64,000 nt of DNA. Source: Psammoneis japonica. Lineage: Eukaryota. The stretch spans positions 114,388 to 178,387 of the forward strand of contig QPGO01000100.1 of the NCBI GenBank assembly GCA_008632985.1, in the 5' to 3' direction. Shown here piece after piece: positions 1 through 64,000 of this stretch (positions are counted from its first letter, which is position 1; each line of letters opens with the position of its first letter). The notes beneath the pieces were generated by a model. That model was not told where the DNA came from and made no database searches. It saw only the letters and a program-made list of their open reading frames with translations. A program made the position numbers and the translations under genes.

Positions 1-2021
1 AACACACTTGTGATCCGACAAAGGATCACAGCACTCGACAGCAAGGATTGACTTACAAGCAGAAGCAGCACATTGAGAAAAATGCAGATGCCAAGACGGC
101 TGATGGAATCTTGTGTCAATTGGTTGGCTTGCCTCACGAACATCCAGCAGAGCAGAATCTTCTCTCCAACGATGGCAATCTACCAAGCCATGAAGAAGTC
201 CAGACTCACTTGAAGAACCGTCGTAAATGTGAAGGAGGAGCCGCATCAGAGATTCAATGACATTGCGACGAGATGAAGAAAGATGTCAATGATCCCGGTT
301 TGGGCGACGATGAGCCTTTCATCCTTGATTGTCACATCACATCAAAAGACGATTTCGGAATTGTCATGTCGACAAAGCGCCCACTGCGAAAGTTCCAACT
401 GACTTCAAGGCGCAACTTAGATGGCACGTACAAGCTGCTGAGTTCCGGCTGTCCAGTGACAATGATGGGTGTGGACGACGCGGAGCGCCATTGCCATCCT
501 GTCATCATGGCGTTGCCAAATTCTGAAAAAGGCAAGGACTTCAAGTTTGCAGCCGAGGCGGCGCTCAAGGCAGCTCCGAATTCGTTTCCCACTGTAACAC
601 TCATGGCCGACGCTGCACCAGCAATTAGGAATGGCTTGAAAGACGCTCTCAAGGCAGCATCAAACGAAGGCACCAAGCTGTCACGAACGAAGAGACAAGA
701 TTTGCACACTATAGATTGTGTTGAGTCGATGAAACAATCCTTGGAGGAAGTTGGCGAACCCCTGGTGAGTGATCCTTGAACGTTGCATGGCTGGAGTTGC
801 TTGACAATTCACATTCGGTCTCGCTCAACGCCATGCATTCCTCTTGCGTTGTTACAGAACGAAGTGACCAATGTGTGCAGTGACAATGCGGAAACACGGG
901 TGACGATGTGCTGCTTCCACATGGTTTCAGCTTGTAAGAAAAACAAGTCGAAGCTGAAAAATGCTTCAAACTGGAGCAAAATCCATTCAGATGTTGGAGC
1001 CCTCCACAACGTCCCTCACCCGTTTGCCAAATCTTTTGATTGCTTCATGGAGTTGTTCATGGAGAAATGGATGCGCAAAGGCGAAGAGGATTTCGTTGAG
1101 CATTTTAAGAAAGAGTGGAGTGGCGTTCTCCATCGCTGGTCTCGATGTCATCATCCTCCGGGATACGCAGCCTGCAACAATGGATTAGAGCGGGGCAACC
1201 GATCTGTAAAGGACATCAGCAACCACAAGCGCCAGACAGTGTATGATTTTCTCAAGTCCATGCGCACGATGGTGGCGCTTTGGAGCCTTAAAGCGAAGGA
1301 CAGCCAATTTGTTACTCCTTCGAAGCGCCCCCCTCTTGATGACAACGATTGGATAAATTGTCGCAAGTACCTTCGCGACTGGAACCAACACAGTGTAGAC
1401 ATTGGAGTCAAAGGAGGCACCGTTGTGAACTGTGTCAACGCACAAGTTGGGGAAAGTAAGTTTTGAGTTTTGTCTCCTCCTAAATCAAGTCGCGTTGCAC
1501 GTCACTCACGCTTAAGTTGCACTGAACTACCAGCACATATCCCATCAAGCATTTCCATGGACAGGTGGAAGAAGAGGGCGCTGCAAAACAACAATGGACT
1601 TGACGCAAGTGAAACAGTAAGGAAAAACATTGCAAAGTACCAAGAAGACTCGTTCCGCAACAAGTTTGTACCATTCTGGGAAGCAATGAAAACCGGCGAC
1701 AAGGCGCAGTTCGTCAAATTGAAGATAGACACTTTTGACAGATTCAGAAAACGCATGGAGTCATTTCATGTTATCACGAAGCTTCCCGAAACTGACAACA
1801 GGGAAGACATGAAGCATGCGTGTACTTGTCCAGCATGTCAAAAGGAGGCAAAGTGCAAACATGCCATTCATGTTGGGACTACAACTGGCGAGATCCCTGT
1901 CAGTATGAGCAGTCAAAGTCTTGAGAGAAAGGCGAAACCTGGACGTCCCAAGAAGACGACAAAGGCTCTGGTGAAACAGCCTGGGGAGTACGATTCAGAT
2001 TCGTCGGCTTGCACGCAGTAG
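1..2021 (+). mobile_element. Mutator (MULE) transposase with SWIM zinc finger, degenerate; 5' end outside window
   Basis: Motifs LDGTYK, LMADAAPAIRNG, MCCFH, NNGLERGNRSVK and C-terminal CTCP..CKH (SWIM) plus KPGRPKK. The ORFs join via phase-compatible GT-AG introns 765-857 and 1456-1533. One in-frame TGA at 258-260 (plausibly CGA>TGA). Confidence 0.85.
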
Positions 2022-2109
2022 TTTCAAAGTATAAATCATTGTTATAATAACACGGGTATAGCTGTGATTTGTTACTTGCTTCCACTGCAAATGCAAATAT
2101 GCATGCACA

Positions 2110-2246
2110 CTGCGGAATGCTCCTTATTGGTGTCAAGCGCAACAGCAGGTGTCGAACGCACTGGCAGTCTTACCATACATGCTGTAGAATGCTCCTTGTT
2201 GGTGTCAAGCACAATGGTAGGTGTTGAACATAGCGGTAGTCTTACT
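2110..2246. repeat. Two-copy 72-bp tandem repeat
   Basis: Units ctgcggaatgctccttattggtgtcaagc...gtcttac at 2110 and ctgtagaatgctccttgttggtgtcaagc...gtcttac at 2182. Confidence 0.85.
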
Positions 2247-3455
2247 TTCTAAAAAGCTTCAACTGCATGTTACGTGCGTCGATTTCACCATTCTGAAAGA
2301 ACTCGTCCAACAAGCTTGAGTTTGTGCCACGTTCACCGTTAACCTTGAAGGCTGGAAAACGCTTCGGCAAGCCACAATCGCCATCGGGAGCTTTGTTCTC
2401 AATAACAGATCGACAGTTGTTCAGAACACGAAGAGCTTCAAATAGGCTGCAAGCACGAGAATGACAAAACTCCACGGACTTTGGATTACAACGGCCATCT
2501 GCCTCACAGGCAAATGTTGCTTCAGCACAAGCTTGGCAATACGTAGAGAATTGGTTGCAAAGACGGGCATTTTCCTGGTTGCGGCATCCTTTCTTGTACC
2601 ATGCACTGGACATCATTTTCACTAGCTTCTGCTTATAATCATTCGTATCCTTTGGATCGTGCTGATCATTGGTGCTACTAGGCATTGCAGCTGTCTCAGC
2701 TCTGCCCACGGATGTCAATGCGACATCACCGTTGACGCCACGTGATGCGGTTGATGTGGCTCTGCCCGTGTGTCTTGACATGCTTGTTGTTTCGAATAGC
2801 CCAAGTTGCTCTAGACGACGTAACTTCTCCACTTTCTTTTCACCATACGCTTTCCTTTACTAGAATACTCACAGTGTTCCTTCACGTGACGGCGAATCCA
2901 GTTATACACCTTCCTATTGTGCTCATAATGGATTCGTAAATGACCGTATTTCTTCTTGAATTGCACCAAATACTGGTGTTTCGATTCCCAAGTTTCATAC
3001 CGACCATGATTTGTCCCTGTGGTCTCAGTATTGTTTTTGTAGTTCGCGAGTTCTTCTTCTGCTTCTTGCGGCCTCACATCAGAATCGTTACTCTCTTGCT
3101 CGGATCCGCGGTTGTGGCTAGAGTACATTTGGGTAGTGCTGCCATCGTTGTTGGAGTAGACATGAAGAATGTCATCGTCGGACTCCTTGTTCAAATCATA
3201 ATTGCCTTGATCAACATCACCATCGTTGTGATGGTGGACTTGAATGACTTCAACTTCATCATCCGAGATCGAATCATCGTTGTCGTACTCGATCCTGCTG
3301 TCGTTGTTGGAGTAGACGTCAACAATGTCGTCGTCGGAATCCTTGTTCGAATCTTCGTTGTGTTGCTCGGTATTCCCATCATTGGGATGGATGACTTGAA
3401 TAACTTCAACTTCGTTGTCAGGAGCACCGTCGCTGTCTTGATTTACCCCTGCCAT
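2242..3455 (-). pseudogene. Helicase-associated (HA) domain protein with acidic internal repeat, frameshifted near 2835
   Basis: WESKHQYLVQFKKKYGHLRI..VYNWIRRH continues in another frame as EKLRRLEQLGLF, matching the HA-domain pattern. A 52-aa (156-bp) duplicated segment EVEVIQV..SDDDI..VYSNND. Start uncertain. Confidence 0.55.
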
Positions 3456-3914
3456 CTTGAGATTCGAAACACCACTGCTGTACGAGCGTTGTCCACCGAC
3501 GTTGTGTAGTTCCTGAACAAACGGACCCTCTGGCAGCATATGGGATTCGAGACCATGATGTAGACATGGAACACCATCATCGTGGAAGTTATTCCATACA
3601 CTGCATGTACAAGAAACAAAACGAGAAACGAGAGAAGAGTAACGCACGATGCGTTGGATGACAGTTCCGGCGAGGCTAAATAAATTTAAAAATAACGTCT
3701 GCCGTTGAAACGGAAAGGGCTTGCCTCCTTTGGGGCCGTTTGGAGATCCACGTGGAGGCCAGTCGTGAAATTTATTTTTAAGAATCGCAAACTTATTTTT
3801 ATAAATGAAAAAATCGCTCTCATCTCATCAACGTTCACATCACCCGACCGAGCCGCGGAAACAGAGAATCATCGACACATACAAGAGGTTTCGTTTCAAA
3901 GAATCATCATCAAG

Positions 3915-5231
3915 ATGAGCAAGCTCAAAGTGGACTACGAAACGATACCAGACGTCGCGGAGGACGAGGACACCGTTGTTGCCATTCCCAAGCCCAAAGT
4001 CGACCCTCGCAAGACATACCCGGAAGCAAACGAAGTCCAAGCTCGATTGCTTGGCGATTTAGATGAATTGATCAAGCTACCCAATCCAAAAGTAAACTTA
4101 CCTCGCATCACGGCACAGCAAGTAGATGGAGCACCAACGTCATGGAACGAGCTTGTAGAGGCCATTAAGCTTCCCACGCAAACATTTGTGGGAACAGCCA
4201 TCGCCGCACTCGTCGTGATTGTTTGGGGCTCTCCGTTAGCACAAGCCCTGTATCCCTATGTGGCGGCGATTGCAGCCTTTTGGTCGTCTGTTCCGTCACT
4301 CGAGAATCGTTTGGCAGGGCAGTTCGACAAGGTGTCGGAGAAGCTCGACAAGACCAATGGGGCGATTGAAGCTCAGGTAGATGCCGTCGCGTACCAAGTC
4401 AACACGTGTGTAGACTGTATTCAAGGTCACCTCAAGAAAGCCCTAGAACCAGATCGTCCCAAGCTCGCCAAGGCAAAAAAGGCGGAAACGTTGCTTCGAC
4501 AATATGATGATTCGATTGATATTCCAGACATTGACGACTTGGAACGAGAGTTGGATGGATGCGGATGCGCGATTGAAGGCAAAATGAAACAAGTCAAGCA
4601 AGCCATTGACTTTTACAAGTACATTCCTGTTGCTCTGCGTTCTAAGGAGAACTTTACTACGTATGCAATCTATCCCATTCTTGCCGTATTCTTGGGGCTG
4701 CAGCTCTATGGTGTATACCAGTCGTCAACCACCGACGGCGAAATTGGTGACTCGGCGATATCGTCTCAAAGGTTCTTGCGAGGATCAATGCAAGAGAATC
4801 TCGAAGGTGTCGTGGATCAGGCGACAAACGACAGCATGCAAGATTCTTCTTTTGCTGTCTCGTGGTATCCCCTTTGGGTTTCGATTCAAGTGTACGTTGC
4901 GGCAGTTGCCGAGATTTCCATTGGCTTTTTCATGTCCCAAGCCGCTTCGATTGCTGCCCTCCTGAACATCACTATTGGCCGCGTCGAACGGGGCGCCAAC
5001 GAAGCAATAGACACGACGGGCGCCAAGCAAGTGTTTGACGAATACCTCACCACCAAGATTACAATTTTGAGATCCAAGTTGCTCGACCTGATTCATAATA
5101 TGATCAAGATTGACAAGGTCCAAAAGCAAATGATGGGTGGCGCTGATTCTCTTGAGGAACTAGCAGAGAGCAAGATTGGAAATGGTATTGAACAGAGTGG
5201 CATTTCTCTTCCTTGGTCGCCGCTTGGATAA
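3915..5231 (+). CDS. Hypothetical membrane protein with coiled-coil region
   Basis: Long ORF; first ATG at 3915 (MSKLKVDYE); several hydrophobic segments; normal composition. Confidence 0.75.
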   Translation: MSKLKVDYETIPDVAEDEDTVVAIPKPKVDPRKTYPEANEVQARLLGDLDELIKLPNPKVNLPRITAQQVDGAPTSWNELVEAIKLPTQTFVGTAIAALVVIVWGSPLAQALYPYVAAIAAFWSSVPSLENRLAGQFDKVSEKLDKTNGAIEAQVDAVAYQVNTCVDCIQGHLKKALEPDRPKLAKAKKAETLLRQYDDSIDIPDIDDLERELDGCGCAIEGKMKQVKQAIDFYKYIPVALRSKENFTTYAIYPILAVFLGLQLYGVYQSSTTDGEIGDSAISSQRFLRGSMQENLEGVVDQATNDSMQDSSFAVSWYPLWVSIQVYVAAVAEISIGFFMSQAASIAALLNITIGRVERGANEAIDTTGAKQVFDEYLTTKITILRSKLLDLIHNMIKIDKVQKQMMGGADSLEELAESKIGNGIEQSGISLPWSPLG

Positions 5232-5394
5232 CAGTAGAACCTGCTGCTGAGTTGAATATCTGCAAGGCGGAGCCTGCAGAGATAAGTTTTGAAGTTTGTT
5301 GTAGGTCCACTCGAACCCCTGTCGTTACGAGTGCTGTATTTTATCAAAGAAAAATGAGTAATTAAAAAAAGTTTCATAGTCCTTTTAAGTCTTT

Positions 5395-5660
5395 GCTCTA
5401 GCTAGGCCCTAGAGTAGAATACATAATATTATAGGTATTAGGTCTGAGAGGAACGAAACAAGCACCCTCCATCATTACGGTAGTTGGGAACTAGAGAGCT
5501 AGCTAGAGAGCACTGTACTCTCTCTCAACTCTACTCTACTACTCTCTAGCTAGTAGTAGCTACTCTAGCTAGTAGTAGCTACTCTAGCTAGTAGAGAGTC
5601 GAGCAGGTGTTGTAGAGAGTAGACCTACCGGTAGTACGGTAGGGCCTCTAGCTAGAGAGG
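5395..5660. repeat. TA-punctuated low-complexity tract (CTAG/TAG/CTC/GAG)
   Basis: For example tagctagtagtagctactctagctagtagtagctactctagctagtagagag, and taccggtagtacggtaggg. Confidence 0.85.
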
Positions 5661-6081
5661 GTTGGAAGTGGCTTTTTCATGCGCGAACTCTGTTTTTGTG
5701 GAGTTCTCGTTGTATGTCGTTGTGTACGTAACATGTACATACGGTTTCTACATACGACGTTTGTCGTTGGTTTCACAGATGTCGATCGAGAAAAATCGCG
5801 AGCGCTCAAAACTCGAAGCAGCAACAATACAACAGCAACGACCGCTCTGTTGTCAGCAACAACAACCTTATTGTCTCCATCCTATCAACACTGTAAGCGC
5901 CACTGCATTGAAAGCCGTTTCCAGATTGCACTGTATCGTATCGTAAAATCGCAAGAGAATTGAGAGCCAGAATTTCGTGGGACTAAGGCGTCATACGTGG
6001 AAGCACCATACACACACGAATCAATCAAGCCGCGAAAACCGAATTCGATTGTCACACAAGAAAAGCCATAAAAAGCAAAAC

Positions 6082-7410
6082 ATGAACGAAAACAACGATA
6101 CTGCCGTCGTGATGGTAGCATGTGACGATTGTGGTCACTTGGTACCGGAACCCAATCTAGCAATTCATCAAGCACACGCTTGTGGCGGAAGAGCACGGGC
6201 TGCTCCGCCGCAGACACCGGAACGCAATCACGTTTCTGAGCCGCAACGACACGAGCAGCTTACCACTCCGCTATCCGACTCGAAACCGCCTGCTAGAGAA
6301 CGAAGCCATGGAAACGAGAATGAATCGGCGTCTACTGCCTCTTCGTTTCAGGAAGCAATCACCGTGGATGATGTTGCTACTCCAACTACCAACAACAACA
6401 ACGCATATGCCACCACAAACGCTACTCCAATCAACGCTGCTCCAAACAGCAACCACAACAATACCGAAAACTTTGTCGATCTCACAGGCGACACACCACC
6501 TCCACAAGAATGGGCCTGTTCGGTATGCACGCTATTGAATCCAATGACGTCTTCGGTCTGTAGCGCTTGTATGCACAGCAAGGACGGTGTCCGCCCGGCA
6601 GACGCAAGTCGCCGTGAGCGATTGATTGGAGGTCCAATGCCACCAGCCATGATGCCGTCGTCTCCTTCTTCGGCACTGCCTTCGGGTGCCACCAGTGGAG
6701 CGCTTCTGGGCGGGGTCTTGGGTGCTGCCCATGCCTACATGGGTGGACGGCCCATGGGATCGGCGGCTCTCGAGGGAGCCATGACTGGTTTTGTCGGTGG
6801 AGCGCTGGTTGGAGACGTCGTGGCTGGAATGAACAGCCCAAGTTCATCCCGAGCTACCGCCAATAACAATATGCCCGTGTCAAATATGCCCGTGGCATCG
6901 GCCAGGACGGGAGCCTCCATGGGACTGCCCACGTATCCGTCCATGTACAGGGTTCCCGATTCGTCTCGAAACCGTCGTCGCATGCAACCACGCTCTTCTG
7001 TGCGGGTTGTACGTCGAAGCACCAGCAATGGTGGTTCGTATACCGTCTATTCCAGTGGCGGCAGCAACATGGACCCCGATCCCTTTTTGAATTTCATGAT
7101 GCAATCCATGGCAAGCCGAGCGACCGACAACATGTCGTATGAAGAACTACTCCGTGCCTTTGGAGACGGCACGGAAAACATGGGTGCCAACGAAGAGGAC
7201 ATTTCGCACTTGCCCACGGCTACAATCCAAGATCCAAACAAGGAATTACCTCAAGACCAAAAGCAGTGCTGTATTTGTTTGGAAGACTTTTCGGCCGGAG
7301 AAGAACGCAAGACGTTGCCGTGTTTGCACGGATTTCACTCCGAGTGTGTCGACAAGTGGTTGCGATCGAATGGATCGTGCCCCATTTGCAAGCACACAGT
7401 ATCGTCGTGA
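6082..7410 (+). CDS. RING-H2 E3 ubiquitin ligase with RanBP2-type zinc finger
   Basis: C-terminal CCICLEDF..LPCLHGFHSECVDKWL..CPICK preceded by DNMSYEELL; WACSVCTLLN..CSAC; N-terminal CDDC..H..HAC. Confidence 0.92.
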   Translation: MNENNDTAVVMVACDDCGHLVPEPNLAIHQAHACGGRARAAPPQTPERNHVSEPQRHEQLTTPLSDSKPPARERSHGNENESASTASSFQEAITVDDVATPTTNNNNAYATTNATPINAAPNSNHNNTENFVDLTGDTPPPQEWACSVCTLLNPMTSSVCSACMHSKDGVRPADASRRERLIGGPMPPAMMPSSPSSALPSGATSGALLGGVLGAAHAYMGGRPMGSAALEGAMTGFVGGALVGDVVAGMNSPSSSRATANNNMPVSNMPVASARTGASMGLPTYPSMYRVPDSSRNRRRMQPRSSVRVVRRSTSNGGSYTVYSSGGSNMDPDPFLNFMMQSMASRATDNMSYEELLRAFGDGTENMGANEEDISHLPTATIQDPNKELPQDQKQCCICLEDFSAGEERKTLPCLHGFHSECVDKWLRSNGSCPICKHTVSS

Positions 7411-7689
7411 GCAGAATGGATTGAGTAGATATGAATGAGGAGAGGCGAAGGTTTCTTGGAGGGACTTTTGCGACTATGTAGAGTAACGTAGCATTACTAA
7501 ATTGAACTCTAGAATGTACGTATTTCTGAGTCAATTGTCGAATGATCGAGTCGTCACTTCGTTTCTTCAGAAGGTTTGTTACTCGTGTGCCATAGGTGAA
7601 AAACAAGGTTTCGATGCGGAGAATCGTTATTTGCTTAACAGCATGAGCTTGGATCTCTAACATGACTCGAACTGTTCCGCCACTCCAGC

Positions 7690-7895
7690 TTCGAGCTAGT
7701 AGCTAGCTAGCTAGCTAGCTCTAGACTAGTAGAGCTAGAGAGAGGAATCATCTGCGGTAGGGCTAGCTACTAGAGTAGAGTAGCTATCTAAGCTAAGTAG
7801 GTAGCTAAGCTAATATCTAAGCTCTGCTCTCGCTCGCTCGCTATAGATCTAGCTAAACTACAACGGAAAGGATAGTCCCCTACTCTAGATACGTC
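7690..7895. repeat. TA-punctuated low-complexity tract
   Basis: gctagtagctagctagctagctagctctagactagtagagctagagag...tactagagtagagtagctatcta. Confidence 0.85.
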
Positions 7896-8023
7896 ACGAA
7901 AAGGAATCTCGCGGAAAGGAATCTGAGGAATAGCGACCGCGCAGTTTCTACGTGTATTTCGTACTGAGTTCAACATACCGCACGGCAGCACTGTTGTGCA
8001 TTGACAGCAAAAACAAAAGCACT

Positions 8024-8437
8024 ATGGGCGGTGGCGGCTGGTATTACGTTCCAAAGGTATGTGGCCATACCGTTAGCATCACTGTGTTTATACAAAAATG
8101 GTGGAAGACTTATAGGAAAACCAGCACCGCCGTTGTGGTGCTTGACGCATCATCGTCGTGTTGTCGTCGCGCAGTGACGTTCTGATGCTTTGAATCGTTC
8201 GACTAAATATTTTTCCCGTTCTCTTCACGGTAGGTTTGGTCCCCAGCGGGTGGCTGGTGGAACACACCGGCGGCTTGGAAGCGCAACACGGCGGTTGCGT
8301 CATTATCAATCTTTGCCATGAGTGCCATTGTTTTCAAAGTGAGTGCCGATAAGGAACGAAGACCCGTTCCTCCGAGGGTGCACATTCCTTCGCAGAGGTG
8401 GTGCAAACACGCAAAGGAAGACGATCCTTCCTTATGA
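8024..8437 (+). CDS. Mitochondrial complex I small accessory subunit (NUUM / NDUFC1-KFYI-like), 2 exons
   Basis: Exons 8024-8056 and 8234-8437 (intron gtatgt..tag) give 78 aa, MGGGGWYYVPKVWSPAGGWWNTPAAWKRNTAVA..., matching the fungal/plant VWSPAGGW..P..WK.NT motif. Not recovered intact by the ORF track. Confidence 0.8.
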
Positions 8438-8586
8438 GTGGAAATACGAATCACTGCATTATTTTAGTGACTAGACCCTCGATAATGGTATCTAGTGTCG
8501 AACAATTTATAACAACTCACTATCGCAGTATATACCTGTTAAAGGTTTCATCAAGGCCTTGACTCGTGTCGCACAAACTTTCTGTA

Positions 8587-9189
8587 TTACGCCTTCCAAA
8601 ACAGGACAATTCGTTTCCACAAGGGCCTTTTGCTATCACCACCTCCACTTTTGGCTGCAAGCGCCGCTTTATTTTGTTCCTCTTCATGCTTGGCGATATC
8701 ATCTGGCGCAGCCACAGCCAATGTTACAGTTTCGTCCAAATCATCCTGCTCGACTCCCATATCCAGATTAGCCAGCTCCTCTGCTTCTTGCTGCGAAATG
8801 GAGGAAGCGCTCTTGGCCACGCGTGCTTCGCTCGCCAAGGATTCCAACGAGTCTTCCTTAGACTGTCCCACCGCGTTCATCGAATACCACCATACCCAAC
8901 CAACAAACCCAAACAGCGCAGTCGCCATTCCAAAGTTCTTCATTCGCATTTCCGGAGTCAAGTAGCTTTGAATCGCTTCTGTTCCCGAGGTACGATTTGC
9001 ATAATTCTTGTTGATCAATTCAGAAGCCATGGCGTGAGGGTCTGCGCTTTCCTCAGATGGAGGAGCTTTGATGCCAGAACCGGGAGTTTTCGACGACTGA
9101 GCTCGTTTTGTGGGCATGCAGAACCGTGCTCCTCCGCGGTTCTGAGCCCGGTTTGACAATCTCAGTGCTTGCGATCGTGTGGATAGCAT
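8587..9189 (-). CDS. Cytochrome c oxidase assembly factor 3-like protein
   Basis: Basic N-terminal presequence. RMKNFGMATALFGFVGWVWWYSMNAVGQ resembles the Coa3 transmembrane motif. Confidence 0.6.
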   Translation of the reverse strand: MLSTRSQALRLSNRAQNRGGARFCMPTKRAQSSKTPGSGIKAPPSEESADPHAMASELINKNYANRTSGTEAIQSYLTPEMRMKNFGMATALFGFVGWVWWYSMNAVGQSKEDSLESLASEARVAKSASSISQQEAEELANLDMGVEQDDLDETVTLAVAAPDDIAKHEEEQNKAALAAKSGGGDSKRPLWKRIVLFWKA

Positions 9190-9414
9190 GATGTTTTGTG
9201 TGTAATCGTCTTTCTCACTCCATACAAGTTGTTAGCAGTCTGTGGTTGTCGTTGCAACAGCAACAAAGCAAAGTGTGTTGGAGGATGTGCTTTGGGAGGT
9301 GGCGGGAAAGAAAACGCGGCGCCGCAAACTCAAAACATTGGCGCGCCTACATTGCTGAAGGTATTTTCAAATATGACGTCAGCATCGCTTTCTATGCCGT
9401 GCATGCCGCCGCCG

Positions 9415-9482
9415 TGGTACCGGTACTTACTATTACTACTTCTACTCTCTAGTAGAGAGGGCTAGTAGCTAGAGGTAGGTCC
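9415..9482. repeat. TA-punctuated low-complexity tract
   Basis: taccggtacttactattactacttctactctctagtagagagggctagtagctagaggtagg. Confidence 0.8.
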
Positions 9483-9588
9483 TTGCGATTGCGCTTATTA
9501 TGTTGCTTTGTGCTGCTTGCATGCTTGCTTGATGCCTTTACTTCGTTCGCATCCACCGTCCTTTGTAAGAGCGAATTCAAGCGCGTTT

Positions 9589-11330
9589 TCAAAGAGCTCG
9601 CCATATCGATACTGCTGCTCCACAAACGCCCAGCACAATGCCAAGGTAGAAAATCACAATGGAAAGCTTAACCTCCCAACATTTGCCAGCCGTGTCTTTG
9701 CACGTACAATCAATAATGATTGCCTGAAACATGAGTGGCGGAAAAATATAAATGACACAAGTCGACAACGTTGCTCCACCTAGACTCAGGACCAATGTCA
9801 AGTCATCCAAGCCAATCGCCAAGGCTGTAATCAAGGTCAGCATGGACACGGACAAGACGGAAACATGTGGTCGACTCGATCTTTGAAAGGAATTGCCATC
9901 CACTAGATCCAGTATACCATCGCGCCCTCCAAGAAACAAGAGGGGGTACGCAAACAATACCGAGAGTGCAATGCCGAAGCGGCTAATGTTTGCCAATGGA
10001 TCGTTCAAGGAATAATTGTCGAGAATGAAACCAGCTGAATTCTCACCAAAGGTTAGAAATCCCAGAGACGAAATGACGCCATACGTTATTGCGGACAGTA
10101 TGAATGAAATGTTGACAACCACGTTGAATCGTCCAGTCGTATGGTCTTTGAGCTGTGCGTCACGGGAGGGACACAAATCGGTTTGTGAGAGACAATCAAT
10201 CTTCGAGCTTTCAAAGCAACTATCAGACCACGGTTTCGATATACCTCGTAAAAATATTTCGGTGCATTGTAATGAGCTACATATCCTGTAGACAAAATGG
10301 ACACCAAAATCAGCGTTTGTGGTGACGTAAAGAAGGACCAGGCTCCGCGGTCCCCAAAGAGCGGTTTTTGCTGTCTTGTGAGATCATTGTACAAGGGCGC
10401 CCCTTCTTTGTAACTCCCATCAAAGTAACGAATTACCATGGTCATGGCTGTAAAGAGCGTACCAAATTGTCCCACCACACTAAAAGGAGCCAACGCGGCC
10501 AGCGTCTCCTTGAGACAGAGAGGCAACAGGACCAACAATGTAACAATGCAAAGTGTTTCGGCTCTTGATATGGAAACGTCCCAGTTTTGCAACACACTCT
10601 GCAAGAGAGGTTGGCACGTACTGCTAATCACAATACTAAATCCCCAACAGCCCAATAAAGTCTTTCCAACGACCACGAGAGCTACAGCCCTGCTTGTCCA
10701 TGACGTTCGTGCGTGAGCATGAGGATAGTGGTGGTGGTGATGATGATGATAACGCGCTTCATACGACCGCTCCCATGCTTCCTTGTAGGTTCTAGCCTTT
10801 GTAATGGCACAGACACGACCAATTAATGAAAAAGAATACGCATTCAGTATTCCCATGACGAAAATCAGTCCAAGAGATGGAATCAATGCCGATGGAGTAT
10901 TTGCAAAGGTGGCGATACCTGAGGGCAGCGACAAACCGCCAGAACCGACAATGTTTTTGACAAGGTTGAAAATTTCATTTGGAATGGTCGCAGTTCCACC
11001 AGTAGTACTGATATCGTCAATGATCTCTTCCTTTTCTGGTTGTGTCTGTTGTGTTTGAGCCGTTTCGACACAGGTCTTTGCCGTGTCGTCGCATCTCCAA
11101 CATTTTCGTTTAAAGCAGCACGACGGTCGAAAGGATGCGTCTCCCTGTATCAGCAAGAGCGCAGCGTCACGGAGCTGTTCCTTTGAAGTAGTAGATAGAG
11201 ACGATGAAGAAGAGGAAACGGAAAGCGCCGTCTCGTCGTGGTTATTTCTGCTACTTCCGTATGGGGCGCTGTTGGATTCGTCATGTTTCAACAAGCCCGC
11301 ATTTTCTCCCTCTCTCATCACTGAATTCAT
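9589..11330 (-). CDS. Amino acid transporter (Aa_trans / SLC38-like), 2 exons
   Basis: IFNLVKNIVGSGGLSLP, HYNAPKYFYELKD and many TM segments. Intron 10153-10244 joins both ORFs in frame. His-rich loop. Confidence 0.9.
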
Positions 11331-11955
11331 TGTCGCGTCGCCTTACACCCGACTGAAATGTTTCTCACTCAGAAGAGAGGACACAGTATAAGAACAGAGG
11401 TTGACTCTATGCGTTCAAATTCAACAGGTCAAACGGCACGGCGAATCATCATCCGAGATGGTAAAAGATAGTAGAAAAATGAATGTTGCGCGAAGCCCGC
11501 CCACCTAAAACCCAAAGCCTATTCCCCTTGAACACTTTCGGCTGAGCCTATCCTCCGCATCGACTCCTCTACCATAATAGTCAAACAAAAAAACGCGTAA
11601 GGATCGAAAGAGCAGTGATCCCGGTGAACGCAGCAGCATTGCTGCTTATTTCAAAACAAGATATTCTGAAATCAGTGAAAGCTTCGGGCAGTGATCTCAT
11701 GGGATCTTCTCGTGGAACACAAGTCGTGGTCGCAGACTGTCGTTGTCTAGATTTCCGAACGACCTTTGCCACGGGGTTGGAAAATAACAATGATCCTGAT
11801 GGAAACTAATTAGTAATTATGAAATTTCCATAGTAGAAGCGGTTGTCTTGACGCGAAACCTGCCATACAGTGTAATGGCGAGCAGCAGCGCTGACTGACT
11901 GGGTTTGCAGGACACAGCCGTCGCATTTGCCGCTAGGAAGTAGCACCTTGTAGCA

Positions 11956-14900
11956 TCATTGGCCAGTGGAGTTCTTGTTGCAGTATGCACAACGAGGGTT
12001 GTCACTGTAATATCCTTTTCTGATGGTCTCCAAAAGTTGCGATTCGTCAGTAACCGGGTTGAAGGACTTGACGACGACCTCTCTGTAGCTGTCCATCTTG
12101 TGTGGAATCACCTCATTCTTAGATCGCGTGAACTTTTTCTCAATCAGCGATGGATTCACTCGGATAGAGCCCACTCGATCAAAGATATTCTCACGGCCGA
12201 CATGACGAAAGCCCAACCGAGCTGGAGGCATTGCTGTGATAACGTCGCCGTCATTCACGATCCTCTGAGTATCTGGCATCATTTTGTTGTAAGCCACTTT
12301 AAATGCGCGGCATCCAACTCTTGGACTCCCAAAAGTGTAGCAAGCAATCTTTATGCTTTCCGTTCGGTTACTTTCCTCAAACTGACTCTGAACTGTGGGG
12401 AGTACATACCGACACATGTCGTAGGCACAGAGTGTGGCTTGAGCCCCACCAAGGCTGTGCCCCGTGATGAGTAGTCGCCCCGGACTTGCAAGGAGCTCCT
12501 CTCGAACGACTGTGTGCACCTGTCGTCGGACTCGGTTGTAACTGCTCCAAAAGCCAAAGTGTATTTGACCTACTCCGTCGATCCCATCCGAGATTTTGGT
12601 TGCAGATTCTAGATAGTCTGGAACTCCACCCTTGCCCTGTTTGGGAAGAAGATCAACCAGACGGATCTTCTTAATTTCGCCGCTACGAATCTTTGCCTCG
12701 ATAACATCTGGCGACACGCATTCAGCTTCTCCAGTACGATTCTCGCCCTTCCAGCATCTTTTTGGGGCTGTTGTTGTTAGAAACGTATCCAAGTCGACAA
12801 AAATCCTGCTTGACATTACATCCGTTTGGACCTGTTTCTTTGTCAAAGTTCCACGAAAAGTCACAATGAGATCGTTTGTTTCCGTGCGCCTTAAGATCAT
12901 GGCTCTGGTATTGTGCATGTCACTTCCTTCGGGCTCCGACACGTGGGCGACAACGGTGCATCCCATTTCCAACGTGCTTTCCCATGGGAGATAGCCTGGA
13001 GCGCTTCCAGAACCGCCCGCGAACCTCGTCTCCGGCATCTGAGGCTCCGAGTGTACTGGTGGGCACTCACTCTCTGAATCTGACTGACCACCTGAATACT
13101 CTTCGGCCGATGCATCTCCAAGGGTCTCTTCTGGTGAATCAGCTTCGACATCTAAATCTCCAGTTTCATGCCGAGCACTAAAAGGTTCAACTTCAGGGTC
13201 GTCTTCTGATGCGTCTTTCGCGCCACCGCAGCTCTTGCTGGGCGTGTCCGTTGTAGTTCTAAGCTTCTCCTTTACAGCTCGAGCGACCTTCGTCACACCT
13301 GATCCGATGGACGATTTGGTTTCCGAGCTTGTCTGTTTTGGAGATTTTGGAGGTGCGTAGTCTGATTCAAAGGGCAAGTAGACTTCTTTGGAGCACACCA
13401 TTAACAGTCGCGTCAGTTCAAGCACCATGAGAAATTCTTTAGGATCTCCGTTTTTGGCTGCATCTTCTTCGGAAATATAATGAGTCTTTGATTTCTCACT
13501 TGATCCACCAAAACATTCCGGTGGGAGGTAAAAGCACTGAAATATCACAAGAAATGCAAAGGCAAAGATGTCGTGATACAACCTAGCATATCCACCTTGC
13601 AATAAATGCATTCTCTCAACTGCAACAACATAACTGCTGAGGCCGTCCAGGTGGTTGAAATAGGTTCCGTTGTCATAAACCGCCCTGAGTACTCCAAACA
13701 GAAGAAGCACAAAATTAGCCAATACCCAGAGGCTGGTTACCCAAAGAAAGAACCGCGAGGACAGCTGCATAGGACGAGATAACGCGTACGGAAGAGTGTC
13801 GAGCACCTTTCGACTCCTTCTGTTCGCCCAAGCGTAATAGAAATAAGTAAATACCAAAAAAGCGATAAGAAAGGACATCAGAACCGCGTAGGTTGTTTGT
13901 TCCTTGCGATACCAATTCTCAGGAGCTGTGACGTAACCCTGACCACCGAGCTCGCTTTCTGTACCCGGTTCGTCCCAACCCCATATAGTGGGAAAGCGAA
14001 AAACTTGAACCAAGGCATATGTGATGAAGAAAGCGAGGCAAAAGGCCACTTTCCATCCGTAGAAATCCCACCTGGATGTAACAAACCTCCTTGGCGCATC
14101 TGAAAACAATGCGAAGACTACATACACCATAACGCTTCCGAACGCACCGACAATCAACGAGGCGCACCACCAGCTCTGATTGAATCCTGAAGAATCGTTT
14201 GCTGTGGAATGAAGCTGTAGTCCCACCATAATTGGATTCACACTAAGAATGAACCCGAGTGAAGCATAGAACAGCCATTTATTTTCCTTCGCCCATTCCC
14301 CGAAGCGACCGCACTGCTTTCGAAGGCTATAAAGCCACCATGAGAAGAACCCAACGTAAGCCGCTAGCACAATGACGTCGCCAATAGCAACTACCGTTGG
14401 GTATACCCTCTCTCCTGAAGTGCCAAATCTCGCGAGAACGCCACTACTTGTTTCATTGACCGTAAGCGCTTCAGTGACACAGCCACCTGGATCACTCAAA
14501 ATAGCCAAACGCCAGGCCAACGAGTCCACCATCTCCTCACCCAGATAGTGAGAATAGATGGCGACTTCGTGACGACAAACAATCGCGAATGTGAGGAGTG
14601 CTTAGGACAGCCCTCATTTCTGATGTCACTTTATAGAAACAAGTGCAAAGCACAATGACACTTACGTCGAGCTTCAAAAATGTTACCTCGGACTTTCCGA
14701 ACTGGGTTGTAATCTATAACATCGTCCACAATCATGAGCCTCCAGTTGCCAATGTTGTCGCAATCATCTCCAGTCAGGCATGCATATCCCTCAATTCGTA
14801 CTGGAAATGGCTCGTCTGCAATGTCGCTTGGCCAATCCTGCCCGTCCAGTCTTTCAAACTCCATGTCAAGGTAAATAACACGGTATCTTTTATCGTCCAA

Positions 14901-15715
14901 GCCGCGATAACCGACCCAAGCCATTGCGAGAACATCGTCCCAATACGGCTGTAATTGTGGGTTAGCGCCAGCATCAAGAAACGAACTGTCAGACAAAAAG
15001 CTTGCAAAGAAAATCTGGTGAGCTGTAAATGGTGGCGTGTCAGGTTTGACCCCATAGCCTTCCCAGTCCGAAACATTGATCCCTTCCGAAACAACTCCAG
15101 TGTTAACAAGTAGGACTGCTTCACTCAATTCACTTCGTTGTATACAGCACAAGTTCCGTCAACCTGCAACTCACAGAGGCTTGTTGAGTTAGAGGGAAGA
15201 ATCGCCATTGGCTCGGTACCTGATTGATCGTCCAAGGCAAAAATTATCTGAAGGGTCATGGTGACAAAGAACACCACATAAACGAAGATAACCGCGACAC
15301 GAATTCTTGCATTGGAGGCTACTTCAAGATAGAACATATTTCGCGTAAGGAGATGTGATCCCACCGCCTCGGTTGAGGCATAAAGGTTGCTTGCGTCCAC
15401 CGTGGAACCACTTAAATCAACGTGTTTCTCTGCTTGCTCCTCCTCTTCTTGCACAACAAAAATGTTCCCGACATCCCGTTCCTCCTCATCAGCCTCTTCA
15501 AAGTCGGGCACGGCACCAATATCAAGAATTTCTTCCTCAGGAATCAATCGTCGCGAGGACATAAACATGGAAGAGCGACGCCCCTTTGGATGGTGCTTCT
15601 CTCCTGGTTGTTGTCGTCGCATCGAAGACCATGCTCGAGTGAGACCACGCCCTCGCATAGAGTGAGCTTTTCTGATTCTGGGATCTCCCTGCTCCACATC
15701 ATCAGAAGCCTCCAT
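11956..15715 (-). CDS. Multi-pass membrane class-3 lipase (DAG-lipase-like); intron 14601-14665, apparent 1-bp frameshift near 15128
   Basis: VTFRGT, IHFGF, ITGHSLGG, YTFGSPRVG, NDGDVITAMPP after about 7 TM helices. Upstream ORFs join through a phase-1 intron; one extra T at aattga would restore the frame. Confidence 0.8.
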
Positions 15716-15926
15716 TTTGCTTCTTCCTTCGATAGTGTTTACAGTACGTTATAAGCTGCAGCCATTGACAACACTACATAGAGACAACAGTGAACATGTG
15801 TCTGTAACGCGCCGCTCTTGTGGTACTTCTCGTTTCGTTTCTCTCGCCCGCGCAAAATTTTGGAATTTAGCACGATCTATTGTCTATTTGACGTCTTCAC
15901 GCCCGTATGTATGCCAGTATTTCATA

Positions 15927-18021
15927 ATACTACGAATTCGGAAACAATTGCGCGTTTTCCAGCGCGAAGGTCGAATATCGCGCCTGAACCGACGATCGGC
16001 GCTTCGCGCAAAACTCATGTAGAAATACGTAGAAAACATACTAGAGCTAGAACTCCAGAACGGAGAAAATCATCTGAATGGTGCGCGTATCATCACAATG
16101 ATGTTGTTGCGTCCCTTCGTGAGCGTTTCTTACTACCATGCCACCCACAAAGAGACGAAAGCATTGTGTTCCTGCTCAAGCACCTGGAGATACAGTGACT
16201 CATCCGTCTAGTGGTGGCACTAGAGGCTATTCCCAGGCTCAACTTTTTTCCGGAGAGGTTTCTGGAGATGACGCCCGCGCCGACCCATACTCGGCCTTGT
16301 TTGAGCTATTCTTGATCGTTTTTGTTCATTGAAGACATGTCTTTTACTTTTAGGAGGTATAATTGATAGGTGAGACCCTTGGTTTGGTGAGAAACGGAGT
16401 AGTCGTTGTGTAGAAATCAAAAAATGGGTCTTTTCCATTTTTGGGCGGCAAAACCCATACTTTGATGTTATTTCGTTCAATACACCTCCTCTGTTGCCTC
16501 CCATTGCTGTTATCTCTTTATTATAGATACGAAAAGTATCCCCTGTCTTGAGTATGCTGTGTGTATGATCTGTGGCGAGAAATATTGCTCACATTCGTGT
16601 GGTCTCGCATCGGCATTTTGAGACTACCACCGACCCATACTTTGATGTTTATTCGTTCATTTGGTCTCTTTACTCTCACTTCTTTGATCGAATCTTTACT
16701 TTATAGTTCTGGTAGCATCATTCTGCCTTGGAAGCACAATAAATCCAACAAGAAATGCCAAGCAGAGGTTACAGTATGGTTGACGCGTCCACAGACGGAA
16801 AAGCACTGATGTCGCACCGACAAATGCTGACGAAGATAATCGAATTCCTATCGACAATATCGAAGTCGGAAGTACTGGCAACACATCAAACGATTCATCC
16901 TGTGATTCCTCCACTCATGATTTTCTAGTGAACGCGCTGACATTGTAAAACATGAGGATTCGAGTCAGCACTCGACTCTCGGATACACGAACAGCCGAGG
17001 AGCATCATGCTACCAATGAAAATGGGGGAATACTAGCTTCAGATAATAGAAGAATTTGTTAGGTGTCACCATTCTATTTTATGATTCTATTAGCAGTAGT
17101 ATCCAACAGACTAGACTAACGGGAAAAGCGCATTCTCTGCAAGCGAGGAGAAGGCGTCGGCACATGTCGCAGTTGGTTTTATCGATGAATACTTCTTGCC
17201 ACAGCTCGCGCCCACAGCAAATTCAAGACAGAAGGATGCTACCACAACTATAAAGTAAAGATTCGATCAAAGAAGTGAGAGTAAAGAGACCAAATGAACG
17301 AATAAACATTAAAGTATGGGTCGGTGGTAGTCTCAAAATGCCGATGCGAGACCACACGAATGTGAGCAATATTTCTCGCCACAGATCATACACACAGCAT
17401 ACCCAAGACAGGGGATACTTTTCGTATCTGTGATAAAGAGATAACAGCAATGGGAGGCAACAGAGGAGGTGTATTGAACGAAATAACATCAAAGCATGGG
17501 TCGTGACCATTCCTGATTATCCGGTCAATCCAGTCAATGTGACAGTGCAATGTTTCTCACCACAGATCGAATACACAGCATGACCAAGACAGTGAGTACC
17601 TTTCATATCTATAATAGAGAGACACCAGCAATCGCAGGCAACAGAGGAGGTGTTTTTAACGAATAAAGATCAAAGCATGGGTTTTGCCGCTCAAAATTGG
17701 AAAACACCCATTTTTTGATTTCAACACAACGACAACTCCATTTTTCGCCAAACCAAGGGGCTTACCTAACAATCAGACCTCCTAAAAGTAATATCCATGT
17801 CTTCAATGAACGAAAACGATCAAGAACAGCTCAAACAAGGCCGAGTCTGGATCGGCGCTGCGCTATGTAAAAAAAAATCCACGCTCCAGGAAAAAGTCTC
17901 TCTCTAGTATGTTTTCTACGCATTTCTACACAAATCTTGCGCGAAGCTCCGATCGTTGCTTCGGGATGAAAATTTGAGCTTCGCGCACGAAAACGCGCAA
18001 TTGTTTCCGAATTCGTAGTAT
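15927..18021. mobile_element. Non-autonomous foldback-like element with ~0.8-kb imperfect inverted repeats
   Basis: 15927-16730 is largely the reverse complement of 17224-18021 (ends atactacgaattcggaaacaattgcgcg / cgcgcaattgtttccgaattcgtagtat). Spacer 16731-17223. No TSD identified. Confidence 0.8.
17321..17681. repeat. Two diverged ~180-bp tandem units in the right arm
   Basis: Both units end in gcaacagaggaggtgt...tcaaagcatggg; the left arm has one unit. Confidence 0.8.
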
Positions 18022-18200
18022 CTGAAATGTCTTGAAGCCGGTTCGTACATCCACCATGGCGGGCGGACCTTGGTTCCATCAAATCAACTTTGCAGTCATG
18101 TTTGAAAGCGTACGGTAGACCTGCTGGTGCAGTTTTATTGTCACAACTACTTTGGCAAAATTCCTGGCTAATAGAGTGGTTTCTCTTGTGCAAAAACTGT

Positions 18201-19688
18201 TTATAATTTATCAGAAGCGCACGACAGCGCTTCTTCATCAGATTCTTCCCCATCTCCAGCACCACTTTCCCCTTCGTCGCCTTCGAGCACTTTGCCATCA
18301 GCAGCTGTATCGGCAAAAGAAACACGGTTGGCATCCGTTTTTGGTTCCTCGTTCTCATTTCGCCCAACAAGCACCTTAACATCCGTAGCTTCATCGGCAA
18401 AAGAAACACGGTTGACAGCCGCTTCTGGTTCCTTGTGTTCAGTTGACCCAATTTCTTCCTCCTCGTCATTCTCTTCCAAAACAAGCATGCCCGATGACCA
18501 GCGTCTGCTGTCTTCTCCGCTAATTTGGCTCTCGCCATTGACTTCCGGTGTTGCGGTCAATCCTTGAGAAATGCGGTTTCGTGAATCCATTGGGCTCGCC
18601 CCATTCTCTTTAAGAGAGTTAAGTTGGGTGAGTCGTCGGCTAGACCGAAACTTAAACACGCTTGATTTCATCAAGGACAAAGTAAGTGAAGGTCTTCGAC
18701 GTCGAAGAGAAGCAGATGAGCTTTCAAGCTCGCTCTCGGTAGGCGGCTCGTCCTTCACACAGCGAAGACAATCAACTATTGCCTTTTTGATTTGAGGCCT
18801 CGTCGTTGCAACCACAACAGAGACAAGGCCCTGAAAATGACTCCATGCTGCCCCAACGTAATAGAGCCAGGGCGAGATTTGTACAAAACTGCCAACTGTA
18901 CAGACAATTAAGAACGGAATCCACATGCCAAAGTAGACAACCAACAAACGCGTAAAGTAAAGAGCCAAATCACGTCGACGGCCTCTGGGTGGGAGCATCT
19001 TCTTCCGCAACACGTCAAAGCAGACATAATTGGCATAGCATATAGGTAGAATCATGAAGCATGGGATAAAGACCAGCCAGTAGAAGAAAGTACTGGCTTT
19101 GTCATACTCCTTGGGAAAACAGTTTAACCCATAGTAATTGAGACTCTCATGGGGCATACCGGGAATGCTCCAAACTCCTAGAAATCCCCATAAGAGAGCG
19201 TACAAATAAACAACTCCTGCTTGTAGAAATACCTTCTTTCGGGTTGGTGGATGGTAGTGTATTCCATAGTGCGACTCACGCAGTAAACGGTGAATCTCAT
19301 AAACAATCACACCATTCATCCAGCAGTTGGCAGTAAAGCCAAAGACCAAGTACCAGGACTGAAAGGCGCACATGGCCTCTGAATAGAACTGATTTTTGGC
19401 GGCCGACATTGCACATGTAATTAAGCATAGAAAGGAGCTCAGAAGGTCCGGAAGTGCAATAAAGAGCAGGTACAAATTGAAGGGGTTGTCCCGAACCTTT
19501 CGATACCGCAGAATAGAAAGGATGAGAATAAAGCAGGCCGTGGCAACCATAGCGTTGATCGTGGCCAAGATAATGAATTGGTAGTGAAGCGTTTGATCCG
19601 ACGGCCACGCAAGAGACCACTCATACCGGTCGTGCGTACTGTTCAGGTCGCCCTGACGCAACGGGTCATCAGGGATTCTGTCTGGCAT
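18201..19688 (-). CDS. 7-TM G-protein-coupled-receptor-like protein
   Basis: Seven hydrophobic helices, NPFNLYLLFIALPD in TM2, Cys before TM3, acidic tail with duplicated NRVSFAD. Confidence 0.8.
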   Translation of the reverse strand: MPDRIPDDPLRQGDLNSTHDRYEWSLAWPSDQTLHYQFIILATINAMVATACFILILSILRYRKVRDNPFNLYLLFIALPDLLSSFLCLITCAMSAAKNQFYSEAMCAFQSWYLVFGFTANCWMNGVIVYEIHRLLRESHYGIHYHPPTRKKVFLQAGVVYLYALLWGFLGVWSIPGMPHESLNYYGLNCFPKEYDKASTFFYWLVFIPCFMILPICYANYVCFDVLRKKMLPPRGRRRDLALYFTRLLVVYFGMWIPFLIVCTVGSFVQISPWLYYVGAAWSHFQGLVSVVVATTRPQIKKAIVDCLRCVKDEPPTESELESSSASLRRRRPSLTLSLMKSSVFKFRSSRRLTQLNSLKENGASPMDSRNRISQGLTATPEVNGESQISGEDSRRWSSGMLVLEENDEEEEIGSTEHKEPEAAVNRVSFADEATDVKVLVGRNENEEPKTDANRVSFADTAADGKVLEGDEGESGAGDGEESDEEALSCASDKL

Positions 19689-22600
19689 CTTCGTCGTCGT
19701 AGTGGCTCTTTGTAATTGTTGTTTGATGACCTACAAATCTCCAAAGCCCTTTGATTCAATCAATATAAGTGAGCAAAGGGTAGCGCTACAGAGTCGCTCC
19801 TTTTTTCTTCAACCACAGAAACGCAGAGCGATGACTGCTGTCGCCTTTACTTTACATACACACCGCACTGAGCACTTGGCAAGATCCAAGATTTGGAACA
19901 GTAGGGCTATGTATGATAGAAGCGCGTAGAACGCGTGATTCACCGAACTCCGCCGTTGAAGTACAAGTATATGAAATTATATCCATACTCTTTAAAAACT
20001 CAGTACAAATGTTAACGGTGTTCGTACTGTACCAGACATAGCAACAGGCTCGCGCGTATGGTACTGTAGATTTGTATGACACTGGAGCTCCGAAGAAATT
20101 CCGTCCTCCAGTGCGTTTGGCATTTTCGCAAGTGCAATCTTGTTGTGCGACAGGCGAATAAAGGGACGTTGAGTCAGTCTGTCCAGCATTCAGCAAAAAT
20201 CGAACACCAAGCTGACCAAACGACTGTTTCAGTGCAATTCTGCACAAGATTCTTCTTTGGACAGCTGATGTCCAGACTGGCCTGCTGAGTTGAAGGAAGC
20301 AGTGCAGGGAGCATGCCGGCCATGGCATGGTGCCAAGTGCCGCACTCAGCACGCAGCAGCTGAGGTGCGTGCAGCACATGCAGCAGCTCTGCTGCACTCT
20401 CAAAGAGCACGAAGGCAGACAAAGAGCATGTGCCAGTGTGGCGTCAGTGCTTTCCGCACATCTCTGAAATGATTGACTGCGCACCTTGATGACTGCAGCC
20501 ATGCATTGCAGGCTTTGCCAAAAATTGTCAACAATGATGGCAGTGTCGCACCTCAATGGAAACAAGTTTGAGCGTCACACATTGTAGAAATTTTTTAGTG
20601 GTCGCATCGTGCAACTGCAAAAAAGAAAAACAAGGCCTGCAGGAAAATTGACCACTTGTCTTTCTTTGTGAGTGTGTGCCGTTGCATGCTGCATTGCTTG
20701 TGCATGGGCAGGGCCCAATGGTGCATTCACCAGTGCAGGGCCCCGCTGCCAGGGCTGGCACTGCAGTGGCAGAGTGGCTGAGCCACCATGCCAGTGATGC
20801 AGATGACCATTGTGTTTGATGTGGCTGTTTTGTGTGCAATTCATGACAAATTGTTTTTGCAGAAAGCTCGGCACATTTTTCAACATGCCACACCGGCAAT
20901 CCCAATTTTGTGGCACTTTTGAGCTCTTTTAAAAAACAGTTCCATGCACCCATTGCAGGGAATTTGTTGATTTTTAGGAAGTTCCCACAACCTTGCATGT
21001 CCTCAGTGACAGCAATTCTCTGAATCCAAACAATTCATTTGCAACAAACAACACATGCTGTTTCACAATCCAAGAGAGACACACTCTCAAATTTGGACCA
21101 ACTGACCCCCCGACTGACCGACAGACACAAAAAAGTCTGCAATCACCAGCCACCAAGTGGTCAACAGAAAGATGTGGTTGACTCTCTGGTGTCTGTGACA
21201 CCTTCATTGACCTCAGAAGAGAATGGAGTCCTTGCCGGCCTGCTCCAGCTCTGTGTGTGGCACAAAACACCCCAGCCATTGCTGCTCTTTTTGGAGGAGC
21301 AGCACCTGCCACATTTTCAAACTGGCGGTTTTTCAGTTTTCACAACTTGGTGAGTGGAAAAAGTTGTCATCACACGAAGACAAATGAAGAGCTGTTTTTT
21401 TTTGTGCAATGACGGGCAAGTTTTTTGCAAAAAATGGCTCCATCTGTGTGTTTTTGCATGATTTCTTTGTGAGAAATGGCACACAAGAACCTCCTTGCCT
21501 TTTTTGTGCTCAATTTCTTGTTGTGACTGCCAATCTGCTCTCCTGCCTTGCCGCTGATGGTTGTCTTTGGAGTGCGCTTGTCATCTCCAAAAAAATGGCA
21601 CAAAGAGCAGCAGTTGTGCCAAAAAGTTTGATTTTGCACAACTTTGTGTGGCTTTTGTTGTGGCATGGATTGGGCACTGACAATGACTGGCTGGCAGACA
21701 ATGTGGCAAGCATCTTGCAGTGCAAGCTTGCCACAGCACAGGAAGCATGTGAGATGCAAATGCGTGTGTGCTGCACATGCCCACACAACTTGCACAAATC
21801 TGCTCTGAGCAGAGATGTGTTTGAGTGGGTTGCACATCAACTTTGCATGTGAGCACCAAGCTGTGTCAAGTGTGCAAAAATTTCACACACTCACAAAGAT
21901 GTGTGTGATGCAGTGATGCTCACCAAGCATCAAGACAAGGTTGGAGTGAACTCACCATTCATTGACAGAGAGACTTGTGTGTGCACAAGAAGCAGGTGCA
22001 CACTGCAGCTCAGCATTTCACAGCAAAATGCGCTGACTCAGAAATGGCCTCACAGCTGCTGTCAACAGTCCTTGCCACACAAGTGTGCAAAAAAAAACCT
22101 GCTGAAGCCAGTGGCACCACATTTGGTGGTGCCTGTCAAAGTCTCTTCCCAAAGCTGAAATCATGAAAAAGAGAATTGCCCCCACTCCAGAAAGCTGAGA
22201 TGCGCAAGCCACATGATTGACCTGCAGATGAAAATGGCCAAACATCCAAGCCAAGTGTGCCACACTTCAAAGCAGTGCTGGGATGTGTGCAAAGAGTGGA
22301 TGCTCTTGCTGCTGCACAGCTCCATGTGTGTGTCACCTGTGTTGCAGCCCAAACAAACATTGCTTCTGCACTGGAGCAATGCCTGCTCATGCACAGGCCA
22401 TTGAAGAGCAGTGCTCTGATGACATTCAATGACCAAGCAACAGGATTTGACATCATGTGGGAAAGCCAGCCAGAGACACTGCATGTGCTGATGTGGCAAT
22501 CAAAAGCATTTTTCCTGGGCAGAGAGCAATGCTGTGAAAACATTGTTTGAGCCATTTCATCTGCAAGCCCACAGAAATGAAAGCTTGGAGCTGCATTGCA

Positions 22601-23463
22601 AGGACTGTTGAGTTGAGCAGCTGCTTCTTGAGGAATTTTTTTCTGATCTTTGAAGATGGGGACACCCCTGAACCTCTGCCAGATGATGAGCTAGCAAATT
22701 TGTTTGAGCACAGAGTGCCCAATGTTCAAAATTTAAGTTCTCTTGCTCACAAGATCTCAGGGCTCACTCCATTTTGTGAACAGATTGAATGGGTTGAAGC
22801 CTCCAAAAGTGTGTTTTTCAAAAAGTTGCCCAGGTGGGTGAGATCTTTGACAGCGAACAGCAAGACAATCAAAAATTGAGTGACATTGTTGAAGCAGTGG
22901 TTGAGAACATGCTCAAGGGGGGTGGGGGGTCAAGAGAAAAGCTGACAATCAAAGAACTGAATGATTTGGAGCAGCTTTCGAAATCTGGAGACTCTGGGGA
23001 CAAATGAGATGTTTCTTTGTGCTCCAAGGTGGAGGCTGACATGACAGGAGCAACACAAACTTTTGGAGGCACTCATGATTGTGTTGGCATCAAAGTCAAT
23101 CAATGCGATTGTCTGGAGTTTCTTGACTTTTTATTTGATGGGGTGATCAAGAACAGCATTGGACTTGCAATGCAGCAATGCACGGGAAAGTGAGTGTGTG
23201 CATCACAGCATGATGGCCTTGCTGTGCGACGCTGAGGTGCCTGAGCTCAGATTTCAGGGCAAGTTTGTTGGGCCGAACCCATGACTGTCCCCTGCCTGAT
23301 GTTGTTGGCCTTTGCCATTTATGCTCTGCAATTGTGTCCCGTGATGCACTGTCACGGCCAATGTTTCCTCACTGGCATTTTAGGATCTGGCTCTCCAGTT
23401 TGTTCTTGGAAATGAACCTGAGATGGGCGCTGACTTGTGCCGCATTTTCTTGGACATTTGTCT

Positions 23464-24633
23464 TCAGTTTTTCTTAAGACAGAGGAACATGGAGAAAAAG
23501 TTGGTTTTCAACATGTCAGTGTTCCCTTTGCTTAATTTTGCAACTCAATGCCAGCGCGTGTCAAGCTTGTCTTCATTTCCATTGAGTGCCTCAAGGAGAG
23601 AGGGACTCATGAAGGACTGCATGATGCCCAGCTTGCCTGAAACAGTTTCCTTGACTGTCATGGGACATGCCATGGGCCAGCAACAAGACTCCTGCACACT
23701 CCAATCACTGGAGGTTTGAAGCGGCAAAAAGATCTCTGCTGGAGACTTGGCACACTCAGGCATTGCCATTTCTGCTGCTTCTTCCACCATGAAGACACCT
23801 TCATTGATCATCTGGGCCTTGGCTTGCTTGAGAGGAGTCTTTGCAACAGTTTCTTCCAGTTGACCATCTGGTCGTGAAGCCTGCACGACCAGGACGAGGA
23901 AGCCACCAGGGGCCATCTCCTGGGCTCTGAGCTCCAAGAACCACTCCCAATCACATCGCGAGGACTTGGCCCACTCAAGCCGAGATTCATCACTTGGTGG
24001 TGGCTGGTTGCCCCACAAACAAACACCGGTGAGGGTTGTTGGTGCTCCGTCATTCAACCAGTGCTGAGCTGGACAAGAGCAGGCAAGATTCACAGACCCC
24101 TTTGGAGCAACCAAGTCTTCGCACATTGATCACTTGGTGCACTCAAACTCAATGTTGGGGAAGACTGGCTCCATGGTTGCTTTGAGTTCATCCCAGTCAT
24201 TCAGTGGCATGTCATTGAGAGTGGCAATGATGTTGAACAGAACATCTTGGTCACCATGACTCTGGCGAATGCCTTCGAGGGTTGAATGCAAAGGTGCAAT
24301 CGAAGAACCACAGGTTGCACAGCCAAACTCTGCCACACAGAATCCGCGGGGAACCAATTTGTTGCTTGAAGCAATGGCTGCATGCTTTCTGAGCCATTGG
24401 CTTAGAACAGCGGTGGCCAAGGCCTGGGAGGCACTGTTCTTGTTGCAAGAATCGCTCTCCATCCGAACAAAAACCGAGGATCGCTTGTTCACAATGACCT
24501 GAATGAGCTTCTCCTGCGACAAGCAATGCAGGGTTTTGAGTCTGCCACTGACATGTGCAGCAATGCAAAACTTTCTCATTCTTTCCTGGACAGAAGGCAC
24601 GGTTGTGTCATCCTTCTTCTCATCTTGACCCAT
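23464..24633 (-). pseudogene. SAM-dependent carboxyl methyltransferase (SABATH / Methyltransf_7) pseudogene
   Basis: SCNKNSASQ, VAEFGCATCGSS, LNDMPLNDW, SMCEDL.P..SVNLACS..HWL, DWEWFLELRAQEMAPGG in one frame, with TGA stops at 24130-24132 and 23545-23547. Confidence 0.8.
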
Positions 24634-25279
24634 GGTCGATCATTCCATGGCAACACTGGCAACAGTTTGACAACCACACACATTGTGAGCAGGAACAAAC
24701 TCACACTCACAACTTCAACTTCAGAATTTAGATCAGAATGAGCGACGTCCCTCGTGTGTGGTTCTTGCATCATGCGAAGTGCACTGCTGGATCTTCAACC
24801 TCATTTTGGTCCAATTGGTCAAATGAGAGAACTTGTTCAGCTCCCTGGTGTGGATTTTAAGGCGGTTGAATGCATGCATCCCATGGCACCAGCCAAAGCA
24901 AATGCAGCAGGTGGTCACACCCAGCATCAAGCCATGAATGACACTGCAAGTGGGTCCTCACACATCTGAGGCATGGCATCGATGGCCAGTCACTGCACGA
25001 CCTCTCAAGTGTGGTGGGTCGTTGCTTCTGGCTGATGCTGTCAATCGTGTTAACTCTGCCACTCACTGGAGTGACTGCAAGCTCGCATGGGCATCTGCAA
25101 CATGCACTTCTGTGACTCCAGCTTTGCTTTGGATGGGCAACTTCAGAGGACACAACTGGCATCTGCTGGCAGCCACCAGCATTGAGTGCTCCCCCCATGA
25201 TTGGGGGTGTCATGAAAAACCAGCATGTGTCGCTGATGACAGAGGGCACCATCTGCTCCAGAGTGTGCACATCTGCCAG

Positions 25280-25982
25280 CAAACCATCTTGCAATGCAGT
25301 GTGCCATTGTGGTTGACTTGCACAACTGTGGCAGGACCTGCATGACTGTCAGCCCTGCACTTGGATTTTTGTGTTTTTGTTTGACGATGAGTGCCATTTT
25401 TGTCCTCATTCACATGGACAAGCTTCTGATTTCTGTCCCACACAGGTTTCCACTTGTTGGCTTGATGTGTGATGTTCAACATCACATCTCTGTTGAGTGC
25501 CAGCTGTGCCAGGCTTGCACATGTGGCAGTGTGAGCAGCTGCATTTTGTGCACAGCAAATGTGGCTTTGGAGAGAGTGCGCCATGCGGAGCACAATCTTC
25601 ATCCAATTCCATGTCCTGGGCTGAAAATGATCACATGTCATGTTCCTAGTCACATGATGCATGCCCTCTGCTGCAGTGCTTGTCTGTGGGCAGCTTTTGC
25701 TTGTGGGTTTCTTTTGGGGGCCACCACAGTCATCTTGAATCATCTGACCAAGTTTGGTCACAAACTTGGCTCCTCTGTCAAAGATGGCCTTCATCAGCCA
25801 TGGATGTCTGCATGGCCAGGTTTGTTTGATGACATTTGCTGCAATGTTGGCACATTTCATGGATGCTTGGGCAATTTTGAACCATCTCCAGTCACTGGAT
25901 TGGCTGCAGTTGCTGCCCACAAGTGTGGCAGTGTCTTGCCCTTGGTTGTTGCATTTGACAACATGTTCTTCATCATGTTTGT

Positions 25983-26013
<31 letters not shown>

Positions 26014-27330
26014 TCTCCCTGGGATGGTTTTCTGCCACCTTCTTAGGAAGCTTTCCATGTTTAAGATTGTGCACATCATTGTCTTCTGACACAAGTCAAG
26101 CTCAGAGCACATGGAGCCTCGTGCCTTGTCAGCGGAGGTGTTGGGCACAATGGAAATTTCTGTGTGTGTCTCTCCAGGATGATGCAGCTGAAAACATAGC
26201 GCCACTCAGTCAGCTGCCTCTGCAATGACTCTGGGATGCAAATTTTGTCCTCACAGCATGTCAGCTGCCTGTTTTTGGTGTTTCTTTTCCACAGAAAGAC
26301 CGTGTGGGAGCAGCTGCACCAAACACAGGCATTTTGTGACAGGCACCCATCCTTCTGCTGCTCCAATTGAAGTTTCTTGAAGCCAGCTTGAGCCATCATG
26401 ATTTTCTTTACTTTGCTGGACTTTGCAAAGACCTCTTCATGAGTCTTCACTTCAGGTGTTTCTGCAACCATTGCACCACATTCGGAGTCCAAACACAGTG
26501 CAATGTTGAGATGAATGATGCAGTCAGCAAACAAGCTGTGATGGCCTTTGCAGTTTGTCTCAAGAACTCAAGCCTGCACCACTTTTCATGCACCAAGCAC
26601 CAGTGCATGGCACACTTGGCATTGAGTGCTGCTTTGCACATGAGGTTTTGTAGATCCACATGCAAAAGAATGATTTTTGATGACCAAGGAGGACAAACCT
26701 GAACTCTTTCAGTGTCCCACAATTGCAGGCAATTCTCACACCATTCTTGTTGCACAATTTGCTCATTTGTGAGTGCAAAAATTGTTCCTGTTTGCACCCA
26801 AAAAATGCATGAAATGAGAGCATTGGGTGCTGCAATTGAAGCATGAGGATGATGATGACTGCAGCTGCTGCGATGCTTTTTCTCAAAAATGCAGTGCATC
26901 AGCATCTCACTCTAACCTGATGCTGATCATGCAATGCACAGCAAGAGTGCAGCACCAATGACAGCATCATGCTGGCATGTCTTTGTTTTACAAAGTTGTG
27001 GCCAGTTGTTCTTGCCATGGTGAAGCACGGCAAAGTTCAGAAAAAAAAACATGAAAATCATGAGCCATTTGGGCAAATTTGATGGAAAAAAGCAGTGAGC
27101 AACCAGCCAAGCAACCTTGAGCATTCTGCTGCAGAAGGCAGTGGGTTTGTCATCATGAGACAACATTGCTGCTCTCAGTTGATGTTCAGATGCACCGGCA
27201 CTGTGAGCCAGCCAGCTCCAGGTGATGAGCATTGGCGCACAATCCAACAACCAAAAATTGAAGTGGAAATTGTCTCTTTCCACATGGGGTGTGTGCACAC
27301 CCACTTTTTCATTTTTGGAGCTTGCGCTCC
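25280..27330 (-). mobile_element. Ty3/Gypsy pol relic (RNase H - integrase)
   Basis: ASEHQLRAA..KPTAFCSRML (cf. DAS.YQLGAV..KP.AFYSRKL); KICIPESLQRQLTEW..HPGETHT; IFDRGAKF..MIQDDCG..KP..PQ; ASLAQL..RDVMLNI; GPATVVQVNHNGT. Confidence 0.75.
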
Positions 27331-30300
27331 TGTTCTCTGCTGCTGCAGCTGTTGAGCTGATGATGTCACATTGTGCACTCAATTTTCCAGTCACCAGTGT
27401 GTCAATTTCTCCACTGATGAGTGCCAAAAAATTTCCTCTCCAAACTTCCTCTCCAGATGCCCACTTCCCACTCTCTTTTCACTCTGATGCACTGCTGTGG
27501 TGAAAAAAAATGGTGAAGCAGTCTGGGGCTGGCCACTGAAGCAAGTCAGGACCTGGCTCCTGCAAAAAAAAAGAATGTTGTTGCACAAACACATGTGCTT
27601 TCCAAGGAACCCCCATGCCCCCACATCATGCCAAGCTTGCAATGGTCATTCCCTCCAACTGCGCCTCTGACAATGCTGCCATGTCAGTCCCTCTGTTGTT
27701 CCAGGCACTGCTGCTCATTCTGACTTGACAGCTGCTGCCAAATTTCATGCCACAGAGTCATTTCCTTTTGATCCTCAAACATTTGCAAAACCAAAAAGAC
27801 CCTCATCAAGCACAGCATTGTGCTGCCACCAAAATGAGAGACACCATCTTGTCTTGTGCTGGCACCCCCAAAAGCAACAAGAGCTGTGACCCTTGCTCTG
27901 CACATTGTCTCCAGCTGACATCACTTTAATTGTCCATGCTTGTGGGGCTTGGTGTTGCCCAAGACAGTGGAAAATGCCATGCAAATGATCAAGCAGCTGG
28001 GGTGAAATGCAGGAACATGCCAATGACACAAAAGCAAAGGCAGCTGTGCTGATGACAAAAAAATCTTTTTGTCCATTCCATCACAACTGGAATCTGATTT
28101 TCTCAACAAGTCCAGTGGTGCACCCAAGCCATCATCACGCCAAATGAAAAAAGGAAAGAGTGCCACAGAGCAGCCTTGACTGAGGAGGAGGAAGCCAACA
28201 CAACATCATGTGGCTCTCATTGCAGCCTCATCAACAATCTCACAAAGTTTCCCTTGTCAAACAAATGAAAGTGATGCTGGTGGGGTTTGAGAGTGCACAA
28301 ATCAGCACTGGACATTTTGACCAAGCAAATTGCTGCACAAATTGTTGCCACCAGTCATGCTGCATTGACCTGTGTTTCAGAAGATGGCTTTTGTCTGCTT
28401 CCATGGGATGAGCTCCCCCACTGAGTCACAGAAGATGCTGCACAGAGTGAGCCCAATCTGCTGGTCCCAGTCAAGTCCAGTGGGTGGGTTTGCAAGGGAG
28501 CACATTTCAGCTGTGTTTGAAGAGCCAGAGGAAAGTGCATGCCTGGACAATCTTCTGACTGTCAAATGAGAGCACTGCTCAAGGAGCAAGTTGCAACAAC
28601 AAGTGCAGAGCTAAGTGAGCCACAGCTGCCTCATCTGCAACTGTGAAGGACTTGAAGCAGAAGCACTGCACCCATTCTAAATCCCTCACATTTGAACAAC
28701 AACAAGGAGCATGAAGTCATTCTCAATGCAGCTTGCCAATGAGAGACATTGGGCTGTTGTAGGGAGAAGTGGGATGATGAGGAAAGTGACATGAAAGAGC
28801 TGAATGAAGAGAACAAAGACAATGATCTGTTGAAGCAAGAGTTTGACAGCAATGATCACCAAGCTGTCAAAAAGGAGGTGGACATTTTTGGTGCCAAACA
28901 CAACACAAAAACTCAGGTTTGTGTCCCCAAGCCACATTGTCTCTGACACTTTCTGCTTTCCAAGGTTCTTTTTGGCAAACTTGGGGAACTCAAACTTGTG
29001 CCACTGACACTTGCAAGCTCAGTCCCACACAATGCTCTTGCCAAATCATGCCATTGGTTGCCAAGATGCCAACAACTCAACCACACAGAACACTGCCAGC
29101 AGGCAAAGCACAACCATGGTTTGAGTAAAAAATCAAATCCCATTGCACAAAAGCAGCAACGCAGCACACAATGGCTCTTGTTCACCAAATGGCACAATGC
29201 AGCCAGTGCATTGATTGTCAAACATGGTGACAACCCTTTGGCTGCTCTGCACAACCATTTTTGGGGTTTCCTTGATGTGGGTTTCTTGCAGTTGCCAAAT
29301 CATGCTTGCAGCAACCAAGAAGCAATTGTTGTTTGTTTTGGTTGCTCATGTCTGCGAATCAATGTGAGATGCAATGCAATCCCTTGCTTGGAGAACACAC
29401 ACACAAATGAAGGACACTTGACAGAGACAAAAATGTGCAAGAGTCTTTTGGCCTTTTGCAGAAATTGCACTTGTTGTGCCAAAAACACAGGCACCACATC
29501 AATGTTAGAATGTGGCAGCACATTTCTTTCTGGCAAAGTGTGCATGTCTCCAGGTTTTAAAGCCAGAAGATCTTTCCAAACTCATGAACAAAGAGTCTTG
29601 AAATTGCACTCTGCTCACTCCAATGAAACACACACTCTCTTGCTCCATTTGGTGGTGTGGCCACAAAAGCAAAAATCCTCTGCTGCATTTCTCATGTCTT
29701 TGAGCATTTGAATCTCTTCTGCAACAGGCATCAACCTCTTGAAACTGCAGAGTCAGAAACAGTTGCAAATGCAAGCAACCTTGTTTTCAATGATTTTTTG
29801 CCTGCTTGATTGACGTCCACTGCAATTTTTGGTGTGCCTCTGCTGCTGAGTGAATGACTTCCATGCAGCTTGTCATCTTCCCACCACAAGATTTTGAGTT
29901 GCAAGGATCTGTGAACCAAGCTTTGCACAGCATTCACAGTGTGCACTTCTCTGGCTTTGCCACAGAATGTTGACTTCACAGGATGTGGCTGTTTTTGGCC
30001 CAAGTGCTTGCTGGAGCAGAGTTCCAAAAATGAGGCAACCACTGCATGCCCTGAGAGACAGATTGATGCATGTGCAATCTCTGTGAGGCAAAGTCAAAGA
30101 CAAAATCACACAGTCAAGCAAACAAGATGATCAGAAGTTGGAGATGGCAACAAGAAAGCTGCAGCAGTGCCAAGTGTTGGGGGGGGCACAAGTGGGTTTG
30201 TTGATTTTGTGCTGGTGCCTCAGGTGGTTGATGGCTGAATCTGTGTGCATGAATGCCACTCCATTGCTTGGCACAACATTCACACTCAAGCAGAGAAACA

Positions 30301-33169
30301 ACTCAACATGATGTTGCATGCTTTCATGAAAAGCAACTTGCTGCAGCAATTTTTTGCTGCTTTTGTGTCTCAAACATTGGTGTGGCCCTTCCACCTCTGT
30401 CTCACATCAAGCACAGCAGCCAGCTCTCTTGACTTTTGATTCTTGGATGTGGGATCAAAGAAACTTCCAAGGAGACTGCCCAAAGAGGTGCTGTCTTTGA
30501 AGGCTTGGTTTGTGTGCTGTTGTCAACATTCTCTGGAGGCTTGCACATTGCTGCACAAACATTGCACCAGCACCACTTTAGCATGTGAGTTGCAACTCAC
30601 CCAGTGTGGTGGAGTTAAAAAGAAAAAAGGGAAAGCAGCTCTGGCGGCAGCTTCTTTCCTCAAGGCTGTGGTTGCTTGGTCAATGCCCACTCACAACTTC
30701 ATTTCTTTCTCCCCTCTCTCCCCCCCCCTTTGGAGCCACTGATGTCACTGAAGTCATTTTGCCAGTGTCCAAGAAAACTCCCCAGCACCCAACCATGGCT
30801 TTGGTTTGGACTGAACAATCATTTCTGACTGTGAACACCAGGGAGTGGGCAGAGACATGCATGGATGATTGGGCAGAGTGCTGCAGTGCACAGCAAACAA
30901 CAATGGCAGCAGTGAGGCTCACCATGACATGACACACCTTGCTGCAAAAAAAGAAAAAGAGACCTTCTCACTCTGTGCTCCTCTGCAGAAGCATTGCCAG
31001 ACAAAAGCCTGCTTGCAGCCCTCACAAAAGCACAGCAAGTTGGCTGATGGGAAGTGGGGTCATTGTCTGGCAGCAGAAAGTCATCCCACAGCACCGGTGC
31101 CAGCAACTCTGAGTGCATCCTCCATGAACCAGCATCATGGTCACAATGTGCTCAATGAGTTGGACTTTGTTCAGTCCTCTGTCATTGCTTGCATCTCCTT
31201 CTGCTTTGCATGCTTCAGAGTGCAGTGTGTGGGCCCAAGCACATCAGGGCATCTTGGCAAAGCGAGACACCCCTTTGTTGTCTAGAGGAGGAGGGGCAAC
31301 TGAGTTGTGTTTGCAAAGAAGCTGTTGATCAGTGAAAGAAAGACAGCATTGAACATCTGACCACAACATCAGCAAACAAAATTGCCAAAAGTGAGGTGTC
31401 TCCTTCAATGCTTTCAATGAGTTTGAAAAAGTGCTGGAGGAAGGAAGGAAGTCAGATGGGCATGTCAACATCATCTTGAGAAAGGGGCCAAATTAAAGAG
31501 AACCCCTTGTGAGTCCACACCTTTCACTGTCGTTGTGCTTGGACTCAGCAACATGGGTTGGTGGGAGAAGTTGGGCCATGGTGTCATTTTTGTTGACAAA
31601 ATGCACTCTAAACTCTGGCCACTTTCATGTGCTTGATTGGATGAACCTTTGCTCCTGGCTGTCATGTGATGCAAAATGAATCATGTCAAGGGTGGAGTGC
31701 AAGTTCTGGCTGGAGCATTTCTCTGTTCTCAAAAGAGTGCAGACAACAAATGGGATGAATGTTGAATGTTGCTTCTGTGTGACACATGGAGCAAGTGCTC
31801 TGGAGGATCCTTTGATGATGCTTGGTGGATTGCTGCATGTCACAGCTGATTTTTGACTTTGGAGAGCTGACTCAGATGAGCAACTGGGTGGTGATTGTGG
31901 GTGCTTCAGCTCTGATTGCAGATGAGTTGTCAACAACAACAACAGAAGAAGCACAGTGGCATGTGGACATTTTCTCAGTGCAGTCATGGCATGCTCCTTT
32001 CTCACTTCTTCTTTTTTTGTTCTACACAGCACTGACAGGTGCTTTGGAGCTGCAACAGCTGCATCAACAAGACCAGCCAATCTCCAGAAGTTTGTCTGAG
32101 TGATGGTTGCCACAATTTCTTGTTTTTTTTTGCAACAAGCACTGTGGGTCCTTGGCAGCTTCAACAGCTGCTGCACCCACCACTGCAACACACACATGCT
32201 GCCAGCTGCTGAGTGTGAACATGTGGGCATGTCTCACACTCACAGGGTCTGTGCAGCACAATGAAAAAGGGCAGTTGGAATGGTCCAATGCAGTGCACAA
32301 GAGTGAGCCAAGGGCCCGGTGCACACAGCACAGGGTGTCAACTCAGGAGGATTTTGCACTGGTTTTGTGCCATTGTGCACAACTCTCTTGTCTGTTGTCA
32401 CCGGCACATGCCAACTTTTCTGTTGATGGTGAATTGGCGCCAGGTGCACCATGAAAAACACAATCATCTCTCACTTTCACACAGCAAATGAACCTTGTTG
32501 CACTTCCTTTGTGTGACTTTTTGCACCTCCAATGAGGTGCCTTGCACACAACCACCACACTCACCCCACCTGCCTGGGCAGGCTGGGCTTTGGAGGTGGT
32601 GGAACCCATGACCACACTGTTGCTCAGGATTTCATCAAAGCCAAAGGCATGCCACCAGATTCTCCTTTCCAATGCTGGGAACATGGTCAAGGGAGGATTT
32701 GTGAAGGATGCAAATGACAACAAGAGCACCCAGTGCACAACACACACACTGTCTGGCAGTTTGAACAAAGTCCAAAAGGCCTTGTGATGCCAACCCCAGC
32801 CAAGCTTGATTTTCATCTGAAAAGGCTCAAATGGCTGAAATGGCTCAAAAAGTCACCTGGAAAGAAGCAAATGTCTTTTCTTGAAGGTCAGCAACTTCCA
32901 AAAAGATTGCTTTGCTTTTTCAAGCTGTGGAAGGGCTTGAAATTTGCCATGTTGAACACAGACCACAGTGCTGCTCTGCAACCACTGACATCACATGCAA
33001 CTTGTTGATGTGCTGCAACATCATCCCTGTTTTGTTGATGACTTGCTGTTGCCACTCTGGCTGCACTGCTCTTGCACCATGCATGTGTCATGCAAGCCTT
33101 CCACCACTCATGCTGATTTGAATCGTGATGCAAAAATGCTGTTGTTCAAATTTCAAGCTTTTTGTTCAA

Positions 33170-33480
33170 AATGCAGGGTGCGCGCAGGCTTTGTCTTGCA
33201 ATCAACTTGTCCTTGGGTTTGCCACCTCAGCAGTGGGAAAAACAAAGCAAGTGCCTTCAATGTCTGCAGGAACACTCCCTTCTTGCTTCTTGGGGATGCA
33301 CAAATTTTGATGAGAATGTCTTTGATCCCTTTGAGCATTTTGCTTCAACGATGCTGAGAGGGCCAAGCTTTGCATGATTGCACTGTTCTTGATGTTGCAT
33401 GCTTGGGATTCCAGCAACATGATGGCTCCATTCACTCCCCCCATGACAGTCAAGTTGGTGTCATCAGCATGTTCATGACC
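33170..33480 (-). mobile_element. Possible Ty1/Copia RNase H relic
   Basis: LLESQACNIKN..LKQNA..RH and TKP resemble FLEAQGY.I..N..LE.NG..RH..TKP; heavily decayed. Confidence 0.4.
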
Positions 33481-33639
33481 CCCAAAACAGAGTCTTGAAA
33501 GTTTCAGAGAAAATGTTCAACACAACAACCCTGACTTCCCTTTTCTGGCTGGGAGCATGAAAAACTGTTGCAAAAGGTTGTGGAGAATGTCACTTCAACT
33601 GCTGGCAGTCTTGCAATGTGACAAAAAGAGAGTCTCAGT

Positions 33640-33945
33640 GGAGCTTTGTGGTGCTGTGATGCAACTCTGATGTGCTTTTAAACTGTGGAACAGGACAACC
33701 TTGCAGAGCTGCAAAAGGCAATTCTGGCACACCTCCAAACTCCAACAGGGTGCAGGAAAACCTCAGTGTAGCTGGTGATGCCAGCAGGCACAGAGCAAAA
33801 ACTCTGGTGCACTTTTAAACTGGGGAGCAGGGGACTCTTGCAGTGCCGCAATGCAGTTCTGACACATTTTTGAGCTGGGGAGTGGGAGAGAAGCTTGCCA
33901 TGTCACAGTGTGGCTCTGATGTGCACTTGAAACTGGGGCTGCAAA
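33640..33945. repeat. Degenerate short repeats
   Basis: Recurrent ctctgRtgYRcttttaaactg...ttgcag motif near 33665, 33802, 33858 and 33914. Confidence 0.55.
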
Positions 33946-35265
33946 ACTGTGGTCATCAGTGGTTCAGAAGAGCAGCCAGGCAATTCACCATCAGTGCCAT
34001 TGTTGAGAGAAGCTCTTGAAGAGACTTTTTAGATGGCATGGGCTCAGTCGCTCCATCGAGATGCATTTGGGCTTTTTTTGAAAATGGGGTCAGGAGGTTG
34101 CATGGAGGCCAAAACCAAATGAAGGATGAATTTTTTCAAATGACAATTGAGCTCTGCTGGGGGGCTGGCCTGAGCACCCCACCTGTGTTTTTTTCTGAAT
34201 GTTGATGTCCTCTTTTTTGCTGAAGGCAACCCAAATGTTTGCATCTGTGTGCGAGCACATGTTGTGTCCGCAGCAATCGATGCAGATGCATTGTTCATTT
34301 GTTTGCATGCAATGGCAGCCACAAATGCAACACACTCCATCAACAACAACAAACTTGCCATGACGCTTGCACACTTTGAGACAGAGCGCAGCCCATGCCG
34401 CGTGTGTGTGCCCCCACGTGTGCTTTGAAATGATCCTCCATTGCTCGCAGAGAGAAAACAGCAACTGCAAAATGTTCAATTTTTTGCCTGTCACTTTTCA
34501 GCCACATGGCTCAACAACAAGCCTGTTTCACTCTCATGTGTTGATTCTCCCATGCATGGGTTCACGAGATGTGATGCACTGGTGGTCGTCTTTGTCGCGG
34601 CTCTTGAAAATGTGACAACATGAAGAAAGCAGCAAGACACAGCAGAAGAGCTGCCATGGTGGTGGTTGAGGTGGTTTTTGCAGTTGCCAGCTGTGGTGTT
34701 CCTGTGGCAAATTTGTGCTGAAACTGAGTTGTGCTTGTCAAGTTGGTGTGGGTGGTGTTGTGCCTGCCACTTTTGGTGGCATCGGGGCCAGCAGCAAAAA
34801 AAAAAATCACGACCTGTGGCAACAAAAAAAGCACCACAACTGAGTCTCCTCTGAGCATGGTGGATGGATTGTTCTTGCACCACCCAGGAATCCACTGGCA
34901 TGGCACTAACCTGGGTGTTCAGGTCTCTGGTGGCACCTGCGCTGACGCTTGATGGTTTCCGTTCCAAAGGTGTTCATGACTGCCGCCAGTCGGTGTGTGA
35001 ACTCTGTGGTGTGCACGTTTGACTAACTGTGAGTGGCGCAGGAAAAGTTACACACGTCAGCATGCGAACTCACTCGTATGTACCCTTTAGAGTATGAATA
35101 TTTATTACTTATATGGGAAGTCAAAAGAAGAAGGTCGCGATCAACTTCAACAGATTTTGCGGAAGAACGCAAAGACACTCTTCAGATTTGCAGCGACCGG
35201 CAAAGAACAACACGAAAGATCGTTTTGTGATTGCTGCTCTATCATATACTGTTCCAACAATAACC

Positions 35266-37088
35266 ATGGCTCGTTTTGGGCGCTTCCGCAAGTCCAAGTC
35301 GTTACCGGCAAGAGAATGTAGTAAAGAACTCACGAAAACACTTTCCCCGTCCGACATTCCGCGAGAAAAAGCCGCACCTCTTCAGATTGGCCCGTTTCGA
35401 TTGGATAAGAATTTGGGAATCGGATCGTTTGGTAAAGTCAAGCTTGCGACTCATATTTCTTCTGGAGAAAAGGTGGCCATCAAGGTCATTGCCAAGAAGA
35501 AAGTAGCGGAATTGAAAATGCACGATAAGGTTCAGCGTGAAATCAACATTTTACAGCCTCTTCGACACGAGAATATCATGTGGCTGCACTGCGTGATTGA
35601 TACTCCTACGGATATATTTTTAGTTAACGAATTCGTTAGTGGCGGAGAACTATTTGATTACATGGTTGCCAAGGGAAGGTCAAAGCCAGAAGAAGCTCGT
35701 TGGTTCTTTCATCAAATCATGAGTGGAGTCGAGTACTGTCATCTACACAGAGTCGTTCATAGAGACTTGAAACCTGAGAATATTTTGATGGATAGCAGGC
35801 TTCATATCAAGCTTGCCGACTTTGGCTTGTCAAATATACTGAGAGATGGAGAGTTTCTCAGGAGCTCGTGCGGCTCTCCCAATTACGCCGCTCCCGAAGT
35901 CATTCGTGGACACTTTTATGCCGGACCAGAAGTGGACGTTTGGAGTTGTGGAGTCGTGCTGTACGCGCTCTTGTGTGGGTCGCTCCCGTTTGACGATGAG
36001 GAAATTCCAAAGCTCTTTCGTAAAATCAAGAGTGGGCAATTTCGGTATCCCAATCACATGTCTGATTCTGCAAAGAAGCTGATTTCTGGAATGCTGAATG
36101 TTGATCCGATGGAGCGAATTGGTATCGCAGAAATCAAGCAACACGATGGTTTCTTGGTGAAAAGCGTTCTCCTCCTCAGACTCACGGTGGCGGAGCCTCC
36201 CAAATGACAAACAAGAATGCTATCCGGTCAAGACGCGTGGCGACCCAGCTGCTACGGATCCTTCTCGACTTATCGAGAGCTCGGATTCTCAAAAGGAGAA
36301 CCGGGACTCTTTGTATCCTACGAGTGAGGACCCAAACTTGCGCAAGAAAATGGGAAAGCTTGGCTTGGGCTGTGTCACTTGTGGATTTAAAAAGGGCTCT
36401 CCCCATGATGAGGTAAAGCAGGAGTCAGCCGTATTGCATACAAGCTGTTTGTCAAGTCAGACAGCCCGCTAGCGTTTCAACCCAAATCATTGGATGGAAA
36501 GACGAGTCGTCGTCGGAGCCAACGCAATGTCTTTATACCTGGAAATTTCTTTGCGCCACAAGCTGGCGACAAGGAGTATCATCATCGAAAGTGGTACGCT
36601 GGACTTCAATCGAGAAAGCCCTCCAGCTCAATCATGACTCAAGTCTACAAGGCGCTCATGGCGTCCAACTGTCAATGGTTTCAAATTTCGCCGTATTGTG
36701 TCAAGTGTCGATGGATCGAGAATGATCGAACCGTCAAGCTTGTCCTGAGACTGTATAAGGAACAGCAGCATTTGTATGTATTGGATTTTCAACAAGTGGT
36801 GGGTAACCCAATTTGTTTGCGACCTTGTGCTCCAATATTATCTACAATTTAAAATCTTCATCGCAGCGCAAGGCAAAAACAAAAAGCAAACCAAGGAAGA
36901 CCTTTCAAGTAGGCAACAGATTTCTGCCGTTGCACCTGGTAGTACACCGCCACACACGACGTTGCCGCCAATTACTCAAGCGGCGGCACTGGCCAACAAC
37001 CGCCAAGAATGAAAACACAGAAATTACAACATTGACGCGGATCTGGAAGCAACAACTTCCACACCTACGGCTGCACCGCCACGAATAA
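35266..37088 (+). CDS. SNF1/AMPK catalytic alpha subunit, with several frameshifts after the kinase domain
   Basis: GIGSFGKVK, VAIK, HRDLKPEN, DFGLSN, SCGSPNYAAPE, YAGPEVDVWSCGV; C-terminal RKWYAGLQSR..IM..VYKAL..W..YVLDFQ. Frame breaks near 36148, between ~36150 and 36420, and near 36812. End approximate. Confidence 0.8.
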
Positions 37089-37161
37089 CAAACAGATATT
37101 ATAATGAAGATCTGGAATGAATATACTAGCTGTATAAAATAAACGTTTTCTACACTAGCTA

Positions 37162-39191
37162 TTACATTTGTTCCGATTGCCATGACGTTTCCGTCAAGGC
37201 AACCGTGCGAGGCCGCATTGGTTTCGATGATTTCTCCTCCGTTGATTCTTTCTTCTTCTTCTTTGTCTTTTTTCTCTTTGGACCTTGTCTTCTCGTGATT
37301 GTTTTGCGTCTCCACGATTTTGGCAAGTCGCGTACTTGAATTCTTCCGTGAGGTACGGATTGCAAGGACGGAGAAATGTTTTGAGATTTCAACACTTGCG
37401 ACAAGACGCCGCCCGGTACAGCGCGTTTCATTTCGTTCCAAACGAGGTCGCCCAATTTGCCTTCTTCACAGCACTTGACAAAGAGCCGCGTCGCCATTTC
37501 ATCTCGTACCGGAGAACCTTGAGGCATGAGATTAGCGCAACACTTGATCATGTTACCATAACTCAAGCTGTCTGGACCGAGATGTAACTGTTCTGGCATG
37601 CTGGACATTTGTTTAAAGGTATTCACTGCTGTCTGCAGTGCCTGCTTTTGTTGTTCTTCCGTAGTACCCATTCCTGAGAAGGCACATGCATTCAAGACAG
37701 TATTGAACGGAATCACCGAAGGCTCCAACGACTCTTGCTGAGTCACATGCCACATGTCTAGCATTTGGTCCAGTAGCTCTCTTGCACGCAAAGCCTTGTC
37801 TGGTTCCTTTGACTTGGCCCATGCGTTCAACACACACGTAAAGGAAATGACGTCGGGTGCAATGTTGGAGTGTTTGTCTTCTTTGCTCGCAGCAATCATG
37901 TAGTTCAAAACGGCCTGTGCTCTCTTGGCTGCACCGGGCAAGGAGCTTTTCGACCACGCGTCCAAGACGGTGTTGTAGCTAATGGTATTTGGCTGTGGCG
38001 CCAGGGCGGTAGTAGCGTTTGGAGAGTTGTATTCCTTTTGCATTTGCTTCAAGACCTTTTCCGCTTGTTGAGCTGCATTGACATGGCTACTGTGGCTCCA
38101 CGACGAAATGACAGAGTTGTAGGTAATGTCATCGGGGGCGGTGGCATATCCCATTTCGTCGTGCAGCTCTTTCATTTGATTCAAGAGTGCCATGGCTTTT
38201 GTACCGGCCCGAGCATCCCCACTCGTGGCCCAAGCGTGAATGACACCATTGAAAACAATGGTATCCGGCTCTACAATCTTTTGAGACAACATTTGATCCA
38301 AAATGGCGTGTGCTTGCTCGGCGGCCTCTCCGTCACGGCATTTCGCCCATCCACTAATCACGGTAGAGTACGAGTGCACCGTCGGCTTGATTTGGTCACT
38401 CTGTAATTGTTCCAATCGTTCTAAAATAAGTTGTGCCCGTTCGGCAGCCTCAAAGGTTCCTTGTTGTGCCCATGCATTCAAAACAGCATCGCACGTGACG
38501 GACGTGATGCTAATCGACGTATCCACCAATTGTCGCTCCAACAATTCAAACAAGATTCGTTCGGCATCTTGCGCCGCATTCTTGTTTTTGTTGGAATGAC
38601 TTCTCGCATAGGCATCAATCACAGACGTGTAACTCACGACGTTGGGTTGCACATTGTTTTTTTTCATTTCTTGAATGACATTCTCGGCGTCTCGTCCTGC
38701 GTTGCCTTTTTCGATTTGGCGAGTGCGTTGATCCACAAATTGTATGCGTGAACGGTAGGTTTGTAGCGACTGTTTTGAGTCGTTTCGTACATGTAATTCA
38801 TTCGATGAATCATTTCTTCCGCCTTTTGTGAAGCATTCCGAGCGCCTTTGCGAACCAGCTCGTTGACATCGTGCATCATAATGTACCGTTTCTTTCGCCA
38901 CTTGGAATCCGAAAAAGAACGATCGTGCTCGACATGCATGTCGGCACCTTTCATAGAGTCGGCGTCTCTATCCTCTTTAACGTGATCTGAACTGTCAGCT
39001 ATGGTTTCAACGGCTTTGGCAGAATTGACTGAATCATCATCAGAGCTGTCGGTGGTGGCAGCAGAACCAATCATGACGCTATTTGTTCTGTGAACCTGCC
39101 AACGATTTGTCGCTGTTGAAAATGTGTTTCCTGGCTCAATCAAGGCAGTACCAATAAGCCAAAAGCTCGATATTGATAGTGAGAGCTTCAT
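37162..39191 (-). CDS. Pentatricopeptide-repeat protein, probably plastid-targeted; 1-bp frameshift in an A-run near 38706
   Basis: Tandem PNVVSYTSVIDAYARS / PDTIVFNGVIHAWA / PNTISYNTVLDAWSKS repeats; signal peptide followed by NT-F. Confidence 0.88.
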
Positions 39192-39568
39192 TATGAAGAA
39201 ACTCTGTTGATTAATGCTATTGATCGGGTGTGATGGAGGCCGTTGGCCATTGCTGTCATCGGCGATCGGTGGCAGAAAAAATGAAGAATTGCGAAAGGAG
39301 TTCGGAATACGCGTTATTTGTGTTGAATAAGGTTTATACTCATTAAATGATTATTTGAAATAAAGTAATTATGACAAAATCTTTATTTGTTTGAGGTAAC
39401 TTCACCACGTGCTTGGCGTCGAGCCGTCGCTCGTCGGAACGATTGATCGCATCGCTCACAGAAAAAAACGTAAGACGATGATGTCAAGCGAAGACACCGC
39501 CGCCATTATTGCGTTGCTACTGTTACAATTATAATCCACGATAATACACTAAAGACACATTCGTAATC

Positions 39569-40444
39569 ATGTCGTCATCATCATCACCACCGCCACAGAA
39601 AAAACAAAAACAAACCAACGACAGAAAAGAAAGTTCTTCAGTGGCAACGTTGTTGAGACTCGATCCAGCCACGATTGCAGCGGATGCTTCCGATGCAAGC
39701 AGTCGCGAGAGACTCTTGGAGTTTGCCAGAGTACTTCAAGAGCAAGTTCTCATTTCCGCAGGTAAAGAGAAAAGCCAAGAGCAACAAATGACTACAACTA
39801 CTGAGGATGATGATTGTTCTCCTCCATCGGACAACAACAACAAGAACAACACGGAGTGCTGTACCGAATGCTCCGGTATGTTTCCTCAATCATCCTTGAC
39901 ACCGTGTTCTTGTTATTTTGAAGAAGACGGCTTCCGGACAGGCGTTCGAGTTTGCAAGACGTGCTTGATGGATCCGTCAAAACGTTCCAAGTTCAATTTT
40001 TGTCACTTGTGCAAAGATCTCACGTGTCGCGAATACAAGAACGGGTGCAATCCCATGAGTTGTGGCGACTGTAGCAATATCATGTGTAAACTTCACGTCA
40101 TTGATCCAAGGTGCAAAACGTGTTGGAGAAAGTGCATGTGTGGCAAAAAGCTGTGGTGCTCGGTTTGTACCAAGTCGATTGACGCCCAAGTCAAATCGGG
40201 ATTGACGACCGAGTGTGAGGATTGCAACCGAGTGGCGTGCGGATTTGAGGATTGCACCATTTACAAAAATTGCAGACTGTGTCGCAAACAATTGTGTGGG
40301 AATTGTGTGTTTCGAACCAAGTGTGACTGCGATGATACCATTCCTTTATGTGCCAAGTGCGAAGACACTTATAATTGCCCGAATCCCGACTGTCCGGGTC
40401 CCTCCGAAGATGCGGTAGGTTTGATCTTGTCCGAGTTGAGTTGA
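39569..40444 (+). CDS. Cysteine-rich (multiple CxxC) protein of unknown function
   Basis: 291-aa ORF with many CxxC pairs. Region retains TA and CG, so the Cys richness is not a conversion artefact. Confidence 0.7.
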   Translation: MSSSSSPPPQKKQKQTNDRKESSSVATLLRLDPATIAADASDASSRERLLEFARVLQEQVLISAGKEKSQEQQMTTTTEDDDCSPPSDNNNKNNTECCTECSGMFPQSSLTPCSCYFEEDGFRTGVRVCKTCLMDPSKRSKFNFCHLCKDLTCREYKNGCNPMSCGDCSNIMCKLHVIDPRCKTCWRKCMCGKKLWCSVCTKSIDAQVKSGLTTECEDCNRVACGFEDCTIYKNCRLCRKQLCGNCVFRTKCDCDDTIPLCAKCEDTYNCPNPDCPGPSEDAVGLILSELS

Positions 40445-40869
40445 GTCAATGGTAAAGGCTGGTTTGAAAGCTTGACTAGAGGTCGTGATTATGTGGTCCA
40501 TCAACGTCCTGCCTTGTCGCAGATCGAAGTTAAAATCTGATCGGGTACCTGCTTGTATGTTCGTCGTGTTCAGCACCCGATTTGTGTCGATTCTCCATTG
40601 CAGAACCCGCGAGTCATGATACAATGCATATTCAGCTTTAATAGAGAGCATTTGTCACAACTGTCACTGACACTGCACACTTTGGTTTATTGATTTTCAT
40701 CTAGTTGCCGGCACCATAAAGTAATAGTGCGAGTCTTCTTACGGCATATTTGAACTGCATCGTCAAATGGGCATTGCGTGTATAACAATGTAAGAGAGAT
40801 CTCAATGACGAAAGCAACTGGCATGCGCTGTCTGTGAGCAACGTAGCCATGGCCTACCACACTCTTCTA

Positions 40870-43800
40870 ACTAATTTGTCGTCTTTTTTTTGATGGACTG
40901 CTCAGTGTCAGAAGCTCAAATCATCAAACCAAAGTGTGTGGGCAGCAACTGTGGTTGTGACCATGTTGAATAATCAACAATGTGGCCTTGGATGGAAGTT
41001 TGGGCAAGTGCAGCAGGTGTGGACCCTGAATCACAGAGCCTTGCAATGAGTGATGGCCCAGTGAGGCTGCATCATGGGGTTGCTGAGAAACCCAATGATT
41101 CGCTGGAGTGTTTTCAGCTGTGCGGCAGTTTGGCTGACTTTGACTCATGAACACATCATCATTTGGGTTGCTGACAATCCAATGATGCAACGGTGAGAAA
41201 AGTCACTTGGCAAAGCCGGGCCCTGGCTCTGACAAGGTCTGCCATTTTGAGACTGTCCAAAGATGTCCCTGTCACTGGTCAATTGAGAAGGTCGTTGCAA
41301 GCCTGCTTTTCTGCAGGGAGAGTCTTTGGTTGTCAACTGGCATGGAGGACAGACAATGTGAGATCAAGGTCAATGGTGTGCATTCATGTGTGTCATGTGG
41401 GCATCAAACTGTGCACCACTTTGATGACACCAACAAATTTGTCAAGTGGTGCTTCAGCAAAGAAAATGTAAGATCAGCATCACTTGGCAGCAACAAGTGT
41501 TGTTAACTCCAGCAGATGCTGAACAAGTTCAACGACACAGCCCATCACTTTTAGCTTCTGGGACTGCCAGAAAGGCAATCTCAGCAGCAAATTCTCAGTC
41601 AACCACTTTGCTTTGGTGGAACAGCAAATGTGCTGTGGTCCATCTCAGCATTTGTCAAGGCAGTTGATGAGAGTTGCAAGCCTGTCAAACACTGCCAAGG
41701 CAGCTGGGAATGTGGTCCAACCAAAGCTCCTTCTCTGGCTGTTGTCCAAGCATGGTGCAGATGCCCAAGTCTCTTCTCTGCCAGCACCCACAACCAAATG
41801 TCCAGCCACAGTTGGTGGCTTCAATCCAAGTGCCGAGCCAGCTGCCAAGCATTCTTGCAGTGTTGCATGTGCTGGGGGACAGGCACGGGTGAGCCTGTTG
41901 CCAGAGTTGCTGGGTGGAAGTGCAGCAATGCCACTTCAAACAGATTTTGCACTTTTTGCAGCAGGAGTTGTGCATGTCATGGCACCCAAAAAGCATGGGT
42001 CAAGGAGGCAGTGGATCCAACCACAGGTGCCAGCTGGGGTGCTTGCAAGCTCCCCTTTGACAGAGGCAGTCAATGAAGCTCTTTTGACCCAACAGGGAAG
42101 GGAGGTGAGCCAAGAAAGTTGTGGGTTGTCACACATCTTTGATTGACATGGGCATGTGCACATCAAATGAGCAGCAAAAGATTGACTTGAAAAAAACATT
42201 GTTTGATTGTCCAGCTCCTTTTGGCAAAGTGCTGGCACACACAATGTTTGACCCAGATGCAAGGAGACACACCCAGATGTGGCTTGCTGGAGTTGCTGTT
42301 CCTCCAGGGTTGCTGGCTCCACCACCTGTGATGTGCAGCTGTGAAGATTGATGCTGTGCTGCTGCGCATGACAACCCATGTCATGACAAGTGCACTGGGA
42401 GCCATGTTGGACTTCAAGGCACCAGCACAGGGGGTGTTGTGCTGCAACCAGGTGGTCCTGCAGAACAGGGTGGCCTTGGTGTCCCGTCATGAACTGCCCA
42501 CCACACAGTTGTGCAGTGCTGCATGCCAACAATGAAGGGGCAGCACAGGTGATGTAAAATGAGTCAGAGGTGCCCCATCTGTCAGAGTGGCAGGCCTGCT
42601 GCAGCTGCCACAACTGGTGTGGTTGACAGCTTCAGGCAAGTGCCACAAGGGACCTGGGTGTTGCAAAGTGTTGAGACATCAAATGCAGTGGTTGAGACAA
42701 TGAATTGAAGGCCAGAGGTGGGCGGTCCACACCCAACTCTTCCAGGTCATGCTGCATCACTGAACAACAAGCTTCTTTTCACCAATTGCAGCTGTTCAGG
42801 GGGGCACAAACATGATTGCTTGGGTTTTCTGTGCTGTGCTGCATGGCATCCTTCTGAAACTGTGGATCTTGAAAAAGACAGTGGGCATTGTGGGACAGTG
42901 CAAACTGGCGCACATGCATTGGAGAGGGAATTCAAGGCCAGCAAGTGTGGTGTCTTGACAAGGAGGTGTGGGCCAGCATGACAAAGACACTGTCTCTTCA
43001 TTTGGCTCATGGTGGTTGTGAATTGCAGAGTCTTTGTGAAGCCACACTTGCCCTGGGGTGCCTTGCAACAGAAGAACATGATGTCCTGGTGCAGGTGAAC
43101 AGGCAGGTGGCTCTTTCTCACCATGATGACCAGATCCTCTTCCAGCACAGGATGAGGCTTCTTTTTGTGCCACTGAGACAACTTGAGGAGAATGACTGTC
43201 CTGAAGAAGAGAAACAACAGAAGCAAGGCAGGTGCTGTTGAGGTTTGTGAGCTCAGACAAAACATCAAAGGCAAAGCTCAAATCATCATCATCTCACAGT
43301 CACCACAGTCATCATCATCACCATCCATCAAAGTTGGTGAAGGAGAACTCAAAGTTTTCTTGATCATGACAAACCTGGTCAATGCCACATGTCAAGGACT
43401 CATCAGAGTTGTTGTCAGACTCATCATCCAAAGAATGTTGCCATTGGAAGGCAAACTGCATGCAAGGCTCTTTTGGCTCCAAAGGAGAGCACACTTCAAG
43501 GAAACTGTCACCTGGGCATTCATTTGTTTTTTGTTGTCAGCAACCTTGTTGTCATCCATGAGGAAGGACAAGGCCATTGTTGACTCAAAGAGCAGCACAT
43601 CTGTGGGGCAATCATTGGGTGAGACATTGTCATTCACAGACTCATGGTTCTCAGCTGAGGTGATGAGGCTGCTCTCCAGGACAACAGTGGTGTCTTTGTG
43701 AGGAGGTGATGCCATTGATTCTCAGAAAAGTGGAGAGGTCAAGGGATGACAAAAGAGGGGAGCTCTTGATCAAATGTGAGATTGAGAAGCTGTCAGAAGC

Positions 43801-45260
43801 AAATGTTGCAAACAAGTGCTTGGGGTTCAGGCACCTGCAGTCCACCATTGTCAAAAAAGGCTGGGGAGTGGTTCCCATGACAGGGCAAGCAATGTCAGAG
43901 AGCAGACCTGCCAATGAGACAAAAAGAGCAACAGTCTTGAGCTGCTGGGGTTGCCAGGCAGCTGCACAAAAAGGTGCAGAAGAAAACCAAGCAACAGAGT
44001 CAAACAAGAGAAACAAGTTTGGACATGGGATGGGGAAGAATGCTGAGTGAAGCAAAGCCCTGCTTTGGTTTGGGACAAGAATGGGTTGCAACTTGGCGCC
44101 AAATCTACAGGCAATGCTGCAGCAAAAAAGATGTTGGTTGTGGTGTGCTGCAAACATGATTTTGAGCAAAGTGTTGTGCTCCATTTCAGGCCATTGTTGA
44201 GCACAATTTGCAATGCAATGTTTTGAATGGTGATGTGACCACACTTGCTCAATGTTGCAGCACCGTGCTTGACGCTTGCACTGCAGAAAAAGGGCTGTGT
44301 TGTGAGCCAAGCACACTCCAGCCACAGATGGGCTTCTTTTGGCATCTTGTGGTGCATCTGATGAGTTCCTTCTTGCACAGGTGGAACAGATGCAACTCTG
44401 CAACAGGTCCTTCCATTGACTCTTCTGTGGACACAAGTGTGGCGCTGAACATGATGGACCATGCTGCTGGGTGCTTCGAGCAAATGCAAAATGAAGCAGT
44501 GCCTGCTGTTTTTTCACCTGCTGCTGACCTGCCAAGCACCGCAGAAGCATGAAAATCACACAGCAACAGCAGTTGGTGCTCTCTCATTTGCTTTTCAGCT
44601 TGCTCATGACAGCAAGCAGACCTTTCATCTGCTCGATTGCTGAGGGGGGGGGGGGGGGCTGCACTGTCCGCACCCTGCACGGCATTGGCGCGGCTCTTTT
44701 CAGAGTGCTGGCTCTGACAGTGCTGGTGCACTGGGCTGCACACAAACCTGTTCCACCTGCCACCTCTCATTGGAGACCTCAAGCTGGTCAGCACCTGAAT
44801 TTGAGTGCACTTTGCAACAAAGTTGGCTGCTCTCTCTTTGATCTGTGTGGTGGATGTGGCACAAAAAATGATCAGAGGGTCAATTTTCCGACATGCTCAA
44901 AAACTCAAAATGGGCCCAACCTTCTAATTTTTGAGAATGCATTCACTGACAGCTCATTTCCTCATTGTTCTTGCCACACACACATGTGTGGAACTGTGGC
45001 CAAAATTCCATGTGCAATGTGTGTGCCCCCGGTCTTTTGTGCTGTTCCCAGCAACCAACACAGCTGGTCACTTGACACCTGACCACACCCAACCATTTCA
45101 AGCATGCTTTGATGATTCTGTCTGATGGTTTTAGAGTGTTGATCAACGTCAGGTGGCTTTCACAGCGTTCGACATGACAACAGAAGATGCAATGCTGGTT
45201 GTTGCACTTTTCTACAGCAGCATGGAGAATGACCGCAAAATGACTGTGACCCAAAAATCT
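40870..45260. other. TpA/CpG-depleted degenerate block 2
   Basis: Same composition as block 1; no family recognised with confidence. Confidence 0.92.
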
Positions 45261-45395
45261 TCACCCCTATCCAAGCTGTTTTATGTTGTTCAGCACACAG
45301 GGTTCTGACCTGTTGGCAAAAAGAGACACCAATGCATACAAGGAGGATGGTACTTCTACGAACCACCCCTTAAGAAACGCCATGAGATAGATGCT

Positions 45396-46718
45396 ATGAA
45401 AAGGCTGCCCTTTAACATCTCCCGAGACAATCGGCCTTCCGAAAGCAAGAGTTACCTTCCTGTGAAAGTTCACGAGTCAGCGGGGGAGAGCTACGAGGAC
45501 GAGAATGAGGAACATCCGGACGACTTTGAAGACGAAGATGCCATTGCCGTTGTACCAGTCTCCTTGTGGACAATGACAGTCACAACAAACCGGATCACTC
45601 AAACAAGACGCTTTTTTCTGACGCTCTTTGTCGCCTTGTCTGTCTTGCTGGTTCTGAAACTTCATCACGACGATGTTCTCTTGTCGAACCAGCAACCGCC
45701 ACCATCGCCGACCAGCAACGAGACCACTGTTTTGTCAACCAAAGATGAACCAACCTCTTCAGCATTTGGAGGGGTAGAGGAAACGACATTTAATGAATAT
45801 TTTTACTACAACCTTTCCTGTCCCTTGGAATGGTCGAAGTATTCTTGCTCTCATCACGGGCACCTCCATCTCGCCGAAGACAGCCTCCAAGAAGCAAGGC
45901 AGCACCAAAATGTTATGGAAGAAATATTTCAGACAGGTCTCCCGCCAAAATCTCGCGTCTTGCTCGTTGGTGACTCGACCATGAGGCAATTGATCATCGC
46001 CATGGGGTGTGTGGCTCTTTCCATTGACCCAGCGGTCGAGTACACGGCGGATTGGCGGCCAAAGTGGCGCTGCCACGGAACGCCTAATTGTGTACAGGGT
46101 GGGCAACATAGCGGATTTGCGCGGGCGTCTCTCCGCTTTCCCAACGGCGCCGAAGTTCACTTTGTACCATTGGGAGGATCGATCAACGGAATTGGAGAGG
46201 AGAAAAACATTGTTCGCAGGTTTTCGAAGCAAGTCGCCGAGGAAGGACGAATAACTTTTGGTCCTAATACTGCATTCCCAATTGAGCCAGACGCGGCCTA
46301 TCTCAATAGATCGGATACCTTAATTCTAAACATTGGGCTGCATAACAGGCTGGGGAGTATCCCGGGCACTTTGAAGGAGCTTGCCGACTTTGCAGACGCC
46401 CTCCGACTCCAGCAGAATCGCCCGAAAATTGTTTACATGACAACCCTCACGCAACACTTTGACACTCCTAATGGCCAGTACAACAAAGCCCTAAAGGGCA
46501 ACGAAGGCGTTTGCTTAACGGAAATCGATGTGAACCCTCGCGCGGAGCTGGAAAGGGAAATTCTGCACGGTCACGTGGATCAACTCGTTGATTACGATGA
46601 TGTCCAGATGGGTAGCTATCACATTGGAGGACGCGATTGCACTCATTACTGTATGCCAGGGCCTCCAGACTACGTGGCGGCCCGACTTATGCAGGCGGCG
46701 CAGCAGCCTCACCCGTAA
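45396..46718 (+). CDS. TBL / PC-esterase family polysaccharide O-acetyltransferase-like protein
   Basis: Type II TM anchor; VLLVGDSTMRQ and DCTHYCMPGPPD motifs. Confidence 0.88.
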   Translation: MKRLPFNISRDNRPSESKSYLPVKVHESAGESYEDENEEHPDDFEDEDAIAVVPVSLWTMTVTTNRITQTRRFFLTLFVALSVLLVLKLHHDDVLLSNQQPPPSPTSNETTVLSTKDEPTSSAFGGVEETTFNEYFYYNLSCPLEWSKYSCSHHGHLHLAEDSLQEARQHQNVMEEIFQTGLPPKSRVLLVGDSTMRQLIIAMGCVALSIDPAVEYTADWRPKWRCHGTPNCVQGGQHSGFARASLRFPNGAEVHFVPLGGSINGIGEEKNIVRRFSKQVAEEGRITFGPNTAFPIEPDAAYLNRSDTLILNIGLHNRLGSIPGTLKELADFADALRLQQNRPKIVYMTTLTQHFDTPNGQYNKALKGNEGVCLTEIDVNPRAELEREILHGHVDQLVDYDDVQMGSYHIGGRDCTHYCMPGPPDYVAARLMQAAQQPHP

Positions 46719-46799
46719 CTATCTATAGTTTTTCTTTTTTACGAGTTTTAACACTTTTTACTGCAAAGTGTTACGGGTCGTCAACCACAGATAAAAGGC

Positions 46800-48520
46800 C
46801 CAACACGAGTGGCGGGCCCAGGAGGATGCCAGGAGCAGTTGCCGCCATAGTGAGCCTTGGACTACCACATGTTTTGGCACGCCCATGCTGAATCATGTTG
46901 TGCTCTTTGGAAAACAGCAGAGCCCTGTCAGCTCGCAAAGATCACCCAACCAAAGCCTGCCCGGCTCACTGCCTTCATCCGGGAAGCAGCGTCTGGCATT
47001 GTCATTGATTCTGAGTTTGTTTTTGTGCTGAGGAGAGGCACCAACATTGCATGATGCCAAAGGTCAACCCCCTGGTTTTGCCTCAGAAGCACCTGAAGTG
47101 GAGTTGATGGGTCCCATGCCATGAGCCCCTGCATGACTCACAGGACCCTGCAGAGGGTGTGGATTTGCCAAAAAAAAACCTTGTGCAGAGCTTGTGCCAA
47201 GAGAGCTGCTCTTTCCAAGTGCTCTGGTGTGTCAAGTCACTCCTCAGTGGTTCTTGGCTGGGACATCTGGAGTTCCAAGTTGAGTTGGTGGGTTGCTGTC
47301 TGTCAATTCAAACCCTCTTCATGCTCCAGTTCACACCACATGGATGTGAGCCCCACAGCAAGGCTGCCCAACAAGCATTGAGTCCCAGATTGATCCACTT
47401 GGATGAGAGTCCCTCTGGGCCAAGATGGCTTCAGGCCCAAGAAGCAGCAGCTGGCATCACCACTGGTCCTGAGCTCACACTTGCACTGGCTGGGAGAGGC
47501 ACCAACAATGTTGCACAATGACAAAGGTCACTCTCCCTCAATTTTGTCTCACACAAGTGCCCAACAAAGTGGAGCTGGTGGGTCCTGTGCCATGAGCCCC
47601 TGTGCAACACACAGGACCCTGTGGAGGGCATGGAGCCAATTTGCGCACACTCTTGAGCAGGGTCATTTGCTCCCCCTCCCCCTCACACACACACCAGCTC
47701 CTCAGTTTGACAACACTCACCCTGAAACAGCATGTCTGGAGCAAGAATTTGCCATGATGAAGGAGAGTCTGTTCTTTGAGCAATGAAAGCAGTTCCTTCT
47801 TTGGCTTGAGGTCAGGAACTCTCAAGAAGAGGGGGCTTTGCCTCAACCACCCTTGGTCAGGTTTCTTGTGCAGATGACTGGTGAGCATTTGACCCCCAAA
47901 ACCACTTCCCCTTGCCATGGCAGGTGCGATGGGCACTGGCCCCAGAATGTTTGCTTCAAGTGCTGGGAGACACCTGAGGCATGAATGCAAGGAAATCGTC
48001 AGAGATGGCACAGATCAGGTTGGACCTGGCGTGCTGGTTTTAAAAATCTCAGTTTGCAAGCTGAGGGCAGGCAGACTGTCAAGTGTCCAAGAAAATTTGG
48101 CAAAAGCTTTTTAAAAGCACATGTTGGACATGGCTTGGTTTGGAAAGTGCCGGTGGAGGCTGCCACCCTTGTGCTCTGGCAGCACTTTTTGCACTGAAGC
48201 AGCAAGCAAAGAGATGCAAAAACTTTGCTGCAAACTTGTGCTTAGAAACACAAGGAGGACATCGTTGCCAGCAGTGGCATCACAGACACTGGCAGCAACC
48301 CAGCGCGACAAACACAAACACAGTGTGTGCTCATGCTGTGACCCAGAGCTGAATCTCCCTGTCATCAGCAGCGTGTTTCAGCAACAATGACAACAACTGC
48401 TGTGCTGCCCCACCTCAAGCATTTCCTTTCTTCTCCTTCCAATGCAACACACCACCACTTGCTCAACTCCCTCAATGGCAACACTGGGTGGACATGAGAC
48501 TGGAACTCATCCTTGTCCTT
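46800..48520. other. TpA/CpG-depleted degenerate block 3
   Basis: Same composition; internal ~47-bp direct repeat at 47111 and 47583. Confidence 0.9.
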
Positions 48521-48751
48521 CCGGGCGGGTTCGTCGGTCATCGTACATTTTGAATTTGTCCTTTTTGTGTCATACTGGCATCATGTAGAATCTACAGAAT
48601 CGATCATTCTCCGGGTTCGTTGAGCTCACAACTTTTGAACTTGAACACGTCATCCATCATCGCTCTCGTTTTGAGCATCACCCAGGCATCACCATGAGAA
48701 ATCAGAAGACTACTGTACTACTCTTATCATGCATGAAATAACAGCAGCAAC

Positions 48752-49966
48752 ATGACGACATCTGATACATTGCTCCTGTTCTCTCTTCTGGTTGCATTTT
48801 TCCAGTCTTCAGCTTTTACTATTCCAACAAACAATAGACAGGCAAATTCCCATCGATCGTCGGCATTGAACGCCGAGAAACGACCGGTAGTTGTTGTGGG
48901 GAGAGTGGATCATGTTGGCGGTGAACCACTTCAAGTGGTTGGGAGCGCATCGGCAGCCATGGTGGGAGCCGCTTTGGCCTTGAGCGCACGTGACTTGTTA
49001 AAGGGCGATTTGAGACTTCCTACGCAAGAGACGCCACCTCCAGCTCAACCAATAACAATGCTAACATCGATTGATCAGAACGCACCTGCTGCAATTGAAG
49101 ATTCGCTGTATGAATACTTGGAAGAGACTTTGTGGGATTCTCCTGCTCTCCTTGTTCGACGAACACAAAACAAGGAATATCCTGTAATTGCCGATTATGA
49201 AAGCTGTCTCAATCAACGATTCGATAATCAGGCCTGGAACAACCGACCAATTTTACATGTTGTCATGGAAGGAGGAACTGCTGCTGAAGCCCTATTAGAT
49301 CAACAGCTTCGGGATGATGTTTTCTTTTTGGGTATAGAGCCAGTTGTCCCCTTTGAGAATAACGGGGTCGTTTCACCAGAAATGGCGCAACAATGTGGCT
49401 CGATATTGCAGCGCATCCTTGACTTTTACCAGACGGACCAGGAGGCCGCAGCCGTATCCTTGGATTCACCCTTACTTCTCAGCATGTTGCAAGCAAATTG
49501 TTTGCCAAAGTCGTCGACAAACAGGGACTCTTTTGCGGTGCATCCGAGTGGCTCACAGAGAGGGGAGAGTTCTACCGGCCTCCTCGTCGAGTATTTGTAC
49601 GACTATGATAATGCCTTTGGAGGAACGGACCCCCTGTCGTGTCCAACCAACGAGTTTAGTATTCCGGTGCCCTATGAACCATCAAGCAAGAATACTCCCA
49701 GGATGTTGTCAAAGGCGGGAAGCAATGCCGCCGCTGCTGCGTATACAGTTTTGCGAGGTCATGGAATGGAGTCTGTCTTGTCCATGTGTATTGCAGCAAG
49801 TATTGAAGCGTTATTTTGGGAGATGCAGCAACATTCCTCTTTTGAATGTCCTCCTTATACATGGAGTAGCATTGAGAGAGTTGCTACTCTCAGTGAGCAA
49901 GTGCGAGATTACGTACGGGAAGAACAAGTAGTACGGCAAAGGTACATTGAATTCGGCTATAAATAA
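48752..49966 (+). CDS. Hypothetical protein with bipartite plastid-type presequence
   Basis: 404-aa ORF; signal peptide ending SSA-FTIP (ASAFAP-like). Confidence 0.75.
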   Translation: MTTSDTLLLFSLLVAFFQSSAFTIPTNNRQANSHRSSALNAEKRPVVVVGRVDHVGGEPLQVVGSASAAMVGAALALSARDLLKGDLRLPTQETPPPAQPITMLTSIDQNAPAAIEDSLYEYLEETLWDSPALLVRRTQNKEYPVIADYESCLNQRFDNQAWNNRPILHVVMEGGTAAEALLDQQLRDDVFFLGIEPVVPFENNGVVSPEMAQQCGSILQRILDFYQTDQEAAAVSLDSPLLLSMLQANCLPKSSTNRDSFAVHPSGSQRGESSTGLLVEYLYDYDNAFGGTDPLSCPTNEFSIPVPYEPSSKNTPRMLSKAGSNAAAAAYTVLRGHGMESVLSMCIAASIEALFWEMQQHSSFECPPYTWSSIERVATLSEQVRDYVREEQVVRQRYIEFGYK

Positions 49967-50142
49967 CACCTTATTCTTTTGCAATCGTGTGTTGTGATAT
50001 TGTTTGTGCTTTTATTGATTGACTACATGATCACTTCTACAAGGAGAAAACTCCGCGGGGTGATGCCCTCACACCTTTCTTTCACTTCGTTTGGATAATC
50101 AAGCCAAGAACCGTCGAGGAACCAAGCGCTTCTTATTCGCCA

Positions 50143-51126
50143 TCAAACCGACACTTGCGTCGACAAATAGTTGGCCAACTCTTGGTGCCCAGTTGGATTG
50201 GGATGCCAAGCGTCAGTGATTGAACTTGTCTCAAATTCCCACATCCAGCCATCGGGATTCTGAACAAAAAGTTTCGGGTCGATCTCGTGTCCAGCAAAGA
50301 GGCTCATTGTGTCCACAGACTGAAAGGTCGGACCATTAGGGATCGCGTTGGCAGTGGCGACAGCTCGTTCAAAGGTCGCCTTCTGCTCGTCTGCAAAGGT
50401 ACGGTATTCCTTGCGCATATTGATGGCAATGAAAAAGCCAAACAACCAGTCGTTTTTGTCTAGCACAAGGTGCGGGTAGTTGACCATGGCCACTGTGGCT
50501 TGGCTGGACAATTTCGTCGCAAGCTCAGAGAACATGGCATCAAGTTGGTCCTCAACAGCGGGTAAGGTGGCAGTGGCTTCCGCTAGCTCCTTTCTGCAAT
50601 TGCGTGCATTTCGTGTGATGAGGCAGGCTCTGGTCATCTCGGGAAACCCAGCATCATTGCCGCCAACCGAAATGAGCACCAGGTCGGTGGACGCGTCGAC
50701 AGCCTCGATCTGTTTCTTCAAGTACCGAGTGCACAACAAGCCTTCTTTCTCAAACTCTTCATCTTGGTTTTCCGGAGGACAAGAACCAAGAAATGTGTTC
50801 TTCTCTCTGCGATTGGTGATGTCCTCGACTCGTCCATTGTAACAAGCTCGATTGACAAAAGAGTCAGCAGCAGCAAGCGAGTCGGCATGCTGGCTAGCCC
50901 AACCAGTAGGGCTCCGAGCACAGCCACTCGGCCCATCGTAATTTTCCTTTCCAAACTCGTCGCGCGCTCCGGTTCCAGAGGCAAATGAATCGCCAAGTGC
51001 CACCACATTGAGGGCGACCGAGACATGAGGACACAAGAACAACATCGGCATTAACAGTCCCACAGACAGCGATGCGGCTTTCACTGCTTTGATTGCTGAT
51101 GAGACGGTGTTCATAGAGTCTGACAT
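50143..51126 (-). CDS. Secreted SGNH/GDSL hydrolase (SEST-like), copy A
   Basis: ALGDSFASG, NRACYNG, SVGGNDAGF, DAWHPNPTGH; signal peptide. Confidence 0.9.
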   Translation of the reverse strand: MSDSMNTVSSAIKAVKAASLSVGLLMPMLFLCPHVSVALNVVALGDSFASGTGARDEFGKENYDGPSGCARSPTGWASQHADSLAAADSFVNRACYNGRVEDITNRREKNTFLGSCPPENQDEEFEKEGLLCTRYLKKQIEAVDASTDLVLISVGGNDAGFPEMTRACLITRNARNCRKELAEATATLPAVEDQLDAMFSELATKLSSQATVAMVNYPHLVLDKNDWLFGFFIAINMRKEYRTFADEQKATFERAVATANAIPNGPTFQSVDTMSLFAGHEIDPKLFVQNPDGWMWEFETSSITDAWHPNPTGHQELANYLSTQVSV

Positions 51127-51329
51127 GTTGTCAACCGAACAATCTGTGTTTATGTGGCACAATGGGTGCCAATCAATGCAACAAAAGTGGGTTCGATGAA
51201 GCAGCCTCCACCCATGCGGTGATTTATTCCAAAACGTGACGTTGCGTTCCTCACAGTCCGTTGCTTGCGCTTGTTTTTTAGTTTTACTTGCTCGGGTGTG
51301 CACCGTTTAGGCCCTGTAGGATGACGTGG

Positions 51330-54315
51330 CAAGATGTCAAGTTTGTGTGCATTCAGTGTCGCACTTTTCTCCACGCAAAAAGCATGGGTTGACCATGGGA
51401 TTCCCGACGAAGAAGAGCATTCTGTTGGGCTATCTAATTTGCTTCTTATCTTACTTTTCTACATCAGAAGGCATTGGATCAATGAAGCTGACCAACATGG
51501 GGATTTGCAACCTGGTTTTTTCTGCTTTTGGAAAAGTGTCCAGCACCTCTTGCTGACGGGACATGTCATTGCAAAATCAAGGAAGCACAACCCAATCTAG
51601 AGAGTCTTGGGTTCAAGCCTTGGGCAGAAAAGATGAGAGCAATCTTGACAACTTTGACTCAAATCAGAGTGGCAGCAGAGGCGCTGCACATCAAAATCAA
51701 GTCCACACTGCACGGCCAGTTGACTGACATGGGGAAATGGAGGACAGTGTTCCCAAAAGAAGACACGTTGTTGTGCACTGTGTTGCTGATCCATCCCAGC
51801 AGGTTGAGAAACCACTCAAAGAGGCAGGTTCTTTTCAAAGGCTTCTGAAAGTTTTTGGGGTGTGGCTGCACTCACATGACAAACGTCATCGGCGCGAATT
51901 GAGAGGAGAGACATGCAGAGCTGGGGGCTGAAATGCAGGTGGAGCCCCCATGCACTCAGCTGTTTAATCTTCAGAGAGCTGCTGCTGCAAGAAATGAAGG
52001 CAATCCACAATCTGGCAAAACTTGTTGGGGCAGTCCAGAGGCCAAAAAACTGTTTCCTGGTGATTCCAGAGAAGTGAGGAAAATGTGGCGGCAGCTCTGG
52101 AGTGATGCACATCATCAACAGACCACAACAAGTTGGCAAGAAGACACATGAAAGACAGACCAAGGTCATCAATCAATGTGGCAGGGACCAAATCTCTGCA
52201 GCCCTCATGATGCGAACCTTGTGTCACAAAGAAATCTTGCTTTGGGTGGCATTGGCCCAGGCAACAGGCACGCAAGGATGTTGGCAGGAGAGAGGAGGGA
52301 GCTTTGGCAGGCAGAGAAGGAAGGGCAGGAGTCAGAAAAGTTGGAGAGGACAGTCCAAGGTGGCTTTGGGCATGGAAAAAAGCCAAAGAAGAAAGAATGG
52401 AAATGATGGCCAGTGGTCAAAGGGGCAAAGTGTTGGCAAAGGCCATTGAGAGAGGCCAAGGGTTTCAACAATGGCACGGGTGGGATTGTGGGTGTGTGGT
52501 TGGAGAGGGAGCCATTGTGCATTTTGGGGCACACAGAGGCATGGTCATTGAAGGGGTCAAAGGAAGAGTGCAGCTGCAAGGGCAGGGCAAGTGCCAGAGG
52601 TCTGGAGGGTGGCAAGGTGACAGAGCTTGTGAAGGAAAAGAAAGGCAATTTGGAGGGGGAAAAGGCAGCTGCATGGGTGGAAGGAGTGGAGACAGAGCAG
52701 GCTGGCAAGCTGGGGAAAGAGCAGAAGGGGGGTTTTGAAGTTGGGGTGTTGAAGGATGAAAAGGAGAGCAGTCTGATGTGGGGTGTTGCACAGGTGGGCA
52801 CATTGGGCAAGGCCTCAGAGGTGCATTGTGTGGCCAGAAAGAGCAGTGGGAAGCAAGGAGTCAAAGATGGGAGAGCAAAAGAGCCAAAAGACAACATGGA
52901 GGCAGAGGCAAGAGCGGGAGTCAGACAAAGAGGCAAGATGAGCAGAGTGGCTGGGTGGCAAAGAGAAGAGTTGGTCACAAGTGGGGGACACCTCCATGTT
53001 TGGCAAATCAGGAGCAGGGCGGCCAGGAAAGGGAGATGACAAGAAGGAGGAGGGAGGCAACAGCAATGGCTGAGACATCAGCCAAAGCAGCTGATGCCAC
53101 ACCAAGGGAAGCAGAAGGGAGAAGGGCAACAAAAAGAGCTGCAGCAGGGAAGGGGTGGGGTGGGGGGTCACTGTGAGGTGGGAGAGGAAGTGGAGAGAGT
53201 GTGCCCAATGACAGAATCAGCAAAGGGAGAGGCCCTGTGAAAGAGGTTTTGGGTGGGTGTCGGGGGACAGGAGGTTGCAGCAGGCACCAGCAGCAGAAAA
53301 AAAGCAACAGATGCTGGGCCAGAGGGGGTGGAGCAATTGCAGGAGAGTGTGCTTTGGGTTTGCAGGCACCAAGGGCAGCAGAGGTCTTGGGCAAAGAGGT
53401 GGAGGAGGCAGCCTTGGACAAAAGAAAGTTCATGGAAGCAAGTTGCTGACCAAGAATGTGGGCACCAACAGCAAATTCAAGATGTGTGTCAACAGTTGTT
53501 GACAAGACAAGGCATTCTTGGAGAAGGTGGCATCATCATCTGGAGAGAGGGAGTGAGGGGAGTCAGAGATGGAAGCGAAGAGATTTTTGTTTTAAAAAAA
53601 ATTGAGGACAATGCCAAGGGGAGGGCCTGGGTGGGTCAGATGCTCAAGGAACCAAGGCATGACAAAGTGGGGCAGAAAGGCATGGTGTGTTTGTGCACTG
53701 AAGCAATCCAGAGATTGCTGTTTTGTTGAGCTGTTGACCCAGCCCGCAAAGAGGCAGGCCTCAAATGAATCAAAACACTTTGTGAAAAAATGTGAGTGTG
53801 GAGCTTCAATCTTCTTGAGCCACAATGCTCCCCACTCTCCAGGAGCTTTTTGTTGTGTTGCTTGGCATGAAAAATGTGCTTGTTGAGCAACAAACATGGG
53901 CACACATGATTCATGAGAGACGGCGCCACTCAACCGCTCGCAAAACAACGAGTGAGCTCCCCACCAGAATTGCCGCAAGCAAACAAGCTTTTGATTTTGC
54001 CAGCTTTTGCAGCATTGATTCACAATTGTTTTTGGGACAAACACAGAATGTGCATGATCATTGAGATGCCACTCTGCTGGCAAGCAGAAGCTCCCCAGCT
54101 GCTGTGAGCAAGCAACCTTTTGCTTTGGCCAGCTTTGCAATGTTGATCTGCAGCTGTTTCTGTGCCTCCCACTGGGAGAAGACGTTTCTCAACACCAGCA
54201 CCAGCAGCACAGTTTCACCTGGGTGTGCCATGGCCATTGGCAAGAGGGGTTTTTTTTGGGGGAAAAGACTGACGATGACACAACATGCAGTCCCAGCTGT
54301 TGGAGATGGGACTTC
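51330..54315. other. TpA/CpG-depleted spacer X1
   Basis: Converted composition with a purine-rich middle; family not recognised. Confidence 0.9.
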
Positions 54316-54560
54316 AATGCCGCTGCTGCTGCCGCGCACACAGTTTTGCGCGATCATGGAATGGAGTCTGTCTTGTCCATGTGCATTGCTGCAAGTGTTG
54401 AAGCATCATTTTAGGAGATGCAGCAACATTCCTCTTTTGAATGTCCGCCCCATAAATGGAGTAGCATTGAAAGAGTTGCTGCTCTCAGTGAGCAAGTTCG
54501 AGATTACGCACGGGAAGAACAAGTGGTGCGACAAAGGTGCATTGAATTAATTCGGCTGTG
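54316..54560 (+). pseudogene. 3' fragment of the 48752-49966 gene, TA-converted
   Basis: Aligns to 49724-49960 with Y>H/C changes and a TAG stop. Confidence 0.9.
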
Positions 54561-54726
54561 TTACCTTGCTCTGTTGCAATCATGTGCCGCACTTGCTGTT
54601 TTGGTGCTTTTGTTGAATGTGATTACTTCCACAAGGAGAAAACTCCGCGGGGTCGCGCCCCGCACCCTCCTTTTACCTCGTTTGGAATCAAGCCAAGAAG
54701 GGAACCAAGTTCTTCTTTATTCGCTG

Positions 54727-55715
54727 TCAAACAGACAACTGCGTCGACAAATAGTTTGCCAGCTCTCGGTGCCCTGTCGGGTTGGGATGCAAAGCGTTGG
54801 TGATTGGGCTTGTCTCAAATTCCCAGATCCAGCGATCGGGATTCTTAACAAATGGTTTCGGGTCAGTCTCGTGTCCAGCAAAGAGGCTCATTGTGTCCAC
54901 AAACTGAAAGGTGGGACCATTGGGGATCGCATTGGCAGTGGCGACAGCTCGTTCAAAGGTCGCCTTCTGCTTGTCTGCAAAGGTGCGGCATTCCTTGCGC
55001 ACATTGATGGCAATGAAAAAGCCAAACAACCAGTCGTTTTTGTCTGGCACAAGGTGCGGGTGGTTGACCATGGCCACTGTGGCTTGGCTGGACAATTTCG
55101 TCGCAAGCTCAGAGAACATGGCATCAAGTTGGTCCTCAACAGCGGGTAAGGTGGCAGTGGCTTCCGCTAGCTCCTTTCTGCAATTGCGTGCATTTCGTGT
55201 AATGAGGCAGGCTCTGGTCATCTCGGGAAACCCAGCATCATTGCCGCCAACCGAAATGAGCACCAGGTCGGTGGACGCATCGACAGCCTCGATCTGTTTC
55301 TTCAAGCACCGAGTGCACAACAAGCCTTCTTTCTCAAACTCTTCATCTTGGTTTTCCGGAGGACAAGAACCAAGAAATGTGTTCTTCTCTCTGCGATTGG
55401 TGATGTCCTCGACTCGTCCATTGCAACAAGCTCGATTGACAAAAGAGTCAGCAGCAGCAAGCGAGTCGGCATGCTGGCTAGCCCAACCAGTGCCGCAGGG
55501 CTCCGAGCACAGCCACTCGGCCCATCGTAATTTTCCTTTCCAAACTCGTCGCGCGCTCCGGTTCCAGAGGCAAATGAATCGCCAAGTGCCACCACATTGA
55601 GGGCGACCGAGACATGAGGACACAAGAACAACATCGGCATTAACAGTCCCACAGACAGCGATGCGGCTTTCACTGCTTTGATTGCTGATGAGACGGTGTT
55701 CATAGAGTCTGACAT
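54727..55715 (-). pseudogene. SGNH hydrolase copy B (chimera of A and C, frameshifted, TA-converted)
   Basis: 5-bp insertion within 55491-55497; CYNG>CCNG, RYL>RCL, NYP>NHP, EYR>ECR relative to copy A. Confidence 0.92.
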
Positions 55716-55929
55716 GTTGTCAACCGAACAATCTGTGTTTGTGTGGCACAATGGGTGCCAATCAACATGACAAAAGCAGGTTCGATGAAGCAGCCTCCAC
55801 CCATGCGGTGATTTATTCCAAAACGTGACGTTGCGTTCCTCACAGTCCGTTGCTTGCCTGCACGCTTGTTTTTTTGTTTTTCAGTTTTACTTGCTCGGGT
55901 GTGCACCGTTTAGGCCCTGTAGGATGACG

Positions 55930-58909
55930 TGGCAAGATGTCAAGTTTGTGTGCATTCAGTGTCGCACTTTTCTCCACGCAAAAAGCATGGGTTGACCATG
56001 GGATTCCCGACGAAGAAGAGCATTCTGTTGGGCCATCTAATTTGCTTCTTGTCTTACTTTTCTACATCAGAAGGCATTGGATCAATGAAGCTGACCAACG
56101 TGGGGATTTGCAACCTGGTTTTTTCTGCTTTTGATGAAGTGTCCAGGGCCTCTTGCTGATGGGACATGTCATTGCAAAATCAAGGAAGCACAACCCAATC
56201 TAGAGAGTCTTGGGTTCAAGCCTTGGGCAGAAAAGATGAGAGCAATCTTGACAACTTTGACTCAAATCAGAGTGGCAGCAGAGGCGCTGCACATCAAAAT
56301 CAAGTCCACACTGCACGGCCAGTTGACTGACATGGGGAAATGGAGGACAGTGTTCCCAAAAGAAGACACGTTGTTGTGCACTGTGTTGCTGATCCATCCC
56401 AGCAGGTTGAGAAACCACTCAAAGAGGCAGGTTCTTTTCAAAGGCTTCTGAAAGTTTTTGGGGTGTGGCTGCACTCACATTGCAAACGTCGTCGGCGCGA
56501 GTTGAGAGGAGAGATGCAGAGCTGGGGGCTGAAATGCAGGTGGAGCCCCCATGCACTCAGCTGTTTAATCTTCAGAGAGCTGCTGCTGCAAGAAATGAAG
56601 GCAATCCACAATCTGGCAAAACTTGTTGGGGCAGTCCAGAGGCCAAAAAACTGTTTCCTGGTGATTCCAGAGAAGTGAGGAAAATGTGGCGGCAGCTCTG
56701 GAGTGATGCACATCATCAACAGACCACAACAAGTTGGCAAGAAGACACATGAAAGACAGACCAAGGTCATCAATCAATGTGGCAGGGACCAAATCTCTGC
56801 AGCCCTCATGATGCGAACCTTGTGTCACAAAGAAATCTTGCTTTGGGCGGCATTGGCCCAGGCAACAGGCACGCAAGGATGTTGGCAGGAGAGAGGAGGG
56901 AGCTTTGGCAGGCAGAGAAGGAAGGGCAGGAGTCAGAAAAGTTGGAGAGGACAGTCCAAGGTGGCTTTGGGCATGGAAAAAAGCCAAAGAAGAAAGAATG
57001 GAAATGATGGCCAGTGGTCAAAGGGGCAAAGTGTTGGCAAAGGCCATTGAGGGAGGCCAAGGGTTTCAACAATGGCACGGGTGGGATTGTGGGTGTGTGG
57101 CTGGAGAGGGAGCCATTGTGCATTTTGGGGCACACAGAGGCGTGGTCATTGAAGGGGTCAAAGGAAGAGTGCAGCTGCAAGGGCAGGGCAAGTGCCAGAG
57201 GTCTGGAGGGTGGCAAGGGTGACAGAGCTTGTGAAGGAAAAGAAAGGCAATTTGGAGGGGGAAAAGGCAGCTGCATGGGTGGAAGGAGTGGAGACAGAGC
57301 AGGCTGGCAAGCTGGGGAAAGAGCAGAAGGGGGGTTTTGAAGTTGGGATGTTGAAGGATGAAAAGGAGAGCAGTCTGATGTGGGGTGTTGCACAGGTGGG
57401 CACATTGGGCAAGGCCTCAGAGGTGCACTGTGTGGCCAGAAAGAGCAGTGGGAAGCAAGGAGTCAAAGATGGGAGAGCAAAAGAGCCAAAAGACAACATG
57501 GAGGCAGAGGCAAGAGTGGGAGTCAGACAAAGAGGCAAGATGAGCAGAGTGGCTGGGTGGCAAAGAGAAGAGTTGGTCACAAGTGGGGGACACCTCCATG
57601 TTTGGCAAATCAGGAGCAGGGCGGCCAGGAAAGGGAGATGACAAGAAGGAGGAGGGAGGCAACAGCAATGGCTGAGACATCAGCCAAAGCAGCTGGTGCC
57701 ACACCAAGGGAAGCAGAAGGGAGAAGGGCAACAAAAAGAGCTGCAGCAGGGAAGGGGTGGGGTGGGGGGTCATTGTGAGGTGGGAGAGGAAGTGGAGAGA
57801 GTGTGCCCAATGACAGAATCAGCAAAGGGAGAGGCCCTGTGAAAGAGGTTTTGGGTGGGTGTCGGGGGACAGGAGGTTGCAGCAGGCACCAGCAGCAGAA
57901 AGAAAGCAACAGATGCTGGGCCAGAGGGGGTGGAGCAATTGCAGGAGAGTGTGCTTTGGGTTTGCAGGCACCAAGGGCAGCAGATGGGCAAAGAGGTGGA
58001 GGAGGCAGCCTTGGACAAAAGGAAGTTCATGGAAGCAAGTTGCTGACCAAGAATGTGGGTGCCAACAGCAAACCCAAGATGTGTGTCAACAGTTGTTGAC
58101 AAGACAAGGCATTCTTGGAGAAGGTGGCATCATCATCTGGAGAGAGGGAGTGAGGGGAGTCAGAGATGGAAGTGAAGAGATTTTTGTTTTAAAAAAATTT
58201 GAGGACAATGCCAAGGGGAGGGCCTGGGTGGGTCAGATGCTCAAGGAACCAAGGCATGACAAAGTGGGGCAGAAAGGCATGGTGTGTTTGTGCACTGAAG
58301 CAATCCAGAGATTGCTGTTTTGTTGAGCTGTTGACCCAGCCCGCAAAGAGGCAGGCCTCAAATGAATCAAAACACTTTGTGAAAAAATGTGAGTGTGGAG
58401 CTTCAATCTTCTTGAGCCACAATGCTCCCCACTCTCCAGGAGCTTTTTGTTGTGTTGCTTGGCATGAAAAATGTGCTTGTTGAGCAACAAACATGGGCGC
58501 ACATGATTCATGAGAGACGGCACCACTCAACCGCTCGCAAAACAACGAGCGAGCTCCCCACCAGAATTGCCGCAAGCAAACAAGCTTTTGATTTTGCCAG
58601 CTTTTGCAGCATTGATTCACAATTGTTTTTGGGACAAACACAGAATGTGCATGATCATTGAGATGCCACTCTGCTGGCAAGCAGAAGCTCCCCAGCTGCT
58701 GTGAGCAAGCAACCTTTTGCTTTGGCCAGCTTTGCAATGTTGATCTGCAGCTGTTTCTGTGCCTCCCACTGGGAGAAGACGTTTCTCAACACCAGCACCA
58801 GCAGCACAGTTTCACCTGGGTGTGCCATGGCCATTGGCAAGAGGGTTTTTTTTGGGGAAAAGACTGACGACGACACAACATGCAGTCCCAGCTGTTGGAG
58901 ATGGGACTT
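55930..58909. other. TpA/CpG-depleted spacer X2 (duplicate of X1)
   Basis: Near-identical to 51330-54315. Confidence 0.92.
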
Positions 58910-59165
58910 CAATGCCGCTGCTGCTGCCGCGCACACAGTTTTGCGCGGTCATGGAATGGAGTCTGTCTTGTCCATGTGTATTGCTGCAAGTGTTGAAGCG
59001 TTATTTTGGGAGATGCAGCAACATTCCTCTTTTGAATGTCCGCCCTATAAATGGAGTAGCATTGAAAGAGTTGCTACTCTCAGTGAACAAGTGCGAGATT
59101 ACGTAGGGCCCTACGGGAAGAACAAGTAGTACGACAAAGGTACATTGAATTAATTCGGCTATATT
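58910..59165 (+). pseudogene. 3' fragment of the 48752-49966 gene
   Basis: Aligns to 49724-49960; 8-bp insertion within 59104-59113. Confidence 0.9.
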
Positions 59166-59329
59166 ACCTTACTCTGTTGCAATCATGTACCGCACTTGCT
59201 GTTTTGGTGCTTTTATTGAATATGATTACTTCCACAAGGAGAAAACTCCGCGGGGTCGCGCCCCGCACCCTCCTTTTACCTCGTTTGGAATCAAGCCAAG
59301 AAGGGAACCAAGTTCTTCTTTATTCGCTG

Positions 59330-60310
59330 TCAAACAGACAACTGCGTCGACAAATAGTTTGCCAGCTCTCGGTGCCCAGTCGGGTTGGGATGCAAAGCGT
59401 CGGTAATTGGGCTTGTCTCAAATTCCCAGATCCAGCGATCGGGATTCTTAACAAATGGTTTCGGGTCAGTCTCGTGTCCAGCAAAGAGGCTCATTGTGTC
59501 CACGAACTGAAAGGTGGGACCATTGGGGATCGCATTGGCAGTGGCGACGGCTCGTTCAAAGGCCGCCTTCTGCTCGTCTTCAAAGGCGCGGTATTCCTTG
59601 GGCATGTTGATGCCAATAAAAAAGCCAAACAACCAGTAGTTTTTGTCTTGCACTTGGTGCGGGTAGTGGACCATGGCCACTCTGGCTTGGCTGGACAGTC
59701 TCGTCGCAAGCTCAGAAAACATGGCATCAAGTTGGTCCTCGACAGCGGGTAAGGTGGCGGTGGCTTCCACTAGCTCATTTCTACATTTGTGCGCATTCCG
59801 TGTAATGAGGCAGGCGGTGGATATCTCGACAAACCCGGCATCAATGCCGCCAACCGAAATGAGCACCAAGTCGGTAGACGCGTCAACAGCCTCAATCTGT
59901 TTCTTCAAGTACCGAGTGCAGAACAGGTCTTCTTTCTCAAACTCTTCATCTTGATTGTCAGGAGGACAAGAACCAAGAAACTTGTTCTTCGCTCTGCGAT
60001 TGGTAATGTCCTTGACTCGTCCATTGGAACAAGCTCGATTGACAAAAGAGTCAGCAGCAAGCGATTCGGCATACTGGCTAGCCCAACCAGTAGGGCTCCT
60101 AGAACAGCCACTCGGCCCATCGTAATTTTCCTTGCCAAACTCGTCGCGCGCTCCGGTTCCAGAGGCAAATGAATCGCCAAGTACCACCACATTGAGAGCT
60201 TCCGAGACTTGAACACAGAATAACAATAACAGCAGCATCAATAGCCCCACAGACAGCGATGCGGCTTTCATAGTTTTGATTGGCGAGACTGTGAACATAG
60301 AGTCTGACAT
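59330..60310 (-). CDS. Secreted SGNH/GDSL hydrolase, copy C
   Basis: Intact ORF; GDSFASG and DALHPNPTGH; block III reads GGID rather than GGND. Confidence 0.88.
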   Translation of the reverse strand: MSDSMFTVSPIKTMKAASLSVGLLMLLLLLFCVQVSEALNVVVLGDSFASGTGARDEFGKENYDGPSGCSRSPTGWASQYAESLAADSFVNRACSNGRVKDITNRRAKNKFLGSCPPDNQDEEFEKEDLFCTRYLKKQIEAVDASTDLVLISVGGIDAGFVEISTACLITRNAHKCRNELVEATATLPAVEDQLDAMFSELATRLSSQARVAMVHYPHQVQDKNYWLFGFFIGINMPKEYRAFEDEQKAAFERAVATANAIPNGPTFQFVDTMSLFAGHETDPKPFVKNPDRWIWEFETSPITDALHPNPTGHRELANYLSTQLSV

Positions 60311-60555
60311 ACTGCCAACCGAACACACTGTGTGAGTGAGACAATGGGTGCCAATCAAAAACAAAAACAGGTGCGGGGGTGAATAAGCGCCGCGCCCTCG
60401 TGCTTCCAACTTCCAAGCGCTCCAAGTTTTTTGCGTGGTTGACAGATAACTCTGAAGAAACAGATCCGGCCGGCCGGCCGGCCGGGCGGGCGGCTTCGGG
60501 CGGACGACGTCGAGCGAGCGACCACATCTTCTACTCTCTAGCTCTACAGTAGCTA

Positions 60556-61280
60556 GAAAGCAGATGAGGGAAAGCTTGGTGTCTCCTTTGCCAGTTCTCT
60601 GCCAAGAATCACCAAAGTGTCGGAGTCGTCAAGCCACGTCGGTCTCATCGAGAAATCAGAAACTGTCACTGGCTTGATCATTCCTGGAGTGATCAAGATT
60701 TGTGGCTTTGGAACATCCCAGCTGCTGTCTCTGCCAAAAACCCACTCAGCTGTTGAAGGGAAGGTCCTGCTTGTTTCCAGCTTGGGCGGAACAGAATCTG
60801 AAGAATCTGGTGGTTGCGGATCGCACATTGTTCTCAAGAAGACATGGAAGGTCAAAGAGTGCCAAGTCGCAACTGAAAAGAGCTTTTCATTTCATGGTCC
60901 AGTGCCCTCGAGCCTCATCCAAGTTGTCAACGAAAATCTCGCAATGATCAAGCCAGTGCAAGGCACTGGCACCATCAAGTTCTCACTTGATGATTCTGGC
61001 CACCACCATGCCAACATGATGCACAACTGTCAAAAATGCGTGAGGAAGACGCACTTGTGTGCATCTGTGACACGATGGAAGCTTTGGGACATCAGTGCCT
61101 CCATCAATTTGATTCGGAAACATCATCCACCAAAGTTGTTGGTGGGTTGTCATGCACTGCACGAGAAATGTTTCTCTTCCACAAGGATTGACCATCTAAA
61201 TTCCTGTCACGTGCGTCCAGGCGCATGAGACATTGGACAACATTGTTTTCTGACCATGAATGCATTGGAAGCATCCCAGA
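60556..61280. other. TpA-depleted but CpG-retaining relic
   Basis: No TA seen from 60556 to 61196, while about 17 CG remain (hand count). Confidence 0.8.
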
Positions 61281-61726
61281 CGATAACAAGCCTTTGGCTG
61301 TAGAACAATTGTTACTTTACAATGTCAGATTGTCACGTGCACGTATTGTGAGGTCTATTTAAGCAATGCTTTCAGAGAGAAAGTAAACCAGAGGTCTGAA
61401 GGCAGACGCGTTCAAGGTTGACACAGGAAGAGCATTGTCAGACGATGTCAGAGGTTGGGGGCACATTCTAGAGTGAAAAGGAAAGGGAAGACTTTGCCAA
61501 GATGGGGAGCGAAGGCGCGTTGATTTTCTAAATTACGAGTATCTTGGCTGCTCCGCGCCTTTTCGTTGACCGTTGTATCTTTGTACTTAGAAGAATCTGA
61601 TTGAAGATCAACATCGACTACCTGTGCGATCCACAAGATTTGTAATTCTGTCCATCATGGACAAGAGAAATAGAGTTGCAATGCGGGCCGATGGCTCTAT
61701 CGACTCTCCTGTATCATAAGAAATCA

Positions 61727-63103
61727 TCAAACGACTCTAGCTTGGCGCAAATAAGCTTCTCCCGTCTCTGCTGCATCTCTTGCGGCACGAGCTGGTGACA
61801 CATGATCAATGCCGCTGTCTCGTTCACCTTGCTTAATGGGAACCGTCATGTGCATAAAGTCTTTAGCAGCAACAACATTACCATGACCCATACAATCTTG
61901 AGCTTCCTTTACAATCCTGTTCATGACTTGGACGCTTTCCTTGGAGTCGTCGCCTTTGTAGCGACTGGAAAAGTGTGTCAATATCAATGTTTTCGCTCCA
62001 CAGCAATTTGCAAAGGTCCCTGCCATGGCGGGAGTCGAATGGCCTCTGGATATAGCTGTAGATAGGACCTGTTGGTGTGACTCGCTGTCTTCAATAGCTG
62101 CGTTTGTCGCCTTGTGGACCAACACGTCGGCGTTGGCCGCCAAGGTTGCAATTTGCCGAGAATCACAGGTATCGCCCAGAAGAACAAGTTTTCGCCCCGG
62201 GGAGCTGCAAGTCATGTAATCCTTTGGCTCGAGTGTACGCAGTCGTTGGTTGGATTCCATGATTGTAACCGTCTCACCTCGCTGCAAGTTACCCAGTAGC
62301 TGGATTGGATTGTGTATCCCACGAGTGTTCAATTGATAGTCACGGTTTTCTTGTGTCATGAGTTCGTCCTTGATGGATGAAATCAGTGATGGATCCAGCT
62401 TTCCTTGGTGTGGATGTTCATGAAAGACGTATCCGACCGATTCAATGGTGTGCCTTAGTGGAGCTGCTGACATGGTCCAGGAGTTCGCAACAGGTCCTCC
62501 TCCAGGGTGAGACGGGATGCTCCAAGTTCCATCTAGTTTTGCGTTAATGTCCTCTCCTGGTATTTCGCATGAATGCGCAGGCACTTGCAAGACGCCAGAA
62601 AAATGGGAAAAGGTTGTCGTAGGAACATTGCAGTTTTGAGCATTCACAAGCTCGTCAATTCGAATTCGAAAGGAAAACCTCGTGGAACTCAAGCCCAGAG
62701 CAGCTCGAAGCATGTTTCGCAACCCCTTGGGACCAACAATGTGCACAATCTTTGTAACTTCCGGGTCATCATTATCGCACGGGGAGAGGTGGCTGTTGTT
62801 ATCAATGAGACACAAGAGCCCAGGAAGGCCAAAGCAGTGGTCTCCGTGTAAGTGTGTAATGAAAATGCGACTAATGCTGCCCGGAGACAATCGGATCCCT
62901 CCTTTTTGCTTTCCACTATTCACAATCTGATGTTGTGTACCTTCGCCACAATCGACTATGATCCATTCAGAACCGATACGAATAGCATTCCCCGAAACGT
63001 TCCGAGTAAGCGACGGTCGCATGGATGCCGTACCCAAAAAGAGAAGCATCACATCCAGTGGCTTGCAAGGCGGTCGATCGTCTTCTCCACCAGCGTGATC
63101 CAT
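61727..63103 (-). CDS. rnz: Ribonuclease Z, short form (tRNase Z / ELAC1-like)
   Basis: FLGTAS..P..RN, DCGEGTQ, THLHGDHCFGLPG, GDT, HST, THFSSRY. Confidence 0.92.
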   Translation of the reverse strand: MDHAGGEDDRPPCKPLDVMLLFLGTASMRPSLTRNVSGNAIRIGSEWIIVDCGEGTQHQIVNSGKQKGGIRLSPGSISRIFITHLHGDHCFGLPGLLCLIDNNSHLSPCDNDDPEVTKIVHIVGPKGLRNMLRAALGLSSTRFSFRIRIDELVNAQNCNVPTTTFSHFSGVLQVPAHSCEIPGEDINAKLDGTWSIPSHPGGGPVANSWTMSAAPLRHTIESVGYVFHEHPHQGKLDPSLISSIKDELMTQENRDYQLNTRGIHNPIQLLGNLQRGETVTIMESNQRLRTLEPKDYMTCSSPGRKLVLLGDTCDSRQIATLAANADVLVHKATNAAIEDSESHQQVLSTAISRGHSTPAMAGTFANCCGAKTLILTHFSSRYKGDDSKESVQVMNRIVKEAQDCMGHGNVVAAKDFMHMTVPIKQGERDSGIDHVSPARAARDAAETGEAYLRQARVV

Positions 63104-63607
63104 TTTTTCTTTCAAACTTGTCTCTTACACTTTTATTGTTGCTTTAAAGTTTGCGCACACTAAAATGCAATTGAATCGACTGAAGGCTCGCGAGATAATG
63201 CTTGGAGTGCCAACAGAACTGCACTGGAACGACGATGTAGGCATGGATGCTTGTAAGAATGAATCTCGTCATGGCCTCTGGCCTTCGGGGTCGGCGGCAG
63301 TTTTGGGACCAATTCAGTGGTACCGGTACAAAAGTAACGTGAAAATTACGTAGAAAAGTGGCGCGAATCACGCAGTCAGTCGGTCGTCGGTTTCCTGCCA
63401 GCCAGGAGCATAGCAGATCTGGATCCAAGACCGGCGGATGGAGTAGAACTATGAATAGAGGTAACCTTACGGCAAGTCGAGCATTTCCTTCAACGATATA
63501 AATGGTAAACGCACTCTGGTTTCATACTGGTAGTGTAACAATCGAGAGCGATAAGGGATTGTGAAGCTTCTGTCGTTTAGTGCAGCAGCTACATCGTAAT
63601 ACTAGAG

Positions 63608-64000
63608 TTATACTGCCATGATTTTATCTTGTTTCGCCTCCACAAGTTGGTTCAACTCTGCAATGACTTGATCGGTAACGGCATTGATCTGCTTGTCAAC
63701 GCGAAAGGCGTCGTCCTTGGAAATGCCCTCCAACAAGCCCTTTTCACCCTTTTTCTTGACAATGCTGAGCGCCCCACGTCGAATGCCACGAATGCGTGTT
63801 CTGGCCACTTCGGCTTGTTTTGACAGTTGCTTGACTGTCTTTTGTCGATTTTCCATGGATGGTCGGGGTATAGGGACACGGAGCGTGCCGTCCTCTTCTA
63901 TTTGTGGATTAAGCTCGAGCATGAGCATGATTGCGTTCTTAACGGGAGTAGCATTGTCCGGGTCAAAGCAAGTGATTGTGGCAAGGGTTGGACTGGTAAT
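63608..64000 (-). CDS. frr: Organellar ribosome recycling factor, 3' part (start beyond window)
   Basis: LNPQ..DG.LRVPIPRPSMENR..K..AE.AR..IR.IRR..ISKDDAFR..AKQDKIM. Confidence 0.88.
   Translation of the reverse strand: MTSPTLATITCFDPDNATPVKNAIMLMLELNPQIEEDGTLRVPIPRPSMENRQKTVKQLSKQAEVARTRIRGIRRGALSIVKKKGEKGLLEGISKDDAFRVDKQINAVTDQVIAELNQLVEAKQDKIMAV

Follow-up and report, generated by a model that had tools for sequence, protein, structure and literature searches.

To our knowledge, natural adenine editing in nuclear DNA was close to unknown before a single preprint of 2026. This work describes Bigelowiella natans, in whose integrated viral DNA a hypermutation of TpA to TpG or CpA was measured (bioRxiv 10.64898/2026.01.13.699255). 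According to the available part of the preprint, two integrated viral regions received 231 of the 302 mutations found in mutation-accumulation lines. All but one of these (230/231) were A>G or T>C changes, and the GC-biased ones all lay on TpA. The per-generation rate was about 1000-fold over background and the process was active in some lines only. Furthermore, the genome contains 124 TpA-poor, CpA+TpG-rich clusters, with an excess of reverse transcriptase and DDE domains among their gene models. The Discussion of the preprint refers to the deaminases TadA/ADAT2-ADAT3 and ADAR, which convert A to I (G) with a preference for a 5' U/T neighbour. CpG is not mentioned in the available text, so that a coupling to CG loss is without precedent there (bioRxiv 10.64898/2026.01.13.699255).

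The window analysed here, which is the whole stretch of 64,000 nucleotides, encodes proteins that are closest to those of diatoms (stramenopiles). It records a TpA-erasing process of the B. natans kind and adds a second lineage, saturation, an extended target motif and a coupling to CpG decay. The statement in the preliminary description of this DNA that no account of such a process was known is outdated, given the hypermutation measured in B. natans.

Composition and limits of the TA-poor blocks

Blocks were called using sliding windows, event density and a two-state HMM, which resulted in sharp bounds. The five core blocks (20609-34906, 40881-45131, 46991-48521, 51461-54320 and 56100-58867; 25,708 bases in sum) together retain 54 TA (observed/expected ratio, o/e, 0.03) and 193 CG (o/e 0.13), compared to about 899 TA and 1444 CG expected at the normal o/e of the window (Poisson log10 P of about −302 for TA). 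CA and TG reach o/e values of 1.87 and 1.77 in these blocks, while the rest of the window shows o/e values of 0.54 for TA, 0.94 for CG and about 1.2 for CA/TG. The GC content is nearly equal inside and outside (0.49 vs 0.48) and AA is not depleted (o/e 1.21 vs 1.16). Simulated conversion of 94.5% of TA and 86% of CG to TG/CA in the normal DNA of the window gave a profile of the 16 dinucleotides that matches the blocks (r 0.98). Over the 12 remaining dinucleotides, r was 0.80 after conversion and 0.64 for unmutated DNA.

Separate HMMs run for TA and for CG revealed TA-poor domains that are wider than the core blocks (20076-35023, 40873-45212, 46864-48543, 51461-58978 and 60555-61283), the last of them being a sixth block with 1 TA. 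Neighbouring open frames sit 150-460 bp from the HMM limits, and the TA o/e is 0.87-1.0 in normal intergenic stretches (5-6 kb and 7-8.5 kb). Hence, the TA-poor regions are bounded and adjoin DNA of normal composition, as in B. natans. The preliminary description had placed blocks stripped of nearly all TA and CG between 20165 and 61280 and had proposed sliding TpA and CpG ratios genome-wide; within the window, sliding ratios, event density and the HMM agree on sharply limited blocks, and the separate HMMs add the sixth, with TA-poor limits from 20076 to 61283. The loss of TA and CG in the blocks is thus confirmed as genuine.

The process had also been described as repeat-targeted, which is not supported within the window: the blocks are single-copy there, except for blocks 4 and 5, which are tandem paralogues of about 99% identity, and a young inverted repeat at 16.3-17.9 kb (arms 97% identical) is untouched, with normal TA. 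Both observations speak against RIP, which acts on duplicates, although some portions of the blocks recur in other parts of the genome (see below). RIP usually leaves a high TpA/ApT and a low (CpA+TpG)/(ApC+GpT) index. Here both indices run in reverse (0.04 in the blocks vs 0.59 outside, and 2.05 vs 1.28, respectively), which is opposite to the chemistry of RIP, in which C>T changes at CpA raise TpA.

Table 1 Features of the window. Positions count from the first letter of the window; TA and CG values are observed/expected ratios (o/e) unless given as counts.
Feature	Position	Strand	Description
MULE-type transposase relic	3..2021	+	PF10551 (E 7.9e-5, below the Pfam cut-off), weak SWIM; beyond the coordinates of the main finding
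Block 1 (TA-poor domain)	20076..35023		42 TA, TA 0.04; CG-poor core 20609-34939
SABATH-type SAM carboxyl methyltransferase pseudogene	23548..24639	-	PF03492; in block 1
Ty3/gypsy-type integrase core relic	25231..25887	-	Inside open frame 25213-26205, block 1
Block 2	40873..45212		TA 0.03, CG 0.11; covered by run X1 contigs
Block 3	46864..48543		TA 0.03, CG 0.17; covered by run X1 contigs
GDSL-lipase copy A	50143..51303	-	Open frame intact; region with 57 TA; used as the reference to polarise copy B
Block 4	51461..54320		TA 0.02, CG 0.14; purine-rich on the + strand
GDSL-lipase copy B	54321..56099	-	Frameshifted pseudogene between blocks 4 and 5
Block 5	56100..58978		TA 0.02, CG 0.15
GDSL-lipase copy C	59330..60409	-	Open frame; region with 57 TA; used as the outgroup to polarise copy B
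Block 6	60555..61283		TA-free but for 1 TA, TA 0.02; CG 0.50, half left

Relics, direction and order of the changes

Most of the block sequence has no recognisable homologue. The targets identified are one Ty3/gypsy integrase relic, one weak MULE relic and two dead host-type genes, lipase B and the methyltransferase. Six-frame Pfam scans (in block 5 restricted to open frames from about 150 residues upwards) detected no transposable element domain in the blocks, Pfam and homology searches revealed no recognisable coding relic in block 2, and no viral homology was found among the block sequences searched. Of the transposable element relics previously assigned to six blocks, the integrase relic in block 1 therefore stands, and none was found in the other blocks.

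The integrase relic has 121 homologues (best E 1.2e-15); among 12 homologues scanned by Pfam, 11 contain rve, 8 also Integrase_H2C2, and 5 also RVT_1 and RNase H. The relic lacks Tyr completely, is composed of 5.5% Cys and 7.0% His, and carries His, His, Cys and Ala at four columns where the homologues favour Tyr. The methyltransferase relic likewise contains no Tyr in 364 residues, and a single TGA interrupts its frame at a position that is Arg in a homologue. At the 11 Tyr positions of its homologue P0241, none of which is kept, it shows Cys six times, Phe twice, and His and Arg once each; the eleventh column is Ser beside an inserted Cys. In lipase B, three positions at which copies A and C keep Tyr are occupied by Cys, His and Cys. 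The Tyr>Cys/His changes noticed initially are consequently found in three relics, and coding capacity is destroyed as had been proposed: Tyr becomes Cys or His, and TAA and TAG are almost gone from the blocks (29 and 19, compared to 677 TGA).

Lipase B provides the direction of change. It contains 25 TA compared to 57 in each of the other copies (TA o/e 0.23) and has a CG o/e of 0.78, which means that TA loss is in progress here while CG is kept. Of 26 changes specific to copy B (A = C), 16 are TA>CA or TA>TG (8 each), a footprint rather than de novo events, read from one mosaic paralogue in which gene conversion could mis-assign some changes; beyond this paralogue, the polarisation comes from a few Tyr columns. 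The others are 3 CG>TG/CA, 3 reverse changes, 2 further transitions and 2 transversions. Lipases A and B differ at 19 columns of their recently shared part outside the blocks, and 9 of these show TA versus TG/CA. The preliminary description had called for polarised spectra from transposable element copies versus consensus; the spectrum of this paralogue, together with the protein homologues, bears out its view that, besides the decay of CpG, a second process acts in situ on bounded, putatively silent domains and produces A:T>G:C transitions that are specific to TpA. The footprint in the window comprises the 16/26 changes in lipase B, the replaced Tyr of the three relics, a TA o/e of 0.03, doubled CA/TG and unchanged AA, and thus corresponds to TpA transitions of the B. 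natans type.

The TA that survive are not a random sample. In the blocks, 40 of the 54 residual TA lie in YTAR, and 20 of the 54 are TTAA; normal DNA has 197 YTAR among 1287 TA (odds ratio for YTAR 15.8, P 1.5e-20). RTAY is absent (0/54), compared to 376/1287 in normal DNA. Partly depleted regions lost ATAT, ATAC and ATAA first and TTAA, GTAA and CTAA last. Survival of YTAR and extinction of RTAY point to a putative target that consists of TA followed by a pyrimidine, read on either strand. The strand direction that such a TAY rule predicts was right for three of four asymmetric contexts, with ACAA vs ATGA going the opposite way, and 10 of the 16 polarised lipase B events fit the rule.

TA loss is faster and further-reaching than CG loss. 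TA-poor domains cover 29.2 kb and CG-poor ones 26.1 kb, the block edges show a graded loss of TA first and then CG, and TA was lost with CG kept in lipase B, in block 6 (CG o/e 0.50) and in the MULE relic. The latter is a single frame with three in-frame stops and represents an early stage of the same process, since its TA o/e is 0.17-0.36 while its CG o/e is about 0.83. The CG deficit with a reciprocal TG/CA excess in the blocks is what CpG decay of the 5-methylcytosine type leaves behind. Blocks 4 and 5 differ at 33 columns, of which 11 are CG versus TG/CA and none involves TA.

Proposed mechanism and alternatives

We consider it likely that two regional processes rewrote these putatively silent blocks, a fast one from TpA to TpG/CpA, which would be enzymatic adenine deamination in the service of defence, and a slower decay of CG. 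Composition, sharp limits, direction, context rule and order are read from the window itself, and the enzymatic step and its defensive role would be the mechanism behind the first process. The blocks would represent silent DNA amid active genes, in which remains of retroelements and dead gene copies lie among unrecognisable sequence. Confined to chromatin domains, the first process would act on the A of TA in both strands, converting A:T to G:C, and favour an edited A that is followed by a pyrimidine (TAT > TAC), so that TA would survive only with a purine on both strands (YTAR, above all TTAA); it would already have run to saturation. Its chemistry (A>inosine>G) would be the mechanism proposed for the B. 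natans hypermutation, and by being aimed at silenced chromatin it may kill the coding capacity of invading DNA. The second process, CG>TG/CA, is probably ongoing, and its simplest source would be deamination of 5-methylcytosine in silent DNA that is presumed to be CG-methylated; CG methylation of diatom transposons has been reported (PMC9998398). The window provides a footprint rather than a mutation rate, and part of the block composition could be inherited.

TA is palindromic, and A:T>G:C changes at TA do not separate adenine deamination from a thymine-side lesion. In silent chromatin, an enzyme of the TET/JBP or another type might modify T at TpA to a base like 5-hydroxymethyluracil or base J, and mispairing or repair would then lead to T>C; the context rule on that strand reads RTA. 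The composition, the polarised changes and the context fit T>C as well as A>G, and 5-hydroxymethyluracil of dinoflagellates prefers TpA. Still, we know of no established mutagenic T>C pathway of this kind, and the authors of the B. natans preprint prefer an ADAT2-like deaminase, in the available text by homology only, so that we regard a thymine-side lesion as rather unlikely.

The joint loss of TA and CG in the core blocks might also be explained by error-prone patch repair, in which 5-methylcytosine deamination in methylated DNA would bring in non-canonical mismatch repair together with a polymerase-eta-like enzyme that makes A>G errors at WA. The WA rule of such errors predicts AA>AG as well, whereas AA is as frequent in the blocks as outside. 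In addition, TA was lost where CG is intact, namely in lipase B, block 6 and the MULE relic, and the B. natans hypermutated regions show virtually no C>T in the available data. We therefore hold this explanation to be very improbable.

Base-calling or polishing errors at modified heterochromatin bases could, in principle, write TG/CA for TA or CG. In the public run X1, contigs with a word depth of about 58-65 span 33000-49000 and represent blocks and genes equally. Mismatches to the window are scattered, with 4 letters in 40906-43200 and 2 in 33000-34355, which shows that the contigs are not a verbatim copy. The word depth rises to 214 at 41544-42077, and 38 of the 95 contigs placed overall are 90-95% alike, which indicates additional genomic copies of some parts of the blocks. 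The bases, for which the preliminary description had asked for an independent sequencing platform, are thus confirmed with partial independence: the contigs reproduce the block letters, but X1 stems from one sample that is possibly the source of the assembly, and the platforms of both are not on record. Nevertheless, k-mer contigs at about 60-fold word depth give one consistent call per site, where a base modified on both strands would yield conflicting TG and CA reads. Polarisation by paralogue and protein and a frameshifted pseudogene are moreover ordinary evolutionary patterns, and an artefact appears highly improbable. That the blocks arrived as foreign, e.g. viral, DNA already avoiding TA and CG would suit the lack of homologues for most block sequence, yet it is barely conceivable given the graded edges with TA loss before CG loss and the derived TA>TG/CA changes of the host-type lipase B and methyltransferase relics relative to paralogues and homologues.

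If adenine deamination is the correct reading, the window would show its end state in a second group of algae, one that is distantly related and dominates ecologically, and the process is probably not the quirk of one species. The sharper target (TA plus pyrimidine, YTAR resistant) would be a biochemical prediction for candidate deaminases, and the natural enzyme behind the signature a candidate of interest for base editing. The loss of TA is ahead of CpG decay, and it can reach into a copy of a host gene that is enclosed by silent blocks. As regards annotation, relics lose all Tyr and drop below Pfam detection; with TAA and TAG nearly absent and only TGA stops remaining, spurious open frames are inflated. 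The signature may serve as a cheap, sequence-only marker for silent chromatin. It may be speculated, as a tentative possibility, that a TAY-specific, chromatin-directed DNA adenine deaminase is an old genome defence common to stramenopiles and rhizarians, perhaps wider, which acts beside and ahead of cytosine methylation and erases TA from silenced invaders and trapped host genes. In this case Tyr codons, TAA/TAG stops and TA target sites would be erased along with TA, and two lineages would offer a comparative handle for finding the enzyme.

Comparison with known systems

RIP of ascomycetes resembles the process in being regional and in wrecking the coding capacity of unwanted DNA by dinucleotide-specific transitions. 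However, its C>T changes at CpA create TpA, whereas the blocks lose it, and no dependence on duplication was seen in the window. CpG decay by 5-methylcytosine deamination is matched by the CG o/e of 0.13, the TG/CA excess and the CG versus TG/CA differences still arising between blocks 4 and 5, but accounts for the CG half of the signature only; the underlying methylation, reported for transposons of diatoms in the available source (PMC9998398), is presumed here.

The polynucleotide adenosine deaminases TadA/ADAT2-ADAT3 and ADAR share the A>I(G) chemistry and, as cited in the B. natans preprint, the 5' U/T preference. Their natural substrates, however, are RNA. ADAR prefers a 3' G, in contrast to the 3' pyrimidine preference of the blocks.

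The closest likeness is with the NCLDV and virophage DNA of B. natans as described in the available text: transitions turn TpA into TpG/CpA, they are confined to bounded regions, which are silent or foreign in B. natans and putatively silent in the window, and in the long term they leave TpA-poor, CpA+TpG-rich clusters. The differences are a chlorarachniophyte host there and a diatom-like window here, a measured rate there and a footprint here, and a Rho of 0.45 in the active NCLDV region as opposed to blocks saturated at an o/e of 0.03. In the present blocks CpG was lost too and dead host-type genes were hit, and their extended TAY target with its resistant YTAR context is a feature to be set beside the B. 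natans type.

Composition and limits of the depleted blocks

In sliding 1-kb windows over 20-61 kb, the observed/expected ratio (o/e) of TA fell from ~0.5-0.7 to 0.00-0.08 and that of CG from ~0.9-1.1 to 0.02-0.3. TG/CA rose from ~1.2 to 1.8-2.1 and the GC content remained steady at ~0.48-0.52. Core blocks were called by a two-state HMM on TA and CG events together, and the TA-poor and CG-poor domains were delimited by separate HMMs; the limits obtained recovered the six blocks and the coordinates of the preliminary description. The five core blocks, 25,708 bases in total, contain 54 TA (o/e 0.03) and 193 CG (o/e 0.13), compared to ~899 TA and ~1444 CG expected at the normal o/e of the window (Poisson log10 P for TA ~ -302). 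When normal DNA of the window was altered in a simulation, with 94.5% of TA and 86% of CG converted, it matched the block profile (r = 0.98) and also gave its secondary shifts, namely lower AT and higher GC.

Positions of the blocks, repeats, relics and lipase copies
Feature	Positions	Strand	Remarks
Core block 1	20609-34906		two-state HMM
Core block 2	40881-45131		two-state HMM
Core block 3	46991-48521		two-state HMM
Core block 4	51461-54320		two-state HMM
Core block 5	56100-58867		two-state HMM
Block 6	60555-61283		TA-poor, about half of CG left
TA-poor domains (29.2 kb)	20076-35023, 40873-45212, 46864-48543, 51461-58978, 60555-61283		TA HMM
CG-poor domains (26.1 kb)	20609-34939, 40881-45358, 46991-48521, 51409-54320, 56012-58867		CG HMM
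Weak MULE transposase relic	3-2021	+	E 7.9e-5, under Pfam cut-off; three in-frame stops; outside the blocks
Helicase-associated (HA) domain, weak	2811-3647	-	open frame; E 1.8e-4, under cut-off
Nested inverted repeat	15919-18028		arms 16453-16730 / 17224-17501 at 97%, outer arms 80-85%
SABATH-type methyltransferase relic	23548-24639	-	block 1
Integrase relic	25213-26205	-	block 1; open frame of 331 residues; tblastn placement 25231-25887
Tandem duplication	49723-55784 vs 54315-60375		plus third partial lipase copy
GDSL-lipase copy A	50143-51303	-	
GDSL-lipase copy B	54321-56099	-	between blocks 4 and 5
GDSL-lipase copy C	59330-60409	-	

On the plus strand of the blocks (20609-58867) we counted 29 TAA, 19 TAG and 677 TGA, and TGA is therefore nearly the sole stop remaining. 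Spurious open frames of 150-330 codons are frequent on both strands, so that block open frames can mislead gene callers. The open frame at 43654-44583 was considered as a protein and rejected (Protein Atlas recognition 809, not protein-like). Blocks 4 and 5 (52001-54000, 56001-58000) have long open frames on both strands and a strong purine excess on the plus strand (GC skew ~0.35, AT skew ~0.25-0.28).

The base calls were compared with two public sequencing runs of one sample. The first, stored as read-derived contigs with a word depth of ~58-65, contains 89% of the words sampled from 38500-47500, and its contigs over 33000-49000 have equal depth on blocks and genes. They differ from the window by four letters in 40906-43200 and two in 33000-34355; since the differences are scattered over both genes and blocks, the run is no verbatim copy of the window. 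Its independence is only partial, because the sample may be the source of the assembly and there is no record of the platform. Among 12 listed in-block differences, two carry TA in the run against CA or TG in the window, two concern CG, and one is a double change at 33375-33376 in block 1 (CA in the run, TG in the window), as would result from two haplotypes having resolved a single ancestral TA or CG in different ways. If the signature were an artefact of modification on both strands, conflicting TG and CA reads would be expected instead of one consistent call. Summed word depth reached 214 at 41544-42077 in block 2 compared to ~59 alongside, and 38 of the 95 contigs aligned to the window are only 90-95% alike; diverged copies of block portions exist elsewhere in the genome. 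The second run (30 Mb of contigs) matches only gene parts (35191-40444, 45305-46723) and no block. It looks like a transcriptome, and the absent block cover is no evidence.

Direction, order and sequence context of the changes

The tandem duplication carrying the GDSL lipases is the one large repeat of the window. In a three-way alignment, copy B shows 26 changes at positions where copies A and C agree. Of these, 16 are TA>CA (8) or TA>TG (8), accompanied by three CG>TG/CA, three changes in the reverse direction, two other transitions and two transversions. Copies A and C each contain 57 TA in the aligned lipase regions, and copy B contains 25. The near-identical part of A and B outside the blocks has 19 differing columns; nine of them oppose TA to TG/CA, with the TA in copy A in seven and in copy B in two.

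The encoded proteins changed accordingly, with Cys or His where homologues have Tyr, which confirms the first reading of the sequence for lipase B and for the methyltransferase and integrase relics. Three sites that are Tyr in both A and C are Cys, His and Cys in lipase B, and the Tyr counts are 6 in A, 1 in B and 8 in C. None of the 364 residues of the methyltransferase relic is Tyr; opposite the 11 Tyr of its homologue, the relic has six Cys, one His, two Phe, one Arg and one Ser beside an inserted Cys, and its sole in-frame TGA aligns with Arg, which fits CGA>TGA. The integrase relic also contains no Tyr. Compared to its homologues it has more Cys (5.5% vs 1.4%) and His (7.0% vs 3.0%), and at the four columns with Tyr in 4 or more of 12 homologues it carries His, His, Cys and Ala. 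Together, the lipase substitutions and Tyr replacements indicate that TA and CG are ancestral, that TG/CA is derived and that the changes occurred in situ.

The two losses proceeded at different speeds. TA loss extends beyond CG loss by 533 bp on the left side of block 1, through all of lipase B and in block 6, and the MULE relic shows TA loss alone (TA o/e 0.17-0.36, CG ~0.83). The ~99% identical blocks 4 and 5 differ in 33 columns, of which 11 are CG versus TG/CA, one is a CA/TG double change and none contains TA. TA had therefore run out by the time of that duplication or conversion, and CG decay is ongoing. In the region 49600-60700, three GDSL-lipase units are arrayed in tandem with a depleted block after each. 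Their identity is mosaic (A-B ~99% in the centre and 86-90% at the ends, B-C 84%), which suggests recent gene conversion or nested duplication.

The 54 TAs surviving in the blocks lie in TTAA (20), TTAG/CTAA (15), CTAG (5) and all other contexts (14). YTAR accounts for 40 of them compared to 197 of 1287 TAs of normal DNA (odds ratio 15.8, P 1.5e-20), and RTAY for none compared to 376 of 1287. Relative to normal DNA, block density is 0.48 for TTAA, 0.26 for CTAA, 0.085 for CTAG and no more than 0.035 for every other context. Where depletion is partial, ATAT, ATAC, ATAA and ATAG are the first to go, in this order, and CTAA, GTAA and then TTAA the last. The simplest reading of these contexts is an activity that would act on the A of TA and require a 3' pyrimidine (T > C). 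As TA is palindromic, a site would therefore be safe only with a purine 3' of A on both strands. The strand choice predicted by this TAY rule agrees in three of four asymmetric contexts (for example, GCAA 552 vs GTGA 242 in the blocks) and fits 10 of 16 polarised events, which is weak backing for the rule.

Relics, host affinity and targeting

When the open frames of the blocks and their six-frame read-throughs were scanned with Pfam, the methyltransferase relic, which has an intact homologue at 55% identity, was the sole match. No TE domain was detected by a six-frame scan of blocks 1-4 (stops read as X) or in open frames of at least ~150 residues in block 5, a ~99% copy of block 4; the single 203-residue open frame of block 6 gave nothing. 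The TE relics originally reported for the blocks are only partly confirmed, by the integrase relic of block 1. This relic has 121 homologues at E <= 1e-3 (best 1.2e-15). Of 12 that were scanned, 11 contain the integrase core, eight also the integrase zinc domain and five also RVT_1 and RNase H, an architecture that, judged from these domains, is that of Ty3/gypsy Pol. A tblastn search of the window with ten retroelement Pol homologues recovered the integrase core only and no RT or RNase H relic. Lipase B, whose N-terminal part lies in a different frame, is a frameshifted pseudogene.

Long open frames, for the most part without interruption, flank the blocks. Their products are a class-3 lipase, a PPR protein, a RING protein, a 7TM receptor, an amino-acid transporter, an SNF1/AMPK-like kinase, the three GDSL lipases and an RNase Z-like protein. 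The kinase shares 69-70% identity with Phaeodactylum, Thalassiosira, Fragilariopsis and Triparma proteins. The RNase Z-like protein shares 64-66% with environmental proteins, 52% with Ditylum brightwellii and just 34% with a chlorarachniophyte protein. These identities place the host among the ochrophytes, most likely the diatoms, and not in Bigelowiella. Protein Atlas was taxonomically uninformative on the kinase. A first metagenome scan for relatives of the RNase Z-like gene, seeking the signature in kin, gave no match; a profile scan gave 80 loci, which with few exceptions were distant (23-34% identity for most) and presumably prokaryote-like and served solely as a composition control. One open frame outside the blocks has a weak match to the HA domain, which is expanded in diatoms.

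The blocks occupy entire intergenic spaces and stop ~150-460 bp from the adjacent open frames; elsewhere, at 5-6 kb and 7-8.5 kb, intergenic DNA still has a TA o/e of 0.87-1.0. The AT-rich inverted repeat (GC 0.43) has a normal TA o/e of 0.67-0.75 and is a young foldback or MITE-like element from which the TA process is absent. The proposed targeting of repeats is not supported, since this 97% repeat at 16.3-17.9 kb is untouched and duplication per se is therefore no trigger. A chromatin state would be the most economical candidate for the targeting signal.

Comparison with known systems

Decay of CpG by 5mC-type deamination would account for the CG half of the block signature only; diatom transposons are reported to be CG-methylated, in dependence on DNMT5a (PMC9998398). 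RIP is excluded by TpA/ApT of 0.04 and (CpA+TpG)/(ApC+GpT) of 2.05.

The TA half matches a process in Bigelowiella natans, described in a 2026 preprint (bioRxiv 10.64898/2026.01.13.699255). Of 302 mutations in mutation-accumulation lines, 231 lay in an integrated NCLDV region and a virophage region; 230 of these 231 were A>G or T>C, and the GC-biased ones were all at TpA. The rate was ~6e-7 and the effect appeared only in 11 of 15 lines. The genome contains 124 TpA-poor and CpA+TpG-rich clusters, and the authors propose an ADAT2-like deaminase and note an Asn that would enable such proteins to act on DNA; CpG, diatoms and stramenopiles are unmentioned in the text. By the preprint's criterion, 54 of 127 windows were positive here compared to 0 of 1048 in a control of 597 kb of unrelated metagenome loci. 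A full-text literature search for TA-specific hypermutation in diatoms or others found this preprint alone.

The original observation and its core inference were borne out, and the chemistry then held to be undescribed is now described in B. natans. For the mechanism (adenine deamination versus a thymine-side lesion or repair error), as for the targeting signal, we rely on inference. Beyond B. natans, our data add a second major lineage, a process run to saturation, the YTAR-resistance rule, the order of TA first and CG later, and an extension into trapped host genes.

Follow-up and report, generated by a model that had tools for sequence, protein, structure and literature searches.

TpA conversion of a chimeric lipase-like gene copy follows the position of the DNA rather than its repeat status

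Why does one member of a tandem gene array lose TA dinucleotides along its whole length, with near-identical partners on either side left almost untouched? The question is raised by a three-copy array of GDSL/SGNH lipase-like genes from an alga, Psammoneis japonica, which lies in a stretch of 64,000 nucleotides (hereafter the window) in the present order A-X1-B-X2-C (Table 1). Here the same two sequences occur both inside a converted domain (copy B) and outside it (copies A and C), and hence the locus amounts to a natural experiment with internal controls. It bears on how a TpA mutator picks its targets—repeat pairing is excluded, leakage is limited to a few hundred bases, and conversion follows the location of the DNA, irrespective of repetition.

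Organization of the array and origin of copy B

Conversion in this genome is confined to defined regions with TpA depletion and an excess of CpA and TpG. The array is preceded by gene U, which belongs to no Pfam family and for which the Atlas search gave no usable match; the fragments with which units B and C begin derive from its 3' end (49723-49966), which is itself unconverted. Over 1.2 kb, spacer X1 shares about 59% similarity with other loci poor in TA and is therefore probably an old dispersed element. A DNA search with X1 against its own genome returned 12 matches, all weak and distant, and neither X1 nor relic Y had a Pfam match in six-frame scans (0 of 12). The TA-free DNA of relic Y, on the far side of C, was absent from an earlier note on this DNA; the single TA in it belongs to the resistant class, and its CG is partly kept.

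Table 1. Features of the array in window coordinates
Feature	Position	Strand	Description
Gene U	48752-49966	+	intact, upstream, 404 aa
Copy A	50143-51126	-	intact GDSL/SGNH lipase-like gene, 327 aa
A promoter side	51127-51620		partly converted fringe of X1
Spacer X1	51621-54314		fully converted; 2 TA and 24 CG in 2685 aligned bases
B left half	54315-54931		derived from C-left; 15 of 25 donor TA converted
Crossover point, C to A	54931-54946		inferred, unequal crossover
B right half and promoter	54946-56223		derived from A; 10 of 24 donor TA converted
Copy B coding remnant	54727-55715	-	frame broken
Spacer X2	56224-58909		tandem copy of X1, fully converted
C-side edge	58910-58991		3 of 4 TA sites converted, 58979 kept
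C-left non-coding DNA	58992-59329		spared
Copy C	59330-60310	-	intact GDSL/SGNH lipase-like gene, 326 aa
Relic Y	60555-61283		far side of C; TA-free but for one TA
Domain by most sensitive target	50724-58978		8.26 kb without one RTAY

Copy B is a chimera of A and C, produced by unequal crossover in an A-X-C array: its left half is C-like at 77 of 81 informative sites and its right half A-like at 85 of 94. This chimeric origin did not figure in the earlier note. The reading frame of B is broken by a 5-nt insertion (55492-55496) located on a former TA site.

Asymmetric conversion of copy B

Since the crossover, B has converted 25 of its 49 aligned donor TA sites, 16 to TG and 9 to CA; three further donor sites fall in gaps and lie outside the 49. 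Every one of the 25 changed sites became TG or CA and none any other dinucleotide; across the gene part (1440 aligned bases) only four substitutions were of another kind, and B shows one apparent TA gain (54412). Over the same period A acquired a single conversion (50616) and C none, an asymmetry of 25:1 (binomial p=8e-7), or 29:4 once double-hit sites are counted. This bears out the earlier description of B as heavily hit. In the non-coding left part the ratio of B to C is 14:0, B having lost 14 of the 22 TA in its twin of the C-left non-coding DNA (counted from 58979). CG loss shows the same asymmetry, with six in B, one in A and none in C. Conversion affects each half of B and spares the outer twin of each, a pattern that an allelic origin of the halves cannot produce.

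The flanking bases explain which sites in B converted: all 10 RTAY sites did so, along with 14 of 30 in mixed context and one of nine in YTAR (context effect given distance, p<0.0002). The same rule holds for the blocks, in which 24.2 kb contain no RTAY as against 315 in 25.7 kb of background. The strand also follows context, RTAR going to CA by 39:14 and YTAY to TG by 43:18 in 12 converted copies. The resulting order, RTAY > mixed > YTAR, that is, T-A-Y on the mutated strand, is one that any candidate enzyme must reproduce. Changes shared by A and B were considered as proof of a date before the crossover, but such dating is valid only through a shared strand, because B converts every RTAY anyway. 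In RIP, which is premeiotic and RID/DIM-2 dependent, rounds of mutation are strand-coordinated. B carries a run of 11 TG (p=0.009), but strand-coordinated bursts gain no support from the 11 other converted copies, with 84 of 155 neighbors on the same strand (p=0.18-0.42), or from the pooled copies, with 99 of 179 (p=0.09-0.42).

Margins on copies A and C

On the C side, sites 58932, 58934 and 58991 are converted; RTAY survives at 58979, which lies between them, and all of the next 11 sites that are common to the intact gene U are kept too. The earlier claim that this fragment is converted only in its first ~90 bp thus essentially holds, with three of the first four TA lost and the next 11 kept. 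A further six differences, at which A has TA and C has TG or CA, lie farther out (59200-60333); since the genome gave only a 31-45% identical paralogue as outgroup, A/C differences outside the U fragment, these six included, are unpolarized.

The A side offers 16 candidate conversions: five at 49967-50083, two at 50217-50430, four at 50595-50688 and five at 50817-51126. The changes that the earlier note had quoted as lying mainly toward X1 do exist (50888, 50998), but a bias toward X1 was not detected by a position test, either over all sites (16 of 29 sites, p=0.53) or in the coding part (11 of 21, p=0.30). A against C overall stands at 16:9 (p=0.23). In favor of the earlier account, RTAY is absent from the whole domain, which reaches into A. 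The A promoter likewise has no RTAY and mostly retains its mixed-context TA, and three TG-versus-CA swaps at 51177-51189 (51177, 51179, 51188) indicate that TA sites were lost independently in the A and B promoters. Synonymous TA use is low in A (8 of 59, in the lowest 11% of 146 ORFs) and lowish in C too (18th percentile).

These margins raise the possibility that A, B and C were equally exposed and differ in survival, such that bursts struck near the blocks, chromosomes with a hit A or C were purged, and B was dispensable. Consistent with this, A and C differ with a dN/dS of 0.28, and seven of the 10 coding candidates in A are synonymous against about one third expected (p=0.02), compared with two of the eight coding-region conversions in B. 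Against it, the C-left non-coding DNA, part of which is a dead gene fragment, still has TA at every one of the 14 sites where B lost it, and therefore the bursts would always have to reach the coding region; the pooled strand data show no such bursts; and genes adjoining blocks have normal synonymous TA (0.306 for 27 ORFs <500 bp from blocks versus 0.302 for 90 ORFs at least 2 kb away, p=0.71). We consider unequal survival improbable.

Distance from converted blocks

B is converted evenly across its 1.9 kb. Raw conversion is highest at its X1 end (14 of 20 sites in 54315-54650), but this gradient disappears once context is controlled, with and without four extra sites, and distance then has no detectable effect (p=0.22-0.80; with 49 sites, a mild gradient could escape detection). 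By place, 7 of 11 sites lying 600-1000 bp from either spacer are converted, as are 15 of 26 within 300 bp.

Across 59 block edges in 864 kb sampled of the 91 Mb genome, the average ramp is short, a few hundred bases. The best ramp spans ~200-600 bp, with a deviance of 29-30 at 300-400 bp compared with 65-66 for a sharp edge and at least 85 at 1 kb; among 1000 bootstraps a perfectly sharp edge was never best and a 1-kb ramp was best in 40. Outside the edges RTAY density is flat. Coding-labelled bases up to 400 bp outside have 6.9 RTAY per kb (96 in 13,992) versus 9.3 per kb far off, which could be leakage or a bias of ORF calling in TA-poor DNA. CG loss is graded over ~800 bp inside the edges, and broad partial zones occur at 8 of the 59, including A's side of X1. 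RTAY-free gaps make up about 37% of the sampled 864 kb. An idea based on gene orientation, with 3' read-through protecting and promoters exposed, was rejected: the gap from block core is 450 bp for 15 3'-facing genes and 487 bp for 31 5'-facing ones (p=0.62), and RTAY density is normal beside promoters.

The earlier note had a gradient leading out of the blocks, to be seen as conversion density against distance from their borders. The graded edges uphold this over ~200-600 bp; the kilobase scale and the gradient in B are not supported, and adjoining genes as a class keep normal TA. Nor is bracketing by converted blocks sufficient to account for B, as C and a gene at 45396-46718 have converted DNA on both sides yet are spared. 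The model behind that account, a decay over ~1 kb or more with two gradients overlapping in B, draws on the graded edges and CG loss, the exposed A promoter and the raw excess at the X1 end of B. It is opposed by the center of B, converted like its ends, by the lack of a distance effect once context is controlled, by the bootstraps and the flat outside density, and by the spared bracketed genes and a C edge that closes within ~80 bp. We regard it as somewhat less probable even than unequal survival.

Guided signals, repeat pairing and assembly

A signal guided to B by its sequence, such as small RNAs made from an aberrant transcript, in place of a merger of domains would fit the uniform conversion of B, and RNA guidance was raised as a possibility by Mettrop et al. 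(10.64898/2026.01.13.699255). However, any guide produced from B would also fit A-right and C-left, at ~97-99%, and both are spared, making this explanation very unlikely.

Still less credit is due to RIP-like mutation triggered by pairing, plus leakage, even though the locus is a tandem duplication and RIP in fungi has leakage with a gradient (PMC2973834). Its chemistry is the opposite, and the near-identical tandem partners of both halves of B, C-left and A-right, are spared (25:1), so RIP-like pairing fails, as far as sequence can tell, and the earlier note's preference for position over homology pairing is upheld. Conversion is independent of repeat status more widely: other repeats of 95-99% identity outside blocks retain TA, RTAY included, in both copies, and dispersed repeat pairs are converted on one side only (41:0, 19:0 and 18:0). 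The hypermutated region described for Bigelowiella natans is, moreover, single-copy (10.64898/2026.01.13.699255).

Least probable of all is that B is an artefact of assembly or polishing, or that a haplotype mosaic underlies the asymmetry: public contigs lack most isolated B alleles and the public runs are one sample, perhaps the assembly's own source, but contigs drop isolated variants, one public contig equals B over 54421-54649 with zero differences, the depth (96.4 = 33.1+33.2+30.1) suggests the existence of B, its sister C and another C allele, both C types retaining TA at 54612 and 54619, and an artefact would not follow the same context rule as the blocks.

A possible domain merger over copy B

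We favor, with a probability of about 0.63, a reading in which the dead copy B was engulfed in its entirety by a chromatin domain whose graded margins are short. A mutator would change A to G in TpA on either strand (TA to TG or TA to CA), with RTAY sites mutating most rapidly and YTAR sites least so, and with a pyrimidine preferred 3' of the mutated A. It would act within silent domains, which also appear to lose CG, more slowly, and whose margins, graded over ~200-600 bp, would usually end at working genes. Once unequal crossover had turned A-X-C into A-X1-B-X2-C, the chimeric B may have lost its frame and probably its expression too, and the X1 and X2 domains could then have merged over it, all 1.9 kb being converted at one rate. 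C would lie outside the domain, behind a margin of <100 bp, and A in a wider-than-usual margin where low-level hits were filtered by selection. To judge from sequence, B would be silenced, CG methylation is the presumed mark of the domain, either transcription or selection may form its barrier, and adenine deamination by a TadA/ADAT-type enzyme could supply the chemistry.

If the process is enzymatic, the enzyme would be a naturally occurring A-to-G editor of DNA and would determine what becomes of duplicated genes. More tentatively, and with considerable doubt, one might envisage that the alga has its own adenine deaminase for DNA, one that reads T-A-Y and is brought in by silent, CG-methylated chromatin. 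The domains would push forward as far as the next active gene, and a gene copy would be taken in entirely after it ceased to work. Such a system could finish off duplicates and mobile DNA, mirroring the chemistry of RIP without pairing.

Relation to known systems

The genome has C5 methyltransferase ORFs and a TadA-like ORF. TadA/ADAT genes are, to our knowledge, universal, so the latter proves nothing. DNMT5 was not identified among the methyltransferases, the SNF2 domain being absent from the nine ORF stretches scanned. A literature search by title and start of abstract, in a collection without most subscription journals, gave no paper on TA loss in diatoms; a search with the same journal coverage gave none on TpA or A-to-G adenine deamination of algal genomic DNA.

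As in RIP, hypermutation specific to one dinucleotide affects junk DNA and extends a small distance into its neighbors; RIP, however, changes C to T, mainly CpA to TpA, whereas here TpA is lost and CpA gained, and it needs repeats and mutates both partners, whereas here the partners are spared and there is no kilobase gradient (PMC2973834). The DNMT5 system of Phaeodactylum tricornutum offers a parallel in its CG-marked repressive transposon domains, for which short-range spreading is suggested; the passages on DNMT5 in that paper make no mention of TA mutation (PMC9998398). CG methylation of the DNMT5 type would account for the loss of CG alongside TA. TadA-derived adenine base editors share the A-to-G change on DNA with a favored 5' T and 3' pyrimidine, ABE3.1 preferring YAC, but these are engineered and guide-directed (PMC12703980). 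Here a 5' T is required, and the rate rises further if the base two positions upstream is a purine; this 5' purine preference differs from the YAC motif.

The process matches the TpA hypermutation of integrated NCLDV and virophage DNA in B. natans (Mettrop et al., bioRxiv 10.64898/2026.01.13.699255). In both, TpA goes to TpG or CpA on either strand, bound to regions and without need of a repeat partner; the preprint describes the main region as single-copy and silent, proposes an adenine deaminase, and names RNA guidance or epigenetic marks when guessing at how targets are chosen (10.64898/2026.01.13.699255). Its main text does not use the words "spread", "border", "context" or "diatom" (10.64898/2026.01.13.699255). 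In B. natans a rate raised ~1000-fold per generation was measured in culture, the process being active in some lines only (10.64898/2026.01.13.699255), while the present process is known from its sequence footprint. The targets described there are viral, as opposed to a dead host-gene copy and spacer DNA, X being without a Pfam match, and the locus described here adds a coupled loss of CG, together with a measured flanking-base rule and edge width.

Layout of the array and origin of copy B

The window belongs to a eukaryotic assembly of 91 Mb in 597 contigs and alternates between ordinary DNA and blocks without TA and CG that are rich in TG and CA, the products of TA conversion. Nested inverted repeats at 15919-18028 (up to 278 bp, 97%) lie outside any block and retain their TA steps. 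The array consists of three lipase-like gene copies, A, B and C, separated by the spacers X1 and X2.

Features of the array and its surroundings (positions in the window)
Feature	Position	Strand	Remarks
Tandem array A-X1-B-X2-C	49.7-60.4 kb		
U, upstream gene	48752-49966		3'-end fragment of U at start of each array unit
A	50143-51126	minus	intact GDSL/SGNH lipase-like gene
X1, spacer	51621-54314		
X2, spacer	56224-58909		
C	59330-60310	minus	intact GDSL/SGNH lipase-like gene
Relic Y	60555-61283 (~730 bp)	plus (one long frame)	single TA, many CG left

Both A and C are under purifying selection (A versus C dN/dS = 0.28). The reading frame of B is broken by a 5-nt insertion at 55492 (55492-55496), on a former TA site. 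An 8-nt insertion in C (59104-59111) creates a short palindrome beside a TA site; the two insertions, only two cases, possibly reflect error-prone repair at target sites. X1 and X2 differ by 26 substitutions in 2685 bases. With TA exhausted, their unpolarised transitions number ~17 with G/C in X2 versus 6 with G/C in X1, a one-way lean that could come from A>G away from TA sites or from the normal decay of X1.

Among the sites that distinguish A from C, B is C-like at 77/81 up to 54931 and A-like at 85/94 from 54946. B is therefore a chimera rather than a third independent copy, with the left part of C and the right part of A as donors of its halves. The simplest history is an unequal crossover in an A-X-C array yielding A-X1-B-X2-C. 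If this took place between homologues, ordinary differences between units may be allelic and the event not datable from them. Allelic differences cannot yield conversion in B alone, since A-right would then sit on one haplotype with B-left, and C-left on the other with B-right. A public contig matches B exactly at 54421-54649 with a depth of 33, versus ~55-60 for contigs of A or C type; all derive from a single sample, which may itself be the source of the assembly, and the comparison covers 40 of the 145 difference rows. This hints that B is present on one haplotype only, depth not being equal to copy number. Loose contig ends at 55911-55919 (~51308-51316 in A) suggest that this promoter has another allele or copy with an insertion there.

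Conversion is concentrated in B and follows flanking bases

The description of B as heavily hit in the earlier note holds: 25 of 49 aligned donor TA sites are converted (16 to TG, 9 to CA, nothing else; three further donor sites fall in alignment gaps, outside the 49), versus a single TA in A (50616) and none in C (25:1, binomial p=8e-7). The TA at 54412 in B is probably a gain. Three TG-versus-CA swaps at 51177-51189 show that the promoters of A and B each lost these TA sites on their own; with the swaps and a gap-adjacent site included, the ratio becomes 29:4. Of 22 TA sites in the non-coding left part, 14 are gone from B and none from C. CG losses are slower, in the same direction (B 6, A 1, C 0).

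Within B, conversion depends on the flanking bases (RTAY 10/10, mixed 14/30, YTAR 1/9). Old blocks show the same order, with 0 RTAY in 24.2 kb versus 315 in 25.7 kb of background, and retain about half of their TTAA. Once context is modelled, distance to the spacers has no added effect (p=0.22-0.80; permutation 0.12-0.84), 7/11 sites being converted at 600-1000 bp from either spacer versus 15/26 within 300 bp. With limited power, the sole raw hint of a slope is a dense cluster at the X1 end of B (14/20 converted). Of the earlier proposal of a gradient spreading out of converted blocks, no more than a few hundred bases of margin at block edges is supported, and such a gradient does not appear to be the reason for the conversion of B.

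Margins in A and C and at block edges

At the edge of C, three of the first four TA sites are converted, the RTAY between them is retained and so are the next 11 sites, in keeping with the claimed restriction to the first ~90 bp; the C-side margin is under 100 bp. The companion claim that changes in A lie mainly toward X1 is not supported, as its 16 candidates versus C are scattered over 49967-51126 and show no significant positional bias, either along the whole span (p=0.53) or within the coding part (p=0.30). The A versus C candidates (16:9, p=0.23) are unpolarised, and 7/10 of the coding ones in A are synonymous (p=0.02). A nevertheless looks exposed to conversion, since no RTAY is left beyond 50723, its promoter is converted in places and it ranks among the lowest 11% of 146 ORFs for synonymous TA use. 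On the far side of C, ~250 bp beyond its start, lies relic Y, a converted stretch with a single TA. The gene at 45396-46718 has blocks on both sides yet median TA use; together with C, this indicates that bracketing by blocks alone is insufficient to doom a gene. A GC-rich CCGG/GCGG run at 60466-60500, between C and the relic and adjoining a TA-rich patch (60532-60555), may be a boundary shielding C.

In a genome sample of 864 kb (four contig stretches), 57 RTAY-free gaps of at least 2 kb span 320,493 of 864,000 bases. We retained 59 clean outer edges, namely those of merged blocks of at least 3 kb with normal DNA outside, and excluded the rest. Conversion against distance from these borders is graded but short-ranged: TA density is flat outside the first RTAY, and inside, mixed-context TA falls more gradually than expected for an abrupt boundary set in real background. 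In simulations that take the ramp as linear and the rate ratios as fixed, widths of 300-400 bp fit best (deviance 29-30, versus 65-66 for a sharp edge and 85-109 for 1 kb). Of 1000 bootstraps, none favoured 0 bp, 22 favoured 100 bp, 83 200 bp, 380 300 bp, 212 400 bp, 263 600 bp and 40 1000 bp; the best width is 200 bp once eight broad edges are left out. CG loss is graded across ~800 bp inside edges, consistent with younger or less methylated margins. Synonymous TA use is 0.306 in genes <500 bp from a block versus 0.302 in distant ones (p=0.71). Against this, RTAY is sparser in bases labelled as coding that lie no more than 400 bp from an edge (6.9/kb versus 9.3/kb at a distance), a deficit that either true leakage or the bias of ORF calling in TA-poor DNA could produce. 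Block cores face gene 5' ends in 31 cases and 3' ends in 15, a twofold excess.

Position rather than repeat pairing

A 4.6-kb duplicated unit such as this should be an ideal target for RIP, but its outer partners are spared. In the 864-kb sample, repeats outside blocks with 95.7-98.9% identity retain TA in both copies (conversions 0:0, 1:1 and 1:3, with 21, 20 and 17 sites kept, respectively), whereas dispersed pairs with one copy inside a block show one-sided conversion (41:0, 19:0, 18:0). Homology is thus not the trigger, which bears out the earlier view that position sets the target. The targeting rule fitting all counts is a short-margin domain halted at working genes. Such a domain would have filled in across B after B broke; we infer the silencing of B, the methylation and the enzyme.

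TA>TG and TA>CA come down to one change, A>G following a T, which can fall on either strand. Context sets the strand in 12 converted copies (RTAR>CA 39:14; YTAY>TG 43:18), so that the A that mutates favours a pyrimidine on its 3' side, a 5' purine raising the rate. The genome encodes a TadA-like ORF and several ORFs for C5 methyltransferases, but genes of these kinds occur widely and their presence proves nothing. Several C5 DNA methyltransferase matches (L116, L117, L118, L119) lie in TA-poor DNA (16-23 TA per 3.5 kb at L116-L118), some with stops; these methyltransferases are probably carried by mobile elements and have themselves been converted. A further locus (L106:313-1785, minus) encodes a fusion of a deaminase domain with a 2OG-Fe(II) dioxygenase. 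Adenine deamination would be the natural chemistry for A>G after T. Early TadA-derived editors have a YAC preference only partly like the mutated-A context here (PMC12703980).

Comparison with known systems

Overall, the evidence supports a real feature that had been partly misread, with position, not pairing, supported as what selects the target. The process at the array fails the tests of RIP on the direction of mutation and on the sparing of the partners, although RIP leakage (PMC2973834) is the conceptual model of the gradient proposed earlier. It works in the manner of the TpA hypermutation of Bigelowiella natans (bioRxiv 10.64898/2026.01.13.699255), which it matches in spectrum, localisation and copy-independence. 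In that alga the rate was measured, whereas here only the sequence footprint is read and the target is a host gene copy.

Follow-up and report, generated by a model that had tools for sequence, protein, structure and literature searches.

The DNA considered here raises one question: how did one of three copies of a duplicated segment, surrounded by DNA nearly devoid of TpA, come to lose more than half of its own TpA dinucleotides? The window is the whole stretch of DNA that was analysed (64,000 nucleotides), and all positions are counted from its first letter. A, B and C designate the three copies of the duplicated segment; X designates the spacer between them. TG/CA, TpG or CpA.

Organization of the locus

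Self-comparison of the 64-kb window identifies a tandem duplication of 2.3 copies with a unit of 4.6 kb (49723-60372), in the order A-X-B-X-C. It consists of unit 1 (49723-54314), unit 2 (54315-58909) and a partial unit 3 (58910-60372). No further copy of the unit besides A, B and C was found within the window. By the same self-comparison, 49723-55781 and 54315-60372 are 94.6% identical, and copy A (49723-51176) and copy C (58910-60358) are 86.6% identical.

Each unit starts, on its left, with the 3′ end of gene 1 (from 49723 in unit 1). Gene 1 (48752..49966, plus strand) is an intact 404-aa ORF that belongs to no Pfam family. Copy A (parental, 49723..51176) includes this 3′ end and an intact SGNH/GDSL hydrolase gene (50143-51126, minus strand, 327 aa). 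Copy B (hybrid, 54315..55781) is TpA-hypermutated and its SGNH frame is broken; a 5-bp insertion private to B (55492..55496) disrupts this frame. Copy C (parental, 58910..60372) includes a 3′ fragment of gene 1 and an intact SGNH/GDSL hydrolase gene (59330-60310, minus strand, 326 aa), and has kept its TpA. The SGNH hydrolases of A and C match Pfam PF00657/PF13472. The spacer X of unit 1 (51177..54314) is purine-rich and is a TpA/CpG-free desert from about 51501; that of unit 2 (55782..58909) is a desert from about 56501.

The window is intron-poor. Its genes include those of a PPR protein, a kinase, a GPCR and lipases. The kinase, of the SnRK1 type, is 69-70% identical to diatom/bolidophyte proteins and 66% identical to oomycete ones. 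Protein searches returned no near-identical protein for the SnRK1-type kinase, gene 1 or the SGNH hydrolase. A search of metagenome contigs for relatives of the SGNH gene gave 105 pattern matches, none of which was confirmed, and an exact 48-nt search gave none.

Hybrid structure of copy B

In the three-way alignment, A-only differences reach position 54931 of B and C-only differences begin at 54946. B is C-like to the left of about 54932-54945 and A-like to the right; its right part is 98% identical to A. A was misaligned by MAFFT around 49954-49975, where, by eye, a 4-bp duplication and a 4-bp deletion in A restore CGGCTATA opposite CGGCTGTG of B. B has the mosaic expected of unequal crossing-over between A and C, the old paralogs, and would have originated in this way. 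At the birth of B, the left part of C was the same as the left part of B, with the same left flank.

Spectrum of changes in copy B

The initial annotation had described B as carrying TA>TG/CA changes absent from both parents, on both strands, with many CpGs left intact. Its count of 14 such sites between 54384 and 54619 is reproduced exactly; this dense cluster (54384..54619) includes 54384, 54407, 54451, 54481, 54509, 54525, 54528, 54539, 54558, 54560, 54568, 54586, 54612 and 54619. The single CG>CA (54405) and the three or so other differences that it had mentioned in this interval (54413, 54492, 54498) were also found, and all seven changes that it had listed for the A-derived part are present (54985, 54989, 55002, 55046, 55062, 55307, 55424). 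A second cluster, of five TA>TG/CA sites (54984..55062), follows the crossover immediately on its right. Beyond the hydrolase gene, also on the right, the mutated tract has a tail (55740..56051): at 55741, 55882, 56034 and 56051, TG/CA in unit 2 stands opposite TA in unit 1, and no site shows the reverse. The mutated tract as a whole spans 54384-56051.

The TpA enrichment expected from an A/B/C alignment tabulated by context was observed. The strict three-way count includes 25 B-private sites and 2 three-state sites; TA>TG/CA accounts for 19 of these 27 changes (binomial P = 2e-18 for 19/27 changes on 80 TpA bases among 1440 aligned bases). The remaining eight comprise two transversions, four transitions at CpG and two other G>A changes. 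All 19 A:T>G:C transitions private to B in this count are at TpA, and none of the 638 A/T bases outside TpA shows a transition (19/80 vs 0/638; Fisher P = 1e-19). When B is compared pairwise with the parental copy, TA>TG/CA accounts for 23 of 34 differences and 23 of 40 parental TpA are changed; four of these 23 sites (54586, 54802, 54985, 55741) have no polarity from the three-way alignment. TpA has changed in B at a rate about two orders of magnitude above that of other sites, and the non-TpA changes (8 in 1440 bp) fit the divergence of the X units. The TpA-specific observation in B is confirmed.

The changes are unevenly distributed: 19 differences are found in 236 bp (54384-54619) vs 3 in the next 312 bp (P = 3e-5), and 10 of the 13 parental TpA between 54509 and 54619 are altered. 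Both strands are indeed affected. Among the mutated sites, 11 successive A>G on the plus strand form a same-strand run (54525-54802); strand clustering is modest (longest-run P = 0.008; runs test P = 0.08). Only 4-5 of 78 CpGs have gone from B, and about none from A and C.

Support from an independent run

X1 is one run with the same organism label, listed as 'DNA?'. It was used as Logan contigs, which show presence and not absence. X1 contains 63% of the sampled 31-mers of 54316-56100. Its contigs were compared with 54200-56200; two other runs, X2 and X3, gave none there, and no RNA run is listed among those that contain the sequence. A 229-nt X1 contig is exactly B over 54421-54649 (depth 33), and C-type letters are found alongside (depth 33-44). 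This contig carries 12 TA>TG/CA sites. Since CA and TG states are mixed in it, a read-strand miscall of modified bases is excluded. The left cluster of B is real.

Only parental letters are found in X1 at nine TA sites (54407, 54802, 54985, 54989, 55002, 55307, 55424, 56034, 56051) and at 54405, 54413, 54775, 54798, 54972 and 55279; the 5-bp insertion (55492-55496) is absent from the X1 contig that covers this place. The comparison says nothing on 54384, 55046, 55062, 55741 and 55882. Three X1 letters match no copy of the window (54984 C, 55011 T, 55286 A). The X1 contig over 54916-55061 has seven differences, six of them listed; judging from this count, it appears to be the C-then-A hybrid junction still carrying TA. 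Because X1 has parental letters at the nine TA sites, B either differs between samples or is heterogeneous. The remaining changes would be either younger and clone-specific, or so far without support beyond the assembly.

It had been considered from the start that B might be a mis-assembled haplotype. X1 confirms the left cluster, and the right-hand changes have no X1 support. An artefact of assembly or sequencing (haplotype chimera, unpolished long-read errors or miscalls at modified bases) would account for the many B-private letters and the insertion missing from X1, and for the presence of no more than 63% of the sampled words. It is nevertheless very unlikely, given the exact 229-nt contig with its 12 sites in mixed CA/TG states. 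The sites without X1 support follow the strict TpA rule, unlike random consensus errors, and the contig over 54916-55061 appears, from its seven differences, to be C-like and then A-like.

Errors of Pol eta follow the motif WA>WG, TA>TG being the hottest. Error-prone repair synthesis by a Pol eta-like polymerase, during the recombination that created B, would explain the use of this hottest motif, a mutated tract that straddles the crossover (54932-54945) and the run of 11 same-strand changes. AA>AG would be expected too, yet 1 of 309 non-TpA adenines differs and this one is C-private. The alteration of 10 of 13 TpA at 54509-54619 is far above a single-pass error rate, and in X1, B carries the left cluster but not the right-hand changes, pointing to more than one episode. 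As such synthesis also leaves 14-kb deserts unexplained, it is a very improbable source of the changes.

Ancestral state of the altered sites

At every strictly polarised site, TA is found in both A and C, two independently evolving copies with 87% identity. Codons 369 and 398 of gene 1 are TAT or TAC in A and C and CAT or TGC in B; both are Tyr in the outgroup proteins, which are distant homologues (27-38% identity). In the SGNH hydrolase, Tyr217 is encoded by TAC in A and C, is replaced by CAC in B and is Tyr in 9/9 aligned sequences; Tyr135 is common to the best bacterial homologue. The agreement of A and C and the Tyr of the outgroups at four sites thus support the initial view that TA is ancestral. 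Within the cluster, many CA/TG remain in C while nearly all TA have gone from B; saturation is therefore on the side of TA loss.

The opposite polarity would mean that B holds the ancestral CA/TG and that a RIP-like C>T at CpA struck A and C. One position can be read in this way, as a stepwise decay towards TA: at 54984/54985, the letters are CG in C, TG in B, CA in an X1 contig and TA in A. This polarity requires identical changes in two independent copies at at least 17 sites. It is also opposed by the outgroup Tyr at four sites, by genes that are intact in A and C and broken in B, by the CA/TG still plentiful in C, hence without saturation, and by deserts that are TA-free rather than TA-rich. 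On the agreement of A and C, the outgroup Tyr and the TA-free deserts, it was rejected, and its probability is close to nil.

Restriction of the changes to copy B

Since B arose, A has undergone one unambiguous TA>TG change (50617) and C none (sign test 19 in B vs 1 in A, P = 4e-5). The non-coding gene 1 fragment of C and the adjoining intergenic DNA (58910-59330) have lost no TpA; their counterpart in B has lost 14. The flank of unit 1 (51127-51500) has lost none, vs 4 on the B side. Between the two X units, 45 substitutions were counted over 3406 columns, 11 of these substitutions being at CpG. In view of this divergence, TpA loss in B is far above background.

A neutral TpA bias acting genome-wide could become visible in B if B were an unconstrained pseudogene. 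The frame of B is indeed broken, and outside TpA it has 8 changes in 1440 bp, in line with the neutral divergence of X. Non-coding DNA of equal age (58910-59330; 51127-51500) is, however, without TpA loss where the B side lost 14 and 4, and rho TA reaches 0.98 in normal intergenic DNA. Such a bias is extremely unlikely to have produced the pattern.

TpA/CpG deserts and their context rule

Deserts are defined as 250-bp windows with at most 4 TA+CG. They total 21,000 of 64,000 bp, and B sits between deserts. The largest TpA/CpG-free desert is 20751..34750; others are 41001..45000 and 47001..48500, the latter flanking the island that contains gene 1 and copy A. Spacer X also qualifies as a desert: in unit 1, 16 TpA are found in 3.4 kb, nearly all at the left end. 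In 19,250 desert bp, rho is 0.03 for TpA (34 sites), 0.07 for CpG (83 sites), 1.90 for CpA and 1.78 for TpG; in gene islands, it is 0.57 for TpA, 0.95 for CpG, 1.22 for CpA and 1.19 for TpG. By arithmetic on the desert counts, the CA+TG surplus roughly equals the TA+CG deficit; 26251-34250 has 21 TA, 26 CG, 931 CA and 937 TG. Some stretches are half-converted, e.g. 24251-25250 (4 TA, 24 CG); in these, TpA seems to be lost faster than CpG, as in B.

The fraction of TpA mutated in B depends on the flanking bases: GTAC 5/5, NTAT 10/14, CTAC/GTAG 4/6, GTAA/TTAC 3/9, CTAG 1/3, TTAA 0/3. Survival in deserts relative to normal DNA is 0 for GTAC, 0 for NTAT, 0.04 for CTAC/GTAG, 0.05 for GTAA/TTAC, 0.07 for CTAG and 0.40 for TTAA. 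For these six context classes, the Spearman correlation between the fraction mutated in B and survival in deserts is -0.97. Residual desert TpA are within TTA/TAA in 26 of 34 cases, vs 529 of 1359 in normal DNA (P = 2e-5). B and the deserts share one context preference, the contexts that survive in the latter being those spared in the former.

No viral or transposon Pfam domain was found in 137 desert ORFs (32 + 105), a scan in which heavily edited sequence may escape detection. The only Pfam matches among desert ORFs are a decayed Methyltransf_7 (23548-24639) and two sub-threshold matches; in a check for Tyr>His/Cys against PDB sequences, the Methyltransf_7 remnant is too divergent for site-by-site reading. 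In an inverted repeat (16453-16730 / 17224-17501), 4 of 8 differences are TA<->TG/CA, without polarity.

The alleles of B could also have been copied in patches, by gene conversion, from an unseen paralog or from a divergent allele of a diploid genome. The density of changes is patchy, a 236-bp cluster lying beside 312 bp that are nearly unchanged, and the X1 variants found in none of A, B and C (54984 C, 55011 T, 55286 A) imply that further alleles exist. A donor differing almost only at TpA would, however, need the same TpA process itself; no third copy is present in the window, and the context rule of B matches that of the deserts. Gene conversion is unlikely on these grounds.

Proposed mechanism

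A DNA-level, TpA-specific A:T>G:C process, restricted to B, shares its context rule with the deserts. The explanation preferred here has three parts: a hybrid B, then a regional TpA-specific hypermutation, with the deserts as end state. As a whole it is considered probable, and polymerase error, conversion from an unseen donor, artefact, reversed polarity and genome-wide bias are each less likely.

The old SGNH-hydrolase paralogs A and C, separated by spacer X, would have recombined unequally to give A-X-B-X-C. After the birth of B, the small B island would have been targeted by a regional process acting on DNA, A and C being spared. This process would convert TpA to TpG or CpA, i.e. A>G on either strand, would favour contexts such as GTAC and NTAT, and would spare TTAA. 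A slower CpG>TpG/CpA decay would accompany it. Run to completion, the same process would give the surrounding deserts without TpA and CpG. The 2.2-kb B island, located between two deserts, may have fallen into their silent/heterochromatic state; the CpG loss in B (4-5/78, about none in A and C) fits this silencing.

Chemically, the process may be an enzymatic base modification. The base concerned could be adenine, deaminated to inosine, which is offered as one guess for the changes in B, or the T of TpA, modified in a mutagenic way. 5-Formyluracil pairs with G. As the inosine and modified-T routes give the same duplex outcome, they are indistinguishable from sequence. The hypermutation would be of the same kind as the TpA-only hypermutation described in Bigelowiella natans, where integrated, silent viral DNA is affected (Mettrop et al., April 2026, bioRxiv 10.64898/2026.01.13.699255).

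A wider proposal is made only tentatively, and is more doubtful than the explanation of the locus. An ancient DNA-editing system, common to stramenopiles and rhizarians, might attack the two self-complementary pyrimidine-purine steps, TpA and CpG, in silenced chromatin, through one dual-specificity activity or two coupled ones (e.g. an ADAT2-like A/C DNA deaminase, a 5-methylpyrimidine oxidase). Foreign DNA would not be its only target in this alga: entire domains would decay into TA/CG-free deserts, and a redundant host gene copy could be inactivated in a short evolutionary span, in bursts that differ between clones.

Significance

TpA-only hypermutation had been reported once, in the 2026 B. 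natans preprint. A second independent case, in a diatom-like ochrophyte, would make it a candidate for a widespread eukaryotic process of genome editing or defence. The A/B/C triplet is a natural, internally polarised record of the TpA process on a host gene, and adds a flanking-base preference and a coupling with CpG loss. The process would be extensive, about a third of the window being left almost without TA or CG. TA-free DNA lacks TAA and TAG stops, which leads to long false ORFs. Molecular dating and the apparent ages of paralogs would be distorted by such a process, and a natural enzyme converting A:T to G:C in DNA would be of interest to builders of base editors.

Comparison with known systems

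RIP of fungi produces context-dependent regional transitions, in which C>T turns CpA/TpG into TpA. All copies of a duplication are mutated, and the system involves homologues of the RID/Dim-2 type cytosine methyltransferases in a fungal host. Like RIP, the process described here is regional, depends on dinucleotide context and produces transitions only; it ruins a duplicated copy and builds compositionally odd blocks. Unlike RIP, it destroys TpA by A:T>G:C, i.e. in the opposite direction and at the opposite base, and the deserts are TA-free. Furthermore, one of three copies (B) is mutated, A having one TA>TG, and the host is not a fungus.

CpG decay results from deamination of 5-methylcytosine, which gives CpG>TpG/CpA. 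Four B-private CpG changes, 11 of the 45 X differences and a desert rho of 0.07 for CpG resemble this decay and may result from it. It explains the CpG part only, TA>TG/CA being impossible by this route.

A-to-I editing of the ADAR/ADAT type prefers a 5′ U and acts on RNA. The changes in B resemble it, as they are clustered A>G with a 5′ T/U. They differ from it in being fixed in genomic DNA (assembly and X1 contigs), in affecting both strands and in extending to 14-kb deserts. WA mutagenesis by Pol eta shares TA>TG as hot motif; it differs by the absence here of AA>AG, by changes that are near saturation and by deserts that it leaves unexplained. In the literature searched, TpA loss was not described for any diatom or other stramenopile, and the literature found on 5-hydroxymethyluracil concerns dinoflagellates only.

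The closest known system is that of B. natans, in which TpA-restricted hypermutation affects silent integrated viral DNA. In mutation-accumulation lines (10.64898/2026.01.13.699255), the mutation rate of two integrated viral regions is about 1000 times that of the remaining genome; 230 of 231 mutations are A>G or T>C, each of them at TpA. The hypermutation is active in some lines only, and the larger region is single-copy and transcriptionally silent. The genome contains 124 clusters of TpA-poor, CpA+TpG-rich windows. The authors propose an ADAT2-like DNA adenine deaminase, and also discuss ADAR/ADAT-type editing (10.64898/2026.01.13.699255).

The likenesses concern the spectrum, the confinement and the long-term trace. 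Changes are almost only A>G/T>C, all at TpA and giving TpG or CpA according to the strand (here 19/19 in the strict count). They are confined to a region, far above its neighbours (here 23/40 TpA in B vs 1 in A and 0 in C). The long-term trace is DNA poor in TpA and rich in CpA/TpG (here 21,000 bp of deserts, with rho TA 0.03). Activity is limited to some lines in B. natans; here X1 (one run, contigs) has the left cluster of B but parental letters at nine other TA sites, and B may have been changed in episodes too. Since the NCLDV target of B. natans is single-copy, the process there is not triggered by repeats, which fits the change of B only.

The differences concern host, target, extent and type of evidence. 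The host here is an ochrophyte, B. natans being a chlorarachniophyte; the source of the present DNA is probably a diatom, and is not Bigelowiella. Viral insertions are the target in B. natans, whereas it is here a hybrid of two host SGNH genes. The end state is far more extreme here (rho TpA 0.03, vs cut-offs of at most 0.43 for the B. natans clusters). CpG loss accompanies TpA loss here, and the word CpG is absent from the preprint text; a flanking-base rule was found here, and the main text of the preprint contains no such context analysis. The rate was measured in mutation-accumulation lines in B. natans, while the process is known here from sequence comparison. The case of B is a second-lineage variant of the process described in B. 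natans, with several added features.

Deserts of the window

TpA and CpG are both nearly gone over long stretches of the window (1-1000, 20751-34750, 41001-45000, 47001-48500, 51501-54250 and 56501-58500), referred to here as deserts. These blocks take up about one third of the window, are single-copy inside its 64 kb and contain CpA/TpG at slightly under twice the expected level. Long ORFs are numerous on both strands in 21000-34000 and in the other deserts (for example 25213-26205 and 43654-44583); their abundance results from the missing TA, which leaves TGA as the sole remaining stop. No Pfam family was found for these long ORFs, which are probably not genes. A decayed SAM-dependent carboxyl methyltransferase gene (PF03492; 23548-24639, minus strand) is broken into two ORFs and lies in a TA-poor stretch retaining some CpG. 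This remnant is possibly a second gene undergoing conversion.

Spacer units and inverted repeats

The two units of spacer X, the DNA separating the three copies A, B and C, were compared over 51497-54276 (unit 1) and 56100-58871 (unit 2). CpG<->TpG/CpA exchanges account for 11 of the 45 differences, the CpG being lost in unit 1 in seven cases and in unit 2 in four. Since both units have lost CpG, the few CpG remaining in deserts are still decaying in each of them. The plus strand of the spacer is strongly purine-rich (52001-54000 and 56001-58000; GC skew +0.35, AT skew +0.28). Nested inverted repeats (15919-18028) are situated in normal DNA. The arms 16453-16730 and 17224-17501 are 97% identical, and unpolarised TA<->TG/CA exchanges make up four of their eight differences; the outer parts of the repeats share 84-86% identity.

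Single sites and origin of the hydrolase gene

Position 50617 (TG in copy A, TA in copies B and C) is the only unambiguous TA>TG change of the triplet found outside B, the hypermutated hybrid copy. The TpA site 54984-54985 occurs in four states: CG in C, TA in A, TG in B and CA in a contig of X1, an independent read set bearing the same organism label. These states reflect either independent hits on different strands at one site or stepwise CpG decay. Among the matches returned for the SGNH hydrolase genes (50143-51126 and 59330-60310), none is a eukaryotic homologue; the nearest named relatives are actinobacterial (about 30% identity). The hydrolase gene may have been gained through horizontal transfer.

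Follow-up and report, generated by a model that had tools for sequence, protein, structure and literature searches.

Several kinds of TA-targeting DNA element are known to leave short scars. A canonical Tc1/mariner excision footprint consists of two TAs around three terminal bases of the element, 7 bp in all (10.1101/659086; PMC7827188). Sleeping Beauty leaves TACAGTA or TACTGTA (10.1101/659086; PMC7827188; PMC7913693) and requires one flanking TA for its excision (10.1101/659086), and the footprints of the ZB element hold 0-3 bases (PMC7913693). Past losses of Stowaway-type MITEs were deduced from 1-4-bp terminal remnants between TAs (PMC1925063), and the Passer pogo elements of oomycetes duplicate TA and carry the ends CCGTA, CCGTC or CCGTG (PMC7386202, supplementary file 3). 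A regionally confined TpA>TpG/CpA hypermutation has been described in Bigelowiella natans (Mettrop et al., 10.64898/2026.01.13.699255). Both the footprints of TA-targeting MITEs (PMC1925063) and TpA hypermutation in Bigelowiella are thus already known. Here, we analysed a stretch of 64,000 nucleotides from Psammoneis japonica (hereafter the window), in which one of three gene copies carries a short insertion at a TA.

The insertion in copy B and the chimeric origin of this copy

The window has the layout A-X-B-X'-C, in which A, B and C are copies of one gene and X and X' are spacers (Table 1), and only these three copies were found by genome search. The gene of copy A scored above the cut-off for the Pfam families Lipase_GDSL (PF00657) and Lipase_GDSL_2 (PF13472), and the nearest solved chains are 4hyq, a phospholipase A1, and 5mal, a lipase. 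Spacer X had no match among the fetched loci (labelled L below), and both spacers are strongly purine-skewed on the + strand. At their starts, B (54315-54560) and C (58910-59160) repeat the 3' end of an upstream ORF (48737-49966), which has no Pfam match.

Table 1. Features of the window, with positions counted from its first letter.
Feature	Position	Strand	Basis
Copy A, GDSL/SGNH hydrolase gene with an open frame; 327 aa when read from the chosen Met (assumed start)	50143..51126	-	Pfam
Copy B, version of this gene with a frameshift near codon 73 and a stop at 55302-55304; numerous TA>TG/CA changes	54727..55715	-	alignment, translation
Copy C, open paralogue, protein 83% identical to A	59330..60310	-	translation, alignment
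TG-CCG-CA in copy B, putative excision footprint TA-CCG-TA with both TAs converted, net +5	55491..55497	+	sequence, alignment
Empty TA site, copy A	50907..50908	+	sequence, alignment
Empty TA site, copy C	60091..60092	+	sequence, alignment
Crossover interval in B, C-like on the left to A-like on the right	54932..54945	.	informative columns
Spacer X, almost without TA and CG	51300..54314	.	sequence comparison
Spacer X', matching X at about 99% identity and likewise almost without TA and CG	55903..58909	.	sequence comparison
Second TA-anchored insertion TA-GGGCCC-TA (+8), private to C	59104..59113	+	alignment

Read directly, positions 55487-55500 are ccagTGCCGCAggg in copy B, and A and C both read ccagTAggg at the matching site. 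Copy B therefore has TGCCGCA where the other two have TA, as a preliminary description of the window had noticed, and both the sequence and a three-way alignment, which placed the 5-base gap in A and C unambiguously between T and A, bear this out. Because both A and C have the empty site, the insertion belongs to B. The frameshift claimed in the same description was likewise confirmed, with a stop after 137 codons in B versus 327 in A. The insertion and the empty TA are thus established directly.

An ancestral TA at the insertion site, as found here in A and C, is the position at which a footprint of an ITm (Tc1/mariner/pogo) element is expected; the flanks of the remnant in B now read TG and CA, and equal a duplicated TA only if they were converted. 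A random non-templated 5-nt insertion would both land on a TA and read YR-CCG/CGG-YR with a chance of about 2e-4, or 1.5e-3 when any of the seven end pairs seen in this genome is accepted. Both are rough figures for this indel alone, others having been inspected as well, and assume the pattern YR-NNN-YR and the 41 TAs among the 1479 steps of A. Compared with the footprints of Sleeping Beauty, the likeness would lie in a TA duplicated, if both flanks were converted, around three terminal bases, and, as in Tc1/mariner footprints generally, lies in a net gain of 5 and a frameshift in coding sequence. The middle, however, is CCG rather than CAG, the two putative TAs now read TG and CA, and the scar is deduced from paralogues rather than from an observed excision.

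Copy B follows C at 81 of the 85 informative columns left of 54932 and follows A at 88 of 97 right of 54945, which suggests that B arose when C and A recombined by unequal crossover. At three sites A and the right half of B differ in that one has TG and the other CA, so the ancestral TA was converted separately in each. Moreover, a contig of run X1 differs from the right half of B by the same counts as A does (8 letters and 14 gap letters). Together, these data imply that the right half of B split from the line of A some time ago, and this half may come from another allele, which may already have carried the insertion. The insertion postdates this split but need not postdate the crossover. With B as a C/A chimera, the order proposed in the preliminary description, duplication before insertion, is therefore neither demonstrated nor fixed.

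A CCG-ended MITE family among other TA-targeting elements

A scan for YR-CCG pairs in 719 kb of fetched, partly overlapping DNA gave four candidates, three of them internal to longer arms and one a MITE of about 500 bp (L119:155-658), which reads TA-CCGGAGG…CCTCCGG-TA and has 35-bp arms that are 91% alike. The terminal 18-mer of this MITE had 28 genomic matches, versus 0 for a control. Fourteen complete copies of 458-857 bp, two of which represent one site in a duplicated segment, are 96-100% identical, and their 28 flanks are TA in 25 cases, TG in 2 and CA in 1. A DNA search with the MITE returned at least 102 matches, at least 31 of which cover at least 330 of its 504 bases at 68-100% identity. 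Among 17 diverged copies that were fetched, about 7-8 of them with one end not recoverable, several fall into a second subfamily starting TA-CCGACGG. TA-flanked elements with CCG…CGG termini, which the preliminary description had called for, thus exist in this genome, in two subfamilies; this family is observed directly and is, from its sequences, young. In the right flank of L146 (G000:C27 near 247192), a young CCGG MITE is apparently inserted in the terminal repeat of a member of the CCGAC subfamily.

The genuine target duplications of this family have themselves been converted, as is directly seen in seven copies in which both flanks changed and CCG or CGG was kept (L157, L170, L174, L180, L181, L182 and L184). 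The flanks of L182 are TG on the left and CA on the right, and TG-CCG and CGG-CA flanks are present on older copies. At 23 insertion sites, counted without L147 (the same site as L136) and without L171-173, L175, L178, L179, L185 and L186 (end not recoverable), the base beside the TA is G or C in 33 of 46 cases against a background of 0.51 (p=0.003), a preference that conversion itself may raise; the site in copy B is G-TA-G. No MITE copy lies inside the window. The CCG of the remnant coincides with the end sequence of a TA-targeting element found in this genome, but since about 14 of the 64 trinucleotides match some TA-flanked end here, the CCG match alone carries a modest likelihood ratio.

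Like Passer, these MITEs start with CCG, duplicate TA and reside in a stramenopile (PMC7386202), and their TIRs of less than 40 bp (the 35-bp arms), CCG start and TA flanks are those by which Passer/pogo elements are recognized, with a difference in the fourth base. They end in CCGG or CCGA and carry no transposase, and a DD35D partner for them was not found. In searches that are lower bounds, neither an autonomous partner nor a long element with the MITE ends was recovered, the PF03221 (HTH_Tnp_Tc5) profile gave no match, and the DDE_1 matches belong to elements ending GGG or CCC; the PF01359 profile gave no match and no signal anywhere. The TA-flanked elements that Pfam searches uncovered end in GGG, CCC, CAG, CTG, CTA and GGC, and less surely in TTA and TTG, and a pogo-like relic (L103) starts TA-CCG at one end only. 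Two candidate CCG ends were discarded: in the TATTATGCC family the CCG is flank rather than terminus, its 14-mer giving one unrelated match, and the motif TACCGTAWWT had 288 matches versus 557 for a control and was an element end at none of 30 loci.

Other repeats were encountered in these searches. L057:4297-7640, an intact-looking pogo-like element with TA-CCCTG ends, has two ORFs, of which the second closes with an HPD motif. An abundant element of about 390 bp with GAC…GTC ends (L004:2438-2831, L013:2358-2749) shows an apparent 4-bp A/T-rich target duplication, which is converted in L004. Several DDE_3 families of 3.6-4.5 kb (L039-L052) have arms starting TATTAT or TATTGC, in which the TA is target or terminus. 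Positions 15919-18046 of the window hold nested long inverted repeats (278 nt at 97%, 312 nt at 86% and 125 nt at 84%) in unconverted DNA, and their outer arm is similar to the TA-CTACGAATTC terminus of an element in L116.

TA conversion in copy B

Copy B lies between two converted spacers and is itself heavily converted, as its alignment to the parental copies directly reveals: 23 of 40 parental TAs (58%) were turned to TG or CA, comprising 15 of 25 lost relative to C in the left part and 8 of 15 lost relative to A in the right part. The direction is strongly one-sided, with 15 changes versus 1 reverse on the left and 9 versus 1 on the right. Among dinucleotides common to A and C, 14 of 24 TAs changed in B, compared with 3 of 54 CGs and 3 of 183 CA/TGs, so that the transitions are confined to TpA and lead to TpG or CpA. 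By these counts, the spectrum in B matches that reported for Bigelowiella natans, with which it shares regional TpA>TpG/CpA transitions. In the available part of that report, hypermutation was seen de novo on integrated viral DNA (10.64898/2026.01.13.699255), whereas here its traces lie on a duplicated host gene, on MITEs and on target duplications, and older domains are also CG-depleted. Separate conversion is seen too in a 9-kb segment that occurs twice at 98% identity (L136 and L147; G000:C142 end and C49 near 411-424 kb) and has 60 CA/TG columns; the MITE in this segment carries a 355-bp nested insert.

With 23 of its 40 TAs converted, two conversions inside a scar in B are to be expected, and with only 3 of 54 shared CGs changed, so is an intact CG within it. 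At 790 converted sites from repeat copies, C followed the changed A in 321, and GTAG became CA 116 times and TG 46 times; GTAG thus goes mostly to CA, which fits the second TA of the scar. Inside B, however, both GTAG conversions (2 of 2) went to TG and none to CA, and conversion of TAs is less frequent in the neighbourhood of the scar (3 of 9 from 55100 to 55750).

Proposed origin of the insertion and its alternatives

We propose, with a probability of roughly 0.7, that the insertion in B goes back to a 3-nt footprint of Tc1/mariner-type excision, TA-CCG-TA, and that each of its TAs was then converted. In this model, an IS630-Tc1-mariner-type element with CCG…CGG ends, most likely a MITE of about 500 bp, would have inserted at the TA, duplicating it, in the lineage that gave the right half of B. 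Staggered-cut excision and end-joining would then have left TA, three terminal bases and TA: given the canonical form, a CCG…CGG element would leave TACCGTA or TACGGTA, and two conversions of the former by the TpA>TpG/CpA process, giving TG at the first TA and CA at the second, would produce TGCCGCA. Unequal crossover of C and A would have formed B and hence the layout of the window, and the scar would have inactivated a redundant gene copy. That insertion preceded conversion is an assumption within the model, and excision would have come before at least one conversion only if the transposase, like that of Sleeping Beauty, needs one flanking TA.

The preliminary description had suggested the same footprint, and this proposal held in part: the heavy TA conversion of B and the converted target duplications with intact CCG speak for it, but an imperfect local duplication reconstructs the identical 7-mer. 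The alleles that it had proposed to look for, a filled site or an unconverted TACCGTA, were found neither in the genome assembly, which has three copies only, nor in the contigs of runs X1-X3, a thin sampling of one sample, nor in metagenome contigs (0 matches). For this MITE, no footprint form was directly observed. Across the genome, TACCGTA occurs 7467 times and TACGCTA 1774 times, and in 198 kb TACCGTA occurs 18 times against 4.5 expected, but in 93 unconverted kb, with TA clustering removed, the excess of TA-CCG-TA was non-significant (14 versus 9.1, p=0.076). The hoped-for haplotype pairs amounted to only about 9 kb of alignment, and a second TACCGTA candidate (L085 versus L114) was rejected, the two sequences being non-homologous.

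Further anchored indels were seen among repeat copies. The second TA-anchored insertion of the window is confined to copy C, with a single TA step at the same place in A and B, and could be a both-ends footprint of a GGG…CCC element such as L053. In tandem copies of L125 (2152-2159 versus 2663-2664), CA-CCGG-CA stands against CA, with the direction unpolarised, and this is possibly a converted 4-nt footprint of the same CCG MITE. A further case, L055, carries CTA and is ambiguous. Altogether, the 3-12-base indels between repeat copies numbered 70: 39 tandem duplications, 22 unclassified events and 9 YR-anchored events, the last including B and some counted twice.

These counts bear on an origin without any transposon, in which slippage or templated end-joining copied ACCAGT minus one base and the TAs were converted later. 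We consider such an imperfect duplication unlikely, although several points speak for it: a single gap separates the reconstructed insert from the upstream 6-mer (ACCAGT ACC-GT AGGG), the commonest short indel here is a tandem duplication, perfect or with one substitution, and a YR…YR pattern arises from any TA-containing duplication. Nevertheless, it needs a second event or error-prone copying, no duplication-with-indel lacking a YR anchor occurred among the 70 events, and the match to the young CCG-ended family would be a coincidence; for footprints, in turn, we estimate that a few per cent would look like their flank by chance. A by-product of the TA mutator itself, whereby repair of deaminated A at TpA breaks the DNA and adds a few templated or random bases, has a low probability in our assessment. 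It would account for two TA-anchored insertions at one locus (55491 and 59104) and for the YR anchor of 9 of the 31 non-duplication events (some counted twice), and an inverted copy of TGCCG lies 20 bases upstream of the insertion (55467) as a possible template, but a nearby 5-mer template is expected by chance. The +8 insertion, moreover, is in C, which is hardly converted, and the comparison of C142 with C49, with its many conversions, shows 11 indels, of which almost every one is a single base and not one sits at a TA; for the hypermutable regions of Bigelowiella, the available part of the report describes substitutions and no indel excess (10.64898/2026.01.13.699255).

We regard it as very improbable that the assembly is at fault, whether through two haplotypes wrongly joined to give B or through a consensus error at the 5 bases. 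A mis-join at A/C homology would yield the same chimeric layout, and other contigs differ by 1-base homopolymer indels resembling long-read errors. The independent contigs at this locus, which come from X1 and X2, have A and C letters only, no B-specific letter, and lack the 5 bases (1 of 1 covering contig each), so the read support that the preliminary description had asked for was not obtained. The share of B words in X1, 0.60, matches the 0.591 (692 of 1171) of B's 31-mers that are also present in A or C, indicating that copy B was not seen in X1. However, contigs demonstrate presence and never absence, and X1 may be another isolate; a different isolate is the likely reason for B's absence from the run contigs. 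Besides, both halves of B were converted in the same direction, as expected of one physical unit, and a 5-base non-homopolymer insertion that fits YR-CCG-YR would be an unusual type of error.

As with Stowaway-type footprints, the proposed loss of a TA-targeting MITE in copy B is read from a terminal remnant, but in that study a single site was sampled in its filled as well as its empty form (PMC1925063), whereas no filled allele was found here. In a literature search of partial coverage, we found no report of such scars in diatoms or of scars rewritten by TpA hypermutation. Two results are added here, a CCG-ended family that matches the scar and the origin of B as a chimera. The scar alone, being of an ordinary type, is of little weight, yet it would record the order of two events, and one base-resolved site joins a TA-erasing process, the loss of one copy of a host gene and a young family of CCG-ended MITEs. 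It also names a concrete element with which TA-anchored micro-indels elsewhere in the genome can be compared. Tentatively, if the transposase of the MITE, like that of Sleeping Beauty, needs at least one intact flanking TA, at least one of the two conversions would have followed excision, so that the mutator would go on acting on a region rather than on the element, and conversion of both target duplications would lock Tc1/mariner-type elements in place and erase their landing sites. If so, conversion would be a defence directed at the ends of an element in addition to its gene, L157, L170 and L180-L182, in which both flanks are converted, would no longer be able to move, and scars such as that of B would provide a genome-wide clock for the TA mutator.

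Follow-up and report, generated by a model that had tools for sequence, protein, structure and literature searches.

We propose that the 641 bases at positions 60556-61196 of the window (the whole 64,000-nucleotide stretch of DNA analysed here) are a dead host-gene copy that was rewritten by fast TpA hypermutation and that lost CG by a separate, slower route; we put the probability of this reading at roughly three in four. Under the proposed mechanism, a TpA-specific A:T-to-G:C hypermutation would convert TA to TG or CA, on either strand, within sharply bounded tracts of silent DNA. The conversion would saturate quickly, and in the gene copy (hereafter the relic) all TA is gone. CG loss in the same tracts would follow a separate and slower route, most likely the deamination of methylated cytosine, and the relic would represent an intermediate stage at which 100% of TA and roughly a quarter to a half of CG are lost. 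What is new here is that the TpA-erasing process strikes a copy of a host gene and runs to completion, and that its kinetic order relative to CpG decay can be obtained from polarised pairs, the per-site rate of TA loss being about 15 times that of CG loss in one copy of a neighbouring gene array. Two layers of mutation with the common end point TG/CA, easily confused as one, can be told apart by this order. In print, TpA-specific hypermutation was otherwise found once, in the available text of a preprint on viral inserts of an unrelated alga (10.64898/2026.01.13.699255).

The TA-free tract and its coding origin

The tract, its flanks and the gene copy within it are as follows.

60410-60555, no strand: unconverted GC-rich junction from GDSL copy C' to the relic, TAs kept up to 60554
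60556-61196, no strand: fully converted tract (HMM boundaries 60555-61196)
60557-61191, plus strand: start-less host-gene copy (the relic), N-terminal part PDZ-like, C-terminal domain conserved, TGA at 61189-61191
61038-61039, plus strand: one-base omission in the assembly, extra base in both read variants
61197-61311, no strand: partly converted 3' flank, where a read variant has TA and the window CA/TG

The original prediction described about 640 bp without TA in which about 17 CG were kept, and the counts are 0 TA and 17 CG in 641 bases. The observed/expected ratio (o/e) of CG is 0.45, that of CA is 1.59 and that of TG is 1.61, at a TA o/e of 0.00 and a GC content of about 48%. Over the full span 60556-61280, a single TA is present versus the 48.7 expected from base composition, along with 20 CG. 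The TAs bordering the run lie at 60554 and 61197, and the left edge is very sharp, with five TAs in 60533-60554 and none after. At 32.6 TA per kb, the average of 11 genes in the window, a TA-free run of 641 bases has a probability of 8.5e-10 per start and about 5e-5 over the window; in those genes, which hold 57.7 CG per kb, the longest TA-free run is 222 bases. The run is not due to chance. A DNA self-search of the 64-kb window found no second copy of 60400-61500. We also note a (CCGG)n-like GC-rich filler at 60466-60520, between GDSL copy C' and the relic, at the end of the tandem array described below.

What was this sequence before its TAs were lost? One plus-strand frame is open across the entire TA-free run, the other two plus-strand frames contain seven TGA each, and an equally long open frame occurred in 7 of 2000 dinucleotide-preserving shuffles. 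A search of 1.84 billion representative proteins with the relic's translation gave 45 relatives at E<=1e-3, the best at 7e-19. Three of these relatives (P0043, P0008 and P0010) have the two-part layout of the relic and, in the alignment, the same C-terminal endpoint as the TGA at 61189-61191. The C-terminal domain is conserved (ILKKTFK...EKSFSFHG...QKYxEED...FRFQYD...FIFxK) and in the relatives corresponds to no Pfam model; PF00595 (PDZ) is matched by P0008 (31.9 bits) and P0010 (28.3 bits), above the cut-off of 23.2. A Pfam search with the relic's own translation gave no match, and a separate homologous-protein search with the relic ORF yielded none of 257 candidates at E<=0.001. In the Protein Atlas, the best score for P0008 was 0.80, below evidence level, to a PDZ cluster in which the commonest taxon is Bacillariophyta.

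Tyr is absent from the 212 residues of the relic, and His and Cys make up 5.2% and 4.25%, the corresponding values in the relatives being Tyr 1.92%, His 2.02% and Cys 0.87%; this is the expected product of TAY changing to CAY or TGY. Loci encoding the family, located by scanning metagenome contigs with the family alignment (A2), have ordinary TA content in seven of seven cases (35.5-43.7 TA per kb). The relic is also without a start: in-frame TAGs stand at 60539 and 60554, and the earliest in-frame ATG is codon 124. Given the open frame, the relatives, the normal TA content of the family and the missing start, the stretch is, judged from its sequence, a dead copy, without a start, of a host gene that encoded a small PDZ-like protein, and it is not a transposon relic. 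Of the "early-stage converted relic" originally predicted, the conversion stands; its CG content, however, is not pristine, at least five CG having been lost and the CG o/e of 0.45 comparing with 0.84-1.11 in the window's genes.

The alignment had suggested a frameshifted pseudogene. This candidate was dropped when both read variants proved to carry an extra base after 61038 (a C in the window-like contig, a T in the other). The apparent frameshift is an assembly indel; with the base restored, QKC-R-EED lies in one frame and the frame is continuous.

Polarised comparisons and the order of loss

Reads with the stretch were found in one sample, probably the assembly's own, and short-read contigs were compared over 60300-61500. 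Two variants cover the relic at similar depth, one window-like (33-39) and a second, different one (24-35).

60568-61309, no strand: span with the second, largely unconverted variant (alternative contigs: records 2, 3 and 6 and one more)

The second variant is about 93% identical to the relic, with 44 differing letters over 60568-61189 (records 2, 3 and 6). Differences were classed for 24 of these 44 (40 of 57 overall), and the resulting counts are lower bounds for the relic. Among the 24 listed, TA in the variant stands opposite CA or TG in the window at 10 sites, and CG in the variant stands opposite TG or CA at five, versus one case of the reverse (window CG, variant TG); two of the remaining letters belong to one site with window TG and variant CA, and six are of other kinds. 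With TA in the variant at no fewer than 10 of the relic's CA/TG sites, the source was not TA-free, and the ordinary TA content of all seven family loci answers the same question; a TA-free source had been named in the original prediction as a refuting condition. In the 3' flank the variant has TA and the window CA or TG at 61224, 61241, 61267, 61272 and 61311, the last on the basis of a single contig, and the opposite case occurs once, at 61197, where the window keeps TA and the variant has TG (letter 61198). In all, 15 of the 33 listed differences between relic and variant are TA in the variant and CA/TG in the window, and the CA and TG products are interspersed along the relic.

The polarity of these changes is supported by the protein family. 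Residues 63 and 150, which are His in the window, are encoded by Tyr codons in the variant, and Tyr is found at these positions in 30% and 68% of the aligned relatives, so the TA state of the variant is ancestral there. Seven of the ten in-run conversions fall at codon position 1 or 2 and change the residue, for example from Tyr to His or Cys. Furthermore, the second variant (record 2) fits the window only from 60568 on, and its preceding 30 letters hold an in-frame ATG; the variant thus has a start and the window copy does not. Read by eye, the N-terminus of the variant is MKKQITLQP followed by GKLGVSF. At 60701-60702 the window has TG and the second variant CA, which would fit separate conversions of a single ancestral TA, on opposite strands in the two variants, so that the second variant may itself be partly touched.

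Could the relic nevertheless be a working gene, or a sequence kept natively free of TA by selection or codon bias and not by mutation? The frame, intact once the assembly indel is corrected, speaks for such a reading. It is opposed by the missing in-frame start, with two upstream TAGs and no in-frame ATG before codon 124, by the TAs of the sister variant and the normal TA content of the family loci, by the seven residue-changing conversions, and by a 3' flank that is partly converted as well. We consider this reading extremely improbable, and a functional, natively TA-free gene is excluded as far as the sequence allows.

The second variant may be a paralogue or, in a diploid, the alternative allele; both fit the contig depths, which are 38.6 left of 60568 and 53 right of 61280, with a single contig on each side. 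The tract begins at 60556 and the similarity to the second variant begins by 60568; on the right side, conversion fades by about 61311 and the similarity reaches at least 61309. Because the left edge of the tract lies within about 12 bases of where the similarity between the variants begins, we raise, as a tentative and rather unlikely extension, the idea that TA erasure is copy-aware in a RIP-like manner: one of two variants about 93% alike in one nucleus would be rewritten, and CG decay (methylation) would then follow. If true, the genome would have a defence that senses duplications or alleles, uses adenine chemistry and also kills host gene copies, and TA erasure would be the first step of silencing, not its consequence. 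The locus offers a clean test, with two variants in one culture of which one is converted, and bears on what directs the process.

A second set of polarised changes comes from the tandem GDSL-lipase array at 49.7-60.4 kb, which consists of unit A (49723-54314), unit B (54315-58909) and a partial unit C' (58910-60375). In each case, lineage-specific changes were polarised by the two sister copies.

49723-51186, minus strand: copy A of the GDSL-lipase unit, polarity reference
54315-55784, minus strand: copy B, partly converted, the conversion declining with distance from the block to its left
58910-60375, minus strand: copy C', polarity reference, unconverted, 50 TA in 1466 bases

Lineage B: TA converted 14/24, CG converted 3/52, other sites changed 7/1082
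Lineage C': TA converted 1/11, CG converted 6/61, other sites changed 73/1148
Lineage A: TA converted 4/16, CG converted 7/61, other sites changed 61/1153

The excess of TA over CG loss in copy B (Fisher p = 1.2e-6), together with the losses of at least 10 TA versus at least five CG in the relic, bears out the claim that TpA conversion outruns CpG decay. Changes from TA to CA or TG make up 15 of the 25 B-specific changes, versus 3 of 88 for lineage C' and 4 of 81 for lineage A, and changes from CG to TG or CA make up 3 of the 25. Expressed as -ln(1-f), the rates in copy B are about 135 times that of other sites for TA and about 9 times for CG, a TA/CG ratio of about 15 in which the CG rate is based on three events. 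Conversion in copy B falls with distance from the left block, from 11 of 14 TAs in the first 385 bases to 2 of 4, 1 of 4 and 0 of 2. Likewise, copy B holds 18 TA and 70 CG over 54412-55784, and copies A and C' hold 36 and 48 TA and 70 CG each. As originally suggested, TpA conversion is thus not a by-product of CpG decay, the CG count of copy B being unchanged at 70 while its TAs were lost. The direction, site specificity, order and rough relative rates of the changes can be read directly from these comparisons; the evidence on the order of TA and CG loss comes from this 64-kb window, with small counts of CG events.

Three further observations concern the array. Over its first ~700 bases, copy B is similar to C', with indels in common, and from there on it is nearly identical to A, which suggests that the array is a mosaic produced by unequal crossing-over or gene conversion. 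As a result of these mosaic relations, the changes called lineage-specific span different times. Ten TA sites of copy A are CA or TG in both B and C'. Finally, at 60367-60409, the 5' end of GDSL copy C', the only covering read contig differs by seven letters and two indels in 43 bases, and this may be a local assembly error in a repeated region.

Converted tracts across the window

Six TA-poor tracts defined by the HMM make up 42.7% of the window. Those needed for the argument, and the genes and elements within or near them, are listed here.

1-1100, no strand: MULE region (TA o/e 0.15, CG o/e 0.83), with a MULE transposase fragment at 261-776 (plus strand)
20160-35023, no strand: largest converted tract, with CG retained at its two edges and within the SABATH-type pseudogene at 23548-24639
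23548-24639, minus strand: SABATH-type pseudogene, two adjacent frames matching Methyltransf_7 (E 6.2e-10 and 3.5e-4)
51461-54411, no strand: TA-free, CG-poor block in unit A (HMM tract and A/B comparison)
56064-58978, no strand: duplicate in unit B of the unit A block (HMM tract and A/B comparison)

The same order of loss had been predicted for the edges of the largest tract, for copy B and for the SABATH pseudogene, and it is found in all of them. There are 2 TA and 13 CG (o/e 0.46) at 20165-20600, 2 TA and 22 CG (o/e 0.44) at 34250-35040, 18 TA versus 70 CG in copy B, and 1 TA and 25 CG in the pseudogene, whose CG o/e of 0.35 (TA o/e 0.02) is above that of its surroundings; the block interior at 25000-34000 has a TA o/e of 0.04 and a CG o/e of 0.07. 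Among 213 non-overlapping 300-base windows, nine have a TA o/e below 0.15 with a CG o/e of at least 0.4, and none has a CG o/e below 0.25 with a TA o/e of at least 0.4. The examples can be arranged as a series of intermediates.

MULE region: TA o/e 0.15, CG o/e 0.83
Copy B: TA o/e 0.22, CG o/e 0.78
Relic: TA o/e 0.00, CG o/e 0.45
SABATH-type pseudogene: TA o/e 0.02, CG o/e 0.35
Block interiors: TA o/e 0.03-0.04, CG o/e 0.07-0.10

CG loss in the relic is estimated at 5 or more of 22 from the listed read differences and at up to about half from the gene baselines, and in block interiors it amounts to about 85-95%. The MULE region is a transposon-derived case in which TA is lost and CG kept, its transposase fragment being matched at E 4.3e-5, below the gathering score. 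A Pfam search of 77 stop-to-stop ORFs from the tracts and the first 2 kb of the window gave the MULE and Methyltransf_7 matches only. Nested inverted repeats at 15927-18021, with arms of up to 312 nt that are 84-97% complementary, have normal TA content; they contain 180-base direct repeats at 17186-17682, and this repeat structure is untouched by TA erasure.

The duplicated blocks of units A and B record the later phase. They differ at 38 of 3143 columns: CG stands opposite CA/TG at 11 of them and TA opposite CA/TG at three, which all lie near the left edge (51279-51448); the remaining 24 are of other kinds. Since there are few TA but 11 CG differences, the block was already TA-free before its duplication, and CG loss has been ongoing since; it has reached about 12% of some 46 sites per copy, versus 0.4% at other sites.

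Is the order temporal, or could it be spatial? The TA footprint might be wider than, or different from, that of CG methylation, with short, marginal or gene-derived DNA only weakly methylated. In the outer 200 bases of the tract edges, the CG o/e is 0.38-0.55 at six of 12 edges, including the two of the relic (0.42 and 0.44), versus 0.09-0.16 in the five measured interiors of larger tracts (0.50 in the relic interior). In addition, three of the five intermediate examples are host-gene-derived (the relic, copy B and the SABATH pseudogene), and the relic is just 641 bases long. However, a tract of 1178 bases at 46864-48041 is nearly as short and yet has a CG o/e of 0.11, four tract edges show no such retention (o/e 0.09-0.10), and the MULE region, which is transposon-derived, is still at a CG o/e of 0.83. 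Moreover, CG decay is already accelerated in the relic (five lost versus at least one in the variant, among the listed differences) and in copy B (3/52 versus 7/1082 at other sites). As CG retention is seen at six of 12 edges and is absent at four, position as well as time may matter. We regard a purely spatial order as the less probable account; retained CG itself may reflect either youth or weak methylation.

Both conversions yield TG/CA in the same tracts, and one could imagine a single deaminase, strong on A in TpA and weak on C in CpG, with no role for cytosine methylation. Yet the blocks of units A and B still lose CG long after their TA was exhausted (11 differences), which fits steady decay. 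CG-specific loss is the standard outcome of 5mC deamination. The CG-specific loss seen here fits that process, and DNMT5-dependent methylation of diatom transposons is described in the available text of a published study (PMC9998398). On the other side, ADAT2 of amphioxus and Trypanosoma deaminates both A and C in nucleic acids, according to the available preprint text (10.64898/2026.01.13.699255). On balance we consider a single enzyme improbable. We prefer two separate routes, and we infer an adenine deaminase acting on DNA as the agent of TA conversion and methylation of the CGs of the tracts as the ground for their decay.

How might these layers be used to date silencing? The ratio of TA to CG, proposed earlier as a dating tool, makes a poor clock. 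TA saturates almost at once, so only CG loss keeps time, and as a clock it is valid only if methylation is uniform. In practice, we propose that the TA state be read as "hit or not" and CG loss as the time elapsed in silenced DNA.

Comparison with known systems

RIP converts CpA to TpA and makes DNA AT-rich; it acts locally, kills duplicated or mobile DNA and is associated with cytosine methylation. It is pre-meiotic and duplication-sensing, and it can strike one gene copy and spill into the flanks. RIP of Neurospora and other ascomycetes (PMC7296669) serves as our first comparison system. Like RIP, the process described here is a local transition hypermutation at one dinucleotide that hits one gene copy and its flanks. 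In the opposite sense to RIP, TpA is destroyed here and GC is near 48%, and the C>T changes at CpA that define RIP are not what is found. Pre-meiotic timing and duplication sensing are features of RIP, and the present process is known from its footprint in the DNA.

A closer relative is the TpA-only hypermutation that strikes giant-virus and virophage DNA integrated in Bigelowiella natans, which arises de novo at more than 1000 times the baseline and for which Mettrop et al. propose an ADAT2-like adenine deaminase acting on DNA (bioRxiv 10.64898/2026.01.13.699255, available text). This preprint was the only work on TpA-specific hypermutation that our literature search found, and the search found none on diatoms or on the order relative to CpG decay; in the text of the preprint "CpG" occurs 0 times, and coupling or order with CpG loss is absent from it. 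In both systems the changes fall almost only at TpA and give TpG or CpA depending on the strand; they stay within local regions, next to genes that are left intact, and their long-term footprint is TA depletion with CA/TG enrichment. The confinement in our window is seen in six bounded tracts, in the neighbouring, unconverted copy C' and in five TAs within 25 bases of the relic's left edge. Unlike the viral inserts of that chlorarachniophyte, the targets here are a host-gene copy and transposon-like blocks in a diatom-like genome; the relic belongs to a host family, and a MULE fragment and a SABATH-type pseudogene are affected as well, so that the targets are not confined to viral or foreign DNA. 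TA is also fully erased in the relic, whereas the viral region of Bigelowiella natans still contains 3.3% TpA (10.64898/2026.01.13.699255, available text).

Finally, the second layer resembles the decay of methylated CpG in silenced vertebrate transposons (PMC12582260, available text). In both, CG turns into TG/CA in silent DNA, here at a rate about 9 to 33 times that of other sites, and the excess is found in the blocks (11 of 38 differences on about 46 CG sites), in copy B (3/52 versus 7/1082) and in the relic (five versus one among the listed differences). Because DNMT5a-dependent methylation of diatom transposons has been published (PMC9998398, available text), decay by 5mC deamination is the simplest explanation of this loss. 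Unlike plain methylated-CpG decay, CG loss here forms a slower second layer, presumably methylation-dependent, over the erasure of TA.
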